In this document: positions 1 to 32,000 of the stretch, piece by piece
How positions within the stretch are numbered: position 1 is the first letter of the stretch
Layout: each line of letters opens with the position of its first letter
Source of the DNA: Cupriavidus necator
Lineage (GTDB): Bacteria > Pseudomonadota > Gammaproteobacteria > Burkholderiales > Burkholderiaceae
Assembly (NCBI RefSeq): GCF_016127575.1
Contig: NZ_CP066018.1
Location: 3,360,001 to 3,392,000 of the forward strand
Reading direction: 5' to 3'
Length of the DNA stretch: 32,000 bases
The notes under the pieces: generated by a model
Database searches by the model: none
What the model was told of the DNA's origin: nothing
What the model saw: only the letters and a program-made list of their open reading frames with translations
Program-made: the position numbers and the translations under genes

Positions 1-138
1 CGAGGGCGCATTGCCGCGGGCGGCGCCTTCGCCTGACCGGAATGCCATCCGGCCGGCCGCTCGCCAAGCCGGTGTTGCCTGAACGTGGGCCGCACCCGCC
101 GGCCGCACCATCGGCCGGGCCCATGACGAGGAGCGCCA

Positions 139-736
139 ATGAAGGTATTGCTGCGAGCCGTGCTGTTTTTTGATGCCCTGGTGGATTTGATGCTGGGCAT
201 CCTGCTGTTGATGTCCCCGTTCACCACGCTGTATGCGGCGCTGCAGTTGCCGCAGCCGCAACCGGCCCTGTTCGGGCAGCTGCTGGGCGTGGCACTGGTC
301 GGCCTGGCCGCGCTGTTGTGGCAGGCAACGTTCAACGGCCAGCTGACGGTGCCAGTGGCGCGCACGGCCGGCTATGTGAACCTGGCCAGCGCAGTGCTGA
401 TCATTGCCTGGATGGTGTTCATGGAACTGCCGCTGGTCGGCGCGGGCAAGATCTGGCTGCCGGTGATGGCAGTGGTGCTGGCGTTTTTTGCGCTGGTGCA
501 GATTCCCGCTTCCAGGCGCGTGCGCAACCGCGAAAGGCAGCTGAAGGCCGAGCGTGCGCTGCAGGAACAGGAACACAAGAAGGAAGTCCGCAAGGAACCC
601 GGCGTCGCCCCCGCGGCGCGCCCAACGAATACCCCAGAATACCGGCGCGAGCCGGTCATCACGCCGCCGCCGGGCTATGGCCCCGGCACGGAAGTCGTGA
701 CCGAGCCCATCCCGGAAGACACGCCATCGGCCCATC

Positions 737-762
<26 letters not shown>
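139..762 (+). CDS. hypothetical integral membrane protein (about 4 hydrophobic helices, Pro/Glu-rich C-terminal tail)
   Basis: ATG at 139 has GAGGAG 6 nt upstream. The N-terminal ~130 aa are hydrophobic and GC3 is high. The 3' end overlaps the guaA start by 26 nt. Confidence 0.6.
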
Positions 763-2356
<1,594 letters not shown>

Positions 2357-2711
2357 AATCGGGTTCTTCGGTGACTATCGCCGGCCAGCGGAACAGGTTG
2401 GCGGTAGAACCCCAGGGCCGGATTGAAGCCCTCCCGTTCAGATGCCGCTGCGGCCGGGGTCAAGCGCGAGGATATTGAGCGTGATCGGTCAAGCCCCCAA
2501 GGCGCGTGCAAAGATCTCTGACTACCTCTCAAAGCGGTATCTGGATATCTTCCAGGCGTAGTCCAGCACGTCGCGGGTCATCACGGCATAGGGCGTCCCG
2601 CGGCGCTACCCTGTCGGGGACGCATGTCACGCAAAACACCTCTGCGAGCGGCTTGCCGTTGACTTCGAGGGGGTCCTGGGCGTTTGCCACCGATGACAGC
2701 TTCAGGCCACC

Positions 2712-4499
2712 CTAAGCAGGTTCCCATGTCTGGCCCAGTGACCGGACGCACTCATCCACGCTCAGTTCATGCAGTGACTCGCGCGGCAGCGTTTCGCTGG
2801 CCGCGCGTGTCAGGACAGCCAGCACGGGCGGCTTAAGCCGCACCAGCAGCAGGCGCTGGCCTTTGGCGGCCACCTCGGACGCGAAAGTATGCAGCGCCTC
2901 GATCGTCGAGCCATCGATGTCCGGCGTCTCCTCCATGCTGAAAACAAGCGTATGGAGCCCCGGCCCGGCTGCCTCGTGCAGGTGTCGCGCCCTGGCCAGC
3001 ATGCGTTCCGCATTGGCGAAGAACATCGGCGCTTCCGGCCGAACGATCAGCACGCCCGACAGAGTCCGGGCTTCAGGGTGAGCCGCGATGTCAACGTAGT
3101 CGTGGCTAGAGCCAAGGCGCCCCAATTCGCTGACTCTTGGTTCGGAGAAGCTACGCAGTGTCAGCATCAGGCTGATCCCGATTGCCACCAGCAGTCCGTC
3201 GAGCACGCCAAGCAGGACCACGGCGACACATGCGGCAACCACCAGCAGCCGGTCGCGGCGCCATGTCCAGTAGGGCCTGAATGCATCGAGACGCAACGTA
3301 TGGCTCACGGCATGTATCACGATGGCCGCGAGCACGGGCTCGGGCGTGCGTGCAAGCTGCGGCAGCAGCGCGGCAACAATCAGCGCGATGACTGCTGCGG
3401 CGCACCAACCCGCCAGGCGAGACTGTGCTCCGGCTGCTTCATTTGCAGACGTGGCGGAATAGCCCGCCCCGACTGCCATGCCATGTAGCAAACCGGAGCC
3501 AATATTGGCCAGACCTAGTGCGACCAGGTCGCGGTTGGGTGAGGTCACATCACCGTACTTGAGCGCAAAGCTGCGGATCGAGCCGTACGATTCCGCATAC
3601 AGGATCAGCACCAGCGCGAAGGCGAGCTCGCCAACGCGCAACCACTGTATGCGCTGCAGGTCGGGCAGGCCGATGGTGACATTTGCCAGATCAATCGTGC
3701 CCACTTCGGCAATGCCGTAGTGCGACAGATCGGTGGCATAGGCTGCTGTGATGCCCAGCACGATCACCACCAGCGGTCCCGGCACCCGCCGCAAGCGCGC
3801 CAGCGCGAACAACAAAGCCAGCGCCGCCAGGCACGCGGCGAGCGCATTGAGGTTCCAACCCGCCGATTCGTGCAGGAACTGGTAAGTGAAACGTGGCAGG
3901 TCGCTGTGCGTCGGGTGGATCCCGGCGATGCTCGAAATTTGCCTGAGAATGATAATGACCGCTAGTCCGAATGTGAAGCCGCGCAGCACCGGCTTGGCAA
4001 TGAAGTCGGTAATGCCGCCCAAACGCGCTATGCCCGCCAGCACCAGGAAGACACCGGCCAGCGTCACGAACCCGGCGGCGAGCGCCAGGCGCAGCGCGGC
4101 ATCGGCACCGCTAGTCGACAGCGTGGCCGCGGCCAGCACCGCAGCAGAAGATGAGGTGGCCGACACCACCGCGAAGCGGCTCGTGCCCACAATGCCGTAT
4201 ATCACCAGCCCGACTAGCAGGCCGACCAAGCCAGCTTGCGCAGGCAGATTGGCGATGCCGGCGTATGCAACGGCTTCCGGCAAAAGCAGACCGGCAATAG
4301 AGCAGCCGGCGATCACATCTCGCCCGAGCCGTTGGCTTCGTGTCAGCGCCACGTCATTGGCCCTGCCGGTATCCGGCGGGGTGGACGAACCGGGGGCATC
4401 AGACGCAGGACACATAGTCGATGTAGTTCGGGCGATCGGCGGTCCGCTTATTCTGCCACTGATAGATGCCATCGAAATGACTTCGGCGTCGTTGCACAC
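2712..4499 (-). CDS. SulP-family anion transporter with C-terminal STAS domain
   Basis: Polytopic hydrophobic core with the SulP-like N-terminal motif (LLLPEAVAYAGIANLP). The C-terminal STAS-like region includes VLIVRPEAPMFFANAE...IDGSTIEAL. The start is uncertain: GTG 4499, ATG 4472 or ATG 4415. Confidence 0.85.
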   Translation of the reverse strand: MCNDAEVISMASISGRISGPPIARTTSTMCPASDAPGSSTPPDTGRANDVALTRSQRLGRDVIAGCSIAGLLLPEAVAYAGIANLPAQAGLVGLLVGLVIYGIVGTSRFAVVSATSSSAAVLAAATLSTSGADAALRLALAAGFVTLAGVFLVLAGIARLGGITDFIAKPVLRGFTFGLAVIIILRQISSIAGIHPTHSDLPRFTYQFLHESAGWNLNALAACLAALALLFALARLRRVPGPLVVIVLGITAAYATDLSHYGIAEVGTIDLANVTIGLPDLQRIQWLRVGELAFALVLILYAESYGSIRSFALKYGDVTSPNRDLVALGLANIGSGLLHGMAVGAGYSATSANEAAGAQSRLAGWCAAAVIALIVAALLPQLARTPEPVLAAIVIHAVSHTLRLDAFRPYWTWRRDRLLVVAACVAVVLLGVLDGLLVAIGISLMLTLRSFSEPRVSELGRLGSSHDYVDIAAHPEARTLSGVLIVRPEAPMFFANAERMLARARHLHEAAGPGLHTLVFSMEETPDIDGSTIEALHTFASEVAAKGQRLLLVRLKPPVLAVLTRAASETLPRESLHELSVDECVRSLGQTWEPA

Positions 4500-4644
4500 G
4501 GAGCGCCCTTATGGCGACCCCGCCCCAACGATGCTCGCCAGCCAATCGAACTTGGTCCTTCCGTCCACAGAAGTTGTGAGTGCAAGCATCACGTCTGAAG
4601 ACTTGAACGTCCCATCCCTTTGGCTTGCTGACGAGGAACGCCAC

Positions 4645-5047
4645 ATGCATTCAATCCTATTCCACCAGGCAATGGCACTGACCTTGGCGGCGACCGCCAT
4701 GGCCCTGTGCCATGCGCAGGAATTGCCGCTCCAGGCACCGCGCAGATCCGCGAATCGGCCGGGATCCTTTATGTTTCCGGTGGCGTCGGCACGGAAGACG
4801 TGGCGCGCATGAAAAAAACTGGCGCCGCGCTTTAATGCCAGAATCCGCTTCCAGGACAATGCCACTGGGCGTGGATGCCCGCGCCCGGCGTCCGGGTCGT
4901 CAACCGCAACCACACGTGGCCCGCCTGCGCTTCGTCGAGGCGGTTCTTCTCTGCTTCGTTGCTCATGGCGATTCTCATCTCGCAAGGTGGCGGGCGCCAG
5001 GTGCGTACCGGGCAGCCATCTTATGGGACTCTTGCTTGCATACGTGA
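4645..5047 (+). pseudogene. decayed paralog of the CarboxypepD_reg-like secreted proteins at 6156-6722 and 25927-26406
   Basis: ATG 4645 has GAGGAA 6 nt upstream and an intact signal peptide (MHSILFHQAMALTLAATAMALCHAQ). Homology to the intact paralogs then hops between frames. SAGILYVSGGVGTEDVARMKK is in frame 0, LAPRFNARIRFQDNATGRG in frame 1, PGVRVVNRNH in frame 0 and APGAYRAAILWD in frame 2. The 3' part is cut off where the low-GC DoxX block starts (~5021). Confidence 0.5.
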
Positions 5048-5437
5048 CGATTCAATGGCGAATACCACCAGCATGCCGCCCAGGATTGAGACATTCTTCA
5101 GAATGTGGTTAAGCTGATTCATGAAGTCTGCGGGATCGGCGCGCCAGAAGCCATGGAAGATGATGGTGGTGGGTACCAGGAACAGTGCAAGAAGCAGCGC
5201 GCCCAAGCGTGCGCTCCAGCCCGAGATCAAAGTCAGTCCACCACCAATTTCAACTGCGATGGTTAGCACCAGCAGCAAATCCGGGCTCGGCAGTTCAGCG
5301 CTGGCAATCCACGCAGAATAGGCCGCGAAGCTGCCAATCTTCAGGAGTCCGGAAAATAAAAAAAGAGAGCCGAGAAGCGCACGACCGACAGAGTACGTTC
5401 GTGAAACGACCGTGGGCGCGAGTGACATAGTGGTCAT
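5021..5437 (-). CDS. DoxX-family membrane protein
   Basis: Four hydrophobic helices with DoxX-like text (LLGSLFLFSGLLK ... EIGGGLTLISGW ... LLLALFLVPTTIIFHGFW). ATG 5437 is preceded by GGAGA. Codon usage is atypical, with low GC3. Confidence 0.8.
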   Translation of the reverse strand: MTTMSLAPTVVSRTYSVGRALLGSLFLFSGLLKIGSFAAYSAWIASAELPSPDLLLVLTIAVEIGGGLTLISGWSARLGALLLALFLVPTTIIFHGFWRADPADFMNQLNHILKNVSILGGMLVVFAIESSRMQARVP

Positions 5438-5485
5438 GACCATCTCCAAAACGAAGAGCGGTTGCAGCCAAGAGCCAGTCCCCAA

Positions 5486-5972
5486 TTAGGAGTCCCGCTC
5501 CTTTTCCTTGCCGGTGCCGTCATCCCAAGGGCGGACCACCTTGGCCGAGCGTGGCGAGCCGCCCGAGATAATCCGTGCAGCGGCCGCTGACGGGCGAAGG
5601 ATCGAACGGACGATTTTCCGGTAGCGGTGCGCCACCTTCATGAGTGCCGGGAGCTTGATCCGCTTCACGGTGCGGACGTTCAGTGCTCCCTGCACGCCGG
5701 ATGGCCGCGATCAGCATGTGGCTCCGCGCCGCCAGCAAAGTCTCCTCAAATCGCGCCATTGCCTCTGACAGCAGATTCAACTCGACCTGGCTCTTGGCGT
5801 CGTCCGCCTTGCAAGCATCAATCTCGGTGTAGATGCGCTTGCCGAGCTCACGCACGAGAACAGGATCGAGCTGTCCTTGAGATGCTGCGTGACTCAGGTG
5901 AAACAGCAGGGTGATCAATCCGTTCGGAGTGGAACGGGGTGGCGAAGCTGTGCTCATTTGTTGCCCCAACAT
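5486..5972 (-). pseudogene. hypothetical helical protein with an apparent frame discontinuity near 5690-5700
   Basis: ATG 5972 has GGAGA 5 nt upstream. The N-terminal ~90 codons read well in the frame of ORF 5520..5993. Downstream of ~5695, high GC3 moves to the frame of ORF 5486..5695 (basic tail ...VKRIKLPALMKVAHRYRKIV...). The original frame becomes low-GC3, low-complexity text. Confidence 0.35.
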
Positions 5973-6155
5973 TGCAGTCTCCACATTTGGCAAGCCACTG
6001 GCTATAGGATCTGGAAAATCCCGGAGTTTTGGCTACATCAAAGAAAAGATTGACAGGCCATTGGCCCGCAACGATGCGTGCCGGCTTCGTATGCGTTTGG
6101 CTGTCACGACACGTGCGCCGCCTTGCAGCCGGTGCCCTTCGCAATGAGGCCTTTC

Positions 6156-6722
6156 TTATGTGGGAGTCGGGTACTGGGGCGTTCGTGTCCGTGCGTGCAG
6201 CCAGTCTCGTTCCAGGTGGATCAGGTTGAAAAGAAATGTGAGGTCCATCGGCTCGGCTTCGGCCGTAATCCATTGCTCGTGATCGACGTCTTGATAAATC
6301 AGCGTCAGGTAATAGCGGCCGTGAGGCAGTTTGAGGTAGACCAGGGGACCGTCCGAGACCAGCCGTAGCAGGCGGTTGCCCTGTTCGTTGACCAGGATCA
6401 GTGTGACGCCAGAAACGGGGTTGCCTTCTGAAGGATCCTGGAAGCTGAGCCGCACATTGAATTGGCCGGCGATAGCCTGCATTTGCCGCAAGCCTTCGCG
6501 CCCCATCCCGCCCGAGACATACCGGACGCCAGCGGATTGGTGGATTTCCGGCGGCGTTGGATGCGTTGCGAGGATCTGCGCGTGGAGAAGCGGTGCGGTA
6601 CCAAGGAGCAGCGCGGCGGCAGCTGCACGCTCAACCTTGCTGGCGCGCATTGCAAGTGATCGATGGTGGCTAACGGGAGCCTGGAGGTTTTCCTCGTGTC
6701 CACGCTGCAGCTTCGCGGTCAT
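6156..6722 (-). CDS. secreted CarboxypepD_reg-like (beta-sandwich) domain protein, paralog family member 1
   Basis: ATG 6722 is preceded by AAAGGAGGA and a hydrophobic signal-like segment ends in LLHAQ. The conserved YVSGG block and a G-x-V-x-L ... G-x-Y-x-L pattern are typical of carboxypeptidase regulatory-like domains. It is clearly paralogous to 25927-26406. Confidence 0.7.
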   Translation of the reverse strand: MTAKLQRGHEENLQAPVSHHRSLAMRASKVERAAAAALLLGTAPLLHAQILATHPTPPEIHQSAGVRYVSGGMGREGLRQMQAIAGQFNVRLSFQDPSEGNPVSGVTLILVNEQGNRLLRLVSDGPLVYLKLPHGRYYLTLIYQDVDHEQWITAEAEPMDLTFLFNLIHLERDWLHARTRTPQYPTPT

Positions 6723-7069
6723 GACAATCCTCCTTTGCGGCGCGCAAAATATCGCCCGTCTATTTTGAAGCGTAGGTCGCATGCGCACTGTCCCATTGAT
6801 GCATCGCAAACGAGATACCAAATACATTCAGCCGCCTTCCCCTGGGAGCAGTACTCGGTGGCGAACTCGCGGATCGCGCCGTCAGAGGTTTGTCCTGAGC
6901 CCATGTAACCGGCGATCGTGGCGGCATTGCCGGAACGGGCAATGCGCACGGACGAGTGCGTGTGCGCACACCCGGCCGTATTGCCTGAGCATGCGGTATC
7001 CCAGTTCTCGATGACCGCCGACAGCTTCATGTCGCGCACTGGCGTATATAGAAGTGGTGTCCCCTCCAT
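6719..7069 (-). CDS. hypothetical Cys-containing small protein (8 Cys, no signal peptide)
   Basis: This is the only ORF with coding-like GC3 between the ATPase and the downstream gene. Its TGA overlaps the ATG of 6156-6722 (ATGA), which suggests translational coupling. The start is uncertain (7069 or ATG 7030). Confidence 0.45.
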   Translation of the reverse strand: MEGTPLLYTPVRDMKLSAVIENWDTACSGNTAGCAHTHSSVRIARSGNAATIAGYMGSGQTSDGAIREFATEYCSQGKAAECIWYLVCDASMGQCACDLRFKIDGRYFARRKGGLS

Positions 7070-7158
7070 GCCCTATTGGCTTCTGTGGGAAGAGCGGCGC
7101 CTGTGCTCCGTGGCCAACGGGGTGATGGAATTCTGAGTTGGCGAGCACCGGTCTCCCG

Positions 7159-9873
7159 CTACAGCTTGCACCGCCGGCTCCACCATTTGTCCAGCTCCAC
7201 TGCAATCGTCAATGTGAGCGCGAGCGACAACAGTCCAGCCCACGTCGTAGCCGACACAGGTGTGAGACCGAGCGTGTCGCTTAGCCCGGGTATGTACATG
7301 GCAGCGATATGGAGTAACTGGGCAGCCAGTACGCTGACCACCAGCATCGGATTGGCGAAGACCCCCTGTCGGAATACGGAGTGGCGCTCTGAACGGCTAC
7401 TAAACGTCTGCAAGTTCTCAAACAGCACAAACAGCAGCAGCAATTGGTTGCGTGCCTCGTTTAGGGGATAGCCGCGGTCGAGCAGCCAGTAGAAAGTTGC
7501 AAATCCCCCTACGCCCATGACAAGAGTCGAATAGCAGATGCGGCGGATCATTACGCGGTCAAAGATCGGCTCCCGGGGCTTGCGCGCCGGATATGACAGT
7601 TCGTCGCCTTCCGCATGCTCGGTAGCCAGAGCCACATCCTGGATGCCATTGGTCACGAGGTTGAGCCACAGCAGCTGCACCGGCAGCAATGGCATTGGCA
7701 GGCCCAGGGGAATCGCCAGCAGAAACAGAACCATTTCGGCCGCGCCCGTGGAAACCACCATGAAGATGACTTTGCGAATGTTCGCGTACGCCACCCTGCC
7801 TTCATTTATGCCGTTGACGATGGACGCAAAGTTGTCATCGGTGAGGACTATGTCTGCGCTTTCCTTCGCTACTTCAGTTCCCTTTCGGCCCATGGCCACA
7901 CCGACGTGTGCGTGCTTGAGCGCAGGAGCGTCGTTGACGCCGTCGCCGGTGACCGCCACGAAATGGCCGGTTCTTGCCAGCGACAGGACAATGGACAGCT
8001 TCTGATCCGGACTGACGCGGGCGTAGATGCGCGCACGGCGGGTCAGTTGGTCGAGTCCGTGCGGCCCCTTGCTCTCGGCCTGGCGCACCTGCTCGCCCGT
8101 CACGACCTGGTCCGTGGTAAAGCGCAGCCCCGCCTGCGCGCCAATTGCGCTGGCTGTCAACGGATCGTCGCCAGTCACCATCGCCACGTCGATGCCGGCG
8201 CTGTAGCAGCGTCGGATAGCGTCCGGGACCTCCGGGCGAACCGGATCCTTCATGCCTGCCATTCCCAGAAAGGTCAGGTTGACCAGGTGCCCGTGTCCGT
8301 AGGACCCGTCCGGCTCCGCATCAATCGTGCCTTCTGCGAACGCCAGCACGCGTAGTCCTTGCGCGGCCAGCGCTGCCTTTTCCCGAAGCAGTCCTTCGCG
8401 CCGGATCGGCACGGCATGGCCGCGAACGTCCGCCTGGTCGCACATGGCAATCAGAGTCTCGGGCGCTCCCTTGACGAACACGCGGATCGTCTCTTCGTGC
8501 CGGTGGAACGAGGCCGCGTACCGCAGGTCTGGCTCATACGGGATACGGGCCACCAAGGGGTACCGCTGTCGGATCTCATTGGCTACGGTGCCCCCCTTGT
8601 GCGCTGCGGCCAGCAGCGCCACGTCCACGCTGTCCCCGGTGCCAGTCCAGCCATCACGCTCCCTGGATAGTTGGGCCTCGTTTGGCAGCGCCGCGGCCCT
8701 TAGCAGGGCCGCTACCCGCGTTCTCGCGTCATGGTCGGTGGTGCCGGCGGCGCGGATCGTGCAGTTGTCCAGATCGTGTCCGACGTCGCAGCAAAACGCC
8801 GTGCCGTCGGGAAGCCGGATATCGGTGACGACAAGCTCGTTCATGGTCAGGGTGCCGGTCTTGTCGGTGGCGATCATCGTGCAGGATCCAAGCGACTCCA
8901 CGGCGGGCATTTTGCGCACGATCACATGGGCCTTCGCCATCCGCCGCATGCTGATCGCCAGCGCCACCGAAATGGCGACGGGCAGTCCTTCGGGGATCGC
9001 GCTTACCGCCAGTCCGACCGACATCATGAACAGTTCGCGCAATGCCATGCCGCGCAGCATACCCACCAACACCAGCAACGCCACAGCCACGCCTACCGCC
9101 ACCGCGATCAGTCGGGAAAAACGCTGGAGCCTGAGAATCAAAGGTGGCTGCGAGATGGATTCGCGGCCCAGTTCCCGCGCAATCCGGCCAATTTGCGTGG
9201 CAGCGCCAGTTGCCACGACGATGCCGTGGCCCCTGCCGCGGAGCACCACCGTGCCGGCGAAGGTCAGGCACTGGCGGGCGCTCGCTGGGGCGTTGCTGGC
9301 ATCACATGCTGAGAGCTTGCGCACCGGCAGCGATTCGCCAGTCAGCAGGGATTCATCGCACTGCAGGTCAATGGCGGAGGTCAGTTCCAGGTCGGCCGGC
9401 ACTCGGTTGCCGGCTTCCAGCACCACCAGGTCGCCCGGTACCAGCGTACTTGCATCGATCTCCTGCTGGATGCCGTCCCGGATCACCGTGGCACGGGGCT
9501 GCTCCATCCTGCGCAGCGCCACGGCCGCCTTGTCGGCCGTATGCTCCTGTGCGGTGCCGATGACGCCGTTAATCAGCAGTACTGCCCCGATGAACAGTGC
9601 ATCCTTCAGGTCACCCAACGCGAGCGACACCGCTGCCGCGGCCAGGAGAATGTAAATAAGCGGACTGAGGAACTGGCGCAGAAACACCGCGGCCACCGAC
9701 CTAGGGGCCGCCTGAGGCAGCACATTGCGGCCCACCTCGGCCAGCCGCGCATTAGCCTGCGCGGTGGTCAGGCCGGGTGGGACATGTCCCGGATCGACGC
9801 GATCCCGGGTGCCGGAATGTTCTTCGTGAGATCGGGGGCGATCCGTTTGCAACGCGCTGGAGCGATTTTGCAT
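7159..9873 (-). CDS. P2-type cation-transporting P-type ATPase (Ca2+/Mg2+-ATPase-like)
   Basis: Motifs DKTGTLT, PEGLP, MVTGD and TGDGVNDAPAL are present. There is an N-terminal Cation_ATPase_N-like segment (GLTTAQANARLAEVGRNVLPQ) and 10 TM-type hydrophobic blocks. ATG 9873 is preferred over ATG 9987 because the longer form would start inside the promoter/FNR-box region. Confidence 0.92.
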   Translation of the reverse strand: MQNRSSALQTDRPRSHEEHSGTRDRVDPGHVPPGLTTAQANARLAEVGRNVLPQAAPRSVAAVFLRQFLSPLIYILLAAAAVSLALGDLKDALFIGAVLLINGVIGTAQEHTADKAAVALRRMEQPRATVIRDGIQQEIDASTLVPGDLVVLEAGNRVPADLELTSAIDLQCDESLLTGESLPVRKLSACDASNAPASARQCLTFAGTVVLRGRGHGIVVATGAATQIGRIARELGRESISQPPLILRLQRFSRLIAVAVGVAVALLVLVGMLRGMALRELFMMSVGLAVSAIPEGLPVAISVALAISMRRMAKAHVIVRKMPAVESLGSCTMIATDKTGTLTMNELVVTDIRLPDGTAFCCDVGHDLDNCTIRAAGTTDHDARTRVAALLRAAALPNEAQLSRERDGWTGTGDSVDVALLAAAHKGGTVANEIRQRYPLVARIPYEPDLRYAASFHRHEETIRVFVKGAPETLIAMCDQADVRGHAVPIRREGLLREKAALAAQGLRVLAFAEGTIDAEPDGSYGHGHLVNLTFLGMAGMKDPVRPEVPDAIRRCYSAGIDVAMVTGDDPLTASAIGAQAGLRFTTDQVVTGEQVRQAESKGPHGLDQLTRRARIYARVSPDQKLSIVLSLARTGHFVAVTGDGVNDAPALKHAHVGVAMGRKGTEVAKESADIVLTDDNFASIVNGINEGRVAYANIRKVIFMVVSTGAAEMVLFLLAIPLGLPMPLLPVQLLWLNLVTNGIQDVALATEHAEGDELSYPARKPREPIFDRVMIRRICYSTLVMGVGGFATFYWLLDRGYPLNEARNQLLLLFVLFENLQTFSSRSERHSVFRQGVFANPMLVVSVLAAQLLHIAAMYIPGLSDTLGLTPVSATTWAGLLSLALTLTIAVELDKWWSRRCKL

Positions 9874-9989
9874 GAGGTTTCCCAAGGTATGCCGGGCGCG
9901 GAGCCACGCGTGCACACCCTGGGCGTACGCCACGTGCGGCGGGCGGGTCCGGACACTGTTCAAGCGTAGGTACTCGCGTTTCCGCATGA

Positions 9990-10003
9990 TTGATCCGGAT
10001 CAA
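9990..10003. promoter_or_regulatory. perfect FNR/Anr box TTGATCCGGATCAA in a divergent promoter region
   Basis: 10/10 match to TTGAT-N4-ATCAA. A -10-like TAGACT (10025-10030) lies on the + side. A TACGCT (complement of 9963-9968) lies on the - side. Both sit about 21-22 nt from the box edge, which is class II geometry. Confidence 0.75.
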
Positions 10004-10097
10004 CCACCACCCGGTTCCCCCTCCTAGACTGGCTGTATCGGCCAGCGGCACCCGTGGCGGGGCCAACGGCCTTGCGCAAGCGTCAAAGGACACCAGC

Positions 10098-11456
10098 ATG
10101 CAACTGCAATTCCTCGGCGCGACCGATACGGTCACCGGCTCCAAGTACCTGCTCGATACCGGCCGTCACCAGGTCATGGTCGACTGTGGCTTGTTCCAGG
10201 GATACAAGACCCTGCGCCTGCGCAACTGGGACCCACTGCCGCTCGATCCGGCCAAGCTCGACGCCGTGGTGCTGACCCATGCCCACATCGACCACAGCGG
10301 GTATTTGCCCCTGCTGGTGCGCAACGGCTTCCGCGGCAGCGTGCACTGCACCATGGGCACCGCGCAGCTGTGCGGAATCCTGTTGCCAGACAGCGCCCAC
10401 CTGGCGGAAGAAGACGCCGATTATGCGAACCGCAAGGGCTTCTCGCGTCATCGGCCCGCATTGCCTCTTTACACAGCAGCCGACGCTGCACGAGCAATGC
10501 GGCGGCTCCAGCCGATGCAGTTCGGCAAGCGCTTCCAGGTAGTGCCCGGCGTAGAGGCCGAGTTTGCCCGGGCCGGACATATCATCGGCGCGGCTATCGT
10601 CACGTTGTTCGTCGACGGCAAGCGCATCGTCTTCTCAGGCGACCTCGGGCGGCAGCAGGACATCGTCATGCGCGCGCCGGAGATGGTGCGTCAGGCGGAT
10701 TACCTGCTGGTGGAGTCAACCTACGGCGACCGGCGGCATCCGGACGACGACCCGCTCGATGTGCTCGGCGAGATCGTCAGCCGGACGATTGGCCGCGGCG
10801 GCAGCTTGATCATCCCCGCTTTTGCGGTAGGGCGCACGCAGAGCCTGCTGTACTGCCTGCACCGCCTGCGCGAACTCAAGCGAATCCCCGACGTGCCGGT
10901 GTACCTCAACAGCCCGATGGCCATCGACGCGACCATGATTTTCTCGCTGCATCCGGAAGAGCTGCGCATCAGCCGCGAAGAGTGCGCCGCAGCCTGCAAT
11001 CTCGCCACCCCGGTGCAGAGCATGGAGCAGTCGATCTGGCTGAACCACGACCGAAGTCCCAAGATCATCCTGGCTGGCAGCGGCATGGCTACCGGTGGTC
11101 GTGTGGTCCACCATATTGCCGCCTACGGCCCGGACCCTCGCAACACCGTTCTGCTTTCCGGCTTCCAGGCGGCGGGTACGCGCGGCGCAGCGCTGGCCGC
11201 AGGCCGGCGCGACATCCGCGTCCATGGCAAGGACATCGCCGTGCATGCGTCGGTGGAGCAGGTGGAGAACCTGTCCGCACATGCCGATGCCGCGGAACTC
11301 ATGACCTGGCTCGGCGGCTTTCACCAGGCGCCGCGGCGTACGTTTGTCGTGCACGGCGAGCCACAGGCAAGCGATGCGCTGCGCCAGCACATCGAGCGCG
11401 ACCTGCGCTGGGCGGTCACCATGCCGGAATATCGGCGCTCCTATCCGCTCGACTGA
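10098..11456 (+). CDS. beta-CASP family metallo-beta-lactamase-fold hydrolase (RNA-metabolising MBL type)
   Basis: N-terminus MQLQFLGATDTVTGSKYLL, with HxHxDH (THAHIDHSG) and beta-CASP-like motifs (VESTYGD, SAHAD, VVHGE). ATG 10098 has AAAGGA 7 nt upstream. Confidence 0.9.
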   Translation: MQLQFLGATDTVTGSKYLLDTGRHQVMVDCGLFQGYKTLRLRNWDPLPLDPAKLDAVVLTHAHIDHSGYLPLLVRNGFRGSVHCTMGTAQLCGILLPDSAHLAEEDADYANRKGFSRHRPALPLYTAADAARAMRRLQPMQFGKRFQVVPGVEAEFARAGHIIGAAIVTLFVDGKRIVFSGDLGRQQDIVMRAPEMVRQADYLLVESTYGDRRHPDDDPLDVLGEIVSRTIGRGGSLIIPAFAVGRTQSLLYCLHRLRELKRIPDVPVYLNSPMAIDATMIFSLHPEELRISREECAAACNLATPVQSMEQSIWLNHDRSPKIILAGSGMATGGRVVHHIAAYGPDPRNTVLLSGFQAAGTRGAALAAGRRDIRVHGKDIAVHASVEQVENLSAHADAAELMTWLGGFHQAPRRTFVVHGEPQASDALRQHIERDLRWAVTMPEYRRSYPLD

Positions 11457-11515
11457 TCCAGGCCGGCGCCTGATATGTGCGCCTTTCGTTACGTCTGCCA
11501 AACCGGAATCACGTC

Positions 11516-12346
11516 ATGGACTTCAGAACCATCCTCGTCGACCTCAGCGAAGATTCTGCCCGGTCGGCACGCATTGAAACGGCCGCACGGGTTGCCGCGA
11601 AATTCGGCGGCAGCGTGGTCGGGCTGACTGCGACTGGAACAAACCTGGAGCCGTTTCGCGGGGCGGGCGAAGAAGCCGGACAATACGCGGCCCTTGCCGC
11701 CAGCCAGCTGCACAAGCTGGTTGCCGGTCACAAGGAGACCCTCGACACGCTGACCAGGCAAGTGTCGCCGGACATCCCCACCCGGCACATCATTATCGAC
11801 GCTGAATCCGGTTGGGCGCTTGCCGACGAGGGGCGTTTCGCCGATCTCATCCTTCCCGCACCGCCGTCGGCGGATGCCGATGTGCCGGCGCTGCTGGCCG
11901 GGGTTGCGGAGTATGCGATGCTCAATGCCGGACGGCCCATCCTGCTGGTGCCGGGCGCGGCCGGCCCGCGCTTTGGTGGTCATGTCGCGATCGCATGGAA
12001 CGGCGGTCGAGAGGCCGCGCGGGCAGTAGCGGACGCATTGCCGTGGCTCGCGCATGCCAGTGCTGTTACCGCCCTGGTGGTCAGCGCGGCTGCCATTGAC
12101 GAAGAGACCTGCCGTGACAGCGGGAACCGGCTGACAGCGTGGCTGGCCAGCCATGGCATCAATGCCGATCTGGTTGTCGGGGAGGGCGACCCCGACCACG
12201 TTCTGCCGCAACTTGCCTGCAAGGTACAGGCCGACCTGCTGGTCGCCGGCGGCTATGGCCGTTCCAGGCTGAAGGAGCTGGTGCTGGGTGGCACCACCCG
12301 CGCCCTGGTGCGTCAGTCATCGTTGCCAGTCTTCATGTCGCACTGA
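11516..12346 (+). CDS. tandem-domain universal stress protein (UspA family)
   Basis: There are two USP-like halves. The N-terminus MDFRTILVDL and C-terminus GGYGRSRLKELVLGGTTRALVRQSSLPVFMSH parallel the paralog at 27883-28722. Confidence 0.9.
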   Translation: MDFRTILVDLSEDSARSARIETAARVAAKFGGSVVGLTATGTNLEPFRGAGEEAGQYAALAASQLHKLVAGHKETLDTLTRQVSPDIPTRHIIIDAESGWALADEGRFADLILPAPPSADADVPALLAGVAEYAMLNAGRPILLVPGAAGPRFGGHVAIAWNGGREAARAVADALPWLAHASAVTALVVSAAAIDEETCRDSGNRLTAWLASHGINADLVVGEGDPDHVLPQLACKVQADLLVAGGYGRSRLKELVLGGTTRALVRQSSLPVFMSH

Positions 12347-12400
12347 CGGGTGACCGCTGCCGGTGGGGCAGTGGCAGCGCATGGCCTGGCCGCAGGCTCG

Positions 12401-12429
12401 TTCGGCCGGCACATTGCGTGCCGGCCGAA
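12401..12429 (+). terminator. stem-loop, probable terminator of the MBL-USP transcription unit
   Basis: Perfect 12-bp stem TTCGGCCGGCAC / GTGCCGGCCGAA with a 5-nt loop ATTGC, 55 nt after the USP stop. It is followed by TGTTGGCTTG, which is only a weak U-tract. Confidence 0.55.
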
Positions 12430-12743
12430 TGTTGGCTTGCCGACATACCCGAGCCGCATCCTGAGCTAGTTTCCAACGTGCGTGGCTCAGCCGGTGTCGG
12501 CACACGGGTTGTGGCTCCGACGTCGCCGGTACCTGCGAATTTCCGGTTCTGAGCCGCATCTCGCTTCCCATGCCGTTGCCTTTCCGCGCACAAACTCTAT
12601 AGTCCATTGGCAAGGTAATAGTGACGAGAGCATGCCCCTGAAGGCGTCTTCATCCGCTCCGCAGGCGAGCAGCCTTGTCCAGAGTTCGCCCGACGATGGC
12701 TTTCGCCTGGTCGTGCGATTTCCGCGAGAGCAGGGGAACGGGC

Positions 12744-13391
12744 ATGACAAGGGTGATGATTGCGGATGACCATGCTGTGGTACGGGATGGCCTGCGGCAT
12801 ATCCTGGAACGGGCCGGTGTGTTCGAGGTCGTCGGCGAGGCGGCAGATGGTACACAAGTGCCCAGGATGGTACGGGAATGCACCCCGCAGGTGCTCCTGC
12901 TTGACCTTTCCATGCCTGGCAGGAGCGGGCTGGAACTGATCCGCTTGCTGCGCGGCGAGCACCCGGCCCTGCGCATCCTGGTCTTGACCATGCACGCCGA
13001 GGAGCAATACATCGTTCGTGCGTTCCAGGCTGGAGCGGCGGGCTATCTGACCAAGGAAAGCGCGGCTACGGAACTGGTGTCCGCCATCGGCCAGGTAGCC
13101 CGGGGCGGCACCTATGTGAGCCAGTCGATGGCCACGAAGCTGGCAAGCGGGCTGAAGGACCAGAGCGACGACCTGCCGCACCTGAGGCTCTCGGACCGCG
13201 AACTGGAAGTCTACCGGCGGCTGGTGCTGGGCGAGCCCATCACGGCGATCGCCACGGCACTGTGCGTCAGCGCCAAGACCGTGAGCACCTACAAGATGCG
13301 GCTGATGGAAAAAATGCAGATGCCCAATGAAGCCATGCTGTTGCGCTATGCCATGCGCAATCATCTGTTCGACGACGATGCGGACCTGTAG
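12744..13391 (+). CDS. NarL/FixJ (LuxR-type HTH) response regulator, canonical receiver
   Basis: The receiver has ADD (VMIADDH), the phospho-acceptor context VLLLDLSMPG, LVLT and YLTK. The C-terminal HTH is LSDRELEVYRRLVLGEPITAIATALCVSAKTVSTYK. ATG 12744 has AGGGGA upstream. No histidine kinase is in the window. Confidence 0.9.
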   Translation: MTRVMIADDHAVVRDGLRHILERAGVFEVVGEAADGTQVPRMVRECTPQVLLLDLSMPGRSGLELIRLLRGEHPALRILVLTMHAEEQYIVRAFQAGAAGYLTKESAATELVSAIGQVARGGTYVSQSMATKLASGLKDQSDDLPHLRLSDRELEVYRRLVLGEPITAIATALCVSAKTVSTYKMRLMEKMQMPNEAMLLRYAMRNHLFDDDADL

Positions 13392-13430
13392 TGCCACAGT
13401 GCAGCGTCGGTCGGCCGCTGGCTTTGTGCC

Positions 13431-13829
13431 CTATCGCCCCGAAGTCGCAGCCAGCCCGGCCAGGGTCTGGCGCAGCGCATCGAGTTCCAGCGTCTTGTCA
13501 AAGCAGTAGCTCCCGCCTGCCTTCAGGCAGGCGCGGCGCAGCGGCGGGCCGAGGTTGTCGGCCAGCACGATCACGATCGAATCCGGTAGCGTCGACCTCA
13601 GCGTCCTGACCTCCTGGAGCGCATGAGCATAGCCCGTGCCCAGGCTGATCAGGACGACGTCGGGGCGATGACGCAGGAGCGGGGCAAGTTCCGTGGCTGC
13701 GCTGGCGCCCGCACCCGCGACACGGATGCCAGGCATTCGCCCAAGCAGGCCGAGCTGCCTGGTTCGGATCGCATTGGCATGCTCGAGCAAGTACACGGTA
13801 AGCAGGCGGGCAGGATTGCGGTCTGGCAT
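13431..13829 (-). CDS. stand-alone receiver-like protein lacking the phospho-acceptor Asp (aspartate-less receiver)
   Basis: 132 aa with a receiver-like alternating pattern. It has YLLEHA in place of the acidic DD pair and PDVVLISLG in place of the DxxxLD acceptor. IVIVLAD and the conserved Lys context (YCFDK) are retained. Confidence 0.6.
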   Translation of the reverse strand: MPDRNPARLLTVYLLEHANAIRTRQLGLLGRMPGIRVAGAGASAATELAPLLRHRPDVVLISLGTGYAHALQEVRTLRSTLPDSIVIVLADNLGPPLRRACLKAGGSYCFDKTLELDALRQTLAGLAATSGR

Positions 13830-13906
13830 GGTCCTAGTATCGCGGCTCCCCTTGCGGTGGCAAATCAGGGGCGGCTGAGAGTCGCGTCAGGGGGGCAGAA
13901 GGCACT

Positions 13907-13923
13907 GTCAGTGATCCCTGACA
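13907..13923 (-). promoter_or_regulatory. 17-bp palindromic motif GTCAGTGATCCCTGACA upstream of the receiver-like gene
   Basis: 15/17 identical to 19421-19437. An additional GTCAGGG half-site lies at 13886-13892, 21 bp away. The motif sits 84 nt upstream of ATG 13829. Confidence 0.5.
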
Positions 13924-14112
13924 TGCGCGCGCACGCCTTGCCGGCTTGGCAGGAGCGAGTACGACAGTTTCGACAAGCAAGCCGGCTGGGTGGCGTCTGC
14001 AACCGAGGTTGTCGGCTACCGGCTTGTCTCAGGAAAGCGGCCGCCGCCGGCAGTGCGCCTGAAGGCGATCGAAATTGCCAACGCCTTGCGCGCGCGTGCC
14101 GATTGCGATGCC

Positions 14113-16809
14113 TCAACCCTGCGTGCGAACGCTGGCATTCTCCTCGCGCAGCGCAAGGTGCAGACTGACACCGTCGGCGCCGGCCGCGATGCTGGTCCTG
14201 AAGCCGCAGGTGCGCGCCAGCGTCAGCATGGCCCGGTTGTGCTGCATGGTGCAGCCCACCAGCGCGCCGATGCCCTTTTCGCGCGCGTAGCGGATCAGCT
14301 TGTCGAGCAGCAGCTTTCCCAGCCCTTGTCCCTTGCAGTCCGAGCGCACGGCGATACCGAACTCTGCCTGGACATTGTCCGGATCCGCAACCGCCCGGAC
14401 CTCTCCCAGGATGGAAGCCTGGCCACATGCATCGGTAGTCGTCGCGATGAACGCCATCTCGCGCGCGTAGTCGATCTGCGTGAGCCTTGCCAACTGGCTG
14501 TGTTCCGGCTCGCGGAACGTGCAGAAGTAGCGTGCATGGATATCTTCCGGCGTCAGCTGGCGGAAGTACGCCTGGTAGGCTGCCTCGTCGGTCGGGCGCA
14601 CGGGCCGCAGCACAATGGTGCGGCCGTCCTGCTCGACGCGTTCCTCCAGCGCTTCCGGATAGGGTTGGATGGCCAGCCGCGTGCCCGGCGCCGGCGCCTT
14701 GATGGCGATGCGGGCATCGAGCGCGATGACGCCTGTCGCGCTCGCCAGCAGGGGATTGATATCGAGTTCGGCGATCTCGGGAATGTCGCAGACCAGGCGT
14801 GATACCTGTACCAGTACCTGGAGCAAGCCGTCCCCGTCGACGCCCGGGTGTCCGTGCCAGCCTTCCAGCAGGCGCCCGATGCGGGTGCGCGACACCAGGT
14901 CTTGCGCGAGCAGCGCGTCGAGCGGCGGCAGCGCAACCGCATGGTCGCCGATGTGTTCGGTGTTGACGCCGCCATGGCCGAACAGCAAGACGGGGCCGAA
15001 CACGGGATCGGTGGCGGCGCCGACGATCAGCTCGAAGCCATCGCCGTGCCCGGCCATCGGCTGGACGGTGAAGCCCTCCAGCCGTGCCTCCGGGGCTTGC
15101 TGCCAGATCCGCTCGAGCATGGCGCTGCCGGCGCTGCGCACCGCGGCGGCATCGGCGAGGTCCAGTGCAACGCCGCCCGCGGCAGACTTGTGCGTGATGT
15201 CCGGGGACAGGATCTTGAGCGCTACCGGATATCCGATCCGTGTGGCCTGGCCGACAGCCTCATCGACGCTTGCCGCGGTCCGGGTCGCGACCACGGGGAC
15301 GCCGTAGGCGGCCAGCGCGGCCTTGGCCTCCGGTTCGGTCAGCAACGCCCTGCCGGCGCGCAGGGCATTGCCGATGATCGTGCGCACCTGTTCCTTGTCG
15401 GCCTGCGTGTACGTGTCGTCTGCGGGCGGCGTGCGCATCAGCAATTGCTGGTTCCTGTGGTATTCGCAGGCCTGCAGGAAGCCGCGCACTGCCCGCTCCG
15501 GGGTATCGAAGGTCGGCACGCCGGCATGCCGGCACAAGCGGCGTGCCTGCAGCACGGCATCCGCCCCGAGCCATGCGGTCAGCAGCGGCTTGCCGCCCGA
15601 CGGCGCGCTGACGAGCGCGGCTGCGATCTCGGCGGCTGGCACGATGGCCGTGGGCGCATGGATCATCAACACAGCGTCAACCTCGGGCGCCTCGCACAGG
15701 ATGGCGTAGGCCTGCAAGTAGCGCTCGACGGGCGCGTCGCCGATGATGTCGATTGGATTCGCGCGCGGCCAAGTGGCGGGCAGCACCAAGTCCAGCCGGG
15801 CCAGGGTCTGGTCTGACAGTCGGGCCAGGGTCCCGCCGGCATCCGCCAGCGCATCCGTCGCCATCACGCCGGCGCCGCCGCCATTGGTCAGGATGGCGAG
15901 GCGCTCGCCGCGCAGCCCTTGCATGCGGGCAAGCATCTCGACGGCGTCGAACAGGCCCTCGGTGCTGTCCACGCGCAGCATGCCGGCACGCCGGATGGCG
16001 GCGTCGTAGACGTCGTCGGCACCCGCCATGGCGCCTGTGTGGGACGCGGCGGCGCGTGCAGCCTGCGCCGAGCGTCCGCCCTTGACGATCAGCACCGGCT
16101 TGTTGCGGGCGGCGGCGCGTGCCGCAGACATAAACTTTGCGCCATGGCGGATCGCTTCCACGTAGAGCAGGATCGCATGCGTCCCGGCGTCGCCGGCGAG
16201 GTAGTCGAGCACGTCGGCTGCGTCCACATCGGCACTGTTGCCCAGCGAGATGAAATGGGAAAAGCCGATCTGCCGCGAGCGCGACCAGTCCAGCACGGCG
16301 GTGGCCAGCGCGCCGGATTGGGTGGCGAATGCCAGCTTGCCTTGGCGGGCCGCGCCGGGCGCGAAGCTGGCATTGAGGCTGATTCCCGAAGCGATCAGCC
16401 CGACGCAGTTTGGCCCGAGAATCCTGAGCAGATGGGGCCGCGCCGCGTCCAGCATGGCCTGCCGCAGGGCGCCTGCGGCACTGTCCTCAGGACCCTCGAA
16501 GCCGGCGGTCAGCACGATAGCCGCGCGCGTGCCGGCGGCGCCAAGCTCGGCGATGAGCCCCGGGATGGTGGGCGCGGGCGTGCATAGCACCGCCAGGTCC
16601 GGCGGTGCCGGCAACGCGCCGACGCGCGCGTAACAGGGCTGGCCCGCCAGCGTCGCATACTTCGGGTTGACCAGGTACAGCTGGCCGGTGAAGTCGCCCG
16701 CGGACAGGTTCGCCAGCACCGTTGCCCCCACGCTATGCGGCCGCAGCGTCGCGCCGATGAGCGCGACCGAGCGCGGACGGAACAGGGCATCGAGATTACG
16801 GACAGTCAT
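14113..16809 (-). CDS. pat: Pat/YfiQ-type protein acetyltransferase (NDP-forming acyl-CoA synthetase-like domains fused to a C-terminal GNAT)
   Basis: 898 aa. It has an N-terminal CoA-binding/succinyl-CoA-synthetase-like region (SVALIGAT...YLVNPK), an ATP-grasp region and a C-terminal GNAT (CKGQGLGKLLLDKLIRYAREKG). Confidence 0.9.
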   Translation of the reverse strand: MTVRNLDALFRPRSVALIGATLRPHSVGATVLANLSAGDFTGQLYLVNPKYATLAGQPCYARVGALPAPPDLAVLCTPAPTIPGLIAELGAAGTRAAIVLTAGFEGPEDSAAGALRQAMLDAARPHLLRILGPNCVGLIASGISLNASFAPGAARQGKLAFATQSGALATAVLDWSRSRQIGFSHFISLGNSADVDAADVLDYLAGDAGTHAILLYVEAIRHGAKFMSAARAAARNKPVLIVKGGRSAQAARAAASHTGAMAGADDVYDAAIRRAGMLRVDSTEGLFDAVEMLARMQGLRGERLAILTNGGGAGVMATDALADAGGTLARLSDQTLARLDLVLPATWPRANPIDIIGDAPVERYLQAYAILCEAPEVDAVLMIHAPTAIVPAAEIAAALVSAPSGGKPLLTAWLGADAVLQARRLCRHAGVPTFDTPERAVRGFLQACEYHRNQQLLMRTPPADDTYTQADKEQVRTIIGNALRAGRALLTEPEAKAALAAYGVPVVATRTAASVDEAVGQATRIGYPVALKILSPDITHKSAAGGVALDLADAAAVRSAGSAMLERIWQQAPEARLEGFTVQPMAGHGDGFELIVGAATDPVFGPVLLFGHGGVNTEHIGDHAVALPPLDALLAQDLVSRTRIGRLLEGWHGHPGVDGDGLLQVLVQVSRLVCDIPEIAELDINPLLASATGVIALDARIAIKAPAPGTRLAIQPYPEALEERVEQDGRTIVLRPVRPTDEAAYQAYFRQLTPEDIHARYFCTFREPEHSQLARLTQIDYAREMAFIATTTDACGQASILGEVRAVADPDNVQAEFGIAVRSDCKGQGLGKLLLDKLIRYAREKGIGALVGCTMQHNRAMLTLARTCGFRTSIAAGADGVSLHLALREENASVRTQG

Positions 16810-16864
16810 GGCTGGCCCTCATGGCAACCGGCGGCAACCCTCCCGACAGGGCCCGGTCGGGAAG

Positions 16865-17518
16865 TCAGAGATTCACCTGGATGATGTTCGATACTTCGCT
16901 CACCCCAGGCGCCGCCCAGGCGGCTTCGGAAGCGGCCTCGCGCTCGGCCCAGCTGCGCAGGCTACCGCGCAGCGTCACCACGCCGTCCTTGACGTCGACC
17001 GCGACATGGGTCGCGTCGTCCGCCGCCTGGCGCTCGATGGCCCTGGCGATCCGTTCCTTCACGTCGTGGGCCGCGATCGCAGGCTGGACCACGATGGCGT
17101 TGGCTACACTGACCACGCCGTACAGGCCGCCCACCGCGTGCTCGGCGGCCAGGCGCTGGTAGTTCCAGTCGACCGTGCCGGTCAGCGTGACGCAGCCGTC
17201 CTCGACCATCACCTGGATGCGATCCGCGGGCAGCACCGAGGTCCACGCCAGGATGTTGCTCGCTGCGCGTGCGATGTCCGCGTCCGTGCGCTGCGCGTCA
17301 TCGGGCAGGCGCACGTCGATTTCGACGGCCAGGCCTTTCACGCCGGGCACGCGCCTGACGGCCTTCTCGGCAGCGTACTTGCCGGCATGGCTGCTGAGAT
17401 GGCCGGTCAGCGTCACCACGCCGTCCTTGACCTGGACACCGACCTCGGTGGCATCGACGGCCGGGTCCCAGGCCAGTTCCTCGACCACATGCTGCTTGAG
17501 CTGGATATCGCCTTTCAT
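16865..17518 (-). CDS. triple BON-domain protein (OsmY-like but without signal peptide)
   Basis: There are three repeats of the BON pattern (V.V.V.DGVVTL.G.V......A...A....GV..V.N.I.V). ATG 17518 has AGGAGA 8 nt upstream. Confidence 0.85.
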   Translation of the reverse strand: MKGDIQLKQHVVEELAWDPAVDATEVGVQVKDGVVTLTGHLSSHAGKYAAEKAVRRVPGVKGLAVEIDVRLPDDAQRTDADIARAASNILAWTSVLPADRIQVMVEDGCVTLTGTVDWNYQRLAAEHAVGGLYGVVSVANAIVVQPAIAAHDVKERIARAIERQAADDATHVAVDVKDGVVTLRGSLRSWAEREAASEAAWAAPGVSEVSNIIQVNL

Positions 17519-17612
17519 GTTGGTTGTCTCCTGTTTGCCTGGCGCCCTCGGGCGCGATCGCGGCGCGTGCCGCCTGCTCCGTGCGTGCCAGCGCGGGCAC
17601 GCGGCATCGGCG

Positions 17613-18260
17613 TCACGGCCGCGTTTCCAGCTGATCAATGACCGCCGAGATGCCCGGCGCCGACCATACGGCACCGATGGCGGCGCGGCGGTCGGCCAGC
17701 GAATCCACGTGGCCGCTCAGCGTGGCGGTGCCGTTCTTGACCTTGACGCTGATATGGTGGGCCTCGCGCACGGCATGGCGGAGCAGCGCCTCTTCGATGC
17801 GCTTCTCCACGTCGGGGGGCGCGGTCTTCTCATTCATCCGGATGTTGTTGACGACGCCGATCACGCCGCGCAACTGGCTGACCGTGCGTTCGGCCAGCTT
17901 TTTCTGATAGCCCCAGTCGACGTTGCCAGACAGCGTGACCCAGCCGCGCTCGACGCGGACCTTGATGACGTCCGAGGGCACATGCACGTGCCATTGCAAC
18001 GCACCGCGAGCCGCCTCGGCAATGGCCTCGTCGAGGAAGGCGCCGGGCGGATGCACGTCGAGCTTGACGACGACCGCTCGTACGCCTGAAATGCGTTCCG
18101 CGGCGCGCTCGGCGGCGAGCTTCTCCGCATAGCTGGACAGGTGTCCGTCCAGCGTGACAATGCCCTCATGGACCTCGACGCCGATGGACGCCGCGTCAAT
18201 CGCCGGATCCCAGTCGAGTTCCTCGGTGACGTCCTTCTGGATCTGATGATCTGTTTTCAT
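17613..18260 (-). CDS. triple BON-domain protein, tandem paralog of 16865-17518
   Basis: It has the same three-BON architecture. ATG 18260 is the first ATG, with GAAGAGG upstream. No N-terminal hydrophobic signal is present. Confidence 0.85.
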   Translation of the reverse strand: MKTDHQIQKDVTEELDWDPAIDAASIGVEVHEGIVTLDGHLSSYAEKLAAERAAERISGVRAVVVKLDVHPPGAFLDEAIAEAARGALQWHVHVPSDVIKVRVERGWVTLSGNVDWGYQKKLAERTVSQLRGVIGVVNNIRMNEKTAPPDVEKRIEEALLRHAVREAHHISVKVKNGTATLSGHVDSLADRRAAIGAVWSAPGISAVIDQLETRP

Positions 18261-18328
18261 GCTTGGCCTCTTCAAAGGCAGGGCGCCGCAAGCGGCGCCA
18301 CGGGTTGGCCCCGGTGCGTCTCTGGGCG

Positions 18329-18793
18329 CTACGTTTGCGATAGAGCCTGTGCGCTGCCAGAACGCTCTCGTTCCTGCGCCTTGCGCACCAGCGAAAACAG
18401 CATGCCCCAGTCGGTTGCGAGAGCGGCGAACAGATCATCGAGCGCAACCACTCCGGTCACTGCCTCGCCATCGAGCACCGCCAGGCGTCGTACGCCGTGC
18501 GTCAGCATCAACTGCATTGCCTCTGCGACAACGGCATCCCGTTGGATCGCCACCAGGCCACGCGTCATCACCTCGACCACGTCGGTCCGGCATGGATCCG
18601 CACCGGTGGCTGTCGCACCGATGACGATGTCCCGGTCCGTGACCATGCCGACCGCGCGCGTCCCTGCCGGTGAGTTCTCTGTCACGATCAGCGCACCGAC
18701 GTGGCGGTCCCGCATCTGGACGGCAGCTTCCTGCAGGGTGCAGGACAGCGGGACATGCACGGCTTTCGCTGAGCAAATATCCTGGACTAGCAT
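18329..18793 (-). CDS. CBS-pair (Bateman) domain-only protein
   Basis: There are two CBS-like repeats (VGALIVTE...GMVTDRDIV; VRRLAVLDGEAVTGVVALDDL). ATG 18793 has AAGGAGA 6 nt upstream. Confidence 0.85.
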   Translation of the reverse strand: MLVQDICSAKAVHVPLSCTLQEAAVQMRDRHVGALIVTENSPAGTRAVGMVTDRDIVIGATATGADPCRTDVVEVMTRGLVAIQRDAVVAEAMQLMLTHGVRRLAVLDGEAVTGVVALDDLFAALATDWGMLFSLVRKAQERERSGSAQALSQT

Positions 18794-18821
18794 CCCGGTC
18801 TCCTTTTTTGCGCAACGTTGC

Positions 18822-19244
18822 CTAACGGACGGTAATGCGTTGCTGGCTTGAGCTTTCCTTCTTGGGCAGCACCAGGCGCAGCACGCCGTCCTGGAAGCTG
18901 GCATCGATCTTTTCCGTGTCGATGTTGCCGTCCAGCGTAAAGGCACGCTGCATCGAGCCGCTGTAGCGCTCCTGGCGGATCACGCGGTCGCCTTCTTTTA
19001 CCTCGGAAGCTTTCTCGAGCTTGGCGGAGATCATCACAGTCCCACGGTCTACGCTGACGTTGATGTCTTCCTTCTTCACGCCTGGCAGGTCGGCGGTAAT
19101 GGTGAAGCTGCTGTCGGACTCGGCCACATCGACCTTGAATGGCAGCTCGGTGTCTGGCCCGATCCGCCAATTGCGTAGCATGCTCTGCAGCATGTCGCCG
19201 AGCGGTTCGATCGAGAACGGGTCGTAGCGCTTGATGTTGCTCAT
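18822..19244 (-). CDS. Hsp20/alpha-crystallin family small heat-shock protein
   Basis: Alpha-crystallin core text: PFKVDVAESDSSFTITADLPGVKKEDINVSV...ERYSGSMQRAFTLDGNIDTEKIDASFQDGVLRLVLPKK. AGGAGA lies upstream of the ATGATG start (19247/19244). Confidence 0.9.
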   Translation of the reverse strand: MSNIKRYDPFSIEPLGDMLQSMLRNWRIGPDTELPFKVDVAESDSSFTITADLPGVKKEDINVSVDRGTVMISAKLEKASEVKEGDRVIRQERYSGSMQRAFTLDGNIDTEKIDASFQDGVLRLVLPKKESSSQQRITVR

Positions 19245-19314
19245 CATGGTCTCCTGGATGACGGCGCCGTGCGCGCCGTGTTTTCTTACTTTGGCAAGCC
19301 GGGGCGGTTGCGGT

Positions 19315-19328
19315 TTGCTTTGCATCAA
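19315..19328 (-). promoter_or_regulatory. FNR box (reads TTGATGCAAAGCAA on the minus strand) upstream of hsp20
   Basis: 9/10 match to TTGAT-N4-ATCAA, 71 nt upstream of the hsp20 start in the hsp20/fnr divergent intergenic region. Confidence 0.65.
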
Positions 19329-19420
19329 ACGCCGGCACATTGCCCCGACTGCTTGCACGGGATAAGGGCATGACGTCACATGCGCCAGCTTGGACAGCCA
19401 GGGCGTTCGGCATGACCGGC

Positions 19421-19437
19421 GTCAGGGAACCCTGACA
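19421..19437 (+). promoter_or_regulatory. 17-bp palindromic motif GTCAGGGAACCCTGACA between hsp20 and fnr
   Basis: Perfect 7-bp inverted repeat GTCAGGG/CCCTGAC with a 2-nt spacer. An extra CTGACA half-site lies at 19453-19458, 21 bp downstream. It is 15/17 identical to 13907-13923. Confidence 0.5.
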
Positions 19438-19610
19438 AGTGACGCTGCATTTCTGACACGCAACTCAGCGCAGCCTTCTAGGCGCGGAGCGCGGGCAGGC
19501 CAATACTTCAGTCAAACACATCGCGGCGCGCACGAATATGCGGTCCGCCAGACGACACGGGTGAAGGCGAGGGTCGGGATAAGGGAAAGGCCGGCAGGCT
19601 GGAGACAACC

Positions 19611-20405
19611 ATGTTTGACTTGCATACTGAAGCTGATGCTGTTTGTGACGCCCCCAACATGTCCGTCGCGCTCTCCAGGCGTGAGGATGAGACGTTTGCG
19701 GAGCCGGCGCCGGATCCCGCGCGGGCGCGGTGCACAACTTGCATGATGCGGAACATCTGCATGGCCGCCAGCCTGGAGGCCGGCGAAATGGCCCGCCTGG
19801 ACTCCGTCGTGCGGAGCTGGCGTTCGGTCAAGCAGGGCGAACGGCTGTACCGGGCGGGCGACCCGTTCCGCAGCCTCTATGCGGTCCGCGTCGGCTCGTT
19901 CAAGACCGTGGTGGCGCCGGAGCGGGGCAAGGAGACCATCTCCGGCTTCTACATGGCCGGGGACTCAATCGGCATGGACGGCGTTTGCCAGGAAACCCAT
20001 AACTGCGATGCGATTGCCCTGGAAGACAGCGTGGTCTGCGTGATCCCGTTTCACCAGCTCGAGGCGCTATGCCGCGAGATCAAGCCGCTGCAACGCCACC
20101 TGCACAAGATGTTCAGTGCCGAGATCGTGAGGGAATCGCGCCAGATGATGCTGTTAGGCAACAACATGTCCGCCGAGCAGCGCGTGGCGGCATTCCTGTT
20201 GAACGTCTCGGCACGCTACCGCGAACGCGGCTATTCGGCCACGTCCTTTGTGCTGCGCATGACTCGTGAAGACATCGGCAGCTTCCTTGGCATGACCCTG
20301 GAAACCGTGAGCCGGACCTTGTCCAAGTTCCAGCAGGAAGGGCTGCTGACAGTGCAGGGCAAGTCCATCGAGCTGCTCAATCTGGACGCCCTGGACGCTC
20401 GCTAG
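19611..20405 (+). CDS. fnr: FNR/Anr-type oxygen-sensing CRP-family transcription regulator
   Basis: The N-terminal Cys cluster C-X2-C-X5-C ([11 protein letters not shown]) plus the fourth Cys in VVCVIPF matches the E. coli FNR C20/C23/C29/C122 pattern. There is a cNMP-like barrel and a recognition helix [11 protein letters not shown] (E--SR). ATG has GGAGA upstream. Confidence 0.93.
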
Positions 20406-20431
20406 CGGCGTCATACGCGGCAAGGCATGAC

Positions 20432-21994
20432 GTGAACGATGCCAGTTCTGATCCCGGAATTCCCGGCCGTCCCGGCGATGTCGTGGCCGCCGCCGCGCCC
20501 CGCGAAGTGGGGGCGCTGGTGTTCCGGCCGCTCGAGATCGATACGTGGCAGGAGCATGTCATCTATATGCATCCGGATTGCCCCGTCTGCCGCGCCGAGG
20601 GCTTTTCCGCGCAGGCGCGCGTGCGCGTGCAGATCGGCGACAGGTCGTTGATCGCCACGCTGACGCTGCTGGGCGCGCCGCTATTGAACACGGGCGAAGC
20701 GAGCCTGTCGTTGAGCGCAGCACGGACGCTTTCGGCACGCGCCGGCGATGTCGTGCATGTCACCCATGCGCCCGCGCTGGAGTCGGTGCGCGCACTGCGT
20801 GCCAAGATCTATGGCTGCCACCTGGACAGCGTCCAGCTCGACGGCATCATCGGCGACATCAGTGCAGGGCGGTACGCCGACGTGCATATTGCGGCATTCC
20901 TCACCGCCTGCGCGGACGGTCGCATGAGCCTGCGCGAGACTGTCGACCTGACCCGGGCCATGGTCCGGTCCGGCCAGCGCTTGAACTGGGACCGCGAGGT
21001 GGTTGCCGACAAGCATTGCGTCGGTGGGCTGCCGGGCAATCGCACCACGCCGGTCGTCGTGGCTATCGCGGCAGCGGCCGGGCTGCTGCTGCCCAAGACC
21101 TCATCGCGCGCGATCACCTCACCCGCCGGCACCGCCGATACGATGGAAGCCCTGACCCGCGTGACGCTGGATTCGACGGAACTGCGGCGCGTGGTAGAAC
21201 AGGTCGGGGCTGCATTGGTGTGGGGCGGCGCGCTGAGCCTGAGTCCCGCGGACGACGTGTTGATCCGCGTGGAACGCGCGCTGGATATCGACAGCGATGC
21301 GCAGCTGGTGGCCTCAATCCTGTCGAAGAAGATTGCCGCCGGCTCCACCCACGTGCTGATCGACGTGCCGGTGGGGCCGACGGCCAAGATCCGCGAAGAC
21401 AGCGATCTGGCGCGCCTGGATCTCGCCATGACCAAGGTCGCGGACGCGTTCGGGCTGAAGCTCCGGATTCTGCGCACCGACGGCTCGCAGCCGGTGGGCC
21501 GGGGCGTCGGCCCTGCGCTCGAGGCGCTCGACGTGCTGGCCGTGCTGCAGTGCCAGCCGACGGCGCCCGCCGACCTGCGCGAACGCTCGCTGCTGCTGGC
21601 GGGCGAGCTGCTGGAGTTCTGCGGTGCGATACCGCCCGGGCAGGGACGGCTGCTGGCCGGCAGCCTGCTCGACAGTGGTGCCGCCTGGGCCCGGTTCCAG
21701 GCGATCTGTGAAGCGCAAGGGGGGCTGCGCACCCCGGGGCAGGCGGTGTTCCGGCGCGACGTGGTCGCAGCCCGCAGCGGCATCGTGACGTCCGTCGACA
21801 ACCGGCACGTCGCGCGCACGGCGAAGCTGGCCGGGGCGCCGCGCCGGCAGGTGGCCGGGCTGGAACTGCATGTGCGCGCCGGCGACGAGGTCGTAGCCGG
21901 CGCACCGCTCTGTACGCTGCATGCCCAGGCGTCCGGCGAACTGGAATATGCGTTCAGCTACGCCCTGGCGCATGACCCCTTCCGCATCGAATAG
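20432..21994 (+). CDS. thymidine phosphorylase family protein of the long, AMP-phosphorylase-like type
   Basis: 520 aa. An extra ~90-aa N-terminal domain precedes the glycosyl-transferase family 3 core ([39 protein letters not shown]) and the C-terminal PYNP domain. GTG start lies 26 nt after the fnr stop. Confidence 0.85.
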
Positions 21995-22155
21995 CTCCAG
22001 TGGGCGGCCGGCAGCGGCCGCCCGCACCAGCAGCACCGGCACCGTCGATCTGCACACCTCCCCCTCGGCCACGCTGCCCATCACCAGGTGCCGGAAGCGG
22101 TTCCCGGGTGCGGGAGCGCAGACATTGCTTCCGGCTTAGGCGGGGGGTAGGCCGG

Positions 22156-22169
22156 TTGATGCGGGTCAG
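22156..22169 (+). promoter_or_regulatory. weaker FNR-like site TTGATGCGGGTCAG
   Basis: 8/10 match to the consensus. Its centre is 54 bp upstream of the stronger box at 22210-22223. Confidence 0.35.
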
Positions 22170-22204
22170 CGGGCGGGCGGTCGGCCGGCCAAGGGGACTC
22201 TGGG

Positions 22205-22278
22205 CTTCGTTGACAGCCATCAACACGCATGCGCTTGCGACCGCTACTTTGGAAATAGCCCATAGCCGAAGCCGAGGT
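22205..22278 (+). repeat. promoter-plus-leader module, copy A (FNR box, -10, leader, SD-like GAGG)
   Basis: Aligns by eye with 25333-25405. 41/48 are identical from the box through the -10, and 16/18 in the segment ending GCCGAGGT. There is one indel in between. Confidence 0.7.
22210..22223 (+). promoter_or_regulatory. FNR box TTGACAGCCATCAA
   Basis: 9/10 match. A -10-like TACTTT lies at 22245-22250, 21 nt after the box. It is 217 nt upstream of the PNPOx-like gene. Confidence 0.65.
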
Positions 22279-22439
22279 AGCTGGGGGGAGAGGCAAGACA
22301 TGGGCCTGAACCAGCCATTGCTGTCGTGGAATGAAGAAGATGCGGGGCATTTGTCCAGGAACGTGCCGGCTGGAGATCGCTCCCCCGGCCGTGCCGGCCC
22401 CGTTGGTGTTGTTTGTACTGGCGTAACAGGTGACCAAAT

Positions 22440-22892
22440 ATGGACGAAGAGACCAGACAGAAGATCCTGACCTTGTTGAACCAACACAGGATCATGACGC
22501 TTGCCACCTTGAGGCCGGATGGCTGGCCTCAGGCTACCACTGTGGGTTATGTGAATGAGGGTCTCACGCTCTACTTCCTCTGTGGTCCGGGCAGCCAAAA
22601 GGCGGCCAATCTGGCATTGGATGACCGTGTCTCGCTGACAATTGATCACGACACGCCAGATCTCATGGCGATTACCGGCCTGTCCATGGCGGCGCACGCG
22701 CAACCGGTGGTCGATGTGGCCGTAGCGGAGAGAATCCTCCGGATGTTCCCATTGAAGTATCCGGAGCAGATTGCCTTGCCAGTGCCGATGCCAACCGCGG
22801 AGGACGTCCGAATATTCAGGGTGACCCCGACAGTCATTTCCGTGCTCGACTATTCCAAGGGCTTCGGACATACGGATCTTGTCAGCTGCTGA
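22440..22892 (+). CDS. pyridoxamine 5'-phosphate oxidase-family (FMN-binding split-barrel) protein
   Basis: 150 aa with ILTLLNQHRIMTLATLRPDGWPQATTVGY...LYFLCGPGSQKAANL...VSLTID, typical of small PNPOx-like flavoproteins. GC3 is lower than in the surrounding genes. Confidence 0.8.
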   Translation: MDEETRQKILTLLNQHRIMTLATLRPDGWPQATTVGYVNEGLTLYFLCGPGSQKAANLALDDRVSLTIDHDTPDLMAITGLSMAAHAQPVVDVAVAERILRMFPLKYPEQIALPVPMPTAEDVRIFRVTPTVISVLDYSKGFGHTDLVSC

Positions 22893-22944
22893 CACCTGGG
22901 TCCGCTGAGGGAAGTCAAGAGACCTTTCGTTGCGGAGGTGTGCC

Positions 22945-23874
22945 GTGCGCAAGATGTGGGCGGTGCTCGTCATGCCAGCCATTAGTCTGTGCCGCTGCGG
23001 CCAGCGCCCTCGGTGGTGCCAGTTGAACCTGCGCACGGCCGCGCGAGGCCTGCTTCTGGTGCTGACTGCCTTCGTGTTTCCCGGAGCCATCGCCGAGGTT
23101 GCCGTTCCGTCATTGACGGCGCGAGTGACTGACCTGACTGGTACGCTAACGCGCGCACAGCAGGCGTCCCTGGACCAGACGCTGCAGGCCTTCGAAGCCA
23201 GGAAGGGAGCTCAGGTTGCAGTTCTCATGGTTCCCACTACCCGACCGGAAACCATCGAACAGTATTCGCTTCGCGTGGTCGAGCAATGGAAGCTGGGACG
23301 TAACCGCGTTGATGACGGCGCGCTGCTCATCATCGCCAAGGACGACCGCACGCTTCGTATTGAGGTGGGTTACGGGCTCGAAGGCGTCCTGACTGACGCC
23401 GCGAGCAAGCGCATCATCAGTGATGATATCGTGCCCCGATTCAAGCGGGGCGACTTCTATGGCGGTGTGTCTGCGGGCATCGACCGCATGCTTGGGGTCA
23501 TCGAAGGGGAGCCACTGCCACCTCCGGAGGAAAGAGCAGGGGATACGGGTGACCCCGTCCGGCAACTGATGCCAATCCTGCTTGTGCTCACTCTGGTTCT
23601 GGGTGGGTTACTGCGTTCCATGCTGGGGCGCTTCCCGGGTGCAGTCGCGACGGGTGGGGCCGTTGGAGTGGTCGCGTGGATGCTTTCTGGCGCCATCTTT
23701 GCCGGCATCGTTGCAGGGGCAATCGCGCTCTTGTTCACGCTGATGGGTGGCCCGCACATGGGCTTGCTGGCTATCGGCGGCCGCTCGGGAAGATATGGCG
23801 GCCGGTCGGGGCCCGGGGGATTCGGCGGCGGTGGCGGCGGCTTTGGCGGTGGTGGTGCTTCCGGCAAGTGGTGA
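22945..23874 (+). CDS. TPM-domain (YgcG-like) membrane protein with Gly-rich C-terminal tail
   Basis: Signal-like segment, then TPM text (VTDLTGTLTRAQQASLDQTLQAFEARKGAQVAVLMV...LLIIAKDDRTLRIEVGYGLEGVLTD). TM helices and a GGGGGFGGGGASGKW tail follow. GTG 22945 has GGAGG 6 nt upstream; TTG 22930 and ATG 22954 are alternatives. Confidence 0.82.
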   Translation: MRKMWAVLVMPAISLCRCGQRPRWCQLNLRTAARGLLLVLTAFVFPGAIAEVAVPSLTARVTDLTGTLTRAQQASLDQTLQAFEARKGAQVAVLMVPTTRPETIEQYSLRVVEQWKLGRNRVDDGALLIIAKDDRTLRIEVGYGLEGVLTDAASKRIISDDIVPRFKRGDFYGGVSAGIDRMLGVIEGEPLPPPEERAGDTGDPVRQLMPILLVLTLVLGGLLRSMLGRFPGAVATGGAVGVVAWMLSGAIFAGIVAGAIALLFTLMGGPHMGLLAIGGRSGRYGGRSGPGGFGGGGGGFGGGGASGKW

Positions 23875-23972
23875 TGGCAAACATCAATCACATCTTGCGG
23901 CGTCCGCCGAGGGGGCGAAAATGGCGATATTTGGATGTGAAATGGCTGGGCAGCTATGTAACCCTTGGGCCC

Positions 23973-24002
23973 TATAATTATTTCGATATCTGCCGACATC
24001 GA
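23973..24002 (+). promoter_or_regulatory. candidate ald promoter -10 (TATAAT) followed by a 20-bp near-palindrome
   Basis: A perfect TATAAT at 23973-23978 sits in the only AT-rich stretch of this intergenic region. TCGATATCTGCCGACATCGA (23983-24002) pairs at 8 of 10 positions. No convincing -35 was found. Confidence 0.3.
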
Positions 24003-24126
24003 GGCTGCCATGCAGGTGTTGCCATACGTGTGGCCACGGACAGGCCTCGGTGCATCCGGCCGTGGACTGAGGATTCAAGCACCTGGTGCGGAATCTGCCG
24101 AATTACCACGCGCGTGAGCAAAGGCC

Positions 24127-25242
24127 ATGTGGATCGGCGTGCCTAAAGAAGTCAAGGACAACGAGTACCGGGTTGGCCTGGCGCCTGCCTGCGTGCGCGA
24201 ACTTGTCAGCCGCGGTCACCAGGTCATGGTCCAGGCCGGGGCCGGGGCCGCGCTTGGCCTTTCCGACGCGCAATACGAAGCGGCTGGCGCGAAGCTGGCT
24301 GCCGATGCGAAGGCCGTGTACGACCGGGCCCAGATGATTGTCAAGGTCAAGGAGCCACAACCACGCGAACTGGCGCTGCTCAGGCCCGGGCAGATCCTCT
24401 ATGCATACCTGCACCTGGCCGCGGACCGTGAGCTGACTGCCGCGCTGCTGCAATCCGGCGCGGTCTGCATCGCCTATGAGACGGTTACGGGGCCTGACGG
24501 TGGTCTGCCGCTGCTGGCCCCCATGAGCGAGGTCGCCGGCCGCATGTCAGTCCAGGTGGCGGCAGCCTACCTCGAGAAGCCGAACGGCGGCATGGGACTG
24601 CTGCTCGGCGGCGTCCCGGGCGTCGCGCCGGCACATGTCGTGGTGATCGGCGCCGGCGTGGTGGGCGCCAATGCTGTCCAGATCGCGGTTGGCATGGGGG
24701 CGCGCGTGACGGTATTGGACAAGAATATCGAACGACTGCGGCATCTCGGCTCCGTGTACGGCAATCGAGTCGTGACGGTCTACTCCAGCGCTGACAGTAT
24801 CGAGCGCGCGTTGCTCTCGGCCGATGCGGTCATCGGCGCGGTGCTGGTGCCTGGCGCCGAGGCGCCCAGGCTGGTCACGCGTGCGATGGTCGCGCGCATG
24901 AAAGCGGGTTCGGTGCTGGTGGATGTGGCGATAGACCAGGGAGGCTGCGCCGAGACATCGCGCCCGACCAGCCATACGGATCCGACCTATGTGGTGGACG
25001 GCGTGCTGCACTACTGCGTGACCAACATGCCGGCAGCGGTGGCGAGGACCTCCACCTTTGCCCTGAACAACTCCACGATCGGTCATGCGATGGCCCTTGC
25101 CGACAAGGGATGGTCCCGCGCGCTCTCAGACGACCCCTACCTGCGGGCCGGGCTGAATATCTGTCGCGGGAGTGTGACTTATGCGGCCGTCGCAAGCGCC
25201 CATGGCTACGCCCATGTACCCGCCGAGCAGGTGCTGACCTGA
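24127..25242 (+). CDS. ald: alanine dehydrogenase
   Basis: 371 aa. N-terminus [20 protein letters not shown], Rossmann motif [13 protein letters not shown], and C-terminal text typical of L-alanine dehydrogenase. Confidence 0.95.
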
Positions 25243-25259
25243 GCGCGGCCGCCAGTATC

Positions 25260-25281
25260 GGCCGACACGTTGCTGTCGGCC
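25260..25281 (+). terminator. stem-loop after ald
   Basis: 8-bp stem GGCCGACA / TGTCGGCC with a 6-nt loop, 18 nt after the ald stop. There is no U-tract. Confidence 0.35.
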
Positions 25282-25332
25282 ACCCCTGGTGCAGCAGCCC
25301 TGCCATGAGCCGAATCACAGCGGTGTGGCTGG

Positions 25333-25405
25333 CTTGGTTGACTGGCATCAACCCGCATGTCCTTGCGACCGCTAATTTGGGATGAACCACAGCCAAAGCC
25401 GAGGT
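25333..25405 (+). repeat. promoter-plus-leader module, copy B
   Basis: See 22205-22278. In this copy the module ends 4 nt before the USP ATG at 25410. Confidence 0.7.
25338..25351 (+). promoter_or_regulatory. FNR box TTGACTGGCATCAA
   Basis: 9/10 match. A -10-like TAATTT lies at 25373-25378. It is 59 nt upstream of the USP start. Confidence 0.7.
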
Positions 25406-25409
25406 CGCC

Positions 25410-25874
25410 ATGTACCGCCGCATTCTCCTAGCCCTCGATGGCAGCCGTTCATCCTTGAATGCCCTGGAGCAGGCCGTGTCGATGGCGCTGACCACCGACG
25501 CCGAGGTCAGCGCCATGTTCGTCGTCGACGACAGCGACCTGTTCTTCGAGGTCAGCCCGGGTGACCGGCACTGGCTGATGGCCGACATCATTGCCTATGG
25601 CAAGCAGGTGCTGGCTCGTGCCGGCGAGCGCTTCAGCGCCGCCGGCGTGCGCTGGAGCAGCAGGTTGGCCGAGACGCCCGGCACCCCTGCGAAGATTGCC
25701 GAGGCGATCATCGCGGAAGCGGACCACTGGAGCGCGGACCTGATCGTCATGGGCACACACGGCCATCGCGGCGTGCGGCGCATGGTGCTGGGCTCGGTCT
25801 CGGAGCACGTGGTCAGCAAGACGGTTCGCCCCGTGCTGCTCGTTCGGCAGCAGTCGCGCGGCGATACGCCCTGA
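25410..25874 (+). CDS. universal stress protein (single USP domain)
   Basis: MYRRILLALDGS...ADLIVMGTHGHRGVRRMVLGSVSEHVVSKTVRPVLLVR, including the ATP-binding-type G-x2-G-x9-G-S motif. Confidence 0.92.
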   Translation: MYRRILLALDGSRSSLNALEQAVSMALTTDAEVSAMFVVDDSDLFFEVSPGDRHWLMADIIAYGKQVLARAGERFSAAGVRWSSRLAETPGTPAKIAEAIIAEADHWSADLIVMGTHGHRGVRRMVLGSVSEHVVSKTVRPVLLVRQQSRGDTP

Positions 25875-25926
25875 CCGTTCGGTTCCGGCCTGCGAAAACC
25901 CCAATAATTCTTCCGGAGTGACGCAA

Positions 25927-26406
25927 ATGCAGGTTTCAAGAAGCCTAGGCCTCGGCCTATCGTCGCTGGCGATTGCCGTTGCGGCGGCGGGTTGCGCCAC
26001 TCGCGCCGCGCCCGCTGGCGTGCAGATCATGGAGCAGCACGGCGTTTCCTACGTATCGGGTGGAGACGATGAGGCGGGCATGCAAAGCATGCTGGCCATC
26101 GCCGCGCGTTTCAATGTACGGCTGACGATGGTGGATGCCGGGCGCGGGAAGCCGCTGGGCGGTGCCACGGTGGTCGTGGCCAGCCAGGAGGGCCGCCCCG
26201 TGCTGCACACTACGGCTAGCGGGCCGCTGTTCTATATGCGACTCAGGCCGGGTGCCTATCGGCTCGCTGTCGGCTACCAGGGGCGGGACCAGATGCGCGA
26301 CATCGTCGTCGCTGGCGAGCCGCTCGAGGTGACGTTCCGGCTGCCGGTCAATACGCTCGAGGACGACTGGCTGCTCTGCGCCACGACACCCTGTCCGCGT
26401 CGCTGA
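25927..26406 (+). CDS. CarboxypepD_reg-like domain lipoprotein, paralog family member 2
   Basis: Lipobox-like AAAGC after a hydrophobic signal. It has the YVSGG block and the beta-sandwich pattern GGATVVVASQEGRPV...LRPGAYRLAVGYQG. ATG 25927 has GGAG 9 nt upstream; GTG 25918 is an alternative start. Confidence 0.72.
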   Translation: MQVSRSLGLGLSSLAIAVAAAGCATRAAPAGVQIMEQHGVSYVSGGDDEAGMQSMLAIAARFNVRLTMVDAGRGKPLGGATVVVASQEGRPVLHTTASGPLFYMRLRPGAYRLAVGYQGRDQMRDIVVAGEPLEVTFRLPVNTLEDDWLLCATTPCPRR

Positions 26407-26652
26407 GCCTGCCGCTCGGACGTGTCGCCGCGGGCACGACACCGCGCAAGCAAGTTCGCGGCGGTTCAGGGACGATCCCGCGAAAGAGAAGCGACGGAAC
26501 TGGAAGGGGAAGAAGAAGCGCTCAGGCTTCGTTCGGGGACAAGCAGGCGAGCCGCTCGGCGTGGGCAGGCCTGAATCCGCGAGCCGCAACCCCTGCGCGA
26601 AGACTGCCGATGCGCGCGCGACCAGCGGCGGTTGGAGCGCGGTACCGCGGCT

Positions 26653-26666
26653 TTGACACGTATCAA
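26653..26666 (+). promoter_or_regulatory. FNR box TTGACACGTATCAA
   Basis: 9/10 match. A -10-like TACGCT lies at 26688-26693. It is 85 nt upstream of the USP start. Confidence 0.7.
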
Positions 26667-26750
26667 CAGCAGTTGCGCCGGTTGCCCTACGCTGCATTTA
26701 ACCAGTCCAGACCCGAGTCGCCACAGGCTCCCATCGCCGGAGAAACCGCT

Positions 26751-27203
26751 ATGTACCAGCGCATCCTTGTCGCCATGGACGGCGGCGCCGCATCGGAACT
26801 TGCCCTGGAACAGGCCATGATCATCGCGCGCGCCGCCAACGCCGAAGTGGAGGTGGTCCATGTGGTCGATGACCGCAGCCCGTTTCTGGATGCCAGCAAT
26901 CTGGATCCGGTGAGATTGATAGAGGACCTCACGACGGCGGGGCAAAGCGTTCTCGCTGCCGCCTCCGGCCGGCTTGCCGCAGCGGGTATTCGCCACGTAA
27001 CGCGGCTGCTCGGTAAGCCTATGGTCGAGGGCGACGTTGCTGCCACGATCGCTGCCGAAGCCAATGGCTGGGGCGCTGATCTGGTTGTGATGGGTACGCA
27101 CGGCCGCCGGGGAGTGCGGCGACTCGTCATGGGCAGCGTCGCGCGAAGCGTGATCAACCTGGCCGTCGCGCCCGTCCTGCTTCTCCGCGCCGAGGAAGCG
27201 TAA
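26751..27203 (+). CDS. universal stress protein (single USP domain)
   Basis: MYQRILVAMDGG...ADLVVMGTHGRRGVRRLVMGSVARSVINLAVAPVLLLR. GGAGA lies 7 nt upstream. Confidence 0.92.
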   Translation: MYQRILVAMDGGAASELALEQAMIIARAANAEVEVVHVVDDRSPFLDASNLDPVRLIEDLTTAGQSVLAAASGRLAAAGIRHVTRLLGKPMVEGDVAATIAAEANGWGADLVVMGTHGRRGVRRLVMGSVARSVINLAVAPVLLLRAEEA

Positions 27204-27243
27204 GCAGGCGAACAGATTTTGGAGGGCATTACGCCAGAGAGCT

Positions 27244-27522
27244 ATGCATACGATCGACTTTTCCGGCGAGACGCCGGATTACTGCCCGACCGGGCCAAGC
27301 CTGCGGTGTGCCGTGAAGGTGGATGGCACACCGGCGACCTATGAGATCACTGCCGAGGCGCTTGAGGATCATTTCGGCGCACGCTCGTACCGCAGTGAAG
27401 ATTTGCTGCCGGCATTCATGAGCAACCGCCAGGACATTGAACGCGTCGCGGGAGCGCTGTTCGAGATGACAGGTGCGCGGCACATCGTGCTGCACAGCGG
27501 CCATTTTCGCTTCGCGGTGTGA
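27244..27522 (+). CDS. small conserved hypothetical protein (DUF1488-like by recollection)
   Basis: The 92-aa ORF has good GC3 and the text ...YEITAEALEDHFGA.... The SD is weak. The family assignment comes from memory of DUF1488-type sequences and is not verified. Confidence 0.5.
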   Translation: MHTIDFSGETPDYCPTGPSLRCAVKVDGTPATYEITAEALEDHFGARSYRSEDLLPAFMSNRQDIERVAGALFEMTGARHIVLHSGHFRFAV

Positions 27523-27585
27523 GGCGCACGTCCTGGCCGGCGGCAGCCGCCACCGGGCGGTGCGCGTCCTTACAAGGAGCTACCC

Positions 27586-27804
27586 ATGAAGAATCGCTTG
27601 CAGTCATGCACACCGGAGAAACGGCCAGGATGGCGCAGGCTTGCCGCCTGCGCGTTGGTGCCGCTATGCACAGCGTGTACCGCCGTACCGGACCTGCTGC
27701 GGCCGCCGAAGCCACGCACCGCCGCGCTGGCGGCAGGCAGCCTGGGCCAACTCGTACCTGGTGCCAGCGGTATTGCCTGTAGCGCGGACACGAAGACGGC
27801 TTGA
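27586..27804 (+). CDS. small (72 aa) putative exported/lipoprotein-like protein
   Basis: Perfect AAGGAG lies 6 nt upstream of the ATG. The N-terminus is basic, followed by the hydrophobic segment LAACALVPLCTAC. Low complexity afterwards lowers confidence. Confidence 0.45.
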   Translation: MKNRLQSCTPEKRPGWRRLAACALVPLCTACTAVPDLLRPPKPRTAALAAGSLGQLVPGASGIACSADTKTA

Positions 27805-27814
27805 TGCACGACAA
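27801..27814 (+). promoter_or_regulatory. FNR-like box TTGATGCACGACAA
   Basis: 8/10 match. A -10-like TATAGA lies at 27834-27839. It is 69 nt upstream of the tandem USP start and overlaps the stop codon of the small ORF. Confidence 0.5.
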
Positions 27815-27882
27815 ATCCGGGGCGGGGTGGCGATATAGATTCAAGAAAAGCTCCGTCCGGGGCTGCCTGATGGAGTCAATCC

Positions 27883-28722
27883 ATGGACTACGCAACGATC
27901 CTGGTTCATCTCGATGCCGGCCGCCGCGTGTACGACCGGCTGCACCTCGCGACCCGGCTGGCGCTGGAGTTTCATTCCACGCTGGTTGGCCTGCTAGCCG
28001 TCGGCAAGCCGGATCCCACCGCCGTGCGCTACCTGGTGGACGGTGACCGCAATCTTGCCTCTTACACCGAATGGCGGCATCAGGTCGGCGAGCGGGCCCG
28101 TCACGCCCTGATGGGCGCAACGGACGAGGTAACCGTCATTACGGAATGGCGGGCGCCGGACTGGGCCACGGCGGCAACGGTCCAGGCAGAGGCGCATCGG
28201 GCGGATCTTGTCATCCTCGGACAGCACGATCCCACTGATGAAGCCGCCTACGCCGAGCCCGGCTTTGTTGAATCCATTGTGCTGGGATGCGGGCGGCCGG
28301 TGCTGGTGGTTCCGTATGCGGGCCGGTTCCCGAGCGTTGGCAAGAACATCATGGTGGCGTGGAACGGCAGCCGCGAGTCGGCGCGGGCCATCCGCGATGC
28401 GCTTCCGCTCCTGCAGCGCGCGGGCACTGTGGAGGTGGTCTCGTGGACACCGTCTGGGGTTCTGAAGGGGACATGGGTTTCGCCGCCTCAGCATGCCGTG
28501 GACTGGCTGGGTCGGCATGGCGTGGCGGTGCAGCTTTGCACGTTTGGAGCGGAAGACGGCGAAGACGTCGGCCAGATGTTACTCTCACACGCCGCGGACC
28601 GAAATGCTGACCTGATCGTCATGGGGGCCTACGGGCACAGCCGGGTGCACGAGCTGGTCCTTGGCGGTGTCACCCGCACGTTGCTTGAGTCGATGACAGT
28701 GCCGGTCCTGATGTCGCACTGA
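27883..28722 (+). CDS. tandem-domain universal stress protein
   Basis: MDYATILVHLDAG ... GAYGHSRVHELVLGGVTRTLLESMTVPVLMSH. It is a paralog of 11516-12346. Confidence 0.9.
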   Translation: MDYATILVHLDAGRRVYDRLHLATRLALEFHSTLVGLLAVGKPDPTAVRYLVDGDRNLASYTEWRHQVGERARHALMGATDEVTVITEWRAPDWATAATVQAEAHRADLVILGQHDPTDEAAYAEPGFVESIVLGCGRPVLVVPYAGRFPSVGKNIMVAWNGSRESARAIRDALPLLQRAGTVEVVSWTPSGVLKGTWVSPPQHAVDWLGRHGVAVQLCTFGAEDGEDVGQMLLSHAADRNADLIVMGAYGHSRVHELVLGGVTRTLLESMTVPVLMSH

Positions 28723-28960
28723 TATTGCCGCAGCGCCTCGGCGATGCGATGAAGTGAGGTGCGGTGCGGTTCGGCTGCTGCCAGGGAGCGGGATGTGGGA
28801 CAAAACCGAACACTCCACCAGCTTGCGCGGGGTTTCTGGAATGAGTTCCTTAGGCGTCGGCCGGCATTTCCCGTGTCCGACGGCATGTTTCCGTTCGATC
28901 CGGCTACCCGAAAGTTTGCCCGCTCGCAAGGTTGCCAGGCGCAGCACAGTGAACAAGAGG

Positions 28961-30736
28961 CTAGGGTTCCAGCACGTAGGTACCAGGAGCGTCCGCGAGC
29001 CCCTGGCCCGGCGCCTGTCGCGTGCAGCGCGCTGTCGAGTGGGCCACTAGCCAGTCATGCCACGCCGGCCACCAGGAACCGTCGCGGTACACAGCTACGT
29101 TGAGGAATTGCTCCGGGCTCAGGTAGGGCGCGGCGGGCAATCGCGTATGCACATGGTAGCGCCGGCCCGGGTGGCCCGGCTCGGACACGATGCCTGCGTT
29201 GTGGCCGCCCGAGGTCAGCAAGAAGGTCAGTTCAGCCTTGGTCAGTAAGTGCAGCTTGTACACGGAGCGCCAGGGCGAGACGTGGTCGTGTTCGGTGCCA
29301 ACCACGAAAAGCGGGAGGTCGAGGTCCGACAGGGCGACGGGCTGTCCGCCCACGCACAGCTTGCCGGTGGCCAGCTCATTGCCCAGGAACAGCTTGTGCA
29401 GGCATTCCGAATGCAGGCGGTAAGGCAAGCGGGTGGTGTCGCGGTTCCAGGAGACCAGATCGTTGGCGCGCAAACGTTGGCCGAGCAAATACTCGCTCAT
29501 TACGCGCGACCAGATCAGGTCCTGGGCGTTCAGCATCTGAAAGGCAGACTTCATCTGAGGCCCGTCCAGATATCCCTGACTCCACATGAGGGCGTCGAGC
29601 GTGGCGAGCGAGCTCTTGTCGATGAACAGGCCCAGTTCGCCCGGATCATGGAAATCGGTCTCTGAGGCAAAGAGCGTCATGCTGGCCAGTGGCCCGCCGG
29701 CGGCGTCGCGGGCGAGCATGGCGGCACCCGTGGCAAGCAGGGTGCCGCCCAGGCAATACCCGGCGGCGTGGACGTGCGCGCCGTCGCAGCGCGCGTGCAC
29801 GGTGTTGAGCGCGGTCAGAAGCCCGGCCTCCAGATAGGTGTCAAGCCCGAAGTCGCGGGCCGAGGCGTCCGGGTTCTTCCATGAAATCATGAACACGGTA
29901 TGGCCGCTCTCGACCAGGTAGCGCACCAGCGAATCCTCGGGCTTCAGGTCGAGGATGTAGTACCGCATGATCCAGGACGGCACGATCAGCACCGGCTCGC
30001 GCCAGACTGTATTGGCGCCAAGGGCGGGCGCATACTCGATCAGTTCAATTAGTGCGTTGCGGAACACCACCTTGCCAGGCGTGCGCGCCACGTCGCGCCC
30101 GGGTAGAAATTCCAGCGCGGGGCGCCCCGCAGGCAGCCCAGGCACCTTTGACAACAGCTCACTGGCGTCCTGCAGCCAGTGATGGGCGCCTTGCAGGAAG
30201 TTGGCGCCGAAGGTGCTCGAGGCGGTCCTGGCAATGGTCGGATTCATCCACCAAACATTGCCGGGCGCGAGCAGGTCAAGCCATTGCCGGGCGCAGAAGG
30301 CGACGATGTGCTGGTGATGACGCGACAGGCCGTCAATATCCTGCGTCAGCGACTCCCAGAAGGCTTCGTTGCGCATGAACGCATCGCGCCAGCAGCGATA
30401 AGGCCAGTCCTGCCAGCCGGCATCGGCAAAGCGCTGATCGCTGAGGTCAACGGACGGCGGCTCGGCCGCGGTCGGCAACAGCCGTGGCCAGTCCTCGATG
30501 CTGTGCTGCAGCCACACCTGCCATGCCTGCACAATCTTTGCCGGGGAGATGCCGAGCTGCAGCGCCCAGTCGAGTCCGGCCAGACTTGCCGAGATCACCG
30601 ACAGGCCCCCGGTGGCACGGGCCAGGCCGGCGCGGATCTGCTTGTCCATCCAGACTTGCGCCGGTATGGCGGCCTGCGGCGCGCATTCCGGCATGGCCGA
30701 CAGGCTGGGCGGTGACGTCCTGTCGTCGATCCTCAT
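28961..30736 (-). CDS. phaC: class I poly(3-hydroxyalkanoate) synthase
   Basis: 591 aa with the lipase-box-like GYCLGG carrying the catalytic Cys, and downstream GTEHDHVSPW and GGHNAG segments. ATG 30736 overlaps the phaB TGA (ATGA). The longer 707-aa ORF is rejected. Confidence 0.92.
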   Translation of the reverse strand: MRIDDRTSPPSLSAMPECAPQAAIPAQVWMDKQIRAGLARATGGLSVISASLAGLDWALQLGISPAKIVQAWQVWLQHSIEDWPRLLPTAAEPPSVDLSDQRFADAGWQDWPYRCWRDAFMRNEAFWESLTQDIDGLSRHHQHIVAFCARQWLDLLAPGNVWWMNPTIARTASSTFGANFLQGAHHWLQDASELLSKVPGLPAGRPALEFLPGRDVARTPGKVVFRNALIELIEYAPALGANTVWREPVLIVPSWIMRYYILDLKPEDSLVRYLVESGHTVFMISWKNPDASARDFGLDTYLEAGLLTALNTVHARCDGAHVHAAGYCLGGTLLATGAAMLARDAAGGPLASMTLFASETDFHDPGELGLFIDKSSLATLDALMWSQGYLDGPQMKSAFQMLNAQDLIWSRVMSEYLLGQRLRANDLVSWNRDTTRLPYRLHSECLHKLFLGNELATGKLCVGGQPVALSDLDLPLFVVGTEHDHVSPWRSVYKLHLLTKAELTFLLTSGGHNAGIVSEPGHPGRRYHVHTRLPAAPYLSPEQFLNVAVYRDGSWWPAWHDWLVAHSTARCTRQAPGQGLADAPGTYVLEP

Positions 30737-31479
30737 TGCAGGTGTTGCCCGCCGTTGATGGCAAAATTCGCGCCAGTGACGAAGGCCCCGTCGTCGCTGC
30801 ACAGGTAAGAGATCAGCGCCGCGACCTCGGCCGGCTTGCCTAGCCGGCCGACCGGGATAGTCGGCAACACGTCCCGCTCGAGGATCTCGGCGGGCATGTC
30901 CGTCACCATGTGCGTATCCAGGTAGCCCGGCGAAACGGTGTTGACGGTGATGCCTTTGCGTGCGAGTTCCAGCGCCAGCGCCTTGGTGAAGCCATGTACC
31001 CCCGCCTTGGCGGCGGCATAGTTGGTCTGGCCAAAGGCGCCCCGCGAGGCATTGACCGAAGAAATATTGACGATCCGGCCCCAACCGCGCGCCAACATCG
31101 GCTCAACCAGCGGCCGCGTCATATGAAAGAGCGAGTCGAGGTCCGTGCGCAGCACGAAGTCCCAGTCAGCCTTATCCATCTTGCGCAGGGTCCGGTCGCG
31201 CGTGACCCCGGCATTGTTGATCAGAATATCGACGTCGCCGAGCTCGCTGCGCACTTGCGACACGCAGCGCTGGCAGGACGCGAAGTCCGTCACGTCGACC
31301 GGGAACGCCGTGAATTCGCGGCCGGCGGAGCGTTGCGTGCCGAGCCACTGGGCCACGTGGTCATTGTGTACGGAGTGCGTCACCACGACGCGCGCGCCGT
31401 CGGCCAGCAGCCGCACGGCAATCGCTTCGCCGAGGCCGCCCATGCCTCCCGTTACCAGGGCAATGCGTTGTCCGGCCAT
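30733..31479 (-). CDS. phaB: acetoacetyl-CoA reductase (SDR family)
   Basis: 248 aa. It has ALVTGGMGGLGEAI (TGxxxGxG), NNAG and YAAAK (YxxxK), with strong resemblance to PhaB. Confidence 0.92.
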   Translation of the reverse strand: MAGQRIALVTGGMGGLGEAIAVRLLADGARVVVTHSVHNDHVAQWLGTQRSAGREFTAFPVDVTDFASCQRCVSQVRSELGDVDILINNAGVTRDRTLRKMDKADWDFVLRTDLDSLFHMTRPLVEPMLARGWGRIVNISSVNASRGAFGQTNYAAAKAGVHGFTKALALELARKGITVNTVSPGYLDTHMVTDMPAEILERDVLPTIPVGRLGKPAEVAALISYLCSDDGAFVTGANFAINGGQHLQ

Positions 31480-31483
31480 CTCG

Positions 31484-31963
31484 TCAGCTCCGTGACGCGC
31501 CGGCGGGGCGCGCCGGGGCCTTCGCGCCTGGGGTAGGGACGGCCATCAGGCGGCCGACGTTGTCGAACATTTCGCGCGCCGATTCCGCAAAGGGCGCGTA
31601 GCCGCCTCCCTCCACCATGACCCTTTGCTGGTAGTCCTGCCAGGCTTCGGTCGACTCGCGCAGGTGCTCCATGAAGGCCGAGGCCATTTCTATGTAAAGA
31701 CCGCCAATGTCGCGTGCATGTGCGGCGTTGCGCTCGACCTGCGCGGCCAGAATCTGAGCGGGCAGGCCATGGAAGGCGTTCCAGTCTGGCGCATCGTTGA
31801 CGCGGGCGAGCGCCTGCCGGGTGCCTTTTATGTCCTCGTCCAGGGCCTTGAGGCGGAGCCTGAGCAACATCTGGCGCGATTCTTCCCAGCGCAGCCAAAT
31901 GCGCAGGGCGGACTGCTCGGCGCAGCGCGCGAGTTCGAAGGCGGGATCGGTCTGGTCTGGCAT
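31484..31963 (-). CDS. probable phasin-like PHA-granule-associated protein
   Basis: 159-aa helical, Ala/Glu/Gln-rich protein directly upstream of phaB-phaC, 4 nt from the phaB start, with AGGAG 7 nt upstream. The family call rests on context and composition only. Coordinates are from the ORF track; the printed sequence lacks one base near 31921. Confidence 0.5.
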   Translation of the reverse strand: MPDQTDPAFELARCAEQSALRIWLRWEESRQMLLRLRLKALDEDIKGTRQALARVNDAPDWNAFHGLPAQILAAQVERNAAHARDIGGLYIEMASAFMEHLRESTEAWQDYQQRVMVEGGGYAPFAESAREMFDNVGRLMAVPTPGAKAPARPAGASRS

Positions 31964-32000
31964 GGAGGAACTCCTATAGTCAAGCGGCTGGCCTGCCCCG

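Follow-up and report, generated by a model that had tools for sequence, protein, structure and literature searches.

Does the run of stress and storage genes in this 32,000-nucleotide stretch of the Cupriavidus necator genome (the window) form a single low-oxygen regulon under the FNR protein encoded within it, as a preliminary description of the DNA had proposed? The stretch is 100% identical to chromosome 1 of C. necator H16 over 9611-30405. We think it quite likely that this part of chromosome 1, from H16 or a strain almost identical to it, is an island of low-oxygen stress and storage functions, with FNR-class promoters and an upper regulatory tier of the FixLJ-FixK type. The proposal is partly supported, and it is largely in print already for another genus, in the account of the lxa locus by Sass et al. 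2013; the island is a relative of that published Burkholderia cenocepacia locus and no new kind of system.

Gene content and extent of the island

Gene families were assigned by Pfam and NCBIfam. The gene content first reported was confirmed: four USP genes (two of them tandem), Hsp20, a CBS pair, two BON proteins, a P-type ATPase (Cation_ATPase_N/C), a NarL/GerE response regulator, an MBL/beta-CASP/RMMBL hydrolase, PhaC, an SDR (PhaB) and alanine dehydrogenase. Apart from the regulatory genes, the features are:

2712..4421 (-), SulP/STAS anion transporter (Pfam Sulfate_transp 1.8e-60, plus STAS)
5021-5485 (-), DoxX
5520-5972 and 6156-6722 (-), small ORFs without a family, 150 aa and 188 aa
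6719-7069 (-), 116-aa ORF, a DUF2252 C-terminal fragment
7159..9873 (-), P2-type cation ATPase (Pfam E1-E2_ATPase, Cation_ATPase_N/C)
10098-11456 (+), MBL/beta-CASP/RMMBL metal-dependent RNase-like hydrolase
11516-12346 (+), tandem USP behind the MBL gene
14113-16809 (-), Pat-like protein, 898 aa, ADP-forming acyl-CoA synthetase fused to GNAT
16865-17518 and 17613-18260 (-), BON x3 proteins
18329-18793 (-), CBS-pair protein
18822-19244 (-), Hsp20
20432-21994 (+), thymidine-phosphorylase-family gene (TIGR02645, 652 bits)
22440-22892 (+), PNPOx-like protein
22945-23874 (+), TPM-domain protein
24127-25242 (+), alanine dehydrogenase (ald)
25410-26406 (+), USP154 and a CarboxypepD_reg-like gene
26751-27522 (+), USP150 and DUF1488
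27883-28722 (+), tandem USP (USP279)
28961-30736 (-), phaC2
30733-31479 (-), phaB2
31484-31963 (-), phasin-like gene

The genes for Hsp20, the CBS pair, the two BON proteins and the Pat-like protein likely form one hsp20 operon (14113..19244, minus strand) with intergenic gaps of 28-94 nt. The SulP/STAS gene, whose 567-aa call follows locus L017, is likely the last gene of the ATPase transcription unit; the region 5021..7069 has a lower G+C (58-59%). The ATPase itself most likely starts at 9873 (904 aa) rather than 9987 (942 aa), because with the minus-strand -10 at 9963-9968 transcription would begin only past the 9987 ATG, and the product in the H16 record also has 904 aa.

From about 2.7 kb in the window the island extends to the right end and at least 10 kb beyond it, so that the limits originally given to the block do not hold. 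To the right lie nitroreductases, with a nitroreductase unit and a Cpn60 gene. The label 'dormancy' does not fit well either, being a term taken over from obligate aerobes for a species that respires nitrate (PMC11540253).

FNR boxes and promoter geometry

Boxes were scored against TTGAT-N4-ATCAA (10 scored positions), with 100 shuffles as background. All six boxes named in the preliminary description were recovered at their positions, and the promoter elements around them are:

9990..10003, perfect FNR box TTGATCCGGATCAA, common to two divergent promoters
10025-10030 (+), -10 TAGACT of the MBL-USP promoter
9963-9968 (-), -10 TACGCT of the ATPase operon promoter
19315..19328 (-), hsp20 FNR box (9/10), -10 CAAAGT at 19288-19293 with TGC in front
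22156..22250 (+), PNPOx promoter, with a conserved distal site TTGATGCGGGTCAG (22156-22169), the proximal box TTGACAGCCATCAA (22210-22223) and -10 TACTTT (22245-22250)
25338..25378 (+), FNR box TTGACTGGCATCAA and -10 TAATTT, serving USP154 and the CarboxypepD_reg-like gene
26653..26693 (+), FNR box TTGACACGTATCAA and -10 TACGCT, serving USP150 and DUF1488
27801..27841 (+), weak FNR box TTGATGCACGACAA and -10 TAGATT, serving the tandem USP (USP279)
just outside the window, phasin-phaB2-phaC2 promoter TTGCGATACGTCAA-21-TAGACT, in which the box is degenerate

Six of the seven promoter directions show TAnnnT at exactly 21 nt beyond the box; at a frequency of 0.0023 per intergenic position, the probability of at least six in seven is 1e-15. 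A site 21 nt upstream of a TAnnnT -10 has its centre near -41.5, where class II FNR promoters have theirs. The class II geometry is tighter than had been claimed, with a constant spacer in these six directions. The boxes stand 58-216 nt from the start codons. For the hsp20 box, where no clear -10 had been seen, there is a candidate (the minus-strand CAAAGT after TGC), though the hexamer is weak.

That the boxes are chance matches of an AT-rich palindrome has some initial appeal, since AT content is higher in intergenic than in coding DNA and 2-mismatch matches are close to background. The 12 matches at <=2 mismatches compare with 4.9 expected, which leaves about 7 against 4.6 at exactly 2; by count alone the 27801 box (8/10) is at chance level and the distal 22156 site at background frequency. 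At <=1 mismatch, however, the window contains five boxes (9990, 19315, 22210, 25338 and 26653), whereas the 100 shuffles averaged 0.29, peaked at 2 and never reached five, and all five boxes are intergenic in a window that is 14.6% intergenic (P = 6.6e-5). The earlier statement that no comparable match occurs inside coding sequence is correct at this level and fails at exactly 2 mismatches, where five matches (5655, 6273, 6388, 6796 and 19231) fall within coding DNA. In Cupriavidus sp. amp6, C. lacunae, C. pinatubonensis and strain RAL3 the box and -10 blocks are kept while the rest of the spacers has diverged, the entire hsp20 promoter block is invariant across 5 species, and the 27801 box is backed by orthologue conservation as well as by promoter geometry. 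The shuffles, the retention of sites while their flanks diverge and the exact register of the -10 hexamers refute a chance origin, which we hold to be next to impossible. Right of the window there are further intergenic sites at 2 mismatches.

Stresses of many kinds induce USP, Hsp20 and BON proteins elsewhere among bacteria. This would suit a general stress or stationary-phase regulon, RpoS- or stringent-response-dependent for example, in which the FNR-like boxes were incidental or minor modulators, and some lxa co-regulated genes do respond in stationary phase too (PMC3721108). We nevertheless regard such control as very improbable: a sigma-70 -35/-10 promoter search at the box sites called none, so that no -35 elements accompany them, the box-to--10 spacing is exact, the box is conserved, and the lxa USPs of B. 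cenocepacia have low oxygen as their almost exclusive inducer (PMC3721108).

Within the window a box is present in 7 of 12 inferred transcription units. The class II box is absent from the fnr, response-regulator, degenerate receiver and ald units, with no FNR box upstream of ald, and the phasin-phaB2-phaC2 promoter, outside the window, has a degenerate one; that the block is one regulon finds no support here.

A second palindrome and a proposed upper tier

The units without a class II box include the regulatory genes of the island:

12576..12603 (+), conserved sigma-70-like promoter TTGCCT-16-TATAGT for the kinase/regulator operon
12632..12769 (+), in-frame kinase remnant of 45 codons, from a transmembrane PAS-HisKA_3 sensor kinase
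12744..13391 (+), NarL/GerE-type response regulator, intact (D8, D9, D53, T81, K103)
13431..13829 (-), degenerate single-domain receiver protein, with Ser replacing the phospho-Asp
13836-13841 (-), receiver-gene -10 GATACT
13906-13923 (-), receiver-gene palindrome TGTCAG-N6-CTGACA, with a third half-site at 13883-13891
19420..19507 (+), fnr promoter module, with palindrome CGTCAG-N6-CTGACA (19420-19437), a third half-site (19453-19458) and -10 AATACT (19502-19507)
19611-20405 (+), fnr

The degenerate receiver is a homologue of receiver genes found immediately before fnr in other Burkholderiaceae, and a single-domain receiver gene beside fnr is reminiscent of FixT of Caulobacter. The sensor kinase is intact in locus L011 (447 aa) and is cut to 45 codons in all H16-like loci. 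Four Cupriavidus loci keep the palindrome both at fnr and at the receiver gene; in locus L022 it lies between the kinase-regulator operon and a receiver-fnr operon. In Burkholderia and Paraburkholderia both half-sites of the module have co-changed to TGTAGG-N6-CCTACA, and the genera differ in the response regulator's recognition helix (KMRLM versus KTRIL). On adjacency and co-variation, TGTCAG-N6-CTGACA is probably bound by the neighbouring NarL-type regulator.

Which regulator acts on the boxes

The block does encode an FNR-type regulator, as described. In an alignment with Aliivibrio FNR (structure 5cvr; match at 3e-52), its residues C41, C44, C50 and C143 fall on the four cysteines that hold the cluster, and its helix ETVSRTL retains E--SR. 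That this protein is the activator of the boxes is a plausible but not exclusive prediction, since the box is read also by Anr-, Dnr- and FixK-type paralogues and Cupriavidus has many FNR homologues. The firmer claim made at first is unsupported: the fnr promoter has a different palindrome in place of a class II box, the neighbouring kinase is deleted and paralogues are many.

The same facts lend themselves to another account, in which the boxes are functional and are served mainly by another CRP/FNR paralogue, either the housekeeping Fnr or an NO-responsive Dnr/NnrR-type protein of the denitrification network. The island would then be part of the general anaerobic and denitrification response and no self-contained regulon, its own FNR being redundant or poorly expressed because the upstream kinase is deleted. 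We entertain this as a possibility, on the tentative side. It draws on the reliance of fnr on another promoter module, on the kinase truncation shared by the H16-like loci, on the FNR homologues of Cupriavidus (55-90% identity), on paralogous MBL and USP genes amid nor, nrdD and nap genes on pHG1, and on the redundancy of two anr paralogues for anoxic survival in B. cenocepacia H111 (PMC9104464). Set against it, the local FNR is intact and the identical protein occurs in many C. necator assemblies, the box suits its recognition helix, and the response regulator, itself intact, shares 98% identity with its counterpart in L011, where the kinase is intact. The two accounts are compatible and do not exclude each other.

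For the low-oxygen island with a two-tier control that we favour, a mechanism can be modelled on the E. coli FNR and Pseudomonas aeruginosa Anr paradigm. The promoters of most units, having no -35 element, would be activator-dependent. When oxygen drops, an FNR-type regulator would retain its [4Fe-4S] cluster, dimerize, bind the boxes and recruit RNA polymerase. This would switch on the ATPase operon and the divergent MBL-USP unit, both from the perfect palindrome at 9990-10003, together with the hsp20-CBS-BON-BON-Pat operon, PNPOx-TPM and three USP units and, beyond the window, phasin-phaB2-phaC2, the nitroreductase unit and the Cpn60 gene. The fnr gene would stand one level above the boxes, with the NarL-type regulator (12744-13391) most likely binding the palindromes of fnr and the receiver gene, in a two-tier cascade of the FixLJ-FixK type. 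Given that the cognate PAS kinase was lost by in-frame deletion in the H16 lineage, the upper tier would need cross-talk or be inactive.

Relationship to known systems

The Anr regulon of P. aeruginosa and the class II FNR promoters of E. coli share with this locus TTGAT-N4-ATCAA centred near -41.5 and a [4Fe-4S] sensor with four cysteines and an E--SR helix, and USP genes are among the targets (PMC12071387; PMC3721108, with reference to Trunk et al. 2010). The reach of those regulons is the whole genome and their focus is respiration and fermentation, whereas the C. necator sites are concentrated in one stress and storage island with its own fnr copy.

FixLJ-FixK cascades occur in rhizobia and Caulobacter and have been proposed for the B. 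cepacia complex (PMC12071387). Common to them and the design proposed for the island is a PAS kinase with a NarL/FixJ-superfamily regulator upstream of an FNR/FixK-type gene that leads to TTGAT-N4-ATCAA promoters. The differences are that the response regulator here is not a FixJ orthologue, scoring far under the FixJ cut-off (80 vs 255 bits), that the kinase type carries HisKA_3 and is missing in H16, that the second tier is a true Fe-S FNR as opposed to the cluster-less FixK, and that binding of the response regulator to the palindrome is a prediction here.

The parallel in content with the DosR (DevR) regulon of Mycobacterium tuberculosis stands as an analogous gene set: USPs, alpha-crystallin, a CBS-pair protein, a P-type ATPase, nitroreductases (right of the window), storage synthesis and a NarL-family regulator. 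Membership of a DosR regulon was rejected, since the C. necator promoters bear FNR boxes and the DosR box GGGACT-N2-AGTCCC gave no match at <=2 mismatches. The resemblance is functional analogy.

The closest relative, the lxa locus (B. cenocepacia J2315 BCAM0275a-BCAM0323), was described by Sass et al. 2013 with its Anr/FNR-like motif, internal Anr-like regulator and DosR parallels (PMC3721108), so that neither the lxa nor the DosR comparison is new. Both loci are large chromosomal clusters with alpha-crystallin, SulP, USPs, a cation ATPase, a metal-dependent RNase (MBL), acetoacetyl-CoA reductase and class I PHA synthase, a response regulator and an Anr-like CRP/FNR regulator, and in both an Anr/FNR-like inverted repeat recurs at many places between genes. 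The lxa-like core of the B. cepacia complex (B. pyrrocinia, L026) also has box-21-TAnnnT promoters. The resemblance thus extends to gene families and promoter type and not to identity or gene order: proteins are only 30-61% identical to that core and the order is not conserved. The host here is a denitrifier of another genus, not an obligate aerobe. Acetate kinase/PTA, alcohol dehydrogenases, class II RNR, ribokinase, lysine decarboxylase, an ABC transporter and FtsH-like are listed for lxa and absent here; conversely, BON, the CBS pair, the Pat-like acetyltransferase, PNPOx, TPM and ald are present here and did not turn up in the text of the lxa table, and the C. necator locus has a thymidine-phosphorylase-family gene and a deleted kinase. 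The homologous lxa gene families, preceded by a TGA-N6-TCA motif, show 2- to 240-fold induction at 6% O2 (PMC3721108). In H16, phaB2 and phaC2 (H16_A2002/2003, inside the window) are almost silent in aerobic fructose culture (PMC3734047), and their induction has been reported under oxygen limitation (PMC12349661).

Genomic context and gene content

The region between positions 9611 and 30405 (G+C of the whole window 65%) was 100% identical to chromosome 1 of C. necator H16 (CP039287.1, ~2.17-2.19 Mb) and likewise to a second C. necator assembly, with further strains showing 99.6-99.8% identity. Given the identity to H16 (CP039287), the PhaB/PhaC pair at 28961-31479 corresponds to phaB2/phaC2 (H16_A2002/A2003). 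The gene map was built from Pfam and NCBIfam matches and from gene calls on identical public contigs, and 12 transcription units were inferred in the window; a scan of the whole window found no Rfam families. The hsp20 operon ends with a gene (14113-16809, minus strand) whose 898-aa product joins an ADP-forming acyl-CoA synthetase-like domain to GNAT, as Pat/PatZ protein lysine acetyltransferases do; this suggests protein acetylation as a component of the response of the island. Inside the ATPase transcription unit, positions 5000-8000 have a lower G+C (58-59%) and contain small ORFs without family assignment and a 116-aa DUF2252 fragment, and look like decayed or foreign DNA. A possible half-site promoter is located at 6028 (reverse complement TTGATGTAGCCAAA-21-TATAGC).

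FNR-type promoters

The preliminary description had proposed six intergenic FNR boxes. With at most one mismatch to TTGAT-N4-ATCAA, five matches were found in the window (a perfect one at 9990 and others at 19315, 22210, 25338 and 26653), compared with a mean of 0.29 and a maximum of 2 in shuffled sequences. All five are intergenic, in a window where intergenic DNA amounts to 14.6% (P = 6.6e-5), and these boxes are borne out. At two or fewer mismatches there were 12 matches vs 4.9 expected; as the count at exactly two mismatches was near background, match count alone supports neither the sixth box (27801) nor another site, at 22156. Reading from each 14-mer box toward the downstream gene, a hexamer is found exactly 21 nt away in all seven promoter directions.

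Box promoters in the window and their -10 hexamers, each 21 nt from the box
MBL/beta-CASP/RMMBL hydrolase (MBL), plus strand: TAGACT
ATPase, minus strand: TACGCT
PNPOx: TACTTT
Universal stress protein gene USP154: TAATTT
Universal stress protein gene USP150: TACGCT
Universal stress protein gene USP279: TAGATT
hsp20, minus strand: CAAAGT, with TGC before it

The pattern TAnnnT has a background of 0.0023 per intergenic position, and its presence in register in 6 of 7 directions corresponds to P ~1e-15. A site near -41.5, in place of the -35 element and ~21-22 nt from the -10, is the hallmark of class II FNR promoters, and six of the seven directions show it. No sigma-70 -35/-10 pairs were called at the box promoters, as expected for activator-dependent promoters. 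The hsp20 -10, for which the preliminary description found no clear hexamer, had been overlooked because this promoter reads on the other strand. FNR-type class II activation of the island at low oxygen is a prediction well supported by sequence.

Seven of the 12 inferred transcription units have a box, and in the window map none was found upstream of the ald, response-regulator, fnr and receiver-gene units. The unit comprising a phasin-like gene, phaB2 and phaC2 starts just outside the window, where TTGCGATACGTCAA-21-TAGACT is present. In the orthologous locus of four other Cupriavidus genomes (DNA identity 78-94%), the block of box plus -10 stands out as a conserved island in every intergenic alignment, with upstream flanks that could not be aligned. 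A distal PNPOx site (22156-22169, TTGATGCGGGTCAG, TTGAT-N4-GTCA) is also conserved, 54 bp upstream of the proximal box and near -95. Some FNR promoters of E. coli likewise have sites in tandem, and the upstream one can lower expression.

The promoters and first leader parts of PNPOx (22205-22275) and USP154 (25333-25405) are ~80% identical; by alignment, a single cassette of promoter plus leader is present here in two paralogous versions. Behind the PNPOx version come ~180 nt of extra leader, partly absent from orthologues. The 183-nt PNPOx leader with its terminator-like hairpin was considered as an FNR-activated small RNA and rejected, since the fold was no better than that of shuffles (z = +0.83) and ~100 nt are missing in orthologues. 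A sigma-54 promoter, considered for the conserved TTGGCAAG near hsp20, was ruled out on sequence inspection by its wrong spacing.

The perfect palindrome at 9990 is common to the divergent ATPase and MBL promoters and bears on the ATPase start, for which public annotations conflict (9873 vs 9987). The ATG at 9987 (942 aa) has the FNR box on one side and the minus-strand -10 hexamer on the other, while the promoter fits a start at 9873, which gives the 904 aa of the H16 record. From the minus-strand geometry of the shared palindrome, we take 9873 and not 9987 as the probable start.

The local FNR

The preliminary description had also identified an FNR (19611-20405) with four Fe-S cysteines and the E--SR helix, and comparison with the structure of Aliivibrio FNR (5cvr, matched by the 264-aa protein at 3e-52) confirmed both features: the four cluster cysteines have their aligned counterparts in C41, C44, C50 and C143, and the recognition helix is retained (ETVSRTL vs Aliivibrio ETISRLL). 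Its Pfam domains are cNMP_binding, HTH_Crp_2 and Crp. Against the NCBIfam Fnr model (NF008365) it scored 224.6 bits, the cut-off being 228, and close homologues are named Fnr by NCBI. This local FNR is a candidate for the regulator acting on the boxes.

A palindrome module and a deleted sensor kinase

A second kind of element, C/TGTCAG-N6-CTGACA, is located in the hsp20-fnr spacer (19420-19437) and is followed by a third CTGACA. Another copy, a perfect palindrome at 13906-13923, is upstream of a gene for a 132-aa protein (13431-13829, minus strand), and both copies are kept in the Cupriavidus orthologues. The 132-aa protein, annotated as hypothetical, is by its sequence a degenerate single-domain receiver (Pfam Response_reg, E = 0.0017) in which Ser replaces the phospho-Asp. 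Single-domain receivers encoded directly before fnr share 32-38% identity with it; they come from Paraburkholderia fungorum, a C. basilensis-like contig, B. alba and B. cenocepacia. When sequences were aligned from palindrome to start codon, a constant promoter module became apparent, consisting of the 18-bp palindrome, 13 nt, the third half-site and a (G/A)ATACT -10 ~67 nt past the palindrome.

Copies of the module upstream of receiver or fnr genes in Burkholderiaceae
Window: 13883-13923
Window: 19420-19507
L022 (C. basilensis-like locus): 9386
L021: 9483
L025 (B. cenocepacia replicon): 19403
L020: 9482
L026 (B. pyrrocinia lxa-like core): 26397

In the receiver genes the -10 is only 7-9 nt from the ATG (~7 nt in the window gene, homologues alike), a distance which suggests that their mRNAs are leaderless. 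In Burkholderia and Paraburkholderia both half-sites are altered together, giving TGTAGG-N6-CCTACA where Cupriavidus has TGTCAG-N6-CTGACA, and such a paired change is the signature of a dimeric factor. The C. basilensis-like locus has the palindrome between an operon of a PAS-HisKA_3 kinase and a NarL-type regulator and the receiver-fnr operon. Its regulator is 79% identical to the window response regulator (12744-13391), and the recognition helix of the response regulators differs by genus (KMRLM vs KTRIL).

In the four Cupriavidus orthologues, the response-regulator gene begins inside the kinase gene, which in the locus L011, with an intact copy, codes for 447 aa; the kinase domains in the four other Cupriavidus loci are transmembrane, PAS, HisKA_3 and HATPase. 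The window and every H16-like contig retain only a remnant of 45 codons (12632-12769), in which the first 14 codons run in frame into the last ~24 (MPLKASSSAPQASS joined to LVQSSPDDGFRLVVRFPREQG...). The conserved TTGCCT-16-TATAGT promoter of the kinase/regulator operon persists, and so does an intact response regulator with 98% identity to its L011 counterpart.

From the position of the palindrome in the C. basilensis-like locus, the 79% regulator identity and the half-site and helix differences, we infer a two-tier cascade in which kinase and response regulator would control fnr, and FNR in turn the box promoters. Tentatively, and with rather less than even confidence, we propose that the island fnr copies of Burkholderiaceae are driven by this conserved and so far undescribed palindrome module, that the adjacent PAS-kinase/NarL-type system reads it, with the pseudo-receiver possibly providing feedback, and that a clean in-frame deletion has removed the kinase from H16 and its close relatives. 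If true, kinase loss would uncouple the master switch of the island from its sensor in these strains, and might explain the poor phaC2 expression in the much-used production strain H16.

Gas fermentation and PHB production, often run under oxygen limitation, have C. necator H16 as their main chassis. Having ~40 kb of chromosome 1, phaB2 and phaC2 included, behind predicted FNR-type promoters could offer a set of native low-oxygen-inducible promoters, a candidate reason for phaC2 silence in aerobic culture, and, in the loss of the sensor kinase, a defined genetic lesion open to repair and testing.

Comparison with known low-oxygen systems

In the DosR regulon, members are preceded by the DosR box (GGGACT-N2-AGTCCC), unlike the genes described here, given that no match at two or fewer mismatches was present in the window. 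A 2025 review proposes the chain FixLJ to FixK to lxa (PMC12071387). The response regulator here is not a FixJ orthologue (80 bits with the FixJ model vs a cut-off of 255), and whereas FixLJ-FixK pairs its regulator with a haem-PAS kinase, the kinase here (PAS + HisKA_3) is present in relatives and deleted in the window.

A parallel put forward in the preliminary description was the lxa (low-oxygen-activated) locus of B. cenocepacia J2315, BCAM0275a-BCAM0323, 50 genes induced 2- to 240-fold at 6% O2, with a TGA-N6-TCA motif at 17 intergenic points that the authors related to Anr/Fnr sites, and an internal Anr-like regulator (BCAM0287); deletion mutants survive anoxia less well (PMC3721108). 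Sass et al. 2013 explicitly compared lxa with the DosR regulon (PMC3721108). Both loci have alpha-crystallin, SulP, FNR, response regulator, USPs, PhaB and PhaC, MBL RNase and cation ATPase, and an Anr/FNR-like inverted repeat at many intergenic points (here seven in the window and more to the right). The cluster-encoded Anr-like regulator and two-component genes of lxa likewise have counterparts here in fnr, the response regulator, the kinase remnant and the degenerate receiver.

Synteny was assessed with the B. pyrrocinia lxa-like core (L026) standing in for J2315. Its genes code for MBL, Zn-ADH, three USPs, response regulator, FNR, Zn-ADH, cytochrome c and SulP, and its boxes have TGTAAT and TAGACT at +21. 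Protein identity to the window was 54% for MBL, 58% for FNR, 61% for the response regulator, 41-43% for USP and 30% for SulP, but gene order and content are unlike, with families in common and no synteny. The B. cenocepacia replicon from PLSDB (L025) has a receiver-fnr-DUF1488 locus and not lxa. No B. cenocepacia protein was among the best 120 FNR homologues, and a single contig scan for related loci gave matches only in Cupriavidus and Snodgrassella. The resemblance to lxa thus extends to gene families, motif and regulator types and stops at order, content and an identity of only 30-61%; as far as sequence comparison goes, the window locus is lxa-like in design and not an lxa orthologue. Our literature search retrieved nothing linking 'lxa locus' with Cupriavidus and no mention of the guessed locus tags H16_A2004-2021, and a passage in one paper states, second-hand, that phaB2 and phaC2 of H16 are induced under oxygen limitation (PMC12349661). 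In terms of basic biology this is a modest advance, which extends hypoxia islands of the lxa/Anr type from Burkholderia to Cupriavidus.

Extent, mobility and related loci

Beyond the block reported in the preliminary description (2357-31963), the island continues for at least 10 kb to the right (L023, the DNA right of the window, 1-9996, equivalent to window positions 31484 to ~41480). This extension contains genes for two nitroreductases, a phosphoribosyltransferase, another BON protein, a Cpn60 paralogue, an alpha/beta hydrolase, DUF883, a DksA-type zinc finger and an APH/AAA_33 kinase. The Cpn60 gene and a nitroreductase gene there each have an intergenic FNR-like site with 2 mismatches upstream. 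Secondary replicons ('plasmids') of 1.2-1.7 Mb in other Cupriavidus strains also carry the block (9600-31963), at 91-93% identity, and in the C. necator-like strain L017 the left junction at 2673 differs, guaA being replaced by fumarase and other genes. From these copies and the different junction we conclude that the island has moved or been rearranged, and that it moves between chromosomes and megaplasmids.

Homologues of the MBL/beta-CASP gene (10098-11456) were found on 219 PLSDB plasmids. On several of them, mostly from Alphaproteobacteria, it is directly followed by a thymidine-phosphorylase-family gene (window homologue 20432-21994), a pairing which may represent a conserved nucleotide or RNA salvage module. 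An Agrobacterium operon (L028) combines these two genes with a P-type ATPase, ribose-phosphate pyrophosphokinase (Prs) and a phosphoketolase-like gene; upstream of it there is one 9/10 box match, not significant alone. On pHG1 of H16 (L027, 20001-21345), a 72% identical MBL copy is located among nor, nrdD and nap and adjoins a USP and a phosphoribosyltransferase gene. Since this copy matches in two pieces and is not annotated as a CDS, it is probably a pseudogene.

Follow-up and report, generated by a model that had tools for sequence, protein, structure and literature searches.

A perfect FNR-type box midway between two predicted divergent class II promoters in a Cupriavidus gene island

A single regulator site shared by two divergent genes is a known design. 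In P. denitrificans, Saunders et al. in 1999 reportedly found the nirI-nirS NNR box at −41.5 with respect to both starts. For E. coli, eleven divergent pairs with a single CRP site have been recorded, among them araBAD-araC, glpEGR-glpD and xylAB-xylFGHR, and single-site divergent activation has its model system in the work of El-Robh and Busby (2002), both as cited in PMC3105977. FnrL sites lie between divergent operons in R. sphaeroides (PMC2908626). The position typical of FNR itself is well documented: its site stands at −41.5 ± 4 in 19 of the 23 FNR-activated E. coli promoters considered (PMC3688515), and for fnr1 of the betaproteobacterium Herbaspirillum a class II position, −42, has been given (PMC5934665). 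At the scale of a whole locus, the closest precedent is the lxa locus of Burkholderia cenocepacia J2315, in which an Anr/FNR-like motif recurs at 17 intergenic points (Sass et al. 2013, PMC3721108). Genes induced by low oxygen in B. cenocepacia include BCAM0318, for a cation ATPase (15-fold), and BCAM0300, for a metal-dependent RNase (30-fold), and the same authors pointed out that the content of lxa overlaps with that of the DosR regulon; their paper makes no mention of Cupriavidus (PMC3721108).

The locus analysed here lies in a stretch of 32,000 nucleotides, hereafter called the window, and centres on the box TTGATCCGGATCAA. The box had been predicted to be a 10/10 FNR consensus site, and all ten specified bases do match. 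Such a site is rare: in sequences simulated by a first-order Markov chain with the window's own dinucleotide transitions, an exact TTGAT-N4-ATCAA is expected 0.02 times per 32-kb window, and sites with at most one mismatch, of which the whole window holds five (9990, 19315, 22210, 25338 and 26653), are expected 0.29 times. Across the 224 bp of the intergenic region (9874-10097) it is the sole site with two mismatches or fewer. Since it stands exactly midway between two opposed promoters, one bound regulator probably switches on both a cation pump and an operon for an RNase and a universal stress protein (USP). We consider it likely, on the sequence evidence set out below, that one FNR-type dimer at the box activates two back-to-back class II promoters. 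The features concerned are collected in Table 1.

Table 1. Coordinates of the shared box, its predicted promoters and other relevant features of the window (MBL, metallo-beta-lactamase-fold; USP, universal stress protein).
Feature	Position	Strand	Basis or context
FNR/Anr-type box TTGATCCGGATCAA	9990-10003, centre 9996.5	.	10/10 match to TTGAT-N4-ATCAA
Predicted −10 hexamer TAGACT, promoter towards MBL/USP genes	10025-10030	+	Begins 22 nt past box edge
Predicted −10 hexamer TACGCT, promoter towards ATPase gene	9963-9968 (9968->9963)	-	Begins 22 nt past box edge
Predicted transcription start (10037-10038) and ~60-nt 5′ leader, MBL gene	10037-10097	+	Inferred from −10 position
Predicted transcription start (9955-9956) and ~83-nt 5′ leader, ATPase gene	9874-9956	-	Inferred from −10 position
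P2-type cation-transporting ATPase, 904 aa, start ATG 9873	7159-9873	-	Pfam E1-E2_ATPase, Cation_ATPase_N, Cation_ATPase_C
Beta-CASP MBL-fold RNA-metabolising hydrolase, 452 aa, start ATG 10098	10098-11456	+	Pfam Lactamase_B, Beta-Casp, RMMBL
USP, 276 aa, 60 nt 3′ of MBL gene	11516-12346	+	Gene call, Pfam
FNR-type (Crp/Fnr) regulator, candidate box binder	19611-20405	+	Aligned to A. fischeri FNR structure
FNR-like box, 2 mismatches, TACGCT at offset 22	6796-6809	-	Upstream of 188-aa hypothetical gene (6156-6722)
FNR-like box, 1 mismatch, weak hexamer CAAAGT at offset 22	19315-19328	-	75 nt upstream of Hsp20/alpha-crystallin gene (18822-19247, -)
FNR-like box, 1 mismatch, TACTTT at offset 22	22210-22223	+	Upstream of PNPOx-like gene (22440-22892)
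FNR-like box, 1 mismatch, TAATTT at offset 22	25338-25351	+	Upstream of USP gene (25410-25874)
FNR-like box, 1 mismatch, TACGCT at offset 22	26653-26666	+	Upstream of USP gene (start near 26751; stop 27203)
FNR-like box, 2 mismatches, TAGATT at offset 22	27801-27814	+	Upstream of USP gene (27883-28722)

Interpreting the box requires a decision on where the two genes begin. The longest open reading frames start at ATG 9987 on the minus strand (942 aa) and TTG 9990 on the plus strand (488 aa), and if these were real the palindrome could be a chance or structural feature within N-terminal coding extensions, with no regulatory role. Public gene calls lend this some colour, as they disagree on the ATPase, mostly giving 942 aa but in one record (L015) 904 aa; for the MBL protein they give 452 aa in every record seen. 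At 0.84, the putative extension of the ATPase also has a GC3 as high as that of coding sequence. Yet GC3 does not discriminate here between coding and non-coding DNA, the extensions having values of 0.84 and 0.72 against medians of 0.76 and 0.83 for the respective gene bodies, and for this reason the start calls were made from indels and the loss of start codons. Relatives differ by 10-nt, 3-nt and 1-nt indels within 9874-9987 and by a 1-nt indel within 9990-10097, and non-triplet changes therefore interrupt both extensions. ATG 9987, which lies 3 nt from the edge of the palindrome, is replaced by CTT in one relative (L022) and by CAC in another (L002); TTG 9990 is merely the first triplet of the box. 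The upstream reading frames vary between the genomes aligned, and in two of them (L002 and L024) no open frame extends upstream from the start of the MBL gene.

The short starts behave otherwise. ATG 9873, ATG 10098 and the Shine-Dalgarno sequence AAGGA (10086-10090, 7 nt before ATG 10098) are invariant in the seven orthologous sequences, as are 17 of the 18 positions of the Shine-Dalgarno/ATG region of the MBL gene taken as a whole. Homologues of the MBL protein from other phyla, some with as little as 45% identity, match the short form from its residue 1 (MQLQFLGA) onwards, and ATPase homologues align from residues 1-3 (close relatives) or 34 (distant ones) of the 904-aa form. The indels, lost long starts, invariant short starts and homologue alignments together support ATG 9873 and ATG 10098, as the original prediction had proposed in rejecting the two longer forms, and mark 9874-10097 as non-coding, which leads us to place the box in promoter DNA between divergent genes. 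The leaders that follow from the predicted transcription starts, ~60 nt for the MBL gene and ~83 nt for the ATPase gene, agree with the 60-80 nt foreseen. Given in addition how rarely a perfect box is expected, a chance or coding origin of the palindrome is effectively excluded. Rfam has no match anywhere in the window, so neither leader contains a known riboswitch or leader RNA. As a practical consequence of the corrected start, the ATPase is annotated 38 codons too long in most public records that carry the exact locus.

The spacing of box and −10 hexamer speaks for promoter function. The two flanking hexamers had been described as lying at nearly the same distance from the box; because both start 28.5 nt from its centre, the mirror symmetry is in fact exact, with an offset of 22 nt from the box edge on each side. 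The same offset prevails elsewhere in the window. When its 12 sites with at most two mismatches were read in both orientations, TANNNT was found at exactly offset 22 in seven box orientations, namely 9990(+) TAGACT, 9990(-) TACGCT, 6796(-) TACGCT, 22210(+) TACTTT, 25338(+) TAATTT, 26653(+) TACGCT and 27801(+) TAGATT, and was almost absent at other offsets within 45 nt. With a background frequency of 0.0019 per position, this enrichment has a binomial P of ~1e-11 to 1e-14. All seven hexamers face a gene start 35-180 nt downstream, the genes being those for USPs, a PNPOx-like protein, a hypothetical protein, the MBL protein and the ATPase. In a pooled set of 60 distinct boxes with at most one mismatch, drawn from the window and 76 related loci (including metagenome ATPase homologues at 45-88% identity), TANNNT occurs at offset 22 in 26 cases, at 23 in 7 and at any other offset in no more than 4; offset 22 or 23 thus accounts for 33 pooled box orientations. 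Box, 22 nt and TANNNT is the spacing rule of the regulon, and it is unusually clean within the island. Hexamers on both sides were found in the pooled set only at boxes orthologous to 9990-10003.

If each −10 element occupies −12 to −7 or −13 to −8, the centre of the box would fall at −40.5 to −41.5 relative to both predicted starts, as in class II promoters. A sigma-70 consensus scan of 9800-10180 found no complete sigma-70 promoter and no −35 match, which fits dependence on an activator, although as evidence this is weak. Two other boxes, those at 6796 and 26653, share with the 9963-9968 side the CCTACGCT motif, again at that offset. NarL-type heptamers were considered for this motif and rejected; since it does not fit TACYYMT, it is treated as −10 context. 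Among the 5,763 transcription starts mapped in C. metallidurans CH34 (Grosse et al. 2022, supplements), no promoter carries these −10 strings, and the single CCTAGACTGG match belongs to another gene, Rmet_3096; these tables are uninformative either way, because the cells were grown aerobically and the window need not come from CH34.

Conservation among close relatives follows the same elements. Orthologous intergenic regions were aligned, first six and then seven (the window, L001, L002, L021, L022, L023 and the metagenomic L024). Thirteen of the 14 box positions are invariant in all seven, the sole variable base lying in N4. The block 9955-9972, which covers the minus-strand −10 hexamer and the predicted start, is invariant at 18 of 18 positions, and the block 10023-10031, with the plus-strand −10 hexamer, at 9 of 9. 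The two 21-nt spacers between box and hexamers are invariant at only 48% and 57% of positions, against 56% for ordinary intergenic columns. Their length is kept in all seven sequences except for a 1-nt insertion on the ATPase side of L002 and L024, which moves that hexamer to offset 23, the second commonest offset of the pooled set. The P-values of this footprint are rough and indicative, because the seven sequences, with a mean column identity of 88%, are close relatives and cannot count as independent samples. A conserved box and −10 hexamer separated by a drifting spacer of fixed length is the pattern that a functional class II promoter should leave, and it is seen on both sides.

The chief alternative is that the site is a genuine FNR-type site which drives one gene only, the second hexamer being idle or its side repressed, and the other gene being transcribed from an unrecognised promoter. 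A precedent exists in E. coli, where FNR bound at pnrf activates nrf and represses the divergent acsP1 (PMC5434802), and two polymerases ~82 bp apart could, we suppose, clash or exclude each other. Comparative data offer a parallel as well. In the more distant L025 and L047, whose ATPase is 77% identical to that of the window, the ATPase box is followed by TATGCT at offset 22 and has a hexamer on the ATPase side only, and next to the divergent nitroreductase gene stands a separate and weaker box, likewise with a hexamer (TACATT) at offset 22. Against a one-sided site, both hexamers stand at the offset of the regulon (a chance of ~0.002 per position) and are invariant in the seven orthologues while the spacers drift, and the sigma-70 scan found no alternative promoter in the gap. 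Moreover, both types of gene are associated with boxes elsewhere and both are induced by low oxygen in Burkholderia. We regard one-sided activation as unlikely.

The distribution of these genes among relatives bears further on how the arrangement arose. The divergent ATPase/MBL pair with one common box was found in a single Cupriavidus-type clade (the window, L001, L002, L021-L024 and the assemblies that match exactly). Other genomes of Cupriavidus (L004-L007) place a USP gene ahead of the MBL gene, and the box, with its hexamer at offset 22, belongs to that USP gene. The MBL gene of L003 is preceded by a box of its own at a distance of 161-174 nt from the start codon, and ATPase homologues at 64-88% identity carry upstream FNR boxes. 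The ATPase and MBL genes are thus associated with FNR boxes in several lineages, and the box they share here has the look of a compact, derived state.

For activation in both directions, the reading we favour, the following sequence of events is proposed. When oxygen is low, a [4Fe-4S]-containing, oxygen-labile dimer of the FNR/Anr type would bind at 9990-10003 and recruit RNA polymerase to either side. Each class II sigma-70 promoter would present a −10 element alone, 22 nt from the box edge, with no usable −35. Transcription would start at ~10037 (+) and ~9956 (-), some 82 bp apart, and both directions would be active, perhaps with two polymerases engaged simultaneously: leftwards the P2-type cation ATPase (ATG 9873) would be switched on, and rightwards the beta-CASP RNase and the USP (ATG 10098). 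Since the core of each promoter overlaps the alpha-CTD zone of the other, the two may have to alternate. An extension of this idea is that the mirror symmetry makes the dimer recruit polymerase to one side at a time, with the related evolutionary reading that two separate FNR promoters were fused in one Cupriavidus clade; both are speculative and we think them rather improbable. The setting for such a fusion may have been a self-contained hypoxia island with its own regulator, moving between chromosome and megaplasmids. If recruitment did proceed one side at a time, the ATPase on one hand and the RNase and USP on the other would be made in a fixed or competing ratio, or would alternate stochastically in single cells, as the cells enter hypoxic dormancy.

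A candidate for the binding protein is encoded within the island itself, among the box-bearing genes and 9.6 kb from the box. The protein of 19611-20405 aligns over its full length with Aliivibrio fischeri FNR (5CVR/5E44; E = 3e-52). Its C41-x2-C44-x5-C50 motif and C143 align with the four cysteines that serve as Fe-S ligands (C20, C23, C29 and C122 in E. coli), and the recognition helix E--SR, which reads TTGAT, is present as ETVSR, compared with ETISR in A. fischeri FNR. With 224.6 bits against a cut-off of 228 it misses the NCBIfam Fnr model (NF008365) marginally, this being its best-scoring model by a wide margin. Cupriavidus and Ralstonia are reported to have several fnr-family genes (PMC5934665), and the Cupriavidus paralogues read the same box; the binder is most likely the 19611-20405 protein or one of its paralogues.

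The same multiplicity of fnr-family genes leaves room for another member of the CRP/FNR family as the main binder, for example an NO sensor of the Dnr/NnrR type or a protein of the FixK type controlled by FixLJ. In that case the site would respond to nitric oxide, or to a phosphorelay, instead of oxygen sensed through an Fe-S cluster, and the promoter architecture would be the same. In Burkholderia the lxa regulator is unassigned among three Anr-like candidates (PMC3721108), and a FixLJ-FixK route has been described in B. dolosa (PMC9104464). Two features of the window speak against this substitution: the island contains a complete gene for an FNR of the Fe-S type, and its USP, Hsp20 and PHB genes match regulons of oxygen limitation, whereas denitrification genes are absent from the window. 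We give a different family member little credence, and retain an oxygen-labile FNR as the preferred regulator.

The gene products flanking the box can be described more closely than before. For the ATPase the best NCBIfam models are those of Ca-type IIA pumps, with scores below their cut-offs. The gene originally termed 'MBL' is, on its domain content, a beta-CASP RNA-metabolising hydrolase. Its exact protein is present in many NCBI assemblies; among species representatives its nearest relative comes from a record labelled Ralstonia pickettii RAL3 chromosome 3 (98% aa), and Cupriavidus spp. come next. No terminator-like site was found between this gene and the USP gene at 11516-12346, and the two are probably co-transcribed. 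In the USP, Pfam recognises one Usp domain, at residues 219-287 of a longer, 289-aa reading frame. Separately, we note that its 276 aa would leave room for two Usp domains.

The surrounding DNA, with a G+C content of ~65%, carries guaA at one end and then a lengthy series of genes of stress and hypoxia type (Pfam, NCBIfam). These encode a SulP/STAS transporter, a DoxX protein, a LuxR-type response regulator, two BON proteins, a CBS protein, a GNAT-fused ADP-forming acyl-CoA synthetase, an Hsp20/alpha-crystallin protein, a thymidine/AMP-phosphorylase-like protein, a PNPOx-like protein, a TPM protein, alanine dehydrogenase, PhaC, PhaB and four to five USPs. Together with the boxes of Table 1, this content suggests a low-oxygen regulon that extends over the whole island and has its analogue in the lxa locus of Burkholderia.

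A shared FNR box with divergent class II promoters is a clean but ordinary example of an established arrangement; no new mechanism is involved, and specialists would find it unsurprising. It is useful for providing a precise and testable promoter map for two putative hypoxia-linked operons, and for revealing an island of Cupriavidus that is rich in FNR boxes, analogous to lxa and relevant to persistence without oxygen. The rule of box, 22 nt and TANNNT could be used to predict the whole regulon. The locus would also be a convenient natural system in which to ask whether a pair of class II promoters on one activator dimer help each other, act independently or compete.

Compared with the class II FNR promoters of E. 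coli (dmsA, narG, nirB and others), the Cupriavidus locus has the same box, which would overlap the −35 position, with the predicted −10 hexamer as the only core element. The predicted box centre at −40.5 to −41.5 corresponds to the FNR site near −41.5 (PMC3688515), and a cognate protein with four cysteine ligands and an E--SR helix is present in both. The Cupriavidus box differs in having two −10 hexamers in mirror arrangement, in start sites that are predicted, and in its high-GC betaproteobacterial host. With the CRP and FNR cases of single-site divergent activation it would share one dimer-binding palindrome in the gap that serves promoters on both strands. In contrast to those cases, its targets are a cation ATPase on one side and an RNase and USP on the other, the symmetry is exact to the base pair, and the description is drawn from sequence.

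At the level of the island, the window resembles the Burkholderia lxa low-oxygen locus closely, the likeness being judged at the level of domains. Both are rich in USP genes and contain genes for alpha-crystallin, a sulphate transporter, a cation ATPase, a metal-dependent RNase, PHA metabolism and an Anr-like regulator, and in both an FNR/Anr-like inverted repeat stands at many intergenic points. The content typical of an lxa-type cluster is found in the window as USPs, Hsp20, SulP, a P-type ATPase, a beta-CASP RNase, Fnr, PhaC/PhaB, BON and CBS proteins, and the shared motif as seven box-plus-hexamer promoters. The two loci differ in genus and in gene order, BCAM0318 and BCAM0300 not being neighbours in J2315. 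They also differ in motif: TGA-N6-TCA is the form published for lxa, and the Cupriavidus boxes fit the FNR consensus over its full 5+5 positions. A more distant parallel is the DosR dormancy regulon of M. tuberculosis, which likewise combines USPs, alpha-crystallin, a P-type cation ATPase (CtpF-like) and a sulphate transporter, and to which the nitroreductase seen in L025 adds a further likeness. DosR is a response regulator of the NarL/LuxR type, not an FNR, and reads another DNA motif, so this last resemblance is one of functional analogy only.

Public gene calls for the P-type ATPase disagree on its start codon: among the seven listed records carrying an identical locus (window 7159-9987, minus strand), six give a protein of 942 aa and one a protein of 904 aa. 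The longer form begins 3 nt from the FNR box shared by the divergent ATPase and MBL-USP genes, and comparison with relatives gives it no support. In Cupriavidus sp. P-10, the orthologous sequence on pMTS1 (locus L023, 3900-4160) retains a 37-codon remnant as all that is left of the ATPase gene, with similarity to the window ending ~26 nt inside the coding sequence. Since the shared box and both of its -10 hexamers are still intact there despite this truncation, the gene was probably deleted or rearranged recently. A metagenomic relative (L025/L047, 2230-2400) represents a two-box version of the locus, in which the ATPase gene and a divergent nitroreductase gene have one FNR-like box apiece and both boxes are followed by an offset-22 hexamer (beginning 22 nt after the box edge), whereas the window has a one-box arrangement.

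Two other promoters in the window, at boxes 22210 and 25338 (window 22190-22300 and 25318-25420), resemble each other well past the box and -10 hexamer. Their common pattern reads ...CATCAAC.CGCATG..CTTGCGACCGCTA.TTTGG... followed by AGCC.AAGCCGAGGT.GC, and they look like copies of a duplicated promoter-plus-leader module. The 25338 copy leads directly into the start codon of a USP gene; the 22210 copy lies ~180 nt before the PNPOx-like gene. For the FNR-like box at 19315-19328, the sole offset-22 hexamer is weak (CAAAGT) and lies on the side of an Hsp20 gene, which is absent from the longest-ORF list because longer overlapping ORFs mask it. The fnr gene lies ~290 nt from this box, and the side facing it is without a hexamer.

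Genes in the window
Feature	Window coordinates	Strand	Remark
Hsp20/alpha-crystallin gene	18822-19247	-	75 nt downstream of FNR-like box 19315-19328
NarL/LuxR-type response regulator	12675-13391	+	just downstream of MBL-USP genes
Small ORF, weak receiver-domain match	13431-13829	-	adjoins the response regulator
Island genes	2700-31500		USP x5, Hsp20, BON x2, CBS
Further island genes	2700-31500		SulP, P-type ATPase, beta-CASP RNase
Further island genes	2700-31500		ACS(ADP)-GNAT fusion, AMP/thymidine-phosphorylase-like, PNPOx-like, Ald, PhaC/PhaB
Further island genes	2700-31500		TPM; the island's own fnr

An FNR-box-rich stress island (2700-31500) spans nearly the entire window. NZ_CP068436.1, NZ_CP073678.1 and NZ_AP025172.1 match window 2600-27500 with 59-82% coverage and ~91-93% identity, and G+C falls to 0.58-0.59 at window positions 5000-8000. 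The C. necator C39, Cupriavidus sp. KK10 and P-10 copies of the island reside on replicons of >1 Mb recorded as plasmids. In the window it is adjoined by guaA, and the exact MBL protein occurs on contigs of 4.0-4.1 Mb; the island's replicon therefore differs between strains.

The window ORFs scanned against Pfam yielded no histidine kinase. By analogy, the response regulator beside the MBL-USP genes is reminiscent of DosR-type control, which here would be layered on an FNR regulon. The literature that was searched contains no description of a Cupriavidus island of this lxa-like kind; the island resembles the lxa locus of Burkholderia.

Follow-up and report, generated by a model that had tools for sequence, protein, structure and literature searches.

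A candidate FNR-dependent low-oxygen stress transcription unit with a Pat-type lysine acetyltransferase in an lxa-like island of a Cupriavidus megaplasmid

Introduction

Why does the gene of a protein lysine acetyltransferase stand behind an FNR box at the end of a row of small heat-shock, CBS and BON genes, and what would its product do there? The question is raised by five minus-strand genes of the soil bacterium Cupriavidus, found in the sequence and its ORF list in the order hsp20, CBS pair, BON1, BON2 and pat, which sit downstream of a single FNR box (19315–19328) in the 32-kb stretch of DNA analysed here (the window, in which all positions are counted). No description of the hsp20-CBS-BON-BON-pat combination was found in the literature searched, and the original prediction for this locus likewise knew of none. 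Our analysis confirmed the observation itself and supported its interpretation in part, and we consider it fairly probable that the locus forms a transcription unit for low-oxygen stress which depends on FNR and lies in an lxa-like megaplasmid island, with Pat as its metabolic arm at the acetyl-CoA node.

Results

Gene identities, the same-strand layout with short gaps and the FNR box were all as predicted, as evidenced by coordinates and Pfam matches. The gaps from hsp20 to pat, read from the sequence, are exactly 28, 68, 94 and 55 nt, and a Shine-Dalgarno-like sequence stands ahead of each of the five genes:

18822–19244, minus strand: hsp20, small heat-shock protein, 140 aa (Pfam HSP20, 3e-22)
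18329–18793, minus strand: CBS-pair protein, 154 aa (Pfam CBS, two stretches, 1e-19)
17613–18260, minus strand: BON1, 3xBON protein, 215 aa (Pfam BON, three stretches, 1.3e-48)
16865–17518, minus strand: BON2, 3xBON protein, 217 aa (Pfam BON, three stretches, 4.8e-45)
14113–16809, minus strand: pat, class I-alpha / type I lysine acetyltransferase, 898 aa (Pfam and alignments)

An alternative ATG of hsp20 further upstream, at 19247, is not shared by relatives. When the CBS-pair protein was compared with solved structures, M. tuberculosis Rv2626c came second (E = 9.5e-11). Adenylate sensing by the CBS-pair protein is plausible. The N-terminus of BON1 is hydrophilic by eye and lacks a signal peptide; judged from the N-termini read in the sequence, the BON, CBS and Hsp20 proteins appear to be cytoplasmic, so that Pat could reach them.

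The ORFs of the window encode USPs, Hsp20, BON proteins, SulP, a P-type ATPase, a beta-CASP RNase, PhaC/PhaB and regulators of the CRP/FNR and NarL types, and the closest DNA to the window belongs to plasmids of 1.2–1.7 Mb. The six USP domains of the original prediction were recovered by profile matches as two tandem and two single USPs:

11477–12346: tandem USP
25410–25874: single USP
about 26751–27203: single USP
27883–28722: tandem USP

The region thus has lxa-type content, with clustered USP, sHSP, BON, transporter, PHA and regulator genes and a shared Anr/FNR-like motif, and by its sequence it would be a hypoxia island on a megaplasmid of Cupriavidus that resembles the B. cenocepacia lxa locus. 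Five FNR boxes with at most one mismatch occur in the window against 0.29 expected, a number reached in none of 100 shuffles, and all five are intergenic within the island. The one ahead of hsp20 and a -10-like block were footprinted across six Cupriavidus genomes while their flanks diverged, which strengthens the box originally proposed. The following elements were located around this promoter:

19315–19328, minus strand: FNR/Anr box TTGATgcaaAGCAA (= TTGATGCAAAGCAA), 71 nt ahead of the hsp20 ATG and one mismatch away from TTGAT-N4-ATCAA
19288–19293, minus strand: -10-like hexamer CAAAGT within the conserved block CTTGCCAAAGTAAGAA (sequence and relatives)
19261–19279, minus strand: hairpin in the hsp20 5' leader, ACGGCGC-gcacg-GCGCCGT, five pairs kept across relatives
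19420–19437, no strand assigned: another palindrome, TGTCAG-N6-CTGACG, between fnr and hsp20, conserved in 6/6 genomes
19611–20405, plus strand: divergent fnr/anr-type regulator (cNMP_binding and HTH_Crp_2; C-X2-C-X5-C)

With CAAAGT at 19293–19288, the box centre would lie at about −40.5/−41.5 from the predicted start, which would give the hsp20 promoter a class II FNR geometry. The divergent regulator is predicted to be a true FNR from its Fe-S cysteine motif, C-X2-C-X5-C. Both-side changes among relatives were seen in two of the five kept pairs of the leader hairpin, which matched no Rfam family. A box scan between 14113 and 19230 gave no FNR-like box at up to two mismatches.

The idea that the five genes belong together as a unit did not hold across the genus. 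Two species, C. oxalaticus and C. neocaledonicus, have a decayed or deleted BON1, and C. pinatubonensis lacks all of hsp20 to BON2, the four genes upstream of pat, which stands there about 150 nt downstream of the same promoter with its FNR box. Apart from the upstream genes lost in these three species, gene order and orientation are conserved. The block is no obligate unit, and pat, which is found behind this promoter in every Cupriavidus variant compared, is its most persistently kept gene.

Co-transcription, as originally proposed, gained support from the shared strand, the short gaps and a minus-strand terminator scan that gave no terminator-like site between the five genes, but it is weakened by a conserved GC hairpin after CBS:

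18282–18299, minus strand: GC hairpin GGCGCCG-cuug-CGGCGCC, then CCUGCCUUUG, between CBS and BON1, in four genomes

This hairpin lies 29 nt past CBS, has a weak U tract and is unique in the window, and the CBS-BON1 gap that bears it folds no better than shuffles (z = −0.54). It is possibly an attenuator or an RNA-stabilising stem-loop, and it may attenuate read-through or stop transcription, partly or completely. In an alternative reading the locus holds at least two transcription units, namely a short, abundant FNR-driven hsp20-CBS transcript ending at the hairpin, and BON-BON-pat or pat alone transcribed from other promoters, with pat merely co-located in the island. The stem and CCUGCCUUUG directly after CBS in four genomes are consistent with such a division, as are the gaps of 68, 94 and 55 nt (about 99 nt in two relatives), which could follow promoters within upstream coding sequence, and the many Pat relatives that have an upstream FNR box of their own instead of sharing an operon. 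We nevertheless regard it as quite improbable, given the empty terminator scan, the poor folding and weak U tract, the lack of an FNR-like box at up to two mismatches in 14113–19230, the C. pinatubonensis rearrangement that brings pat to the same promoter, and the gene order and orientation kept in all other Cupriavidus variants. From these sequence features we infer that the five genes are co-transcribed and FNR-dependent.

Pfam analysis of Pat gave CoA_binding(_2), Succ_CoA_lig, Ligase_CoA_2 and ATP-grasp_5 domains (residues 12–703) followed by GNAT Acetyltransf_1/3 (732–871), and no cNMP_binding domain. The earlier assignment to the Pat/YfiQ type was borne out by end-to-end alignment with the solved PatZ (PDB 9it0, 'Protein acetyltransferase'; E = 5.5e-213, query 1–890 against chain 1–885). 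E816 aligns with E809, the GNAT catalytic glutamate of PatZ (bioRxiv 10.1101/2024.11.12.623305), and in the acetyl-CoA P-loop (R/Q-x-x-G-x-G/A) KGQGLG aligns with KGLGLG of PatZ, so by its sequence the protein is a lysine acetyltransferase of the Pat/PatZ type, complete in length and equipped with the catalytic glutamate of GNAT.

The most unusual feature of this Pat, which the original prediction passed over, is its intact synthetase histidines. In the alignment, the phosphohistidine loop, AASHTGAMAG with H257, corresponds to AASHTGSIAG in ACD1 (4xyl), at a place where PatZ carries a deletion. A second histidine, H540 (THKS), and the YxE glutamate likewise have aligned counterparts in ACD1 and other solved ADP-forming ligases, both histidine motifs being matched in 4xyl_A/B, 2csu and 8wzu. 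No change of H257 or H540 was seen in 121 homologs (median 59% identity) or in any of 86 loci. Among 131 diverse Pat-type cluster representatives, the phosphohistidine is kept in 76 and the loop is degenerate or deleted in 55, a split suggesting that use preserves the loop and disuse lets it decay. The score against NCBIfam TIGR02717 (acetate--CoA ligase alpha), 452.6 bits, is under the cut-off of 567.15. Unlike the characterised enteric enzymes, this Pat has both catalytic histidines of ADP-forming acetyl-CoA synthetases in its sequence, a feature that is new here.

Reviews describe the synthetase-like domain of Pat-type enzymes as inactive (PMC8556138). The rule, described for SePat and PatZ, that this domain is dead through a lost histidine was considered and fails here, where the loop AASHTGAMAG with H257 is present; since histidine loss is a reported property and not a formal criterion, membership of the Pat/PatZ type stands and the generalisation fails.

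Relatives of Pat in other Proteobacteria (50–60% identity) often lie beside USP, FNR, P-type ATPase, beta-CASP RNase, PhaC, BON or Hsp20 genes. One or more island marker families are found no further than 10 kb away in 39 of 63 loci of other genera, and two or more in 20 of them. An FNR box was found within 400 nt upstream of pat in 13/80 loci, compared to 0.58 expected and to 2/80 downstream. In 13 of the 63 loci of other genera, pat has a USP gene no more than 1.5 kb away; divergent tandem-USP/pat pairs, 130–343 nt apart, were seen at seven loci (FNR-type box with up to two mismatches in the gap of five) and same-strand pat-usp pairs at three (gaps of 28, 37 and 123 nt). AMP-forming synthetase genes are not enriched near the Pat clade (7/83 loci). 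Four Pats without the histidine lie beside Acs, another AMP-binding enzyme, a deacetylase or a nitroreductase, and none of them is in a hypoxia island. In B. cenocepacia H111, BCAM2710, a 'Protein acetyltransferase' or 'putative acetyl-CoA synthetase', was 19.5-fold up in the proteome at 0.5% O2 (PMC3759415; PMC3862766).

Discussion

The established activity of the Pat family is acetylation that switches off AMP-forming acyl-CoA synthetases, at the active-site lysine in Acs. In the reading that we favour, falling oxygen would allow the Fe-S form of the neighbouring FNR to bind the box ~41 bp upstream of the start site and switch on transcription of hsp20 and the CBS-pair gene, and read-through beyond the conserved stem-loop would extend it to the two cytoplasmic BON genes and pat. 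Pat would then serve as the metabolic arm of the response at the acetyl-CoA node, acetylating and switching off AMP-forming acyl-CoA synthetases and possibly also converting acetyl-CoA, ADP and Pi to acetate and ATP, while the sHSP, CBS and BON proteins would be co-induced protective or sensory proteins and not obligate partners.

The original prediction gave Pat different targets: induced under hypoxia, it would acetylate the USPs of the island, or the Hsp20, CBS or BON proteins, with the CBS-pair protein feeding in adenylate status. The precedent that it invoked, a mycobacterial cAMP-regulated acetyltransferase with a USP substrate, is indeed on record as M. smegmatis MSMEG_5458, a cAMP-dependent enzyme whose physiological substrate is a USP (PMC8556138). 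The USP genes close to pat in 13/63 loci, the seven divergent and three same-strand pairs, and the seemingly cytoplasmic partners within reach of Pat point in the same direction. However, shared FNR regulation explains the adjacency equally well, the mycobacterial enzyme is of type III with a cAMP domain whereas Pat here has no cNMP domain, and three Cupriavidus species do without one or more of the operon partners; we therefore consider such targets unlikely.

It is also possible, though doubtful, that Pat in this clade is bifunctional, its N-terminal ADP-forming acetyl-CoA synthetase turning acetyl-CoA into acetate and ATP under oxygen limitation and its fused GNAT domain acetylating Acs to block the ATP-costly return path. 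The alignment of the AASHTGAMAG loop, the THKS histidine and the YxE glutamate with ACD1 and other solved ADP-forming ligases, the clade-wide invariance of H257 and H540 and the 76/55 split between kept and decayed loops argue for it, although the histidines could have a regulatory role (phospho-His or ligand sensing) instead of one in turnover, and the TIGR02717 score stays below the equivalog cut-off. We know of no Pat-type protein, His-retaining ones included, with demonstrated synthetase activity. Even PatZ, itself inactive, has retained binding of acetyl-CoA, phosphate and ATP at the ACD sites (bioRxiv 10.1101/2024.11.12.623305), and the His-less Pats lie outside hypoxia islands, a context sample of four loci only. 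Table 4 of the lxa study lists an acetate kinase and a phosphate acetyl/butyryl transferase and no Pat-type enzyme (PMC3721108), and the ORFs scanned here match neither the acetate kinase nor the phosphotransacetylase family, an absence that covers this 32-kb window only. If the bifunctional reading were true, Pat would do the job of AckA and Pta in the B. cenocepacia lxa locus.

Among known systems, the ADP-forming ACD1 (PDB 4xyl) and fused ligases (PDB 8wzu) share with Pat the alpha-part loop xSHTGxxAG, the beta-part histidine in SPxxxHKS and the order of CoA-binding, ligase-CoA and ATP-grasp domains, but they lack a GNAT domain and their activity is demonstrated, whereas the synthetase part of Pat is putative, with its TIGR02717 score under the cut-off. 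A literature search found no paper pairing 'ADP-forming acetyl-CoA synthetase' with 'GNAT'. Salmonella enterica Pat and E. coli PatZ (YfiQ) are homologous to Pat from end to end, with the same four-domain order, and the GNAT catalytic glutamate (E809 in PatZ, E816 here) and a CoA-binding G-x-G motif are common to PatZ and the Cupriavidus enzyme. In the enteric enzymes the critical synthetase histidine is missing (PMC3195501), with a four-residue deletion at the loop, whereas Cupriavidus Pat keeps it and is set behind an FNR box in a hypoxia island.

MtPat (Rv0998) and MsPat (MSMEG_5458) are hypoxia-linked lysine acetyltransferases that acetylate a USP (PMC8556138) and the DosR regulator (PMC5861037), and the DosR regulon, like the Cupriavidus island, includes an sHSP, a CBS-pair protein (Rv2626c) and USPs. 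These type III enzymes have a cyclic-nucleotide-binding regulatory domain, through which cAMP acts allosterically, where Cupriavidus Pat has the synthetase-like domain, and transcriptional FNR control is not demonstrated for them. The likeness is functional only.

Two proteins of the B. cenocepacia lxa (low-oxygen-activated) locus, BCAM0280 and BCAM0307, we take to be BON proteins. They are called 'phospholipid-binding' in the lxa paper, whose text does not use the term BON (PMC3721108). Hypoxia-induced island genes, an Anr/FNR-like motif and multiple USPs characterise that locus (Sass 2013, PMC3721108), the genes having their counterparts here and the induction being known for lxa. A sulphate transporter, a cation ATPase, a metal-dependent RNase, PhaC, acetoacetyl-CoA reductase, and CRP/Anr-type and two-component regulators are common to both (PMC3721108). 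Strong low-oxygen induction and a survival defect on deletion would be expected of an island of the lxa type. The island studied here differs from the lxa locus in its host, Cupriavidus, and in the pat gene that closes its predicted hsp20-CBS-BON-BON operon.

Organisation of the pat gene block

Five minus-strand genes, the last of which (pat) encodes an 898-aa Pat/PatZ-type lysine acetyltransferase, lie behind an FNR box, TTGATgcaaAGCAA, at 19328..19315.

Genes of the five-gene block
19244..18822, minus strand, hsp20 (minus-strand reading and ORF lists, Pfam)
18793..18329, minus strand, CBS-pair gene (minus-strand reading and ORF lists, Pfam)
18260..17613, minus strand, BON1, three BON domains (Pfam)
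17518..16865, minus strand, BON2, three BON domains (Pfam)
16809..14113, minus strand, pat (minus-strand reading and ORF lists, Pfam)

The original prediction of this layout with its FNR box was confirmed as an observation. The sequence gives gaps of exactly 28, 68, 94 and 55 nt between the genes, all five domain assignments were upheld by Pfam, and the box departs from the FNR consensus at a single position. The proposed hsp20 start at 19244 is preferable because it is the sole ATG kept in relatives. A Shine-Dalgarno-like sequence precedes each of the five genes. Judged by eye, the N-termini of BON1 and BON2 are hydrophilic, and both proteins are therefore probably cytoplasmic.

The window is GC-rich (0.58-0.71) and its nearest DNA is that of Cupriavidus plasmids of 1.2-1.7 Mb, with 14113-19400 showing 93.3% identity over 99% to plasmid p1 of C. 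necator C39 and to Cupriavidus sp. P-10. The flanking ORFs encode a SulP transporter, a DoxX protein, a P-type ATPase, a beta-CASP RNase, a thymidine-phosphorylase-family protein, a PNPOx-like protein, a TPM-domain protein, an alanine dehydrogenase, and PhaC with an acetoacetyl-CoA-reductase-type SDR. The six USP domains expected in the window were found, spread over four USP genes. A NarL-type response regulator (12675-13391) matches DevR/DosR (3c3w, E = 2.7e-23), among many NarL-type regulators.

Several features of these surroundings deserve mention in their own right. The USP domain of the fourth USP gene (ORF 26610-27203, plus strand) occupies residues 48-193 of the mechanical ORF, and the gene probably starts near 26751, some 85 nt past an FNR box at 26653-26666. 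Directly downstream of pat, a 132-aa ORF (13431-13829, minus strand) gives a weak Response_reg match (E = 0.0017) and is perhaps a pseudo-receiver, given a Ser at the expected phospho-accepting Asp (PDVVLISLG); in C. basilensis (locus L086, 3521-3871) a comparable small receiver-like gene adjoins a PAS kinase and a NarL-type regulator. The stretch 4500-8000 is lower in GC (0.58-0.59 vs about 0.65 elsewhere in the window), contains several ORFs with no Pfam matches (4509-4985, 5520-5993 and 6156-6827) and carries weak FNR-like boxes at 6388 and 6796.

FNR boxes and other regulatory sites

FNR boxes with at most one mismatch occur five times in the window vs 0.29 expected, a number reached by no shuffle, and those with at most two mismatches 12 times vs 4.9 expected. 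The four remaining boxes of the stricter set (9990, 22210, 25338 and 26653) are upstream of other island genes. Alignment of the fnr-hsp20 spacer from six Cupriavidus genomes revealed that the box and a block, CTTGCCAAAGTAAGAA, are kept while the surrounding sequence has diverged. The hexamer CAAAGT (19293-19288) would set the box centre at about -40.5/-41.5, from which we infer class II FNR geometry at the hsp20 promoter. The divergent gene (19611-20405) encodes cNMP_binding and HTH_Crp_2 domains plus C-X2-C-X5-C, the motif found in FNR proteins that sense oxygen.

A perfect FNR box, TTGATCCGGATCAA, is located at 9990-10003 between the divergent P-type ATPase gene (7159-9987, minus strand) and the beta-CASP RNase ORF; the real start of the latter must lie further downstream, because the box overlaps its mechanical TTG start. 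The palindrome TGTCAG-N6-CTGACA is found twice in the window, perfect at 13906-13923 and with one mismatch at 19420-19437 (three matches at up to two mismatches vs 1.0 expected). The former copy precedes the small ORF downstream of pat by about 80 nt, beside a promoter-like site (13863-13836), and the latter is inside the fnr-hsp20 spacer. Both are kept in relatives, and the palindrome is a candidate target of the NarL-type regulator. The hsp20 leader contains a hairpin (19261-19279) which on plus-strand reading is a terminator-like site, the stem being followed by GTTTTCTT. Its stem is conserved across species with two compensatory pairs and leaves the Shine-Dalgarno sequence unsequestered. 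Since no Rfam family reached the gathering threshold in the window, and none was found in 13800-19650 at E <= 1, the hairpin was excluded as a known ROSE-type thermometer or riboswitch.

Probable transcription unit and natural variants

A single operon is supported by the shared strand and short gaps of all five genes. An intrinsic-terminator scan found no terminator-like site on the operon strand between them, and a box scan of 14113-19230 gave no other FNR-like box. Evidence against a single operon is a GC hairpin at 18299..18282 (GGCGCCG-cuug-CGGCGCC, then CCUGCCUUUG), 29 nt past the CBS stop codon, which four genomes share and of which strain KK10 has a longer version. It is a possible attenuator or stabiliser, in which case hsp20-CBS transcripts would be more abundant than those of the distal genes; its gap folds no better than shuffles (z = -0.54), as is the case for the intergenic gaps of the block generally, and its U tract is weak. 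The hairpin occurs once in the window and was dismissed as a repeated element. A sigma-54-like TGGCAC-N5-GAGCA seen by eye in the BON1-BON2 gap was also dropped, because its GG is lost in C. necator C39.

The most informative evidence on the operon question is the comparative anatomy of natural variants, compared gene by gene in C39, KK10, X32, STM6070 and LMG 23994; for strain P-10 the comparison was at the DNA level, with 93% identity over 99% of the stretch. All five genes are present in C. necator C39 and strain KK10. BON1 is reduced to its first and last codons in C. oxalaticus X32, a deletion spans mid-CBS to the end of BON1 in C. neocaledonicus STM6070, and hsp20 through BON2 are lost in C. 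pinatubonensis LMG 23994, leaving an inverted scrap of the CBS-BON1 gap and placing the pat start about 150 nt past the conserved FNR-box promoter. None of hsp20, CBS, BON1 and BON2 was found within the 13.7 kb examined of the LMG 23994 locus (L002). At 590-1081 of this locus, the hsp20 start codon is fused to an inverted BON1 start and CBS-BON1 gap, followed by the pat leader, and the junction is an ATGATGA/ATGATC microhomology.

With BON1 or hsp20-BON2 lost in three species, the same-strand layout stands and an obligate five-gene unit does not; the variants likewise speak against a tight five-protein machine. Constant throughout is pat behind the conserved promoter and divergent from fnr, which lends support to FNR-driven pat expression. 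The interpretation attached to the original prediction is partly supported. This natural deletion series marks pat as the retained gene.

Pat loci in other genomes

Scanning one genome per species gave 80 loci with Pat relatives, mostly at 50-60% identity, against which the window proteins were searched by tblastn, with neighbourhood counts limited to the 63 loci flanked by 6 kb or more. Of these 63 loci, 39 have one or more island marker families within 10 kb of pat and 20 have two or more (USP 22, P-type ATPase 16, FNR/CRP 15, beta-CASP 8, BON 7, Hsp20 7 and PhaC 6). A USP gene is within 1.5 kb of pat at 13 loci, including seven divergent tandem-USP/pat pairs as well as pat-usp pairs on one strand, separated by 28-37 nt. 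Within 400 nt upstream of pat, 13/80 loci have an FNR box with no more than one mismatch, vs 0.58 expected from composition-matched simulations; regions downstream of pat have one in 2/80. Chance adjacency of pat with island genes was ruled out by these cross-genus neighbourhood and FNR-box statistics. Two more Cupriavidus Pat proteins (61-63% identity) are encoded among USP, CBS, BON, Hsp20, FNR/CRP and PAS-kinase/NarL genes.

At four loci (L014, L016, L019 and L024, from Alcaligenaceae, Pollutimonas, Polaromonas and Burkholderiaceae), phaC directly precedes pat in the same orientation, and in L019 and L024 an FNR box is 82-90 nt ahead of pat. This recurrent arrangement suggests a possible connection to PHB and acetyl-CoA flux.

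Retained synthetase histidines in Pat

Residues 1-890 of Pat align with 9it0, a solved structure of the E. coli-type enzyme (E = 5.5e-213), and E816 is aligned to the catalytic E809 of PatZ, assigning Pat by homology to the class I-alpha/type I lysine acetyltransferases. Its loop AASHTGAMAG, which contains H257, lines up with AASHTGSIAG, ASSHTGSLAG and AMSHTGALMG in solved ADP-forming ligases, and at that position PatZ lacks four residues and the histidine. The second synthetase histidine is also present (H540, in THKS). H257 and H540 are invariant in 121/121 sequences (median identity 59%) and at 86/86 loci. In a census of the best 150 of about 10,800 50%-identity cluster representatives with E < 1e-30, 131 combine a synthetase-like part with GNAT; 76 of them keep the histidine and in the remaining 55 the loop is degenerate or deleted. 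That the loop is invariant where kept and decaying where lost argues that it is used in the histidine-retaining enzymes.

Four His-less representatives adjoin an Acs gene, a deacetylase, another AMP-binding gene or a nitroreductase, not hypoxia islands, an anecdotal contrast given four such loci. One His-less pat (L087) is divergent from an acetyl-CoA synthetase gene and another (L089) adjoins a histone-deacetylase-family gene; these are classical acetylation partners, unlike the hypoxia-island context of the His-retaining clade. Synteny of His-retaining Pat with AMP-forming acyl-CoA synthetases was at background level (7/83 loci).

Proposed role of Pat

The sequence comparisons show the anatomy, conserved box, FNR-type regulator, recurrent hypoxia-island context, Pat family membership and retained histidines; for expression and activity we infer the following scheme. 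Low oxygen would activate FNR and hence hsp20-CBS transcription, read-through would carry transcription into BON-BON-pat, and Pat would then act at the acetyl-CoA node. The safest guess, by analogy with the family's established activity, is that Pat acetylates and inactivates AMP-forming acyl-CoA synthetases, which would save ATP when respiration stalls. The island USPs, put forward earlier as possible Pat substrates, are circumstantially suggested by the USP-pat adjacency across loci; the mycobacterial precedent of an acetylated USP involves a different acetyltransferase type.

A bolder reading is allowed by the retained synthetase histidines, and we consider it rather unlikely: a large clade of Pat enzymes may consist of two-in-one enzymes, FNR-controlled in hypoxia islands, whose synthetase half would turn acetyl-CoA into acetate with a gain of ATP when respiration stalls and whose fused acetyltransferase half would fix the direction, as a lock, through acetylation of Acs and perhaps of USPs. 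Were this correct, it would overturn the textbook view of the type I/II large domain as a mere inactive acetyl-CoA sensor. An active synthetase domain would account for the joining of the two domains and give cells a new way to gain ATP while surviving anoxia; were the domain inactive, its invariant histidines would still need explaining. A concrete transcriptional link from FNR to a Pat-type acetyltransferase is predicted, recurring across genera.

Comparison with known systems

Persistence of aerobes depends on low-oxygen islands such as lxa and the Anr and DosR regulons. The low-oxygen-activated (lxa) locus of Burkholderia cenocepacia matches the present island in its content and Anr-like motif (PMC3721108), making the latter, by gene content, a further lxa-like island. 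The authors of that report likened lxa to the mycobacterial DosR regulon, and Rv2626c, which ranks second (9.5e-11) when the CBS protein is compared with solved structures, is in line with this comparison. In Table 4 of that report, lxa differs in listing AckA and Pta, through which ATP from acetyl-CoA would be obtained there, and no Pat-type enzyme; neither family was matched among the ORFs scanned in the window. The portions consulted of the lxa papers and of a 2025 hypoxia review mention no acetyltransferase or protein acetylation for proteobacterial islands. In B. cenocepacia H111, which is without lxa, BCAM2710 ('Protein acetyltransferase') was up 19.5-fold in the micro-oxic proteome (PMC3759415) and is elsewhere named 'putative acetyl-CoA synthetase' (PMC3862766), a double annotation as expected of the Pat-type protein that it probably is.

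Among Pat enzymes, Thao and Escalante-Semerena (PMC3195501) describe SePat as not retaining the critical histidine of the synthetases, and a 2021 review regards the synthetase-like domain of type I and II enzymes as inactive for want of it (PMC8556138). On the sequence level, the Pat described here is an exception to this loss, and what appears new in comparison with the known systems is a Pat-type enzyme that is both FNR-wired, as its predicted promoter suggests, and histidine-retaining.

Follow-up and report, generated by a model that had tools for sequence, protein, structure and literature searches.

A conserved promoter module with a palindromic operator upstream of fnr and an aspartate-less receiver gene in Cupriavidus necator, and its probable link to an oxygen-sensing two-component system

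The window, that is, the whole stretch of DNA analysed, comprised 32,000 nt of the forward strand of Cupriavidus necator (assembly GCF_016127575.1, contig NZ_CP066018.1, positions 3,360,001–3,392,000). Its fnr gene encoded a protein that scored 224.6 bits against the NCBIfam Fnr subfamily model (cutoff 228). The surrounding hypoxia island contained genes for Hsp20, USPs, BON, CBS, a P-type ATPase and a PNPOx-like protein, among others. A response regulator of the NarL/FixJ class retained an intact acidic pocket and intact Asp, Thr and Lys residues in its translation; by homology its acceptor is Asp-54, within LLLDLS. A single-domain receiver, hereafter the pseudo-receiver, matched Pfam Response_reg weakly (E 0.0017), and the profile of its family matched the NarL receiver (1e-9). 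The phospho-acceptor Asp, which a preliminary description of this DNA had reported missing from the gene, was replaced by Ser in the window copy and by G, A, E or S in all pseudo-receiver orthologs. Genes, sites and promoter elements are listed in Table 1.

Table 1. Positions of genes, predicted operator sites and promoter elements in the window.
Feature	Sequence	Position	Strand	Remarks
Kinase gene remnant, 45 codons		12632–12769	+	Junction between 12672 and 12673
NarL/FixJ-class response regulator		12744–13391	+	REC and GerE HTH (Pfam); presumed palindrome binder
Aspartate-less single-domain receiver		13431–13829	−	Candidate FixT-like feedback protein
−10 hexamer, pseudo-receiver promoter	GATACT	13836–13841	−	
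Proximal degenerate palindrome, pseudo-receiver copy	CTCAGC-CGCC-CCTGAT	13864–13879	−	9/12 core positions; centre approximately −42.5
Lone half-site, pseudo-receiver copy	CTGAC	13886–13890	−	21 bp past the proximal half of the palindrome
Distal palindrome, pseudo-receiver promoter	GTCAGTGATCCCTGAC	13907–13922		GTCAGGGATCACTGAC on the − strand
FNR box	TTGCTTTGCATCAA	19315–19328		68–81 bp upstream of the hsp20 start (19247, − strand)
Distal palindrome, fnr promoter	GTCAGGGAACCCTGAC	19421–19436		Centre approximately 85.5 bp upstream of the predicted transcription start
Lone half-site, fnr copy	CTGAC	19453–19457	+	21 bp past the right half of the palindrome; approximately −59
Proximal degenerate palindrome, fnr copy	CTCAGC-GCAG-CCTTCT	19464–19479	+	7/12 core positions
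Predicted −10, fnr promoter	AATACT	19502–19507	+	
fnr		19611–20405	+	CRP/FNR family (Pfam); N-terminal C-X2-C-X5-C and a central Cys, FNR/Anr-type Fe-S sensor

The preliminary description had noted a perfect 7-bp inverted repeat with a 2-nt spacer (GTCAGGGAACCCTGACA, 19421–19437), a second copy identical to it at 15 of 17 positions (GTCAGTGATCCCTGACA, 13907–13923), third half-sites 21 bp away (CTGACA at 19453–19458 and GTCAGGG at 13886–13892) and, relative to the downstream gene, the same order of palindrome and extra half-site at both copies. The sequence agreed on each point, as did a repeat search for the inverted repeat, and each third half-site lay 21 bp from the matching half of its palindrome. 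The core common to the family was a 6-4-6 arrangement, TGTCAGG-nWWn-CCTGACA, whose centre is rich in A/T and whose flanking T and A are conserved. The 7-2-7 form was peculiar to the copy at 19421; at the other copy the flanks were T at 13906 and A at 13923. With up to three mismatches allowed, the 16-mer occurred at these two places only in the window (shuffle mean 0.18; 0 of 100 shuffles reached the observed number). A weight matrix (PWM) built from 51 independent sites gave 26.8 bits for the site at 19421 and 25.8 bits for that at 13907, and the next-best window position scored 2.8 bits, under the shuffle median of 4.3. The bare 7-mer half-site was not enriched by itself in the window (8 seen, 4.65 expected). 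A weak related sequence suggested earlier at 26467–26481 scored −25.8 bits and was rejected as a site. The palindrome did prove unrelated to the FNR box, from which it differs in sequence and in a half-site spacing 2 bp wider in the same register.

The two regions were collinearly alike over approximately 90 bp, with a −10-like hexamer at equal distance in both. They were compared with a consensus set of 52 non-redundant copies from Cupriavidus, Ralstonia, Pandoraea and metagenomes, in which conserved blocks stood at fixed spacing. From this comparison, each palindrome is predicted to be the distal operator in a copy of the same promoter module, which is conserved, directional and approximately 95 bp long. 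The module consisted of the palindrome (positions 1–16, centre at approximately −85.5), a lone CYGAC half-site (+21 from the palindrome half, approximately −59), a second, degenerate palindrome CTCAGC-N4-CCTGAT (centred 43 bp past the first, at approximately −42.5) overlapping the missing −35, and the −10 hexamer ATACT (positions 82–87 from the first base of the palindrome). Among the 52 copies, C.GAC was at least 80% conserved at the lone half-site position and the proximal-site consensus TCTCAGC...gcCTgaTTtcg was kept, and the spacing between the palindrome and [GAC]ATACT was constant throughout the module copies. In an alignment of Cupriavidus intergenic regions (A3) the module blocks, including TCAGC of the proximal site and CCAATACTT in the predicted fnr −10 region, were invariant and the flanks had diverged.

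In the fnr copy, the centre of the proximal palindrome was likewise 43 bp past the distal centre, at approximately −42.5, which is a class II activator position. Transcription was predicted to start near 19514, giving a leader of approximately 97 nt with the RBS GGAGA before the ATG at 19611. A sigma-70 scan of the fnr copy found neither a full promoter nor a −35 match, and inspection for sigma-54 or strong sigma-70 promoters across the palindrome gave no convincing match. The pseudo-receiver copy had a −35-like TTGCCA at 13863–13858 on the − strand, reported by the promoter scan as TTGCCA-16-GATACT. The pseudo-receiver ATG (13829–13827) started 7 nt past the GATACT hexamer and had no Shine-Dalgarno sequence before it, from which a leaderless mRNA is predicted; the ATG stood 6–7 nt past ATACT in all pseudo-receiver orthologs. 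The start positions at both promoters are predicted ones.

The regulator was the query by which genome loci were chosen (43 ortholog loci), and among the 36 fnr loci, the window included, the core occurred with at most one mismatch upstream of fnr in 29. In the other seven, pseudo-receiver and fnr stood in tandem and the site preceded the former; the module was thus associated with fnr, directly or via the tandem, in all 36. Upstream of the pseudo-receiver, the core with at most one mismatch was present in 12 of 12 loci, with 80–86 nt from centre to ATG. The site in front of the pseudo-receiver was retained even at 34–38% protein identity. Across the 52 non-redundant copies, the module preceded three genes only, namely fnr, the aspartate-less receiver gene and an LRAT-like gene, and every copy in about 0.85 Mb of related loci belonged to the same module in front of the same three genes. 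In 1.5 Mb of loci, too, each copy stood in this one context. In complete loci the LRAT copy was situated approximately 3.5 kb from the regulator. In approximately 20 Ralstonia species the palindrome lay within the divergent intergenic region between fnr and the kinase–regulator genes; a search for a mirrored module on the kinase side of this palindrome returned as reverse match the palindrome alone, with no consistent second half-site. Four Pandoraea loci had the regulator and lacked fnr and the module nearby. Loci with regulator paralogs (43–50% identity, unrelated contexts; n = 37) had neither hypoxia genes nor the motif and were therefore used as negative controls. An nhmmer profile detected full-length modules solely in loci with a regulator ortholog and none in these 37.

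The sole unbiased set was a motif-first scan of 241 million metagenome records, which yielded 46 matches, nearly all in this gene neighbourhood. The downstream gene was fnr in 25, the LRAT-like gene in 11 and the pseudo-receiver gene in 3, and four further matches were truncated beside hsp20 or the kinase. In 22 of the 46 matches the same stretch also carried the kinase and/or regulator, many of the matching stretches being short.

Orthologs of the regulator shared 67–98% identity in the 43 loci. The protein matched the DevR structure 3c3w (E = 2e-23) and remained under every NCBIfam equivalog cutoff. Recognisable DNA-binding domains were restricted to the regulator and the FNR-type protein among the 30 window ORFs scanned, and the adjacent regulator (12744–13391) is most likely the protein that binds the palindrome. 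It had been described as kinase-less, which is accurate for the window solely through a recent deletion: a FixL-type heme-PAS/HisKA_3 kinase gene was intact and adjoined the regulator gene with an ATGA overlap, indicating translational coupling, in 35 of the 43 loci, and was absent in the other 8 and in the window. C. pinatubonensis is among the relatives with an intact system. Relative to a related locus with an intact kinase (L008), which served as the reference for the deletion alignment, 1227 bp (409 codons) had been lost in frame (blastn, tblastn; junction alignment A2). The PAS domain of the L008 kinase matched two FixL heme-PAS structures, 8js5 (E = 1.5e-17) and 1dp6 (E = 8e-17), and the alignment paired both the proximal His and the Arg; this heme-PAS domain is deleted in the remnant in the window. 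The transmitter of the kinase was HisKA_3 (PF07730), not HisKA (PF00512). As the kinase gene is deleted, the top tier is orphaned in this genome, where the regulator would be reliant on cross-talk or acetyl phosphate, or would be inactive.

The palindrome was originally proposed as an operator common to the fnr/hsp20 control region and the receiver gene, within a hierarchy running from the regulator to fnr and the hsp20 operon and from there to the FNR regulon. The comparative evidence upheld the fnr and receiver promoters, and the tight linkage of the palindrome to the NarL-type regulator locus makes a tier above FNR the best reading; the hsp20 arm was unsupported. The module points towards fnr, and hsp20 has its own FNR box, invariant in A3, separated from the palindrome by approximately 90 bp that have diverged. 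Direct control of hsp20 by the palindrome therefore lacks support, and the likely control element of hsp20 is this box, which is distinct from the palindrome. That hsp20 is often the divergent neighbour of the module is due to synteny.

We consider it likely that the palindromes are operators of an O2-sensing system, composed of the heme-PAS kinase and the regulator, that activates fnr and the FixT-like pseudo-receiver gene and whose kinase has been lost here. At low O2 the kinase would phosphorylate the regulator. A regulator dimer on the distal palindrome would then help a second dimer to fill the proximal site, which is weak and lies at the class II position, and RNA polymerase would be recruited to fnr, to the gene of the leaderless aspartate-less-receiver mRNA and, in relatives, also to the LRAT-like gene. 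FNR, itself an Fe-S O2 sensor, would control the surrounding hypoxia island through TTGAT-N4-ATCAA boxes. The pseudo-receiver may act back on the kinase, as FixT does; such feedback is plausible by analogy, and a sequence relationship between the two proteins was not detectable beyond the receiver fold. The weakness of the proximal site in the fnr copy of the window (7/12), the absence of the kinase from 8 of the 43 ortholog loci and from the window, and the four Pandoraea loci with a regulator but neither fnr nor a module nearby were counted against this cascade.

The module could be real and yet be bound by another, unlinked transcription factor, with the NarL-type regulator working elsewhere. 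This would accommodate the four Pandoraea loci with the regulator and without any module, the retention of both modules in this genome though the kinase is gone, and the lack of a kinase or regulator on about half of the module-bearing metagenome stretches; moreover, the link between regulator and operator is one that we infer from genomic association. Those metagenome stretches are mostly short, however, or carry the LRAT copy that lies some distance from the regulator, and in Ralstonia the palindrome sits between fnr and the very genes for the kinase and regulator. The regulator and the FNR-type protein were also the sole DNA-binding candidates in the window, and the half-site spacing GTCA-N8-TGAC is unfit for CRP/FNR dimers, whose half-sites in the same register are separated by N6. 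Taken together, an unlinked factor appears unlikely. A repressor operator, for instance for the unphosphorylated regulator, would fit with the overlap between the proximal site and the −35 region, where a bound protein could block polymerase, and has a precedent in R. palustris, in which unphosphorylated FixJ was reported to bind and repress nif promoters (PMC13327599). Against it, the best-conserved and presumably highest-affinity site is at approximately −85, a position of the activator type, the −35 consensus is absent as in activator-dependent promoters, and the targets, fnr and a feedback receiver, fit the positively controlled genes of FixLJ systems (PMC7078487). We regard repression as quite improbable; the site placement suggests activation.

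Two near-identical intergenic palindromes in a GC-rich genome, with similarity extending over approximately 90 bp, might also stem from a dispersed REP-like or mobile repeat, or from a chance or duplicated sequence without a regulatory role. The copy number of two in 32 kb, the confinement of copies in related loci to one module and three genes, and the metagenome matches, nearly all in one gene neighbourhood, showed that the palindrome is not the REP-like repeat the preliminary description had allowed for. The blocks are conserved while the spacers have fully diverged across three genera, which argues for selection rather than recent duplication, and leaves a repeat without function barely credible. 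That the palindrome works at the RNA level, as a hairpin for termination, attenuation or processing, had in its favour a possible 6-bp stem. Folding was no better than in shuffled sequences (z approximately −1), the site had no T-run, no terminator call and no Rfam match, its arms were invariant rather than co-varying with a centre constrained to A/T, and it lies upstream of the predicted transcription starts; the hairpin and any known RNA family were ruled out on these grounds, and the probability we would assign to an RNA function is negligible.

The proposed operator system, activating and placed above FNR, resembles FixLJ–FixK–FixT of S. meliloti, B. japonicum and C. crescentus. Shared features are the heme-PAS kinase (in relatives) with a GerE-type HTH regulator, a CRP/FNR-family gene as the main conserved target, acting via low-O2 boxes of the TTGAT-N4-ATCAA type, a single-domain receiver without the acceptor Asp whose gene bears the same promoter module, and regulator sites located, as in fixK, both upstream of the −35 region and across it. 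The FixLJ–FixK(–FixT) cascade, with fixK sites from −69 to −31, has been described, and the FixLJ–fixK pathway has been functionally shown in the Burkholderia cepacia complex (PMC4999443, PMC7078487, PMC5234846). FixT is a non-phosphorylatable single-domain receiver induced by the pathway that inhibits autophosphorylation of the kinase (PMC7078487). The components nevertheless differ. The transmitter is HisKA_3 (NarX/DosS class) here and HisKA in FixL, and the kinase reached 69 bits against NCBIfam FixL (cutoff 850), with the PAS region alone matched. The regulator is not a FixJ ortholog (NF006900: 80 bits, cutoff 255) and scored higher with the UvrY, MctR and NarL models, all below their cutoffs. 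Its putative operator TGTCAGG-N4-CCTGACA differs from the FixJ sites TAAGTAATTTCCCTTA, GTAGTTTCCC and GTAMGTAG. In the FixJ site on S. meliloti fixK, one half-site, TTTCCCTTA (PMC4999443; TAAGGGAA on the other strand), resembles TCAGGGAA, while the overall motif and symmetry differ. In the downstream regulator the Fe-S cysteines of FNR are retained, which would make it a second O2 sensor, not an O2-blind FixK. S. meliloti fixT is under FixK control, whereas the pseudo-receiver here would be expressed from the regulator-type promoter itself, on an mRNA predicted to be leaderless.

DosS/DosT–DosR (DevSR) of Mycobacterium tuberculosis also combines a heme HisKA_3 kinase with a NarL-class regulator and a palindromic operator, and a strong distal and a weak proximal site overlapping the −35 region are found, cooperatively bound, at hspX/acr. 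Cooperativity of DevR is the topic of PMC3029386. The sensor is of the PAS-heme type here and of the GAF-heme type in Dos, and the regulator here appears to control few genes directly, leaving the island to FNR. With Hsp20/alpha-crystallin, several USPs, a CBS protein, a P-type ATPase and a PNPOx-like protein, the island is comparable to the DosR regulon in gene content. The Dos box TTSGGGACTWWAGTCCCSAA is unlike the palindrome in sequence and spacing. Inverted heptamers or hexamers for a GerE-HTH dimer, as in NarL/NarP (7-2-7) and BvgA, are a further likeness, the 6-4-6 and 7-2-7 geometries being typical of GerE-type HTH regulators such as NarL and DosR. The arrangement as a whole resembles BvgA-type promoters, in which a distal inverted repeat is followed by cooperative downstream sites; in the fha promoter, a high-affinity inverted repeat near −85 to −88 precedes weaker sites that extend to the −35 region. 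The half-site GTCAGG(G) differs from the NarL heptamer TACYYMT, and the regulator (122.8 bits against the NarL model, cutoff 250) is an ortholog neither of NarL nor of other named equivalogs. FNR/CRP-type operators (TTGAT-N4-ATCAA, TGTGA-N6-TCACA) differ in geometry and are unrelated in sequence.

The lxa locus of Burkholderia cenocepacia has a similar gene content, and many of its genes are preceded by an FNR/Anr-like motif. CRP/FNR-type regulators lie there beside two-component systems, and the only motif described is the FNR-like TGA-N6-TCA (PMC3721108). The locus was shown to be required for anoxic persistence of this species. No Burkholderia locus was among the 43 regulator ortholog loci. 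Within an incomplete coverage of the literature on the lxa locus, the FixJ box and Cupriavidus/Ralstonia hypoxia systems, we found no report of the palindrome and no earlier description of the system. The circuit is not new in kind, since the logic of FixLJ–FixK(–FixT) is known in alpha-proteobacteria and, functionally, in Burkholderia, and no new regulatory principle is revealed. We tentatively entertain, at somewhat less than even odds, an undescribed cascade of Cupriavidus, Ralstonia and Pandoraea that would unite traits of two classic systems: a FixL-type heme-PAS domain on a DosS-type HisKA_3 transmitter, a NarL-class regulator with its own operator that directly switches on an Fe-S FNR, hence two O2 sensors in series, and an independently arisen, aspartate-less anti-kinase receiver made from a leaderless mRNA would gate a dormancy-like island.

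For an uncharacterised O2 two-component system of the Cupriavidus/Ralstonia/Pandoraea group within the Burkholderiales, the module defines a candidate operator and promoter architecture and a small direct regulon (fnr, pseudo-receiver, LRAT-like gene), and it would place a heme-based sensor above the Fe-S-based FNR, over a hypoxia-survival island like lxa and the DosR regulon. By analogy with FixT, the pseudo-receiver would be a second and apparently independent case in which a receiver that cannot be phosphorylated provides feedback on an O2 sensor kinase. If the cascade holds, kinase-deletion variants such as this genome would represent a top tier in the course of being dismantled while its operators persist, and the loss of the kinase in this genome and several relatives amounts to a natural experiment.

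The palindromes and their extra half-sites were found in the window exactly as the preliminary description had given them, one set ahead of fnr and one ahead of the gene of an aspartate-less receiver-like protein (pseudo-receiver). The 16-mer palindrome, allowing up to three mismatches, had no occurrences in the 32 kb (65% G+C) other than these two, a count reached by 0 of 100 shuffles (mean 0.18). The 7-mer half-site alone was not enriched in the window. A weight matrix derived from 51 sites, all from outside the window, gave the palindromes 26.8 and 25.8 bits, against 2.8 bits for the position ranked next, which fell below the shuffle median of 4.3. A further, weak site proposed at 26467-26481 scored −25.8 and was rejected. 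The two-site observation is confirmed, far above chance.

Features of the window (gene map from Pfam scans of open reading frames with coding-type GC3)
Feature	Position	Strand	Remark
guaA, SulP transporter, DoxX	in window		Pfam
P-type ATPase	7159-9987	-	Pfam
Perfect FNR box	9990-10003		between P-type ATPase and beta-CASP protein genes
beta-CASP metallo-beta-lactamase-fold (RNase J-like) protein	other side of the FNR box from the P-type ATPase		Pfam
USP	between beta-CASP protein and regulator		Pfam
Kinase remnant, 45 codons	12632-12769		overlaps regulator start; comparison with L008
NarL-type regulator	12744-13391	+	Pfam
Receiver-like protein, 132 aa	13431-13829	-	
Palindrome of receiver-like gene promoter, GTCAGTGATCCCTGACA	13907-13923		
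Pat-like acyl-CoA synthetase/GNAT	after receiver-like gene		Pfam
Two BON proteins, CBS protein, Hsp20	Hsp20 start 19247	all -	Pfam
Palindrome of fnr promoter, GTCAGGGAACCCTGACA	19421-19437		perfect 7-nt arms, 2-nt spacer; repeat search
Extra half-sites	19453-19458 and 13886-13892		both 21 bp from matching palindrome half
FNR	19611-20405	+	Pfam
Thymidine-phosphorylase-like, PNPOx, TPM, alanine dehydrogenase, more USPs, PhaC, SDR	after FNR		Pfam

Read toward the gene, the regions upstream of fnr and of the receiver-like gene were collinearly similar over approximately 90 bp, ending in ATACT hexamers at equal distance. Conservation was followed in 80 loci (one genome per species) retrieved with the regulator as the query. 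Regulator orthologs (67-98% identity) from Cupriavidus, Ralstonia and Pandoraea accounted for 43 loci; the other 37 held paralogs (43-50% identity) in unrelated gene contexts and served as negative controls. The core GTCAGG-N4-CCTGAC (at most one mismatch) preceded the fnr ortholog in 29 of 36 cases, and in the remaining seven the receiver-like gene and fnr were in tandem with the core upstream of the former. Ahead of the receiver-like gene it was present in all 12 cases, and its distance to the ATG stayed within 80-86 nt even where the protein was only 34-38% identical. Stacked sites and an alignment of 52 module copies (mutual identity <90%) gave the consensus TGTCAGG.a..CCTGACA - 15 nt - C.GAC - 5 nt - TCTCAGC...gcCTgaTTtcg - ~20 nt - C.ATACT - 5-6 nt - cA, with fully diverged spacers between the blocks. 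In seven aligned Cupriavidus hsp20-fnr intergenic regions, the FNR box by hsp20 was invariant and separated by ~90 bp of diverged DNA from the module, so that the suggested control of hsp20 by the palindrome is wrong or unsupported. On the fnr side, the module blocks and the RBS were conserved and the leader was diverged.

At module positions 44-59, the proximal site CTCAGC-N4-CCTGAT repeats the palindrome in degenerate form: its consensus agrees with the core at 9 of 12 positions, and its centre lies 43 bp, or about four helical turns, downstream of that of the distal palindrome. If ATACT is the −10 hexamer (positions 82-87) and transcription starts at the conserved cA ~7 nt further on, the distal palindrome would be centred at about −85.5, the lone half-site at about −59 and the proximal palindrome at about −42.5, where class II activators sit. 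A promoter scan found no −35 consensus at the fnr copy; at the receiver-like gene, this independent scan returned TTGCCA-16-GATACT. In every ortholog of the receiver-like gene, the ATG follows ATACT by 6-7 nt without a Shine-Dalgarno sequence (window: 13827-13841, minus strand). This predicts a leaderless mRNA, and the position of the ATG independently supports the −10 assignment. The fnr leader would be ~97 nt long from the predicted start, with the RBS GGAGA.

Full-length matches to an nhmmer profile of the module were confined to the window, with exactly two, and the ortholog loci; the 37 control loci contained none. When 241 million metagenome records were scanned motif-first for the combination of palindrome, lone half-site and CTCAGC, 46 stretches emerged. 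The module was directly upstream of one of three genes in 39 of them (fnr 25, LRAT/NlpC-like 11, receiver-like 3); four were truncated next to hsp20 or the kinase gene, and three had no recognisable genes nearby. Given these results and those of the weight matrix, the palindrome is not a common REP-like repeat, an alternative raised in the preliminary description: 39 of the 46 metagenome matches stood ahead of just three target genes. A role at the RNA level is unlikely, since there was no Rfam match, folding was no better than that of shuffles, and the arms were invariant, without covariation. The palindrome is very probably a specific regulatory operator inside an activator-type promoter module.

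The third recurrent target is a conserved ~170-aa protein with an LRAT/NlpC-like 'LTNNCEHFCxWC' motif, whose gene is usually divergent from hsp20. It was present in seven genome loci (L027 at ~13000-13640, L029, L037, L023, L035, L007, L009) and in metagenome stretches L092, L098, L101, L102, L104, L106, L107, L112, L121, L122 and L126; tblastn detected no homolog in the window. A thymidine-phosphorylase-like target occurred in one genome locus. Upstream of the LRAT-like gene in L007 (4729-4850) and L009 (2915-3050), the module consisted of its promoter-proximal half alone, and the canonical palindrome was replaced further upstream by CCCTGACA-N6-TGTCA-N2-GTCAGAC, the same half-sites rearranged.

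Among the scanned window ORFs, only FNR and the regulator (REC and GerE HTH) had recognisable DNA-binding domains. The translated regulator retains the acidic pocket, Asp, Thr and Lys; it scored below every cutoff of the curated NCBIfam equivalogs (UvrY 163/280, NarL 123/250, FixJ 80/255 bits). Most ortholog loci (35 of 43) carry a ~450-codon gene for a PAS, HisKA_3 and HATPase protein that ends in an ATGA overlapping the regulator start codon. Its PAS domain matched FixL heme-PAS structures (E = 1.5e-17 and 8e-17) and also DosP, with the proximal His and Arg residues aligned to FixL. The palindrome lies between fnr and the divergent kinase-regulator operon in ~20 Ralstonia species, and kinase and/or regulator accompanied the module in 22 of the 46 metagenome stretches (both genes in 19). 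Dimers of GerE-HTH proteins typically bind sites with this geometry. Strong guilt by association together with site geometry makes the adjacent regulator the probable binder of the palindrome. The regulatory tier proposed above FNR thus appears essentially right, the module being ahead of fnr and linked to the kinase-regulator locus.

The regulator had been called kinase-less. The window indeed lacks a kinase, but this is not inherent, given the coupling in 35 of 43 loci and a 1227-bp (409-codon) in-frame deletion relative to L008, a relative with an intact kinase. The deletion (junction 12672|12673) removes the PAS, HisKA_3 and ATPase domains; the kinase is intact in L008, L001, L003, L041 and L042 and absent from eight other ortholog loci. 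The junction showed only an ambiguous short similarity (GTCC/AGCC) and no evident scar or restriction site, so the deletion was read as natural. In the kinase genes of L001, L004, L006 and L009, tblastn matched the PAS region twice, with overlap, so the PAS domain may be duplicated in some orthologs. Five Pandoraea loci (L010, L011, L013, L015, L019) had regulator orthologs (72-80% identity) with no adjacent kinase, four of them with neither fnr nor the module within 10 kb; these regulators look like orphans.

The translated FNR has C-X2-C-X5-C at residues 41-50 and a central Cys, and scored 224.6 bits against the NCBIfam Fnr subfamily (cutoff 228); the predicted downstream regulator is of the Fe-S FNR/Anr type, not the FixK type. 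The receiver-like family profile matched the NarL receiver at 1e-9, identifying the protein as a true receiver in fold. No ortholog has the acceptor Asp, which gives way to G, A, E or S; the conserved Lys/Arg is kept. By analogy, the pseudo-receiver could act like FixT, a tentative assignment at or somewhat under an even chance. In C. pinatubonensis L042, its gene is apparently interrupted by a ~1.6-kb insertion (10993-12607; breakpoint at window 13738/13740), with its module kept at 12785-12699.

The FixLJ-FixK cascade with FixT is known in alpha-proteobacteria (PMC4999443, PMC7078487), and FixLJ control of fixK was shown functionally in the B. cepacia complex, where the operator was undefined (PMC5234846). 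The circuit logic is the same here, whereas transmitter class (HisKA_3) and regulator clade differ, the downstream regulator keeps its Fe-S cysteines unlike FixK, and the pseudo-receiver, unlike FixT, is predicted to be made from a leaderless mRNA. The operator differs from known FixJ sites (TAAGTAATTTCCCTTA, GTAGTTTCCC, GTAMGTAG), although a single half-site is alike (TAAGGGAA ~ TCAGGGAA). DosS/DosT-DosR, too, has a HisKA_3 heme kinase and a NarL-class regulator, a dormancy-like gene set, and promoters that pair a weak proximal site with a strong distal one, but it uses GAF rather than PAS, and the Dos box is unlike this operator. The M. tuberculosis DosR dormancy regulon parallels the set of Hsp20, several USPs, CBS, P-type ATPase and PNPOx-like proteins at 7159-28722. 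No description of the palindrome or the two-component system was found in the literature searched. From sequence, this is a known kind of circuit in variant form, defined here at operator resolution, with binding that we infer.

FNR-type boxes (up to two mismatches) were enriched in the window, with 12 found and 4.9 expected. Boxes with 0-1 mismatch, at 9990-10003, 19315-19328, 22210-22223, 25338-25351 and 26653-26666, precede several island genes (the ATPase/beta-CASP divergent pair, hsp20, PNPOx, USP), a distribution that fits a putative FNR regulon resembling the B. cenocepacia lxa locus, which is similar in gene content. The sole published regulatory motif of lxa is an FNR/Anr-like TGA-N6-TCA (PMC3721108). 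The window DNA, which comes from a Cupriavidus, was 94% identical to L008 and 92% to a C. necator chromid. A terminator-like GC-rich hairpin followed by a T-run was called on the plus strand at 19261-19279, within the predicted leader and just upstream of the start of hsp20, which is on the opposite strand. In the window, 93 bp (13998-14090) lying between the promoter of the pseudo-receiver and the Pat-like gene's 3' end replace ~1.4 kb of L008 (11248-12686), a segment also present in L001. In L008 it seems to code for two small proteins without a Pfam match but with signal-peptide-like N-termini.

Follow-up and report, generated by a model that had tools for sequence, protein, structure and literature searches.

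In archaea, AMP phosphorylase feeds ribose-1,5-bisphosphate (R15P) to an R15P isomerase and a type III RuBisCO. A bacterial precedent for a route from R15P to PRPP is PhnN of E. coli, a ribose-1,5-bisphosphokinase (R15P + ATP -> PRPP + ADP), a role cited in PMC9700705. Two bacterial low-oxygen gene sets are also close to the locus described below. The lxa (low-oxygen-activated) locus of Burkholderia cenocepacia, as described in extracts of one report (PMC3721108), carries TGA-N6-TCA at many promoters, and the FNR paralogue of this island is induced 17-fold by low oxygen. In Bradyrhizobium diazoefficiens, bll3117-bll3116-bll3115, encoding a thymidine phosphorylase (TP) family protein, Prs and a metallo-beta-lactamase-fold (MBL) protein, belong to the core microoxic proteome; deleting fixK2 lowers their expression 6.6- to 30.6-fold, and a FixK2 box lies at -74 (PMC6515984, PMC9104804).

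Here we compare with these systems a window of 32,000 nt from Cupriavidus necator, the window being the whole stretch of DNA that was analysed. In it, a gene for an FNR-type regulator is followed closely by one for a long-form phosphorylase.

The fnr-phosphorylase gene pair

The gene pair has the following features:

19611-20405, plus strand: fnr, encoding an O2-sensing FNR-type regulator of 264 aa, ATG start (ORF listing, Pfam, NCBIfam)
20406-20431, plus strand: fnr-phosphorylase spacer of 26 nt with an AAGG Shine-Dalgarno-like element (sequence)
20432-21994, plus strand: gene for a long-form NP-II phosphorylase of 520 aa, GTG start (ORF listing, NCBIfam, PDB, Foldseek)
22000-22025, plus strand: 11-bp G+C hairpin without a U-tract, 6 nt past the phosphorylase stop codon (RNA fold)

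A reading made earlier from the sequence alone (the sequence-only reading) had placed the phosphorylase gene 26 nt after fnr, and the ORF listing returned both reading frames and the spacer exactly as claimed. The two genes form a compact unit, on one strand and with a hairpin after the second gene. The spacer is too short for a terminator, and on inspection its AAGG lies ~8 nt 5' of the phosphorylase GTG. Consensus scans of the junction gave no internal promoter or terminator-like site, which is weak evidence either way. The region 21985-22060 folded at -34.6 kcal/mol (z -3.18 against shuffles), and the hairpin within it probably either marks where the fnr-TP transcript ends or makes that transcript more stable. 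A search of 19000-22600 against Rfam returned nothing at E <= 1.

The 264-aa regulator matched cNMP_binding, HTH_Crp_2 and Crp in Pfam, and its alignment to the FNR of Aliivibrio fischeri (5E44) had an E-value of 3e-52. Both the C-x2-C-x5-C motif and the central Cys are kept: C41, C44, C50 and C143 align with Cys residues of A. fischeri FNR, and we take them to be the [4Fe-4S] ligands C20, C23, C29 and C122 in the numbering of E. coli FNR. In the recognition helix, TLETVSR corresponds to TVETISR of the A. fischeri protein, with E--SR kept. The regulator narrowly missed the cut-off of the NCBIfam Fnr model PRK11161 (224.6 vs 228 bits). It is best described as an FNR paralogue. Its true start may be a downstream Met, since conservation starts only at residue ~39.

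A low-oxygen-type setting with multiple FNR boxes

Beyond the gene pair, the window holds these features:

9990-10003: perfect FNR box TTGATCCGGATCAA, ~100 nt 5' of the beta-CASP gene and beside a divergent P-type ATPase gene (pattern search)
10098-11456, plus strand: gene for a beta-CASP MBL-fold nuclease, aCPSF1/Cas14-like (Pfam Lactamase_B, Beta-Casp, RMMBL)
18822-19247, minus strand: hsp20 (alpha-crystallin), divergent from fnr (Pfam HSP20)
19315-19328: FNR/Anr-type box TTGCTTTGCATCAA between the divergent hsp20 and fnr genes (pattern search)
22210-22223: FNR box TTGACAGCCATCAA, between the phosphorylase gene and a PNPOx-family gene, which are 445 nt of non-coding DNA apart (pattern search)
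22440-22892: PNPOx-family gene, 3' of the phosphorylase gene

By Pfam, the island genes in the window include five USP genes, Hsp20, two BON genes, CBS, SulP, a P-type ATPase, PhaC/PhaB and AlaDH. As far as the extracts describe the lxa locus (PMC3721108), the two islands are alike in their USPs, alpha-crystallin, BON phospholipid-binding proteins, sulphate transporter, cation ATPase, metal-dependent RNase, PhaC/PhaB and CRP/Anr-like regulator, and the TGA-N6-TCA motif is enriched in the C. necator window too. The C. necator island additionally has the long-form phosphorylase, whereas the lxa tables in those extracts list no TP-family gene. Judged by gene content and motifs, the window resembles an lxa-like low-oxygen stress island.

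With TTGAT-N4-ATCAA as the pattern and at most one mismatch allowed, five FNR boxes were found in the window against 0.29 expected, a count that none of 100 shuffles reached. TTGCTTTGCATCAA is centred ~290 nt from the fnr ATG and ~74 nt from the probable start of hsp20, upstream of both. No box with up to two mismatches was found between 19329 and the fnr start, that is, within 280 nt upstream of fnr. Therefore, co-transcription with fnr does not by itself show that the phosphorylase is induced under anoxia. At related loci, a box with at most one mismatch lay within 300 nt 5' of the phosphorylase module in 5 of 52 cases (about 1.5 expected), so that FNR control of the module is recurrent, not general.

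The B. diazoefficiens operon is the same three-gene module as that found at most related loci, and its TP-family protein bears the name that PGAP assigns to homologues of the C. necator phosphorylase, a likeness read from annotation. Induction by microoxia, a CRP/FNR-type regulator and a box of the TTGAT-N4-ATCAA type are features of the Bradyrhizobium system. There, the module is one operon and its regulator is encoded elsewhere, whereas in C. necator the module is split, the island has no Prs-like gene and fnr is directly 5' of the phosphorylase gene. The proposal that the phosphorylase belongs to a low-oxygen setting holds up: its gene lies in an island rich in FNR boxes, and the homologous Bradyrhizobium operon is microoxia-induced and FixK2-dependent (PMC6515984, PMC9104804). 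A literature search returned no low-oxygen expression data for the C. necator gene, and a B. cenocepacia Tn-seq paper makes no mention of the module genes.

Distribution of the fnr adjacency

Both C. laharis and C. alkaliphilus also have the phosphorylase gene directly after fnr, with gaps of 31 and 40 nt respectively, and share the gene order hsp20-fnr-TP, so the adjacency is not an annotation artefact. The tight linkage to an oxygen sensor that the sequence-only reading had stressed is thus real, at 26 nt, but it is a Cupriavidus-specific rearrangement, present in one of 80 related loci plus C. alkaliphilus and seen in only three Cupriavidus species.

Does this juxtaposition have any regulatory meaning? 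It could be a by-product of island rearrangement, with fnr constitutive or the phosphorylase gene served by its own promoter. The rarity of the adjacency agrees with this, as do the lack of an FNR box near the fnr start and the varying gene 5' of the phosphorylase (usp in C. malaysiensis, DUF1488/prs in Ralstonia); in C. pauculus, an IS element breaks up the module. Against it, the unit is kept with a spacer of 26-40 nt in three Cupriavidus species, with orthologues 77-84% identical; in every arrangement, the phosphorylase has hsp20, usp and BON stress genes around it; and the FNR paralogue of the B. cenocepacia island is itself induced by low oxygen, as the extracts cited above report. We consider an adjacency devoid of regulatory meaning unlikely.

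Partner genes across genomes

Neighbourhoods were surveyed at 80 related loci, 62 of them with complete flanks. Among these 62, a Prs-like gene (NF005537) was adjacent on the same strand in 51 and a beta-CASP MBL gene in 42, with both partners present in 37. The Prs-like neighbour passes TIGR01251 as well as NF005537. No deo-type neighbours were seen. When neighbours at the 80 loci were clustered, the 25 commonest clusters included no R15P isomerase and no RuBisCO. The scanned ORFs of the window likewise showed neither enzyme, in agreement with the sequence-only reading. Its expectation that these two enzymes would be the partners did not survive: the conserved partners are instead the Prs-like and beta-CASP genes, with PhnN fusions in a sister clade.

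In that sister clade, PhnN::phosphorylase fusions occur among the 50%-cluster representatives, where they score 177-208 with TIGR02322 (cut-off 156), and of the five such fusions three pass the cut-off of TIGR02645. There was also one Prs-like::phosphorylase fusion. A gene for a QRPTase-family PRPP-dependent transferase lies directly upstream in all three PhnN fusions examined. The sister-clade phosphorylases are thus joined to equivalog-grade domains of the E. coli PhnN type, whereas the window has no PhnN and the partner in the clade of the C. necator phosphorylase is a Prs homologue.

C. necator has a phosphorylase paralogue, TP2, with the full module of Prs-like and beta-CASP genes and with overlapping stop and start codons. 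Its context is MerR and a heavy-metal ATPase, not hypoxia. This context, together with boxes at 5 of 52 loci, shows that the module is not intrinsically an anoxia module. The window phosphorylase has no typical module adjacent to it, with fnr 5' and 445 nt of non-coding DNA 3', and tblastn over the whole window, including this gap, found no Prs-like or PhnN sequence or remnant. The beta-CASP gene of the window lies 9 kb upstream of the phosphorylase gene. Its product scored 267.7 bits with aCPSF1 and 372.2 bits with Cas14 in NCBIfam, both under cut-off; it is 70% identical to the MBL of the Ralstonia cluster hsp20-MBL-prs-DUF1488-TP, which has genes for a class II RNR-like protein and a cytochrome c beside it, and 41-58% identical to MBL genes of more than 50 other loci. 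On these identities, we regard the window gene as an orthologue of the gene found immediately 5' of the phosphorylase in most other genomes.

PADLOC gave no match for the phosphorylase, the MBL, the Prs-like protein or the FNR-type regulator, and a role in anti-phage defence was dropped.

The nearly universal neighbour, a PRPP-synthase homologue, could also be read as a supplier. The enzyme would then be a PRPP-dependent phosphoribosyltransferase with TrpD-like chemistry that builds some ribotide, instead of cleaving one, from the PRPP of its Prs-like partner. TrpD has the same fold and comes next among the relatives both by structure and by sequence, and PhnN too yields PRPP. However, the phosphorylase scored only 34.7 bits with the TrpD model (cut-off 199) and retains the phosphate-site motifs of phosphorylases (KTSSR...GTAD). 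Moreover, the PhnN fusions already have a separate PRPP user of QRPTase type upstream, which is a better fit to a cycle of cleavage and recycling. A TrpD-like activity is, in our view, quite unlikely.

Family placement of the phosphorylase

The 520-aa product is 100% identical to the database entry 'Putative thymidine phosphorylase 1 [Cupriavidus necator]', and 'thymidine phosphorylase' is the annotation that the long-form bacterial family carries everywhere. This TIGR02645-type family has thousands of matches, in beta-, gamma-, alpha- and deltaproteobacteria, Bacteroidota, Legionella and others. A literature search found no paper on an assayed bacterial long-form member, nor on PhnN plus thymidine phosphorylase.

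Pfam detected all three NP-II domains in the protein (Glycos_trans_3N, Glycos_transf_3 and PYNP_C). It passed the NCBIfam long-form models (TIGR02645, 651.6 against 434.6; NF003338, 669.3 against 434) and failed every classical TP/PyNP model (TIGR02643, 136.6 against 570.7; TIGR02644, 185.4 against 409.05; NF004490, 196.3 against 269; NF004747, 133.6 against 559). It also failed the archaeal AMP phosphorylase equivalog TIGR03327 (452.4 against 535 bits); TP2 and other clade members were likewise below this cut-off. In a PDB search, the best match was the AMP/NMP phosphorylase of Thermococcus kodakarensis, the enzyme that opens the archaeal NMP shunt (4GA5/4GA6, E 8e-98, N-domain included), with DeoA/PyNP at ~1e-35. 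A neighbour-joining (NJ) tree, built without support values, placed the protein in a bacterial crown clade, with the T. kodakarensis-like clade basal and separate. The sequence-only reading had assigned the protein to the archaeal-type AMP phosphorylase branch. It was right that the protein is long-form, AMP-phosphorylase-like and no classical TP/PyNP, and the nearest solved structure is that of the T. kodakarensis enzyme; the protein is, however, no member of the archaeal equivalog. These comparisons place the phosphorylase among bacterial long-form NP-II enzymes, in the TIGR02645 family, which is sister to the archaeal AMP/NMP phosphorylases.

The protein has an additional N-terminal domain:

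20516-20770, plus strand: segment for the extra N-terminal domain, residues ~29-113, beta-rich, with D49-C50-x-x-C53 (alignments, models, AF2)

PyNP/TP alignments begin only at residues 121-127, whereas the alignment with the T. kodakarensis enzyme and the NCBIfam long-form models span residues of about 30-520 (positions 4-493 of TIGR03327 align to residues 31-520). Therefore, an extra N-terminal domain is present, of about 85 aa where ~90 had been claimed. In front of it is a leader of about 28 aa that is not conserved. Its Cys pair (C50, C53) is invariant in ten proteobacterial homologues, but not across the wider clade. The AF2 model, made from a 10-sequence alignment, had a mean pLDDT of 66, with the core residues 223-287 below 50, and serves as a coarse fold match only; strands in the N-domain had pLDDT values of 74-92. 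With this model, Foldseek returned full-length 4GA5 as the best match (E 9e-43, 500 columns, 38% identity), and PyNP over about 429 columns.

The T. kodakarensis enzyme (4GA4/4GA5/4GA6) is thus the best match in both sequence and structure, with the N-domain and NP-II core alike. All long-form clades have GGxPG(N/S/D)(K/R)x and a second common motif, where the PyNP counterparts are GGV-GDTT and AKMSGRGLGHTGGTID; the T. kodakarensis and C. necator proteins share GGxPGN(K/R) and the second segment. We read these motifs, from the alignments, as a family likeness that does not by itself speak to nucleotide specificity. The C. necator enzyme differs in having Cys in place of Ser in DKH(S/C), and in being a mesophilic proteobacterial protein of another clade that scores below the family cut-off.

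An ordinary thymidine or pyrimidine-nucleoside phosphorylase, acting in (deoxy)nucleoside salvage and next to fnr by chance, would fit the database name. It would also fit the catalytic fold, which is that of DeoA/PyNP with core phosphate-site and base-site residues kept: in pairwise alignments, counterparts were found for K-H of DKH(S/C), S-R and G-T of KxSxR...GTxD, the Arg in the ADxxxxxR stretch and S..KK. Furthermore, the lxa-deletion mutant of B. cenocepacia is impaired on thymidine, ribose and deoxyribose, according to the same extracts, though no TP-family gene is listed there (PMC3721108). However, the protein fails every classical model, and the classical enzymes match with PDB E-values about 60 orders of magnitude worse than the AMP phosphorylase and have no N-domain. 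The C. necator protein differs from them in the KxSxR...GT segment and after DKHS: like AMP phosphorylase, it has an extra Pro together with a basic residue in the loop that follows DKH(S/C)xGG. Its family also differs from them in gene context, where the neighbours seen were Prs-like and beta-CASP genes, joined in the sister clade by PhnN and QRPTase, and none was of the deo type. Hence, we hold an ordinary TP to be very unlikely.

C. necator has form I RuBisCO enzymes. An archaeal-type AMP phosphorylase of an NMP shunt, passing R15P via ribulose-1,5-bisphosphate to RuBisCO, is least probable of all: although the T. kodakarensis enzyme is the closest solved structure and closest characterised protein found and shares the N-domain, and such shunts have been proposed for CPR bacteria (PMC5113843), the TIGR03327 cut-off is missed, the T. 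kodakarensis-like clade is separate, R15P isomerase and RuBisCO are missing from the window ORFs and neighbour clusters scanned, the recurrent partners are Prs-like and beta-CASP genes, and the sister-clade fusions point to PhnN and so to PRPP.

Discussion

Homology, fusions and neighbours lead us to favour, by a little, the reading that the C. necator enzyme is an NMP (ribotide) phosphorylase whose R15P is turned to PRPP, in a low-oxygen island and probably co-transcribed with fnr. It would convert a ribonucleoside 5'-monophosphate and Pi to the nucleobase and R15P. The NMP could come from RNA cut by the beta-CASP nuclease of the island, or from AMP that piles up once respiration stops. The R15P would be dealt with on the PRPP side, needing no R15P isomerase or RuBisCO step: in C. 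necator by a Prs-like partner encoded elsewhere in the genome, beside TP2, and in the sister clade by the fused PhnN kinase. Cells that are short of oxygen and not growing would thereby salvage base and pentose phosphate and trim their adenylate pool. A rearrangement in the C. necator lineage would have put the phosphorylase gene right behind the FNR paralogue of the island, so that the two are probably co-transcribed.

Several observations count against this reading. The protein misses the AMP phosphorylase equivalog cut-off, a Prs homologue beside an R15P-forming enzyme is chemically unexplained, and the window copy lacks a Prs-like partner and has its beta-CASP gene 9 kb off. On the side of oxygen control, no FNR box is close to the fnr start, TP2 has a heavy-metal context and few related loci have a box.

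More tentatively, and with less expectation that it is right, we suggest that long-form phosphorylase, beta-CASP RNase and Prs-like enzyme may together constitute a previously undescribed bacterial pathway of nucleotide phosphorolysis, switched by FNR/FixK in oxygen-starved, non-growing proteobacteria. It would run from RNA to 5'-NMP, to base and R15P, and on to PRPP, or to R5P and ATP via reversal of Prs. Its purpose would be salvage of base and pentose phosphate, and possibly conservation of the energy of the glycosidic bond. Activity might be confined to reducing conditions by the active-site Cys that is specific to the clade (DKHC) and by the CxxC in the N-domain of close relatives.

The fnr adjacency is a local Cupriavidus arrangement and by itself only moderately interesting. 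If the enzyme is an NMP phosphorylase tied to PRPP, R15P would be a regular bacterial metabolite beyond phosphonate catabolism, and bacteria would have a RuBisCO-independent counterpart to the archaeal NMP shunt. Low-oxygen islands of the lxa and FixK2-regulon types, which matter for Burkholderia persistence and rhizobial symbiosis, would then gain a defined function in nucleotide and RNA recycling.

The fnr–phosphorylase pair

The sequence-only reading described an fnr gene followed at 26 nt by a long phosphorylase gene, and its coordinates, the gap and both gene identities were all correct, as shown by the ORF listing and domain searches.

19611..20405, + strand: fnr (ORF 1), 264 aa
20432..21994, + strand: phosphorylase, 520 aa, GTG start
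22000-22025: strong 11-bp G+C hairpin (z -3.2), 6 nt past the phosphorylase stop

ORF 1 contains cNMP_binding, HTH_Crp_2 and Crp domains (Pfam), and scored just below the cut-off of the NCBIfam Fnr model (224.6 against 228 bits). It aligns to Aliivibrio fischeri FNR (5E44, E 3e-52), with C41-x2-C44-x5-C50 and C143 falling on the [4Fe-4S]-ligating cysteines of FNR, and TLETVSR on the recognition helix TVETISR. Because domains, alignment, four cysteines and recognition helix all match, ORF 1 is an oxygen-sensing FNR paralogue, predicted to bind TTGAT-N4-ATCAA (the FNR box).

The spacer, cggcgtcatacgcggcaaggcatgac, has AAGG ~8 nt 5' of the GTG and is too short for a terminator; a scan of the junction predicted neither promoter nor terminator. 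A short gap is also kept in two other species. The signal-free spacer, the conserved gap and the 3' hairpin together suggest that fnr and the phosphorylase gene share one transcript. The FNR box closest to fnr (19315-19328) lies ~74 nt before the probable start of the divergent hsp20 and ~290 nt before the fnr ATG, and is placed for hsp20; a pattern search found no further box at ≤2 mismatches between it and the ATG. Co-transcription with fnr is therefore no proof of anoxic induction. Such induction is plausible by analogy, since the Anr-like regulator encoded in lxa, the low-oxygen-activated locus of Burkholderia cenocepacia, is itself induced 17-fold (PMC3721108).

Apart from C. necator, only C. 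laharis and C. alkaliphilus showed the order hsp20(-)/fnr(+)-phosphorylase(+), with gaps of 31 and 40 nt respectively; C. alkaliphilus also has the same upstream run as the window (Pat-like, BON, BON, CBS, hsp20). C. malaysiensis has BON/usp-phosphorylase. The Ralstonia phosphorylases, the closest non-Cupriavidus relatives (73-75% identity), lie in the order hsp20-MBL-prs-DUF1488-phosphorylase (MBL, beta-CASP metallo-beta-lactamase-fold nuclease; prs, PRPP-synthase homologue, Prs-like), adjoining class II ribonucleotide-reductase-like and cytochrome c genes. As the fnr order was seen in only three Cupriavidus species and relatives are arranged otherwise, direct fnr linkage is a rearrangement specific to this lineage, and the older module it affected was already inside a stress island. 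Thus the tight linkage to the oxygen sensor emphasized earlier is real as an adjacency, but local to Cupriavidus. That the juxtaposition is meaningless for regulation, which this narrow distribution might suggest, we consider unlikely alongside the short gap kept in all three species.

Family placement of the phosphorylase

The best solved-structure match of the window protein was the Thermococcus kodakarensis (Tk) AMP phosphorylase (4GA5/4GA6, E 8e-98); PyNP and TP structures reached only ~1e-35 to 1e-22, in alignments starting at residue 121-127. The extra N-terminal domain claimed from sequence is present at residues ~29-113, after a 28-aa non-conserved leader. A mediocre AF2 model (mean pLDDT 66) best matched full-length 4GA5 in Foldseek (E 9e-43, 500 aligned columns), next PyNP/TP and then TrpD. 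A TrpD-like PRPP-dependent transferase, represented by the last of these matches, appears quite improbable.

The protein has three NP-II domains (Pfam) and exceeded the NCBIfam cut-offs of TIGR02645 ('ARCH_P_rylase, putative thymidine phosphorylase'; 651.6 > 434.6) and NF003338 (669.3 > 434). An ordinary thymidine phosphorylase, as its 100% identical database entry ('Putative thymidine phosphorylase 1 [Cupriavidus necator]') might imply, is very unlikely, its scores being far under cut-off for all the classical models, thymidine and pyrimidine-nucleoside phosphorylase alike. In a rough NJ tree (105 sequences, PyNP root, without support values), Tk-like sequences were basal and the window protein fell inside a bacterial crown clade; most members of the sister clade carry an N-terminal fusion. 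NCBIfam and tree thus place it in the long-form branch and not among classical TPs. The proposed AMP-phosphorylase-like assignment holds for the nearest structure and the shared N-terminal domain, but the protein is under the AMP phosphorylase cut-off (TIGR03327, 452.4 < 535) and is a TIGR02645 member instead. GGxPG(N/S/D)(K/R)x and a 16-residue motif are common to all long-form clades, where PyNP has GGV-GDTT and AKMSGRGLGHTGGTID; these motifs support relatedness and are not proof of nucleotide specificity.

In DKH(S/C)xGG, the Prs-associated crown clade has Cys (DKHC, C196), while PyNP, Tk-like and PhnN-fused clades have Ser, which is the phosphate-binding Ser by homology with TP/PyNP. The N-domain D-C-x-x-C (C50, C53) is also present in close proteobacterial relatives. 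Given the oxygen-related context, C196, C50 and C53 could act as a redox switch. Four distant long-form phosphorylases of 900-1017 aa (P0158, P0178, P0196, P0221) carry an intein with a LAGLIDADG endonuclease inside the catalytic domain.

Conserved neighbours

We surveyed 80 loci (one genome per species; 51-77% identity to the window protein) from beta-, gamma-, alpha- and deltaproteobacteria, Legionella, Bacteroidota and others, and clustered every flanking ORF. Two families dominated, both on the phosphorylase strand: a Prs-like gene in 71/80 loci, at a median of 20 nt downstream, and an MBL nuclease gene directly upstream in 56/80. Where at least 2.5 kb was available on each side (n=62), the Prs-like gene was found in 51, MBL in 42 and both in 37. 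The Prs-like protein was above cut-off for NF005537 and TIGR01251; the nuclease is similar to the catalytic portion of aCPSF1 and of Cas14, with scores under both cut-offs. That the enzyme serves a genuine NMP shunt with RuBisCO as its last step is hardly credible, R15P (ribose-1,5-bisphosphate) isomerase and RuBisCO being absent from the recurrent neighbours of the 80 loci.

Within the window, tblastn detected no Prs-like or PhnN sequence, and the MBL gene lies apart from the phosphorylase.

9990-10003: perfect FNR box, TTGATCCGGATCAA, upstream of the MBL gene (pattern search)
~10098-11456, + strand: MBL (beta-CASP) orthologue, 70% identical to Ralstonia MBL genes

The mechanical ORF start of the latter (TTG, 9990) coincides with the box; with homologues beginning only at residue ~37, the true start lies close to 10098.

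TP2, the C. necator paralogue (63% identical to the window protein), lies in the order MerR-DUF2933-ICMT-MBL-TP2-Prs-methyltransferase-...-heavy-metal ATPase, with overlapping stop and start codons. Judging from these MerR and metal-ATPase neighbours, the module also travels with metal-stress genes. The surroundings (L081:293-12475) comprise MerR, DUF2933, ICMT-like, CMAS-methyltransferase, heavy-metal P-type ATPase and YHS genes, and the ICMT-like membrane protein recurs in 20/80 loci. In C. pauculus (L088:2298-10337) an IS605-family element with Y1_Tnp and OrfB splits the Prs-like gene, an IS66 transposase gene follows the phosphorylase, and by this evidence the module is in a rearrangement-prone region. 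A contig binned as 'Candidatus Wolfebacteria' (L005, NVTD01000041.1) has the Ralstonia-type hsp20-MBL-prs-phosphorylase order at 74% identity, spaced as in true Ralstonia, and is probably mis-binned or a contaminant.

Fusions to PhnN and Prs

Among 50%-identity representatives, many proteins of 590-690 aa have an added N-terminal domain. In 5/5 scanned fusions it passed the PhnN equivalog TIGR02322 (177-208 bits against 156), and the phosphorylase part was above cut-off for TIGR02645 in 3/5 and NF003338 in 5/5. PhnN is a ribose-1,5-bisphosphokinase whose product is PRPP (PMC9700705). One further protein fuses a PRPP-synthase homologue to the phosphorylase (NF005537, 378.8 > 322). In 3/3 contigs read, a gene for a QRPTase-family PRPP-dependent transferase lies 4-31 nt 5' of the PhnN fusion.

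L084:5154-11517: PhnN-fusion locus behind QRPTase gene
L085:2-2464: PhnN-fusion locus behind QRPTase gene
L086:2-2815: PhnN-fusion locus behind QRPTase gene

The L084 fusion is followed by molybdenum-hydroxylase genes (FAD_binding_5, Fer2_2/MoCoBD). The simplest reading of these loci is a cycle in which the transferase would build a ribotide using PRPP, the phosphorylase would split it into base and R15P, and PhnN would turn R15P back into PRPP. The genes look suited to processing a pyridine carboxylate in a closed PRPP cycle, e.g. quinolinate to NaMN to nicotinate plus R15P to PRPP, then hydroxylation. Because the fusions read in this way, they point to R15P as the predicted product of the long-form bacterial enzymes.

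Island and oxygen link

The genes at 2712-31479, all after guaA, form an lxa-like low-oxygen-type island including five USP genes; we found no account of this C. necator island in the literature searched. The order is SulP/STAS, DoxX, P-type cation ATPase, beta-CASP nuclease, USP, NarL/LuxR-type response regulator, Pat-like ACS/GNAT, two BON, CBS, Hsp20, FNR, phosphorylase, PNPOx-family, TPM, alanine dehydrogenase, three more USPs, PhaC and PhaB-like reductase. These functions overlap those listed for lxa, whose promoters have TGA-N6-TCA (PMC3721108). The window holds five FNR boxes at ≤1 mismatch, against 0.29 expected (0/100 shuffles reached 5), and 12 at ≤2 mismatches, against 4.9.

FNR boxes with ≤1 mismatch (pattern search): 9990, 19315, 22210, 25338, 26653

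The island also encodes a PHB synthase paralogue and an acetoacetyl-CoA-reductase-like protein (28961-31479, - strand); lxa has the corresponding pair, BCAM0296/0297, and PhaC2 of Bradyrhizobium is microoxia-induced. These parallels suggest that a second pha set makes PHB under oxygen limitation. The 445-nt non-coding stretch 3' of the phosphorylase (21995-22439) had no Rfam match and contains FNR-like boxes at 22156 (2 mismatches) and 22210 (1 mismatch), unusually far (>215 nt) 5' of the PNPOx-family gene. The stretch may hold an unannotated small gene or a long leader.

In B. diazoefficiens, the core microoxic proteome holds bll3117 (thymidine phosphorylase family), bll3116 (ribose-phosphate pyrophosphokinase) and bll3115 (MBL-fold hydrolase), with transcripts induced in microoxia (PMC6515984). 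Loss of fixK2 lowered expression of the predicted operon bll3117-bll3116-bll3115 by 6.6- to 30.6-fold, and a FixK2 box lies at -74 (PMC9104804). These data are independent evidence that CRP/FNR-type regulators control the module elsewhere; we equate bll3117 with our family from its PGAP family name and from the matching set of three genes, not from sequence. The oxygen/FNR link is recurrent and not universal, since a good FNR-like box was upstream of the module in only 5/52 related loci (~1.5 expected) and the TP2 module has a metal-resistance context.

Proposed function

We propose that the window enzyme is a ribonucleoside-5'-monophosphate (NMP) phosphorylase. Its predicted substrates would be NMPs that the beta-CASP nuclease frees from RNA, or AMP piling up when respiration fails. 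Flux would then run from R15P to PRPP and pentose phosphates through the predicted reaction of the Prs-like partner, whose gene lies beside TP2; in the sister clade PhnN would perform the R15P to PRPP step. Bases and ribose would thereby be salvaged in oxygen-starved, non-growing cells. This mechanism as a whole we place just on the probable side: family placement, gene module, fusions and island setting are shown, while substrate, flux direction and the chemistry of the Prs-like partner are predictions.

The family is catalogued but functionally unverified, and the part of the literature searched yielded no paper assaying a bacterial member, mentioning PhnN fusions or describing the three-gene module. 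While the fnr adjacency itself is a local Cupriavidus feature, what would be new is an NMP-phosphorylase pathway, as we infer it, with PRPP-side partners and FNR/FixK-type control.

Follow-up and report, generated by a model that had tools for sequence, protein, structure and literature searches.

Duplication of a putative FNR-type promoter ahead of two unrelated genes in a Cupriavidus gene island

Genes and features at the locus

The window (the whole 32,000-nt stretch of Cupriavidus necator DNA that was analysed) harbours a gene for an FNR-family regulator, followed by a thymidine/AMP-phosphorylase-like (TP-like) gene, a first copy of a repeated segment (copy A), a block of genes headed by a PNPOx-family gene (the PNPOx block) and a second copy of the repeat (copy B). 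On the 3' side of copy B, the gene USP154, encoding a universal stress protein (USP), is followed by two more USP genes and then, on the other strand, by phaC2/phaB. According to the Pfam matches, the content of this island comprises the FNR gene, several USP genes, a small heat-shock gene and phaC2/phaB. The coordinates of the features discussed here are collected in Table 1.

Table 1. Features of the locus, with positions counted from the first letter of the window; functional labels of promoter elements are predictions.
Feature	Coordinates	Strand	Remarks
FNR-family regulator gene	19611-20405	+	264 aa; 1.8 kb upstream of copy A
TP-like gene	20432-21994		
Remnant of a divergent USP gene with decayed FNR box	22010-22169	-	last 28 codons at 22010-22093; box at 22156-22169
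Copy A cassette	22203-22281	+	FNR-type promoter and first ~24 nt of the predicted transcript; aligns to 25331-25408
FNR box, copy A, TTGACAGCCATCAA	22210-22223	+	exact TTGAC-N4-ATCAA, 0 mismatches
-10 hexamer, copy A, TACTTT	22245-22250	+	starts 35 nt after box start
GAGG, copy A	22274-22277	+	aligns to GAGG at 25401-25404; next ATG only at 22300
PNPOx-specific leader	22282-22439	+	unrelated to copy B; holds the small-ORF start, a GC hairpin and a T-rich tract
Block between the copies (PNPOx-TPM-GYD-ald)	22440-25242	+	Pfam, tblastn
PNPOx-family gene	22440-22892	+	150 aa; Pfam
TPM-domain gene	22930-23874	+	Pfam
GYD remnant, frameshifted	23874-24100	+	GYD tblastn, two different frames
Alanine dehydrogenase gene (ald)	24127-25242	+	Pfam
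Copy B cassette	25331-25408	+	FNR-type promoter and complete short USP154 5' UTR, as predicted
FNR box, copy B, TTGACTGGCATCAA	25338-25351	+	exact TTGAC-N4-ATCAA, 0 mismatches; half-sites invariant in 9/9 orthologues
-10 hexamer, copy B, TAATTT	25373-25378	+	starts 35 nt after box start
SD GAGG, copy B	25401-25404	+	5 nt before the USP154 ATG at 25410
USP154	25410-25874	+	universal stress protein; Pfam PF00582, E 6e-27

A protein identical to that of USP154 is encoded in many C. necator-type assemblies, on a chromosome of about 4.05-4.14 Mb, and nearly all homologues of USP154 were from Cupriavidus. For the PNPOx protein, thousands of homologues were found at E < 1e-25, and it was 83-87% identical to proteins of Mesorhizobium, Paraburkholderia and Steroidobacteraceae. 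This might reflect conservation of unusual strength between classes or, alternatively, horizontal transfer. The GYD sequence in the window looks like a frameshifted pseudogene; in C. necator GCA_964252715 (locus L014, 7435-7698), the GYD gene flanked by the TPM gene and ald is intact.

Extent and uniqueness of the repeat

Local alignment of 22203-22281 with 25331-25408 gave 64 identical positions out of 79 (81%), with one 1-nt gap, and the first 50 nt of the pair aligned gap-free with 86% identity. The two copies are 3.1 kb apart in the window. The first-pass annotation, which was made by eye from the letters of the sequence, had described two segments aligning over their full length, with 41/48 and 16/18 identities in the first and last parts; the full-length alignment was confirmed, and both counts were near the computed identities. 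The core coordinates that it gave were right, while its edges fell slightly short, as the homology runs a few bases further on both sides (GGCTT on the left and GC on the right). Its description of the surroundings was also accurate: copy B lies 4 nt before the ATG of a USP gene, unrelated sequence of 161 nt separates copy A from the ATG of the PNPOx gene, and an ORF of 56 aa plus stop, preceded by GGAGAGG, is present at 22300-22470. The identity between the copies is not confined to the box and the -10 hexamer, but reaches past both.

The match between copies A and B had a blastn E value of 1.5e-15, and the next-best match of the copy A region in the window had an E value of at least 0.19. 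The spacer plus -10 motif CTTGCGACCGCTANTTTGG was found at exactly two sites in the window at up to 3 mismatches, compared with 0.04 expected by chance. By neither this motif search nor blastn was a third copy of the cassette found in the window. Outside the window, a degenerate pattern covering the known A and B copies matched four loci, two per genome, in 'Ralstonia pickettii' RAL3 and in amp6; the scan returned these two genomes only, and missed other Cupriavidus sequences that match the pattern. A blastn search of plasmids gave one or two copies per Cupriavidus megaplasmid. Every copy from the pattern scan and from the megaplasmids was located before a PNPOx gene or before USP154, in promoter orientation. 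These results bear on the possibility that the pair belongs to a generic dispersed repeat (REP- or MITE-like) with an FNR-like palindrome arising by chance. Nothing beyond the existence of two copies speaks for such a repeat, while the low copy number per genome and the constant position of the copies argue against it, and we regard it as scarcely credible.

Promoter organization and putative regulator

FNR boxes are inverted repeats with the consensus TTGAT-N4-ATCAA, around a TTGA-N6-TCAA core, and in class II FNR/CRP promoters the box is centred near -41.5, over the -35 region. Copies A and B have the same layout, consisting of a perfect box, 21 nt and a TAnnnT hexamer. As the TAnnnT hexamer starts 35 nt after the start of the box, the centre of the box would be placed near -41.5, which is the class II FNR arrangement. 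From this geometry, we infer that transcription starts near 22257-22258 for copy A and near 25385-25386 for copy B, which would leave USP154 with a leader of about 25 nt. No promoter was returned by a simple sigma-70 scan of 21900-26000, a result expected of activator-dependent promoters without a -35 element.

The GAGG of copy A has no start codon at a working distance, and for this reason it is apparently a vestigial SD, inherited from the USP154 leader. The corresponding position in copy A of DTP0602 reads GGGG.

Boxes of the form TTGAC-N4-ATCAA were enriched about 10-fold in the window, with 8 found at up to one mismatch compared with 0.75 expected. The layout of a box, 21 nt and TAnnnT was shared by six promoters in the window, copies A and B included. 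In the four others, the 21-nt spacers were related neither to one another nor to the cassette, and the spacer sequence is therefore no general requirement of the regulon. The same 35-nt geometry was seen for the box at 26653-26666, leading to TACGCT, and for the box at 27801-27814, leading to TAGATT. A palindromic box at 9990-10003, situated between divergent genes, has the geometry in both directions (TAGACT and TACGCT), which suggests a bidirectional FNR-dependent promoter.

The product of the regulator gene upstream of copy A scored 224.6 bits against the NCBIfam model of the Fnr subfamily (NF008365), just below the cut-off of 228. It carries a C-X2-C-X5-C cluster near its N-terminus, its recognition helix reads E-T-V-S-R (ETVSR), and it is the probable activator of both boxes. 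Based on their geometry and on the conservation described below, copies A and B are assigned as putative class II FNR-dependent promoters. They resemble the class II promoters of E. coli FNR and Pseudomonas Anr in the perfect box, in the -10 hexamer at 35 nt, in the absence of a recognisable -35 element and in the proximity of an FNR-subfamily regulator with a Cys cluster. No essential difference from those promoters was noted, the likeness here being one of sequence.

Comparative loci and age of the duplication

The loci compared were those around USP154 and PNPOx orthologues, those from the reference-genome pattern scan and those from megaplasmids. In all of six island lineages, copy A was located before PNPOx and copy B before USP154. 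These lineages were the H16-like strains, DTP0602 (CP006667), 'Ralstonia pickettii' RAL3 chromosome 3, GCA_964252715, Cupriavidus sp. amp6 and plasmid p1 of C. necator C39. Copy B was present before USP154 in nine further lineages besides the window. The two copies are 18 kb apart in DTP0602. In all lineages, copy A had C and copy B had G as the third base of the box N4, ATGC in copy A corresponded to ATGT in copy B, and the copies differed by a 1-nt indel in the leader. The presence of the two copies at the same two genes and the retention of copy-specific bases across lineages indicate that the duplication predates the divergence of the lineages. The order of the lineages was inferred from island sequence identity and not from a species tree, and the island appears to move between replicons. 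The first-pass annotation had proposed that a whole regulatory cassette was recently duplicated or transplanted. The duplication or transplantation is supported, and its recency is ruled out by the comparative loci, with both copies at the same genes in at least six lineages.

Recurrent gene conversion between copies A and B, or a recent replacement, would also give a young similarity at old loci. Some sharing within genomes was indeed observed: both amp6 copies read GAATG and both copies of the necator-type islands GCATG, the copy A state TACTTT also occurs in copy B of DTP0602 and of RAL3, and copies A and B of RAL3 are closely similar (92/100). This species-specific sharing concerned only one or two sites, however, and the box N4, the ATGC/ATGT difference and the leader indel stayed copy-specific throughout. 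In addition, the 81% identity of the copies in the window is about that of the window and amp6 orthologues (76-84%). Gene conversion or replacement as the source of the A/B similarity is thus considered very unlikely, and an old duplication is preferred.

The duplicated unit extends from -28 to +72 relative to the start of the box in RAL3, with 92 of 100 positions identical, and from -23 to +72 in DTP0602 (85/95). The unit in the relatives, of about 100 nt, is 21-28 nt longer upstream than that in the window, whereas its right edge is identical everywhere, just past GAGGTnGC. The longer unit in the relatives indicates that copy B has a later, secondary breakpoint as its left edge in the window (25331), which arose when ald came to adjoin it.

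The low-oxygen island (fnr, the TP-like gene and USP genes, with or without the PNPOx block) is located on chromosome 1 in H16-like strains, and on secondary replicons of 1.2-2.0 Mb elsewhere (C39 p1, the C. oxalaticus X32 plasmid, KK10 p1, P-10 pMTS1 and 'chromosome 3' of RAL3). The gene order of the island differs in nearly every lineage. An example of decay of the copy B unit was seen in GCA_964252715 (L014/L015, 8955-9342), in which a deletion beginning within the leader has left, behind an intact copy B, no more of USP154 than a C-terminal fragment of 60 aa.

Conservation outside the box and the -10 hexamer

Invariance was assessed in nine copy B orthologues together with the USP154 coding sequence, using a one-sided Fisher test against the four-fold degenerate sites of USP154, 28 of 62 of which were invariant (0.45). 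The box half-sites were the sole region above the four-fold sites (10/10 invariant, p = 0.001). The values were 5/6 for the -10 hexamer (p = 0.086), 3/14 for the leader before the SD (p = 0.98) and 7/10 from the SD to the ATG (p = 0.13). For the whole 21-nt spacer, 11/21 positions were invariant (p = 0.37), and for its 3' half, CTTGCGACCGC, 8/11 (p = 0.087), in a test of little power given about 20 sites and nine related sequences, so that some weak additional constraint is conceivable.

Conservation well beyond the contacts of FNR and sigma-70 had been taken in the first-pass annotation as a possible sign that some further element is conserved, for instance a site for a second protein. In its most explicit form, the spacer half CTTGCGACCGC with the flanking TTTGG would be the site of a second regulator or an alternative-sigma element, and selection would keep copies A and B alike; a stationary-phase sigma favouring C at -13 is a candidate. 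The invariance of the 3' half of the spacer is in keeping with this, as are its near identity in all six copy A sequences, the C directly before the TA of the -10 hexamer in both copies and the 92% identity of the RAL3 pair. The excess of the 3' half over the four-fold sites was not significant, however, the four other island promoters with the same layout have unrelated spacers, and no dyad symmetry common to both copies was present. The spacer also decays in distant orthologues. Its identity to the window was 20/22 in C. taiwanensis (four-fold-site identity 0.80) and 17-19/22 in amp6 (0.79-0.82), but 12/23 in YR651 (0.64) and 8/22 in C. respiraculi (0.53), even though the box (12/14 and 11/14, respectively) and the -10 hexamer were kept in the last two. 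As spacer identity tracks four-fold identity, the similarity outside the box and the -10 hexamer is what is expected from common descent. A role of the spacer as a second site is therefore judged unlikely, and the identity of A and B outside the box and the -10 hexamer would be inherited, undecayed similarity rather than a second functional element. The narrower proposal, that CTTGCGACCGC with the -10-proximal TTTGG is a co-regulator operator or sigma-selectivity element that sets PNPOx and USP154 apart from the island's other FNR promoters as a sub-regulon and is kept by selection or conversion, is rated quite improbable.

The 92% identity of copies A and B in RAL3 exceeds the neutral expectation (four-fold identity about 0.8) for a duplication older than the split from amp6, and some constraint or gene conversion may contribute to it.

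Leader RNA and the leader of the PNPOx operon

The second form of extra element suggested in the first-pass annotation was a leader RNA structure, and folding and covariation analyses were performed. No Rfam match was obtained in the window at the gathering threshold, nor in 22100-22500 at E <= 10. The 195-nt PNPOx leader did not fold better than its shuffles (z = +1.1), and the consensus fold of five PNPOx leader sequences had an unfavourable covariation term (+2.08), with 1 of 27 pairs compensatory. The copy B leader, of about 25 nt as predicted, was unstructured, and the transcribed stretch of about 24 nt shared by the two copies folded like shuffled sequences. Folding of the entire cassettes likewise yielded nothing that stood out from shuffled sequences. 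The only observation in favour of a leader RNA fold common to both transcripts, be it a riboswitch, a thermometer or an sRNA target, was a 10-bp stem in the copy A DNA, GCTACTTTGG/CCGAGGTAGC, in which the -10 and SD regions pair (z = -1.9). One arm of this stem coincides with the -10 region, which precedes the predicted start and is not expected in the transcript, and the stem is broken in copy B. A conserved leader RNA was accordingly dropped as a candidate, and is regarded as highly improbable.

The leader specific to PNPOx contains a GC hairpin, GGCCGTGCCGGCC, followed by a T-rich tract (about 22391-22420), some 20 nt before the PNPOx start, and this element was matched by a terminator scan. 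Its counterpart in amp6 has a longer stem (CGCGGCC-ATGCC-GGCCGCG). The hairpin may be an attenuator; significant covariation was absent in it.

The ORF at 22300-22470 had been regarded at first as a possible vestige or leader peptide. Among the relatives, it spans 56 aa in the H16-like strains, 41 in three lineages and 34 in DTP0602, and it is absent in amp6. These differences in length are due to frame-shifting indels of 1-2 nt, and just the first ~26 codons are common to the relatives, followed by three different C-termini. Substitutions, as read from the alignment, were not concentrated at third positions. The ORF had no Pfam match, and its two database homologues, both from Cupriavidus, were the 41-aa versions from the same leader. 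As neither the frame nor the length is conserved, the ORF was rejected as a conserved gene, a leader peptide or a recognisable vestige.

Origin and direction of the duplication

The USP154 orthologues of C. taiwanensis, YR651 and C. respiraculi (70-83% amino acid identity) are each preceded by just one FNR-box promoter, of the same geometry. The leaders of these distant USP154 genes end in CCGAGGT-GCC-ATG, with the box and the -10 hexamer kept and the spacer not. In YR651, the sequence upstream of the single cassette aligns to the copy A context of DTP0602 (154/235), and the downstream gene is USP154. This upstream alignment takes in the divergent USP gene (75% amino acid identity) and its own FNR box. 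In Paraburkholderia, the PNPOx gene follows a short leader and an unrelated promoter with an FNR box. Taken together, the context in YR651, the PNPOx promoter of Paraburkholderia and the orphan GAGG of copy A indicate that the ancestral cassette was the promoter of USP154.

For the remnant of the divergent USP gene in the window, tblastn gave 82% identity to DTP0602 USP151 at E 3e-12, in agreement with the blastn synteny blocks. The FNR box of this remnant, CTGACCCGCATCAA, has decayed together with its hexamer. The remnant and its box would mark the ancestral upstream context of the cassette, next to which copy A now lies. Two things present in DTP0602 have been lost from the window, a cation-transporting ATPase gene and the greater part of the divergent USP gene.

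In C. oxalaticus and on the P-10 plasmid, no PNPOx block separates the TP-like gene from USP154. On pMTS1 of P-10, the order was fnr, the TP-like gene, a single cassette and USP154. This arrangement was considered as an A x B recombinant that had lost the PNPOx block, and the 125 nt upstream of its cassette matched neither flank in the window, so that this origin gained no support. On the C. oxalaticus chromosome (L011, 6426-6501), USP154 (75% identical) lies 74 nt after the TP-like gene; the FNR box is absent and only the end of the leader, CCGAGGTTGCC-ATG, is kept. This chromosomal USP154 has probably been fused into the upstream operon. A second USP154, 90% identical and with the full cassette, was present on the C. 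oxalaticus plasmid (L026).

Discussion

We have considerable confidence that copies A and B are class II FNR-dependent promoters descended from one USP154 promoter through duplication of about 100 nt. In the mechanism that we infer, the TTGAC-N4-ATCAA box would be bound at low oxygen by a [4Fe-4S] regulator of the FNR type, which is probably the product of the gene 1.8 kb upstream. With the centre of the box about 41.5 nt ahead of the start, this regulator would bring RNA polymerase to the TA(C/A)TTT hexamer. Transcription from copy B would then yield a short unstructured leader with the GAGG 5 nt before the USP154 start codon. In an ancestor of the island, a unit beginning 28 nt ahead of the box and ending just after the SD would have been duplicated, and the PNPOx-TPM-GYD-ald block would have ended up between the two copies. 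Copy A would have stayed in the original position by the divergent USP gene, and would now transcribe the PNPOx operon through a leader of about 160 nt of another origin, while copy B would have remained attached to USP154. As to the route, a tandem duplication followed by deletion and a Campbell-type integration of a circle carrying a copy of the cassette are both possible.

The pair is similar to cases of promoter capture by segmental duplication, in that a sharp-ended unit of about 100 nt is found before two unrelated genes, and in that the copied unit includes an SD which would be functional at just one of them. The difference from such cases is that no mobile-element hallmarks flank the duplicated unit in the window. 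The pair is an ordinary promoter duplication in a rearranging low-oxygen island, and no new type of regulatory element is revealed by it. Its interest is as a datable case of a gene block wired into an existing regulon by a copied promoter and 5' UTR. The newly adjacent operon of PNPOx, TPM and alanine dehydrogenase genes would have gained the same FNR-type control as a stress-protein gene, and the prediction for C. necator is that oxygen limitation induces the genes of the PNPOx operon together with the USP genes. The literature provided nothing usable on the expression in C. necator of the genes discussed here. The cassette itself can be viewed as a compact, probably oxygen-responsive promoter.

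The island may be compared with the low-oxygen-activated (lxa) locus of Burkholderia cenocepacia, a USP-rich locus with a TGA-N6-TCA motif at 17 intergenic points (PMC3721108). As far as the available part of that description goes, the two have in common USPs, an alpha-crystallin-type sHSP, a Crp/Fnr regulator, and PHA and nucleotide-metabolism genes, and promoter paralogy is not discussed in it (PMC3721108). By its gene content and motif enrichment, the island in the window would qualify as an lxa-type low-oxygen island. It differs from the lxa locus, as described there, in genus and in gene order, and in being located, depending on the strain, on chromosome 1 or on secondary replicons of 1.2-2 Mb (PMC3721108). 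Repetition of the TGA-N6-TCA motif is a feature of both, with the 17 points of the lxa locus in that description compared with at least six promoter-like sites in the window (PMC3721108).
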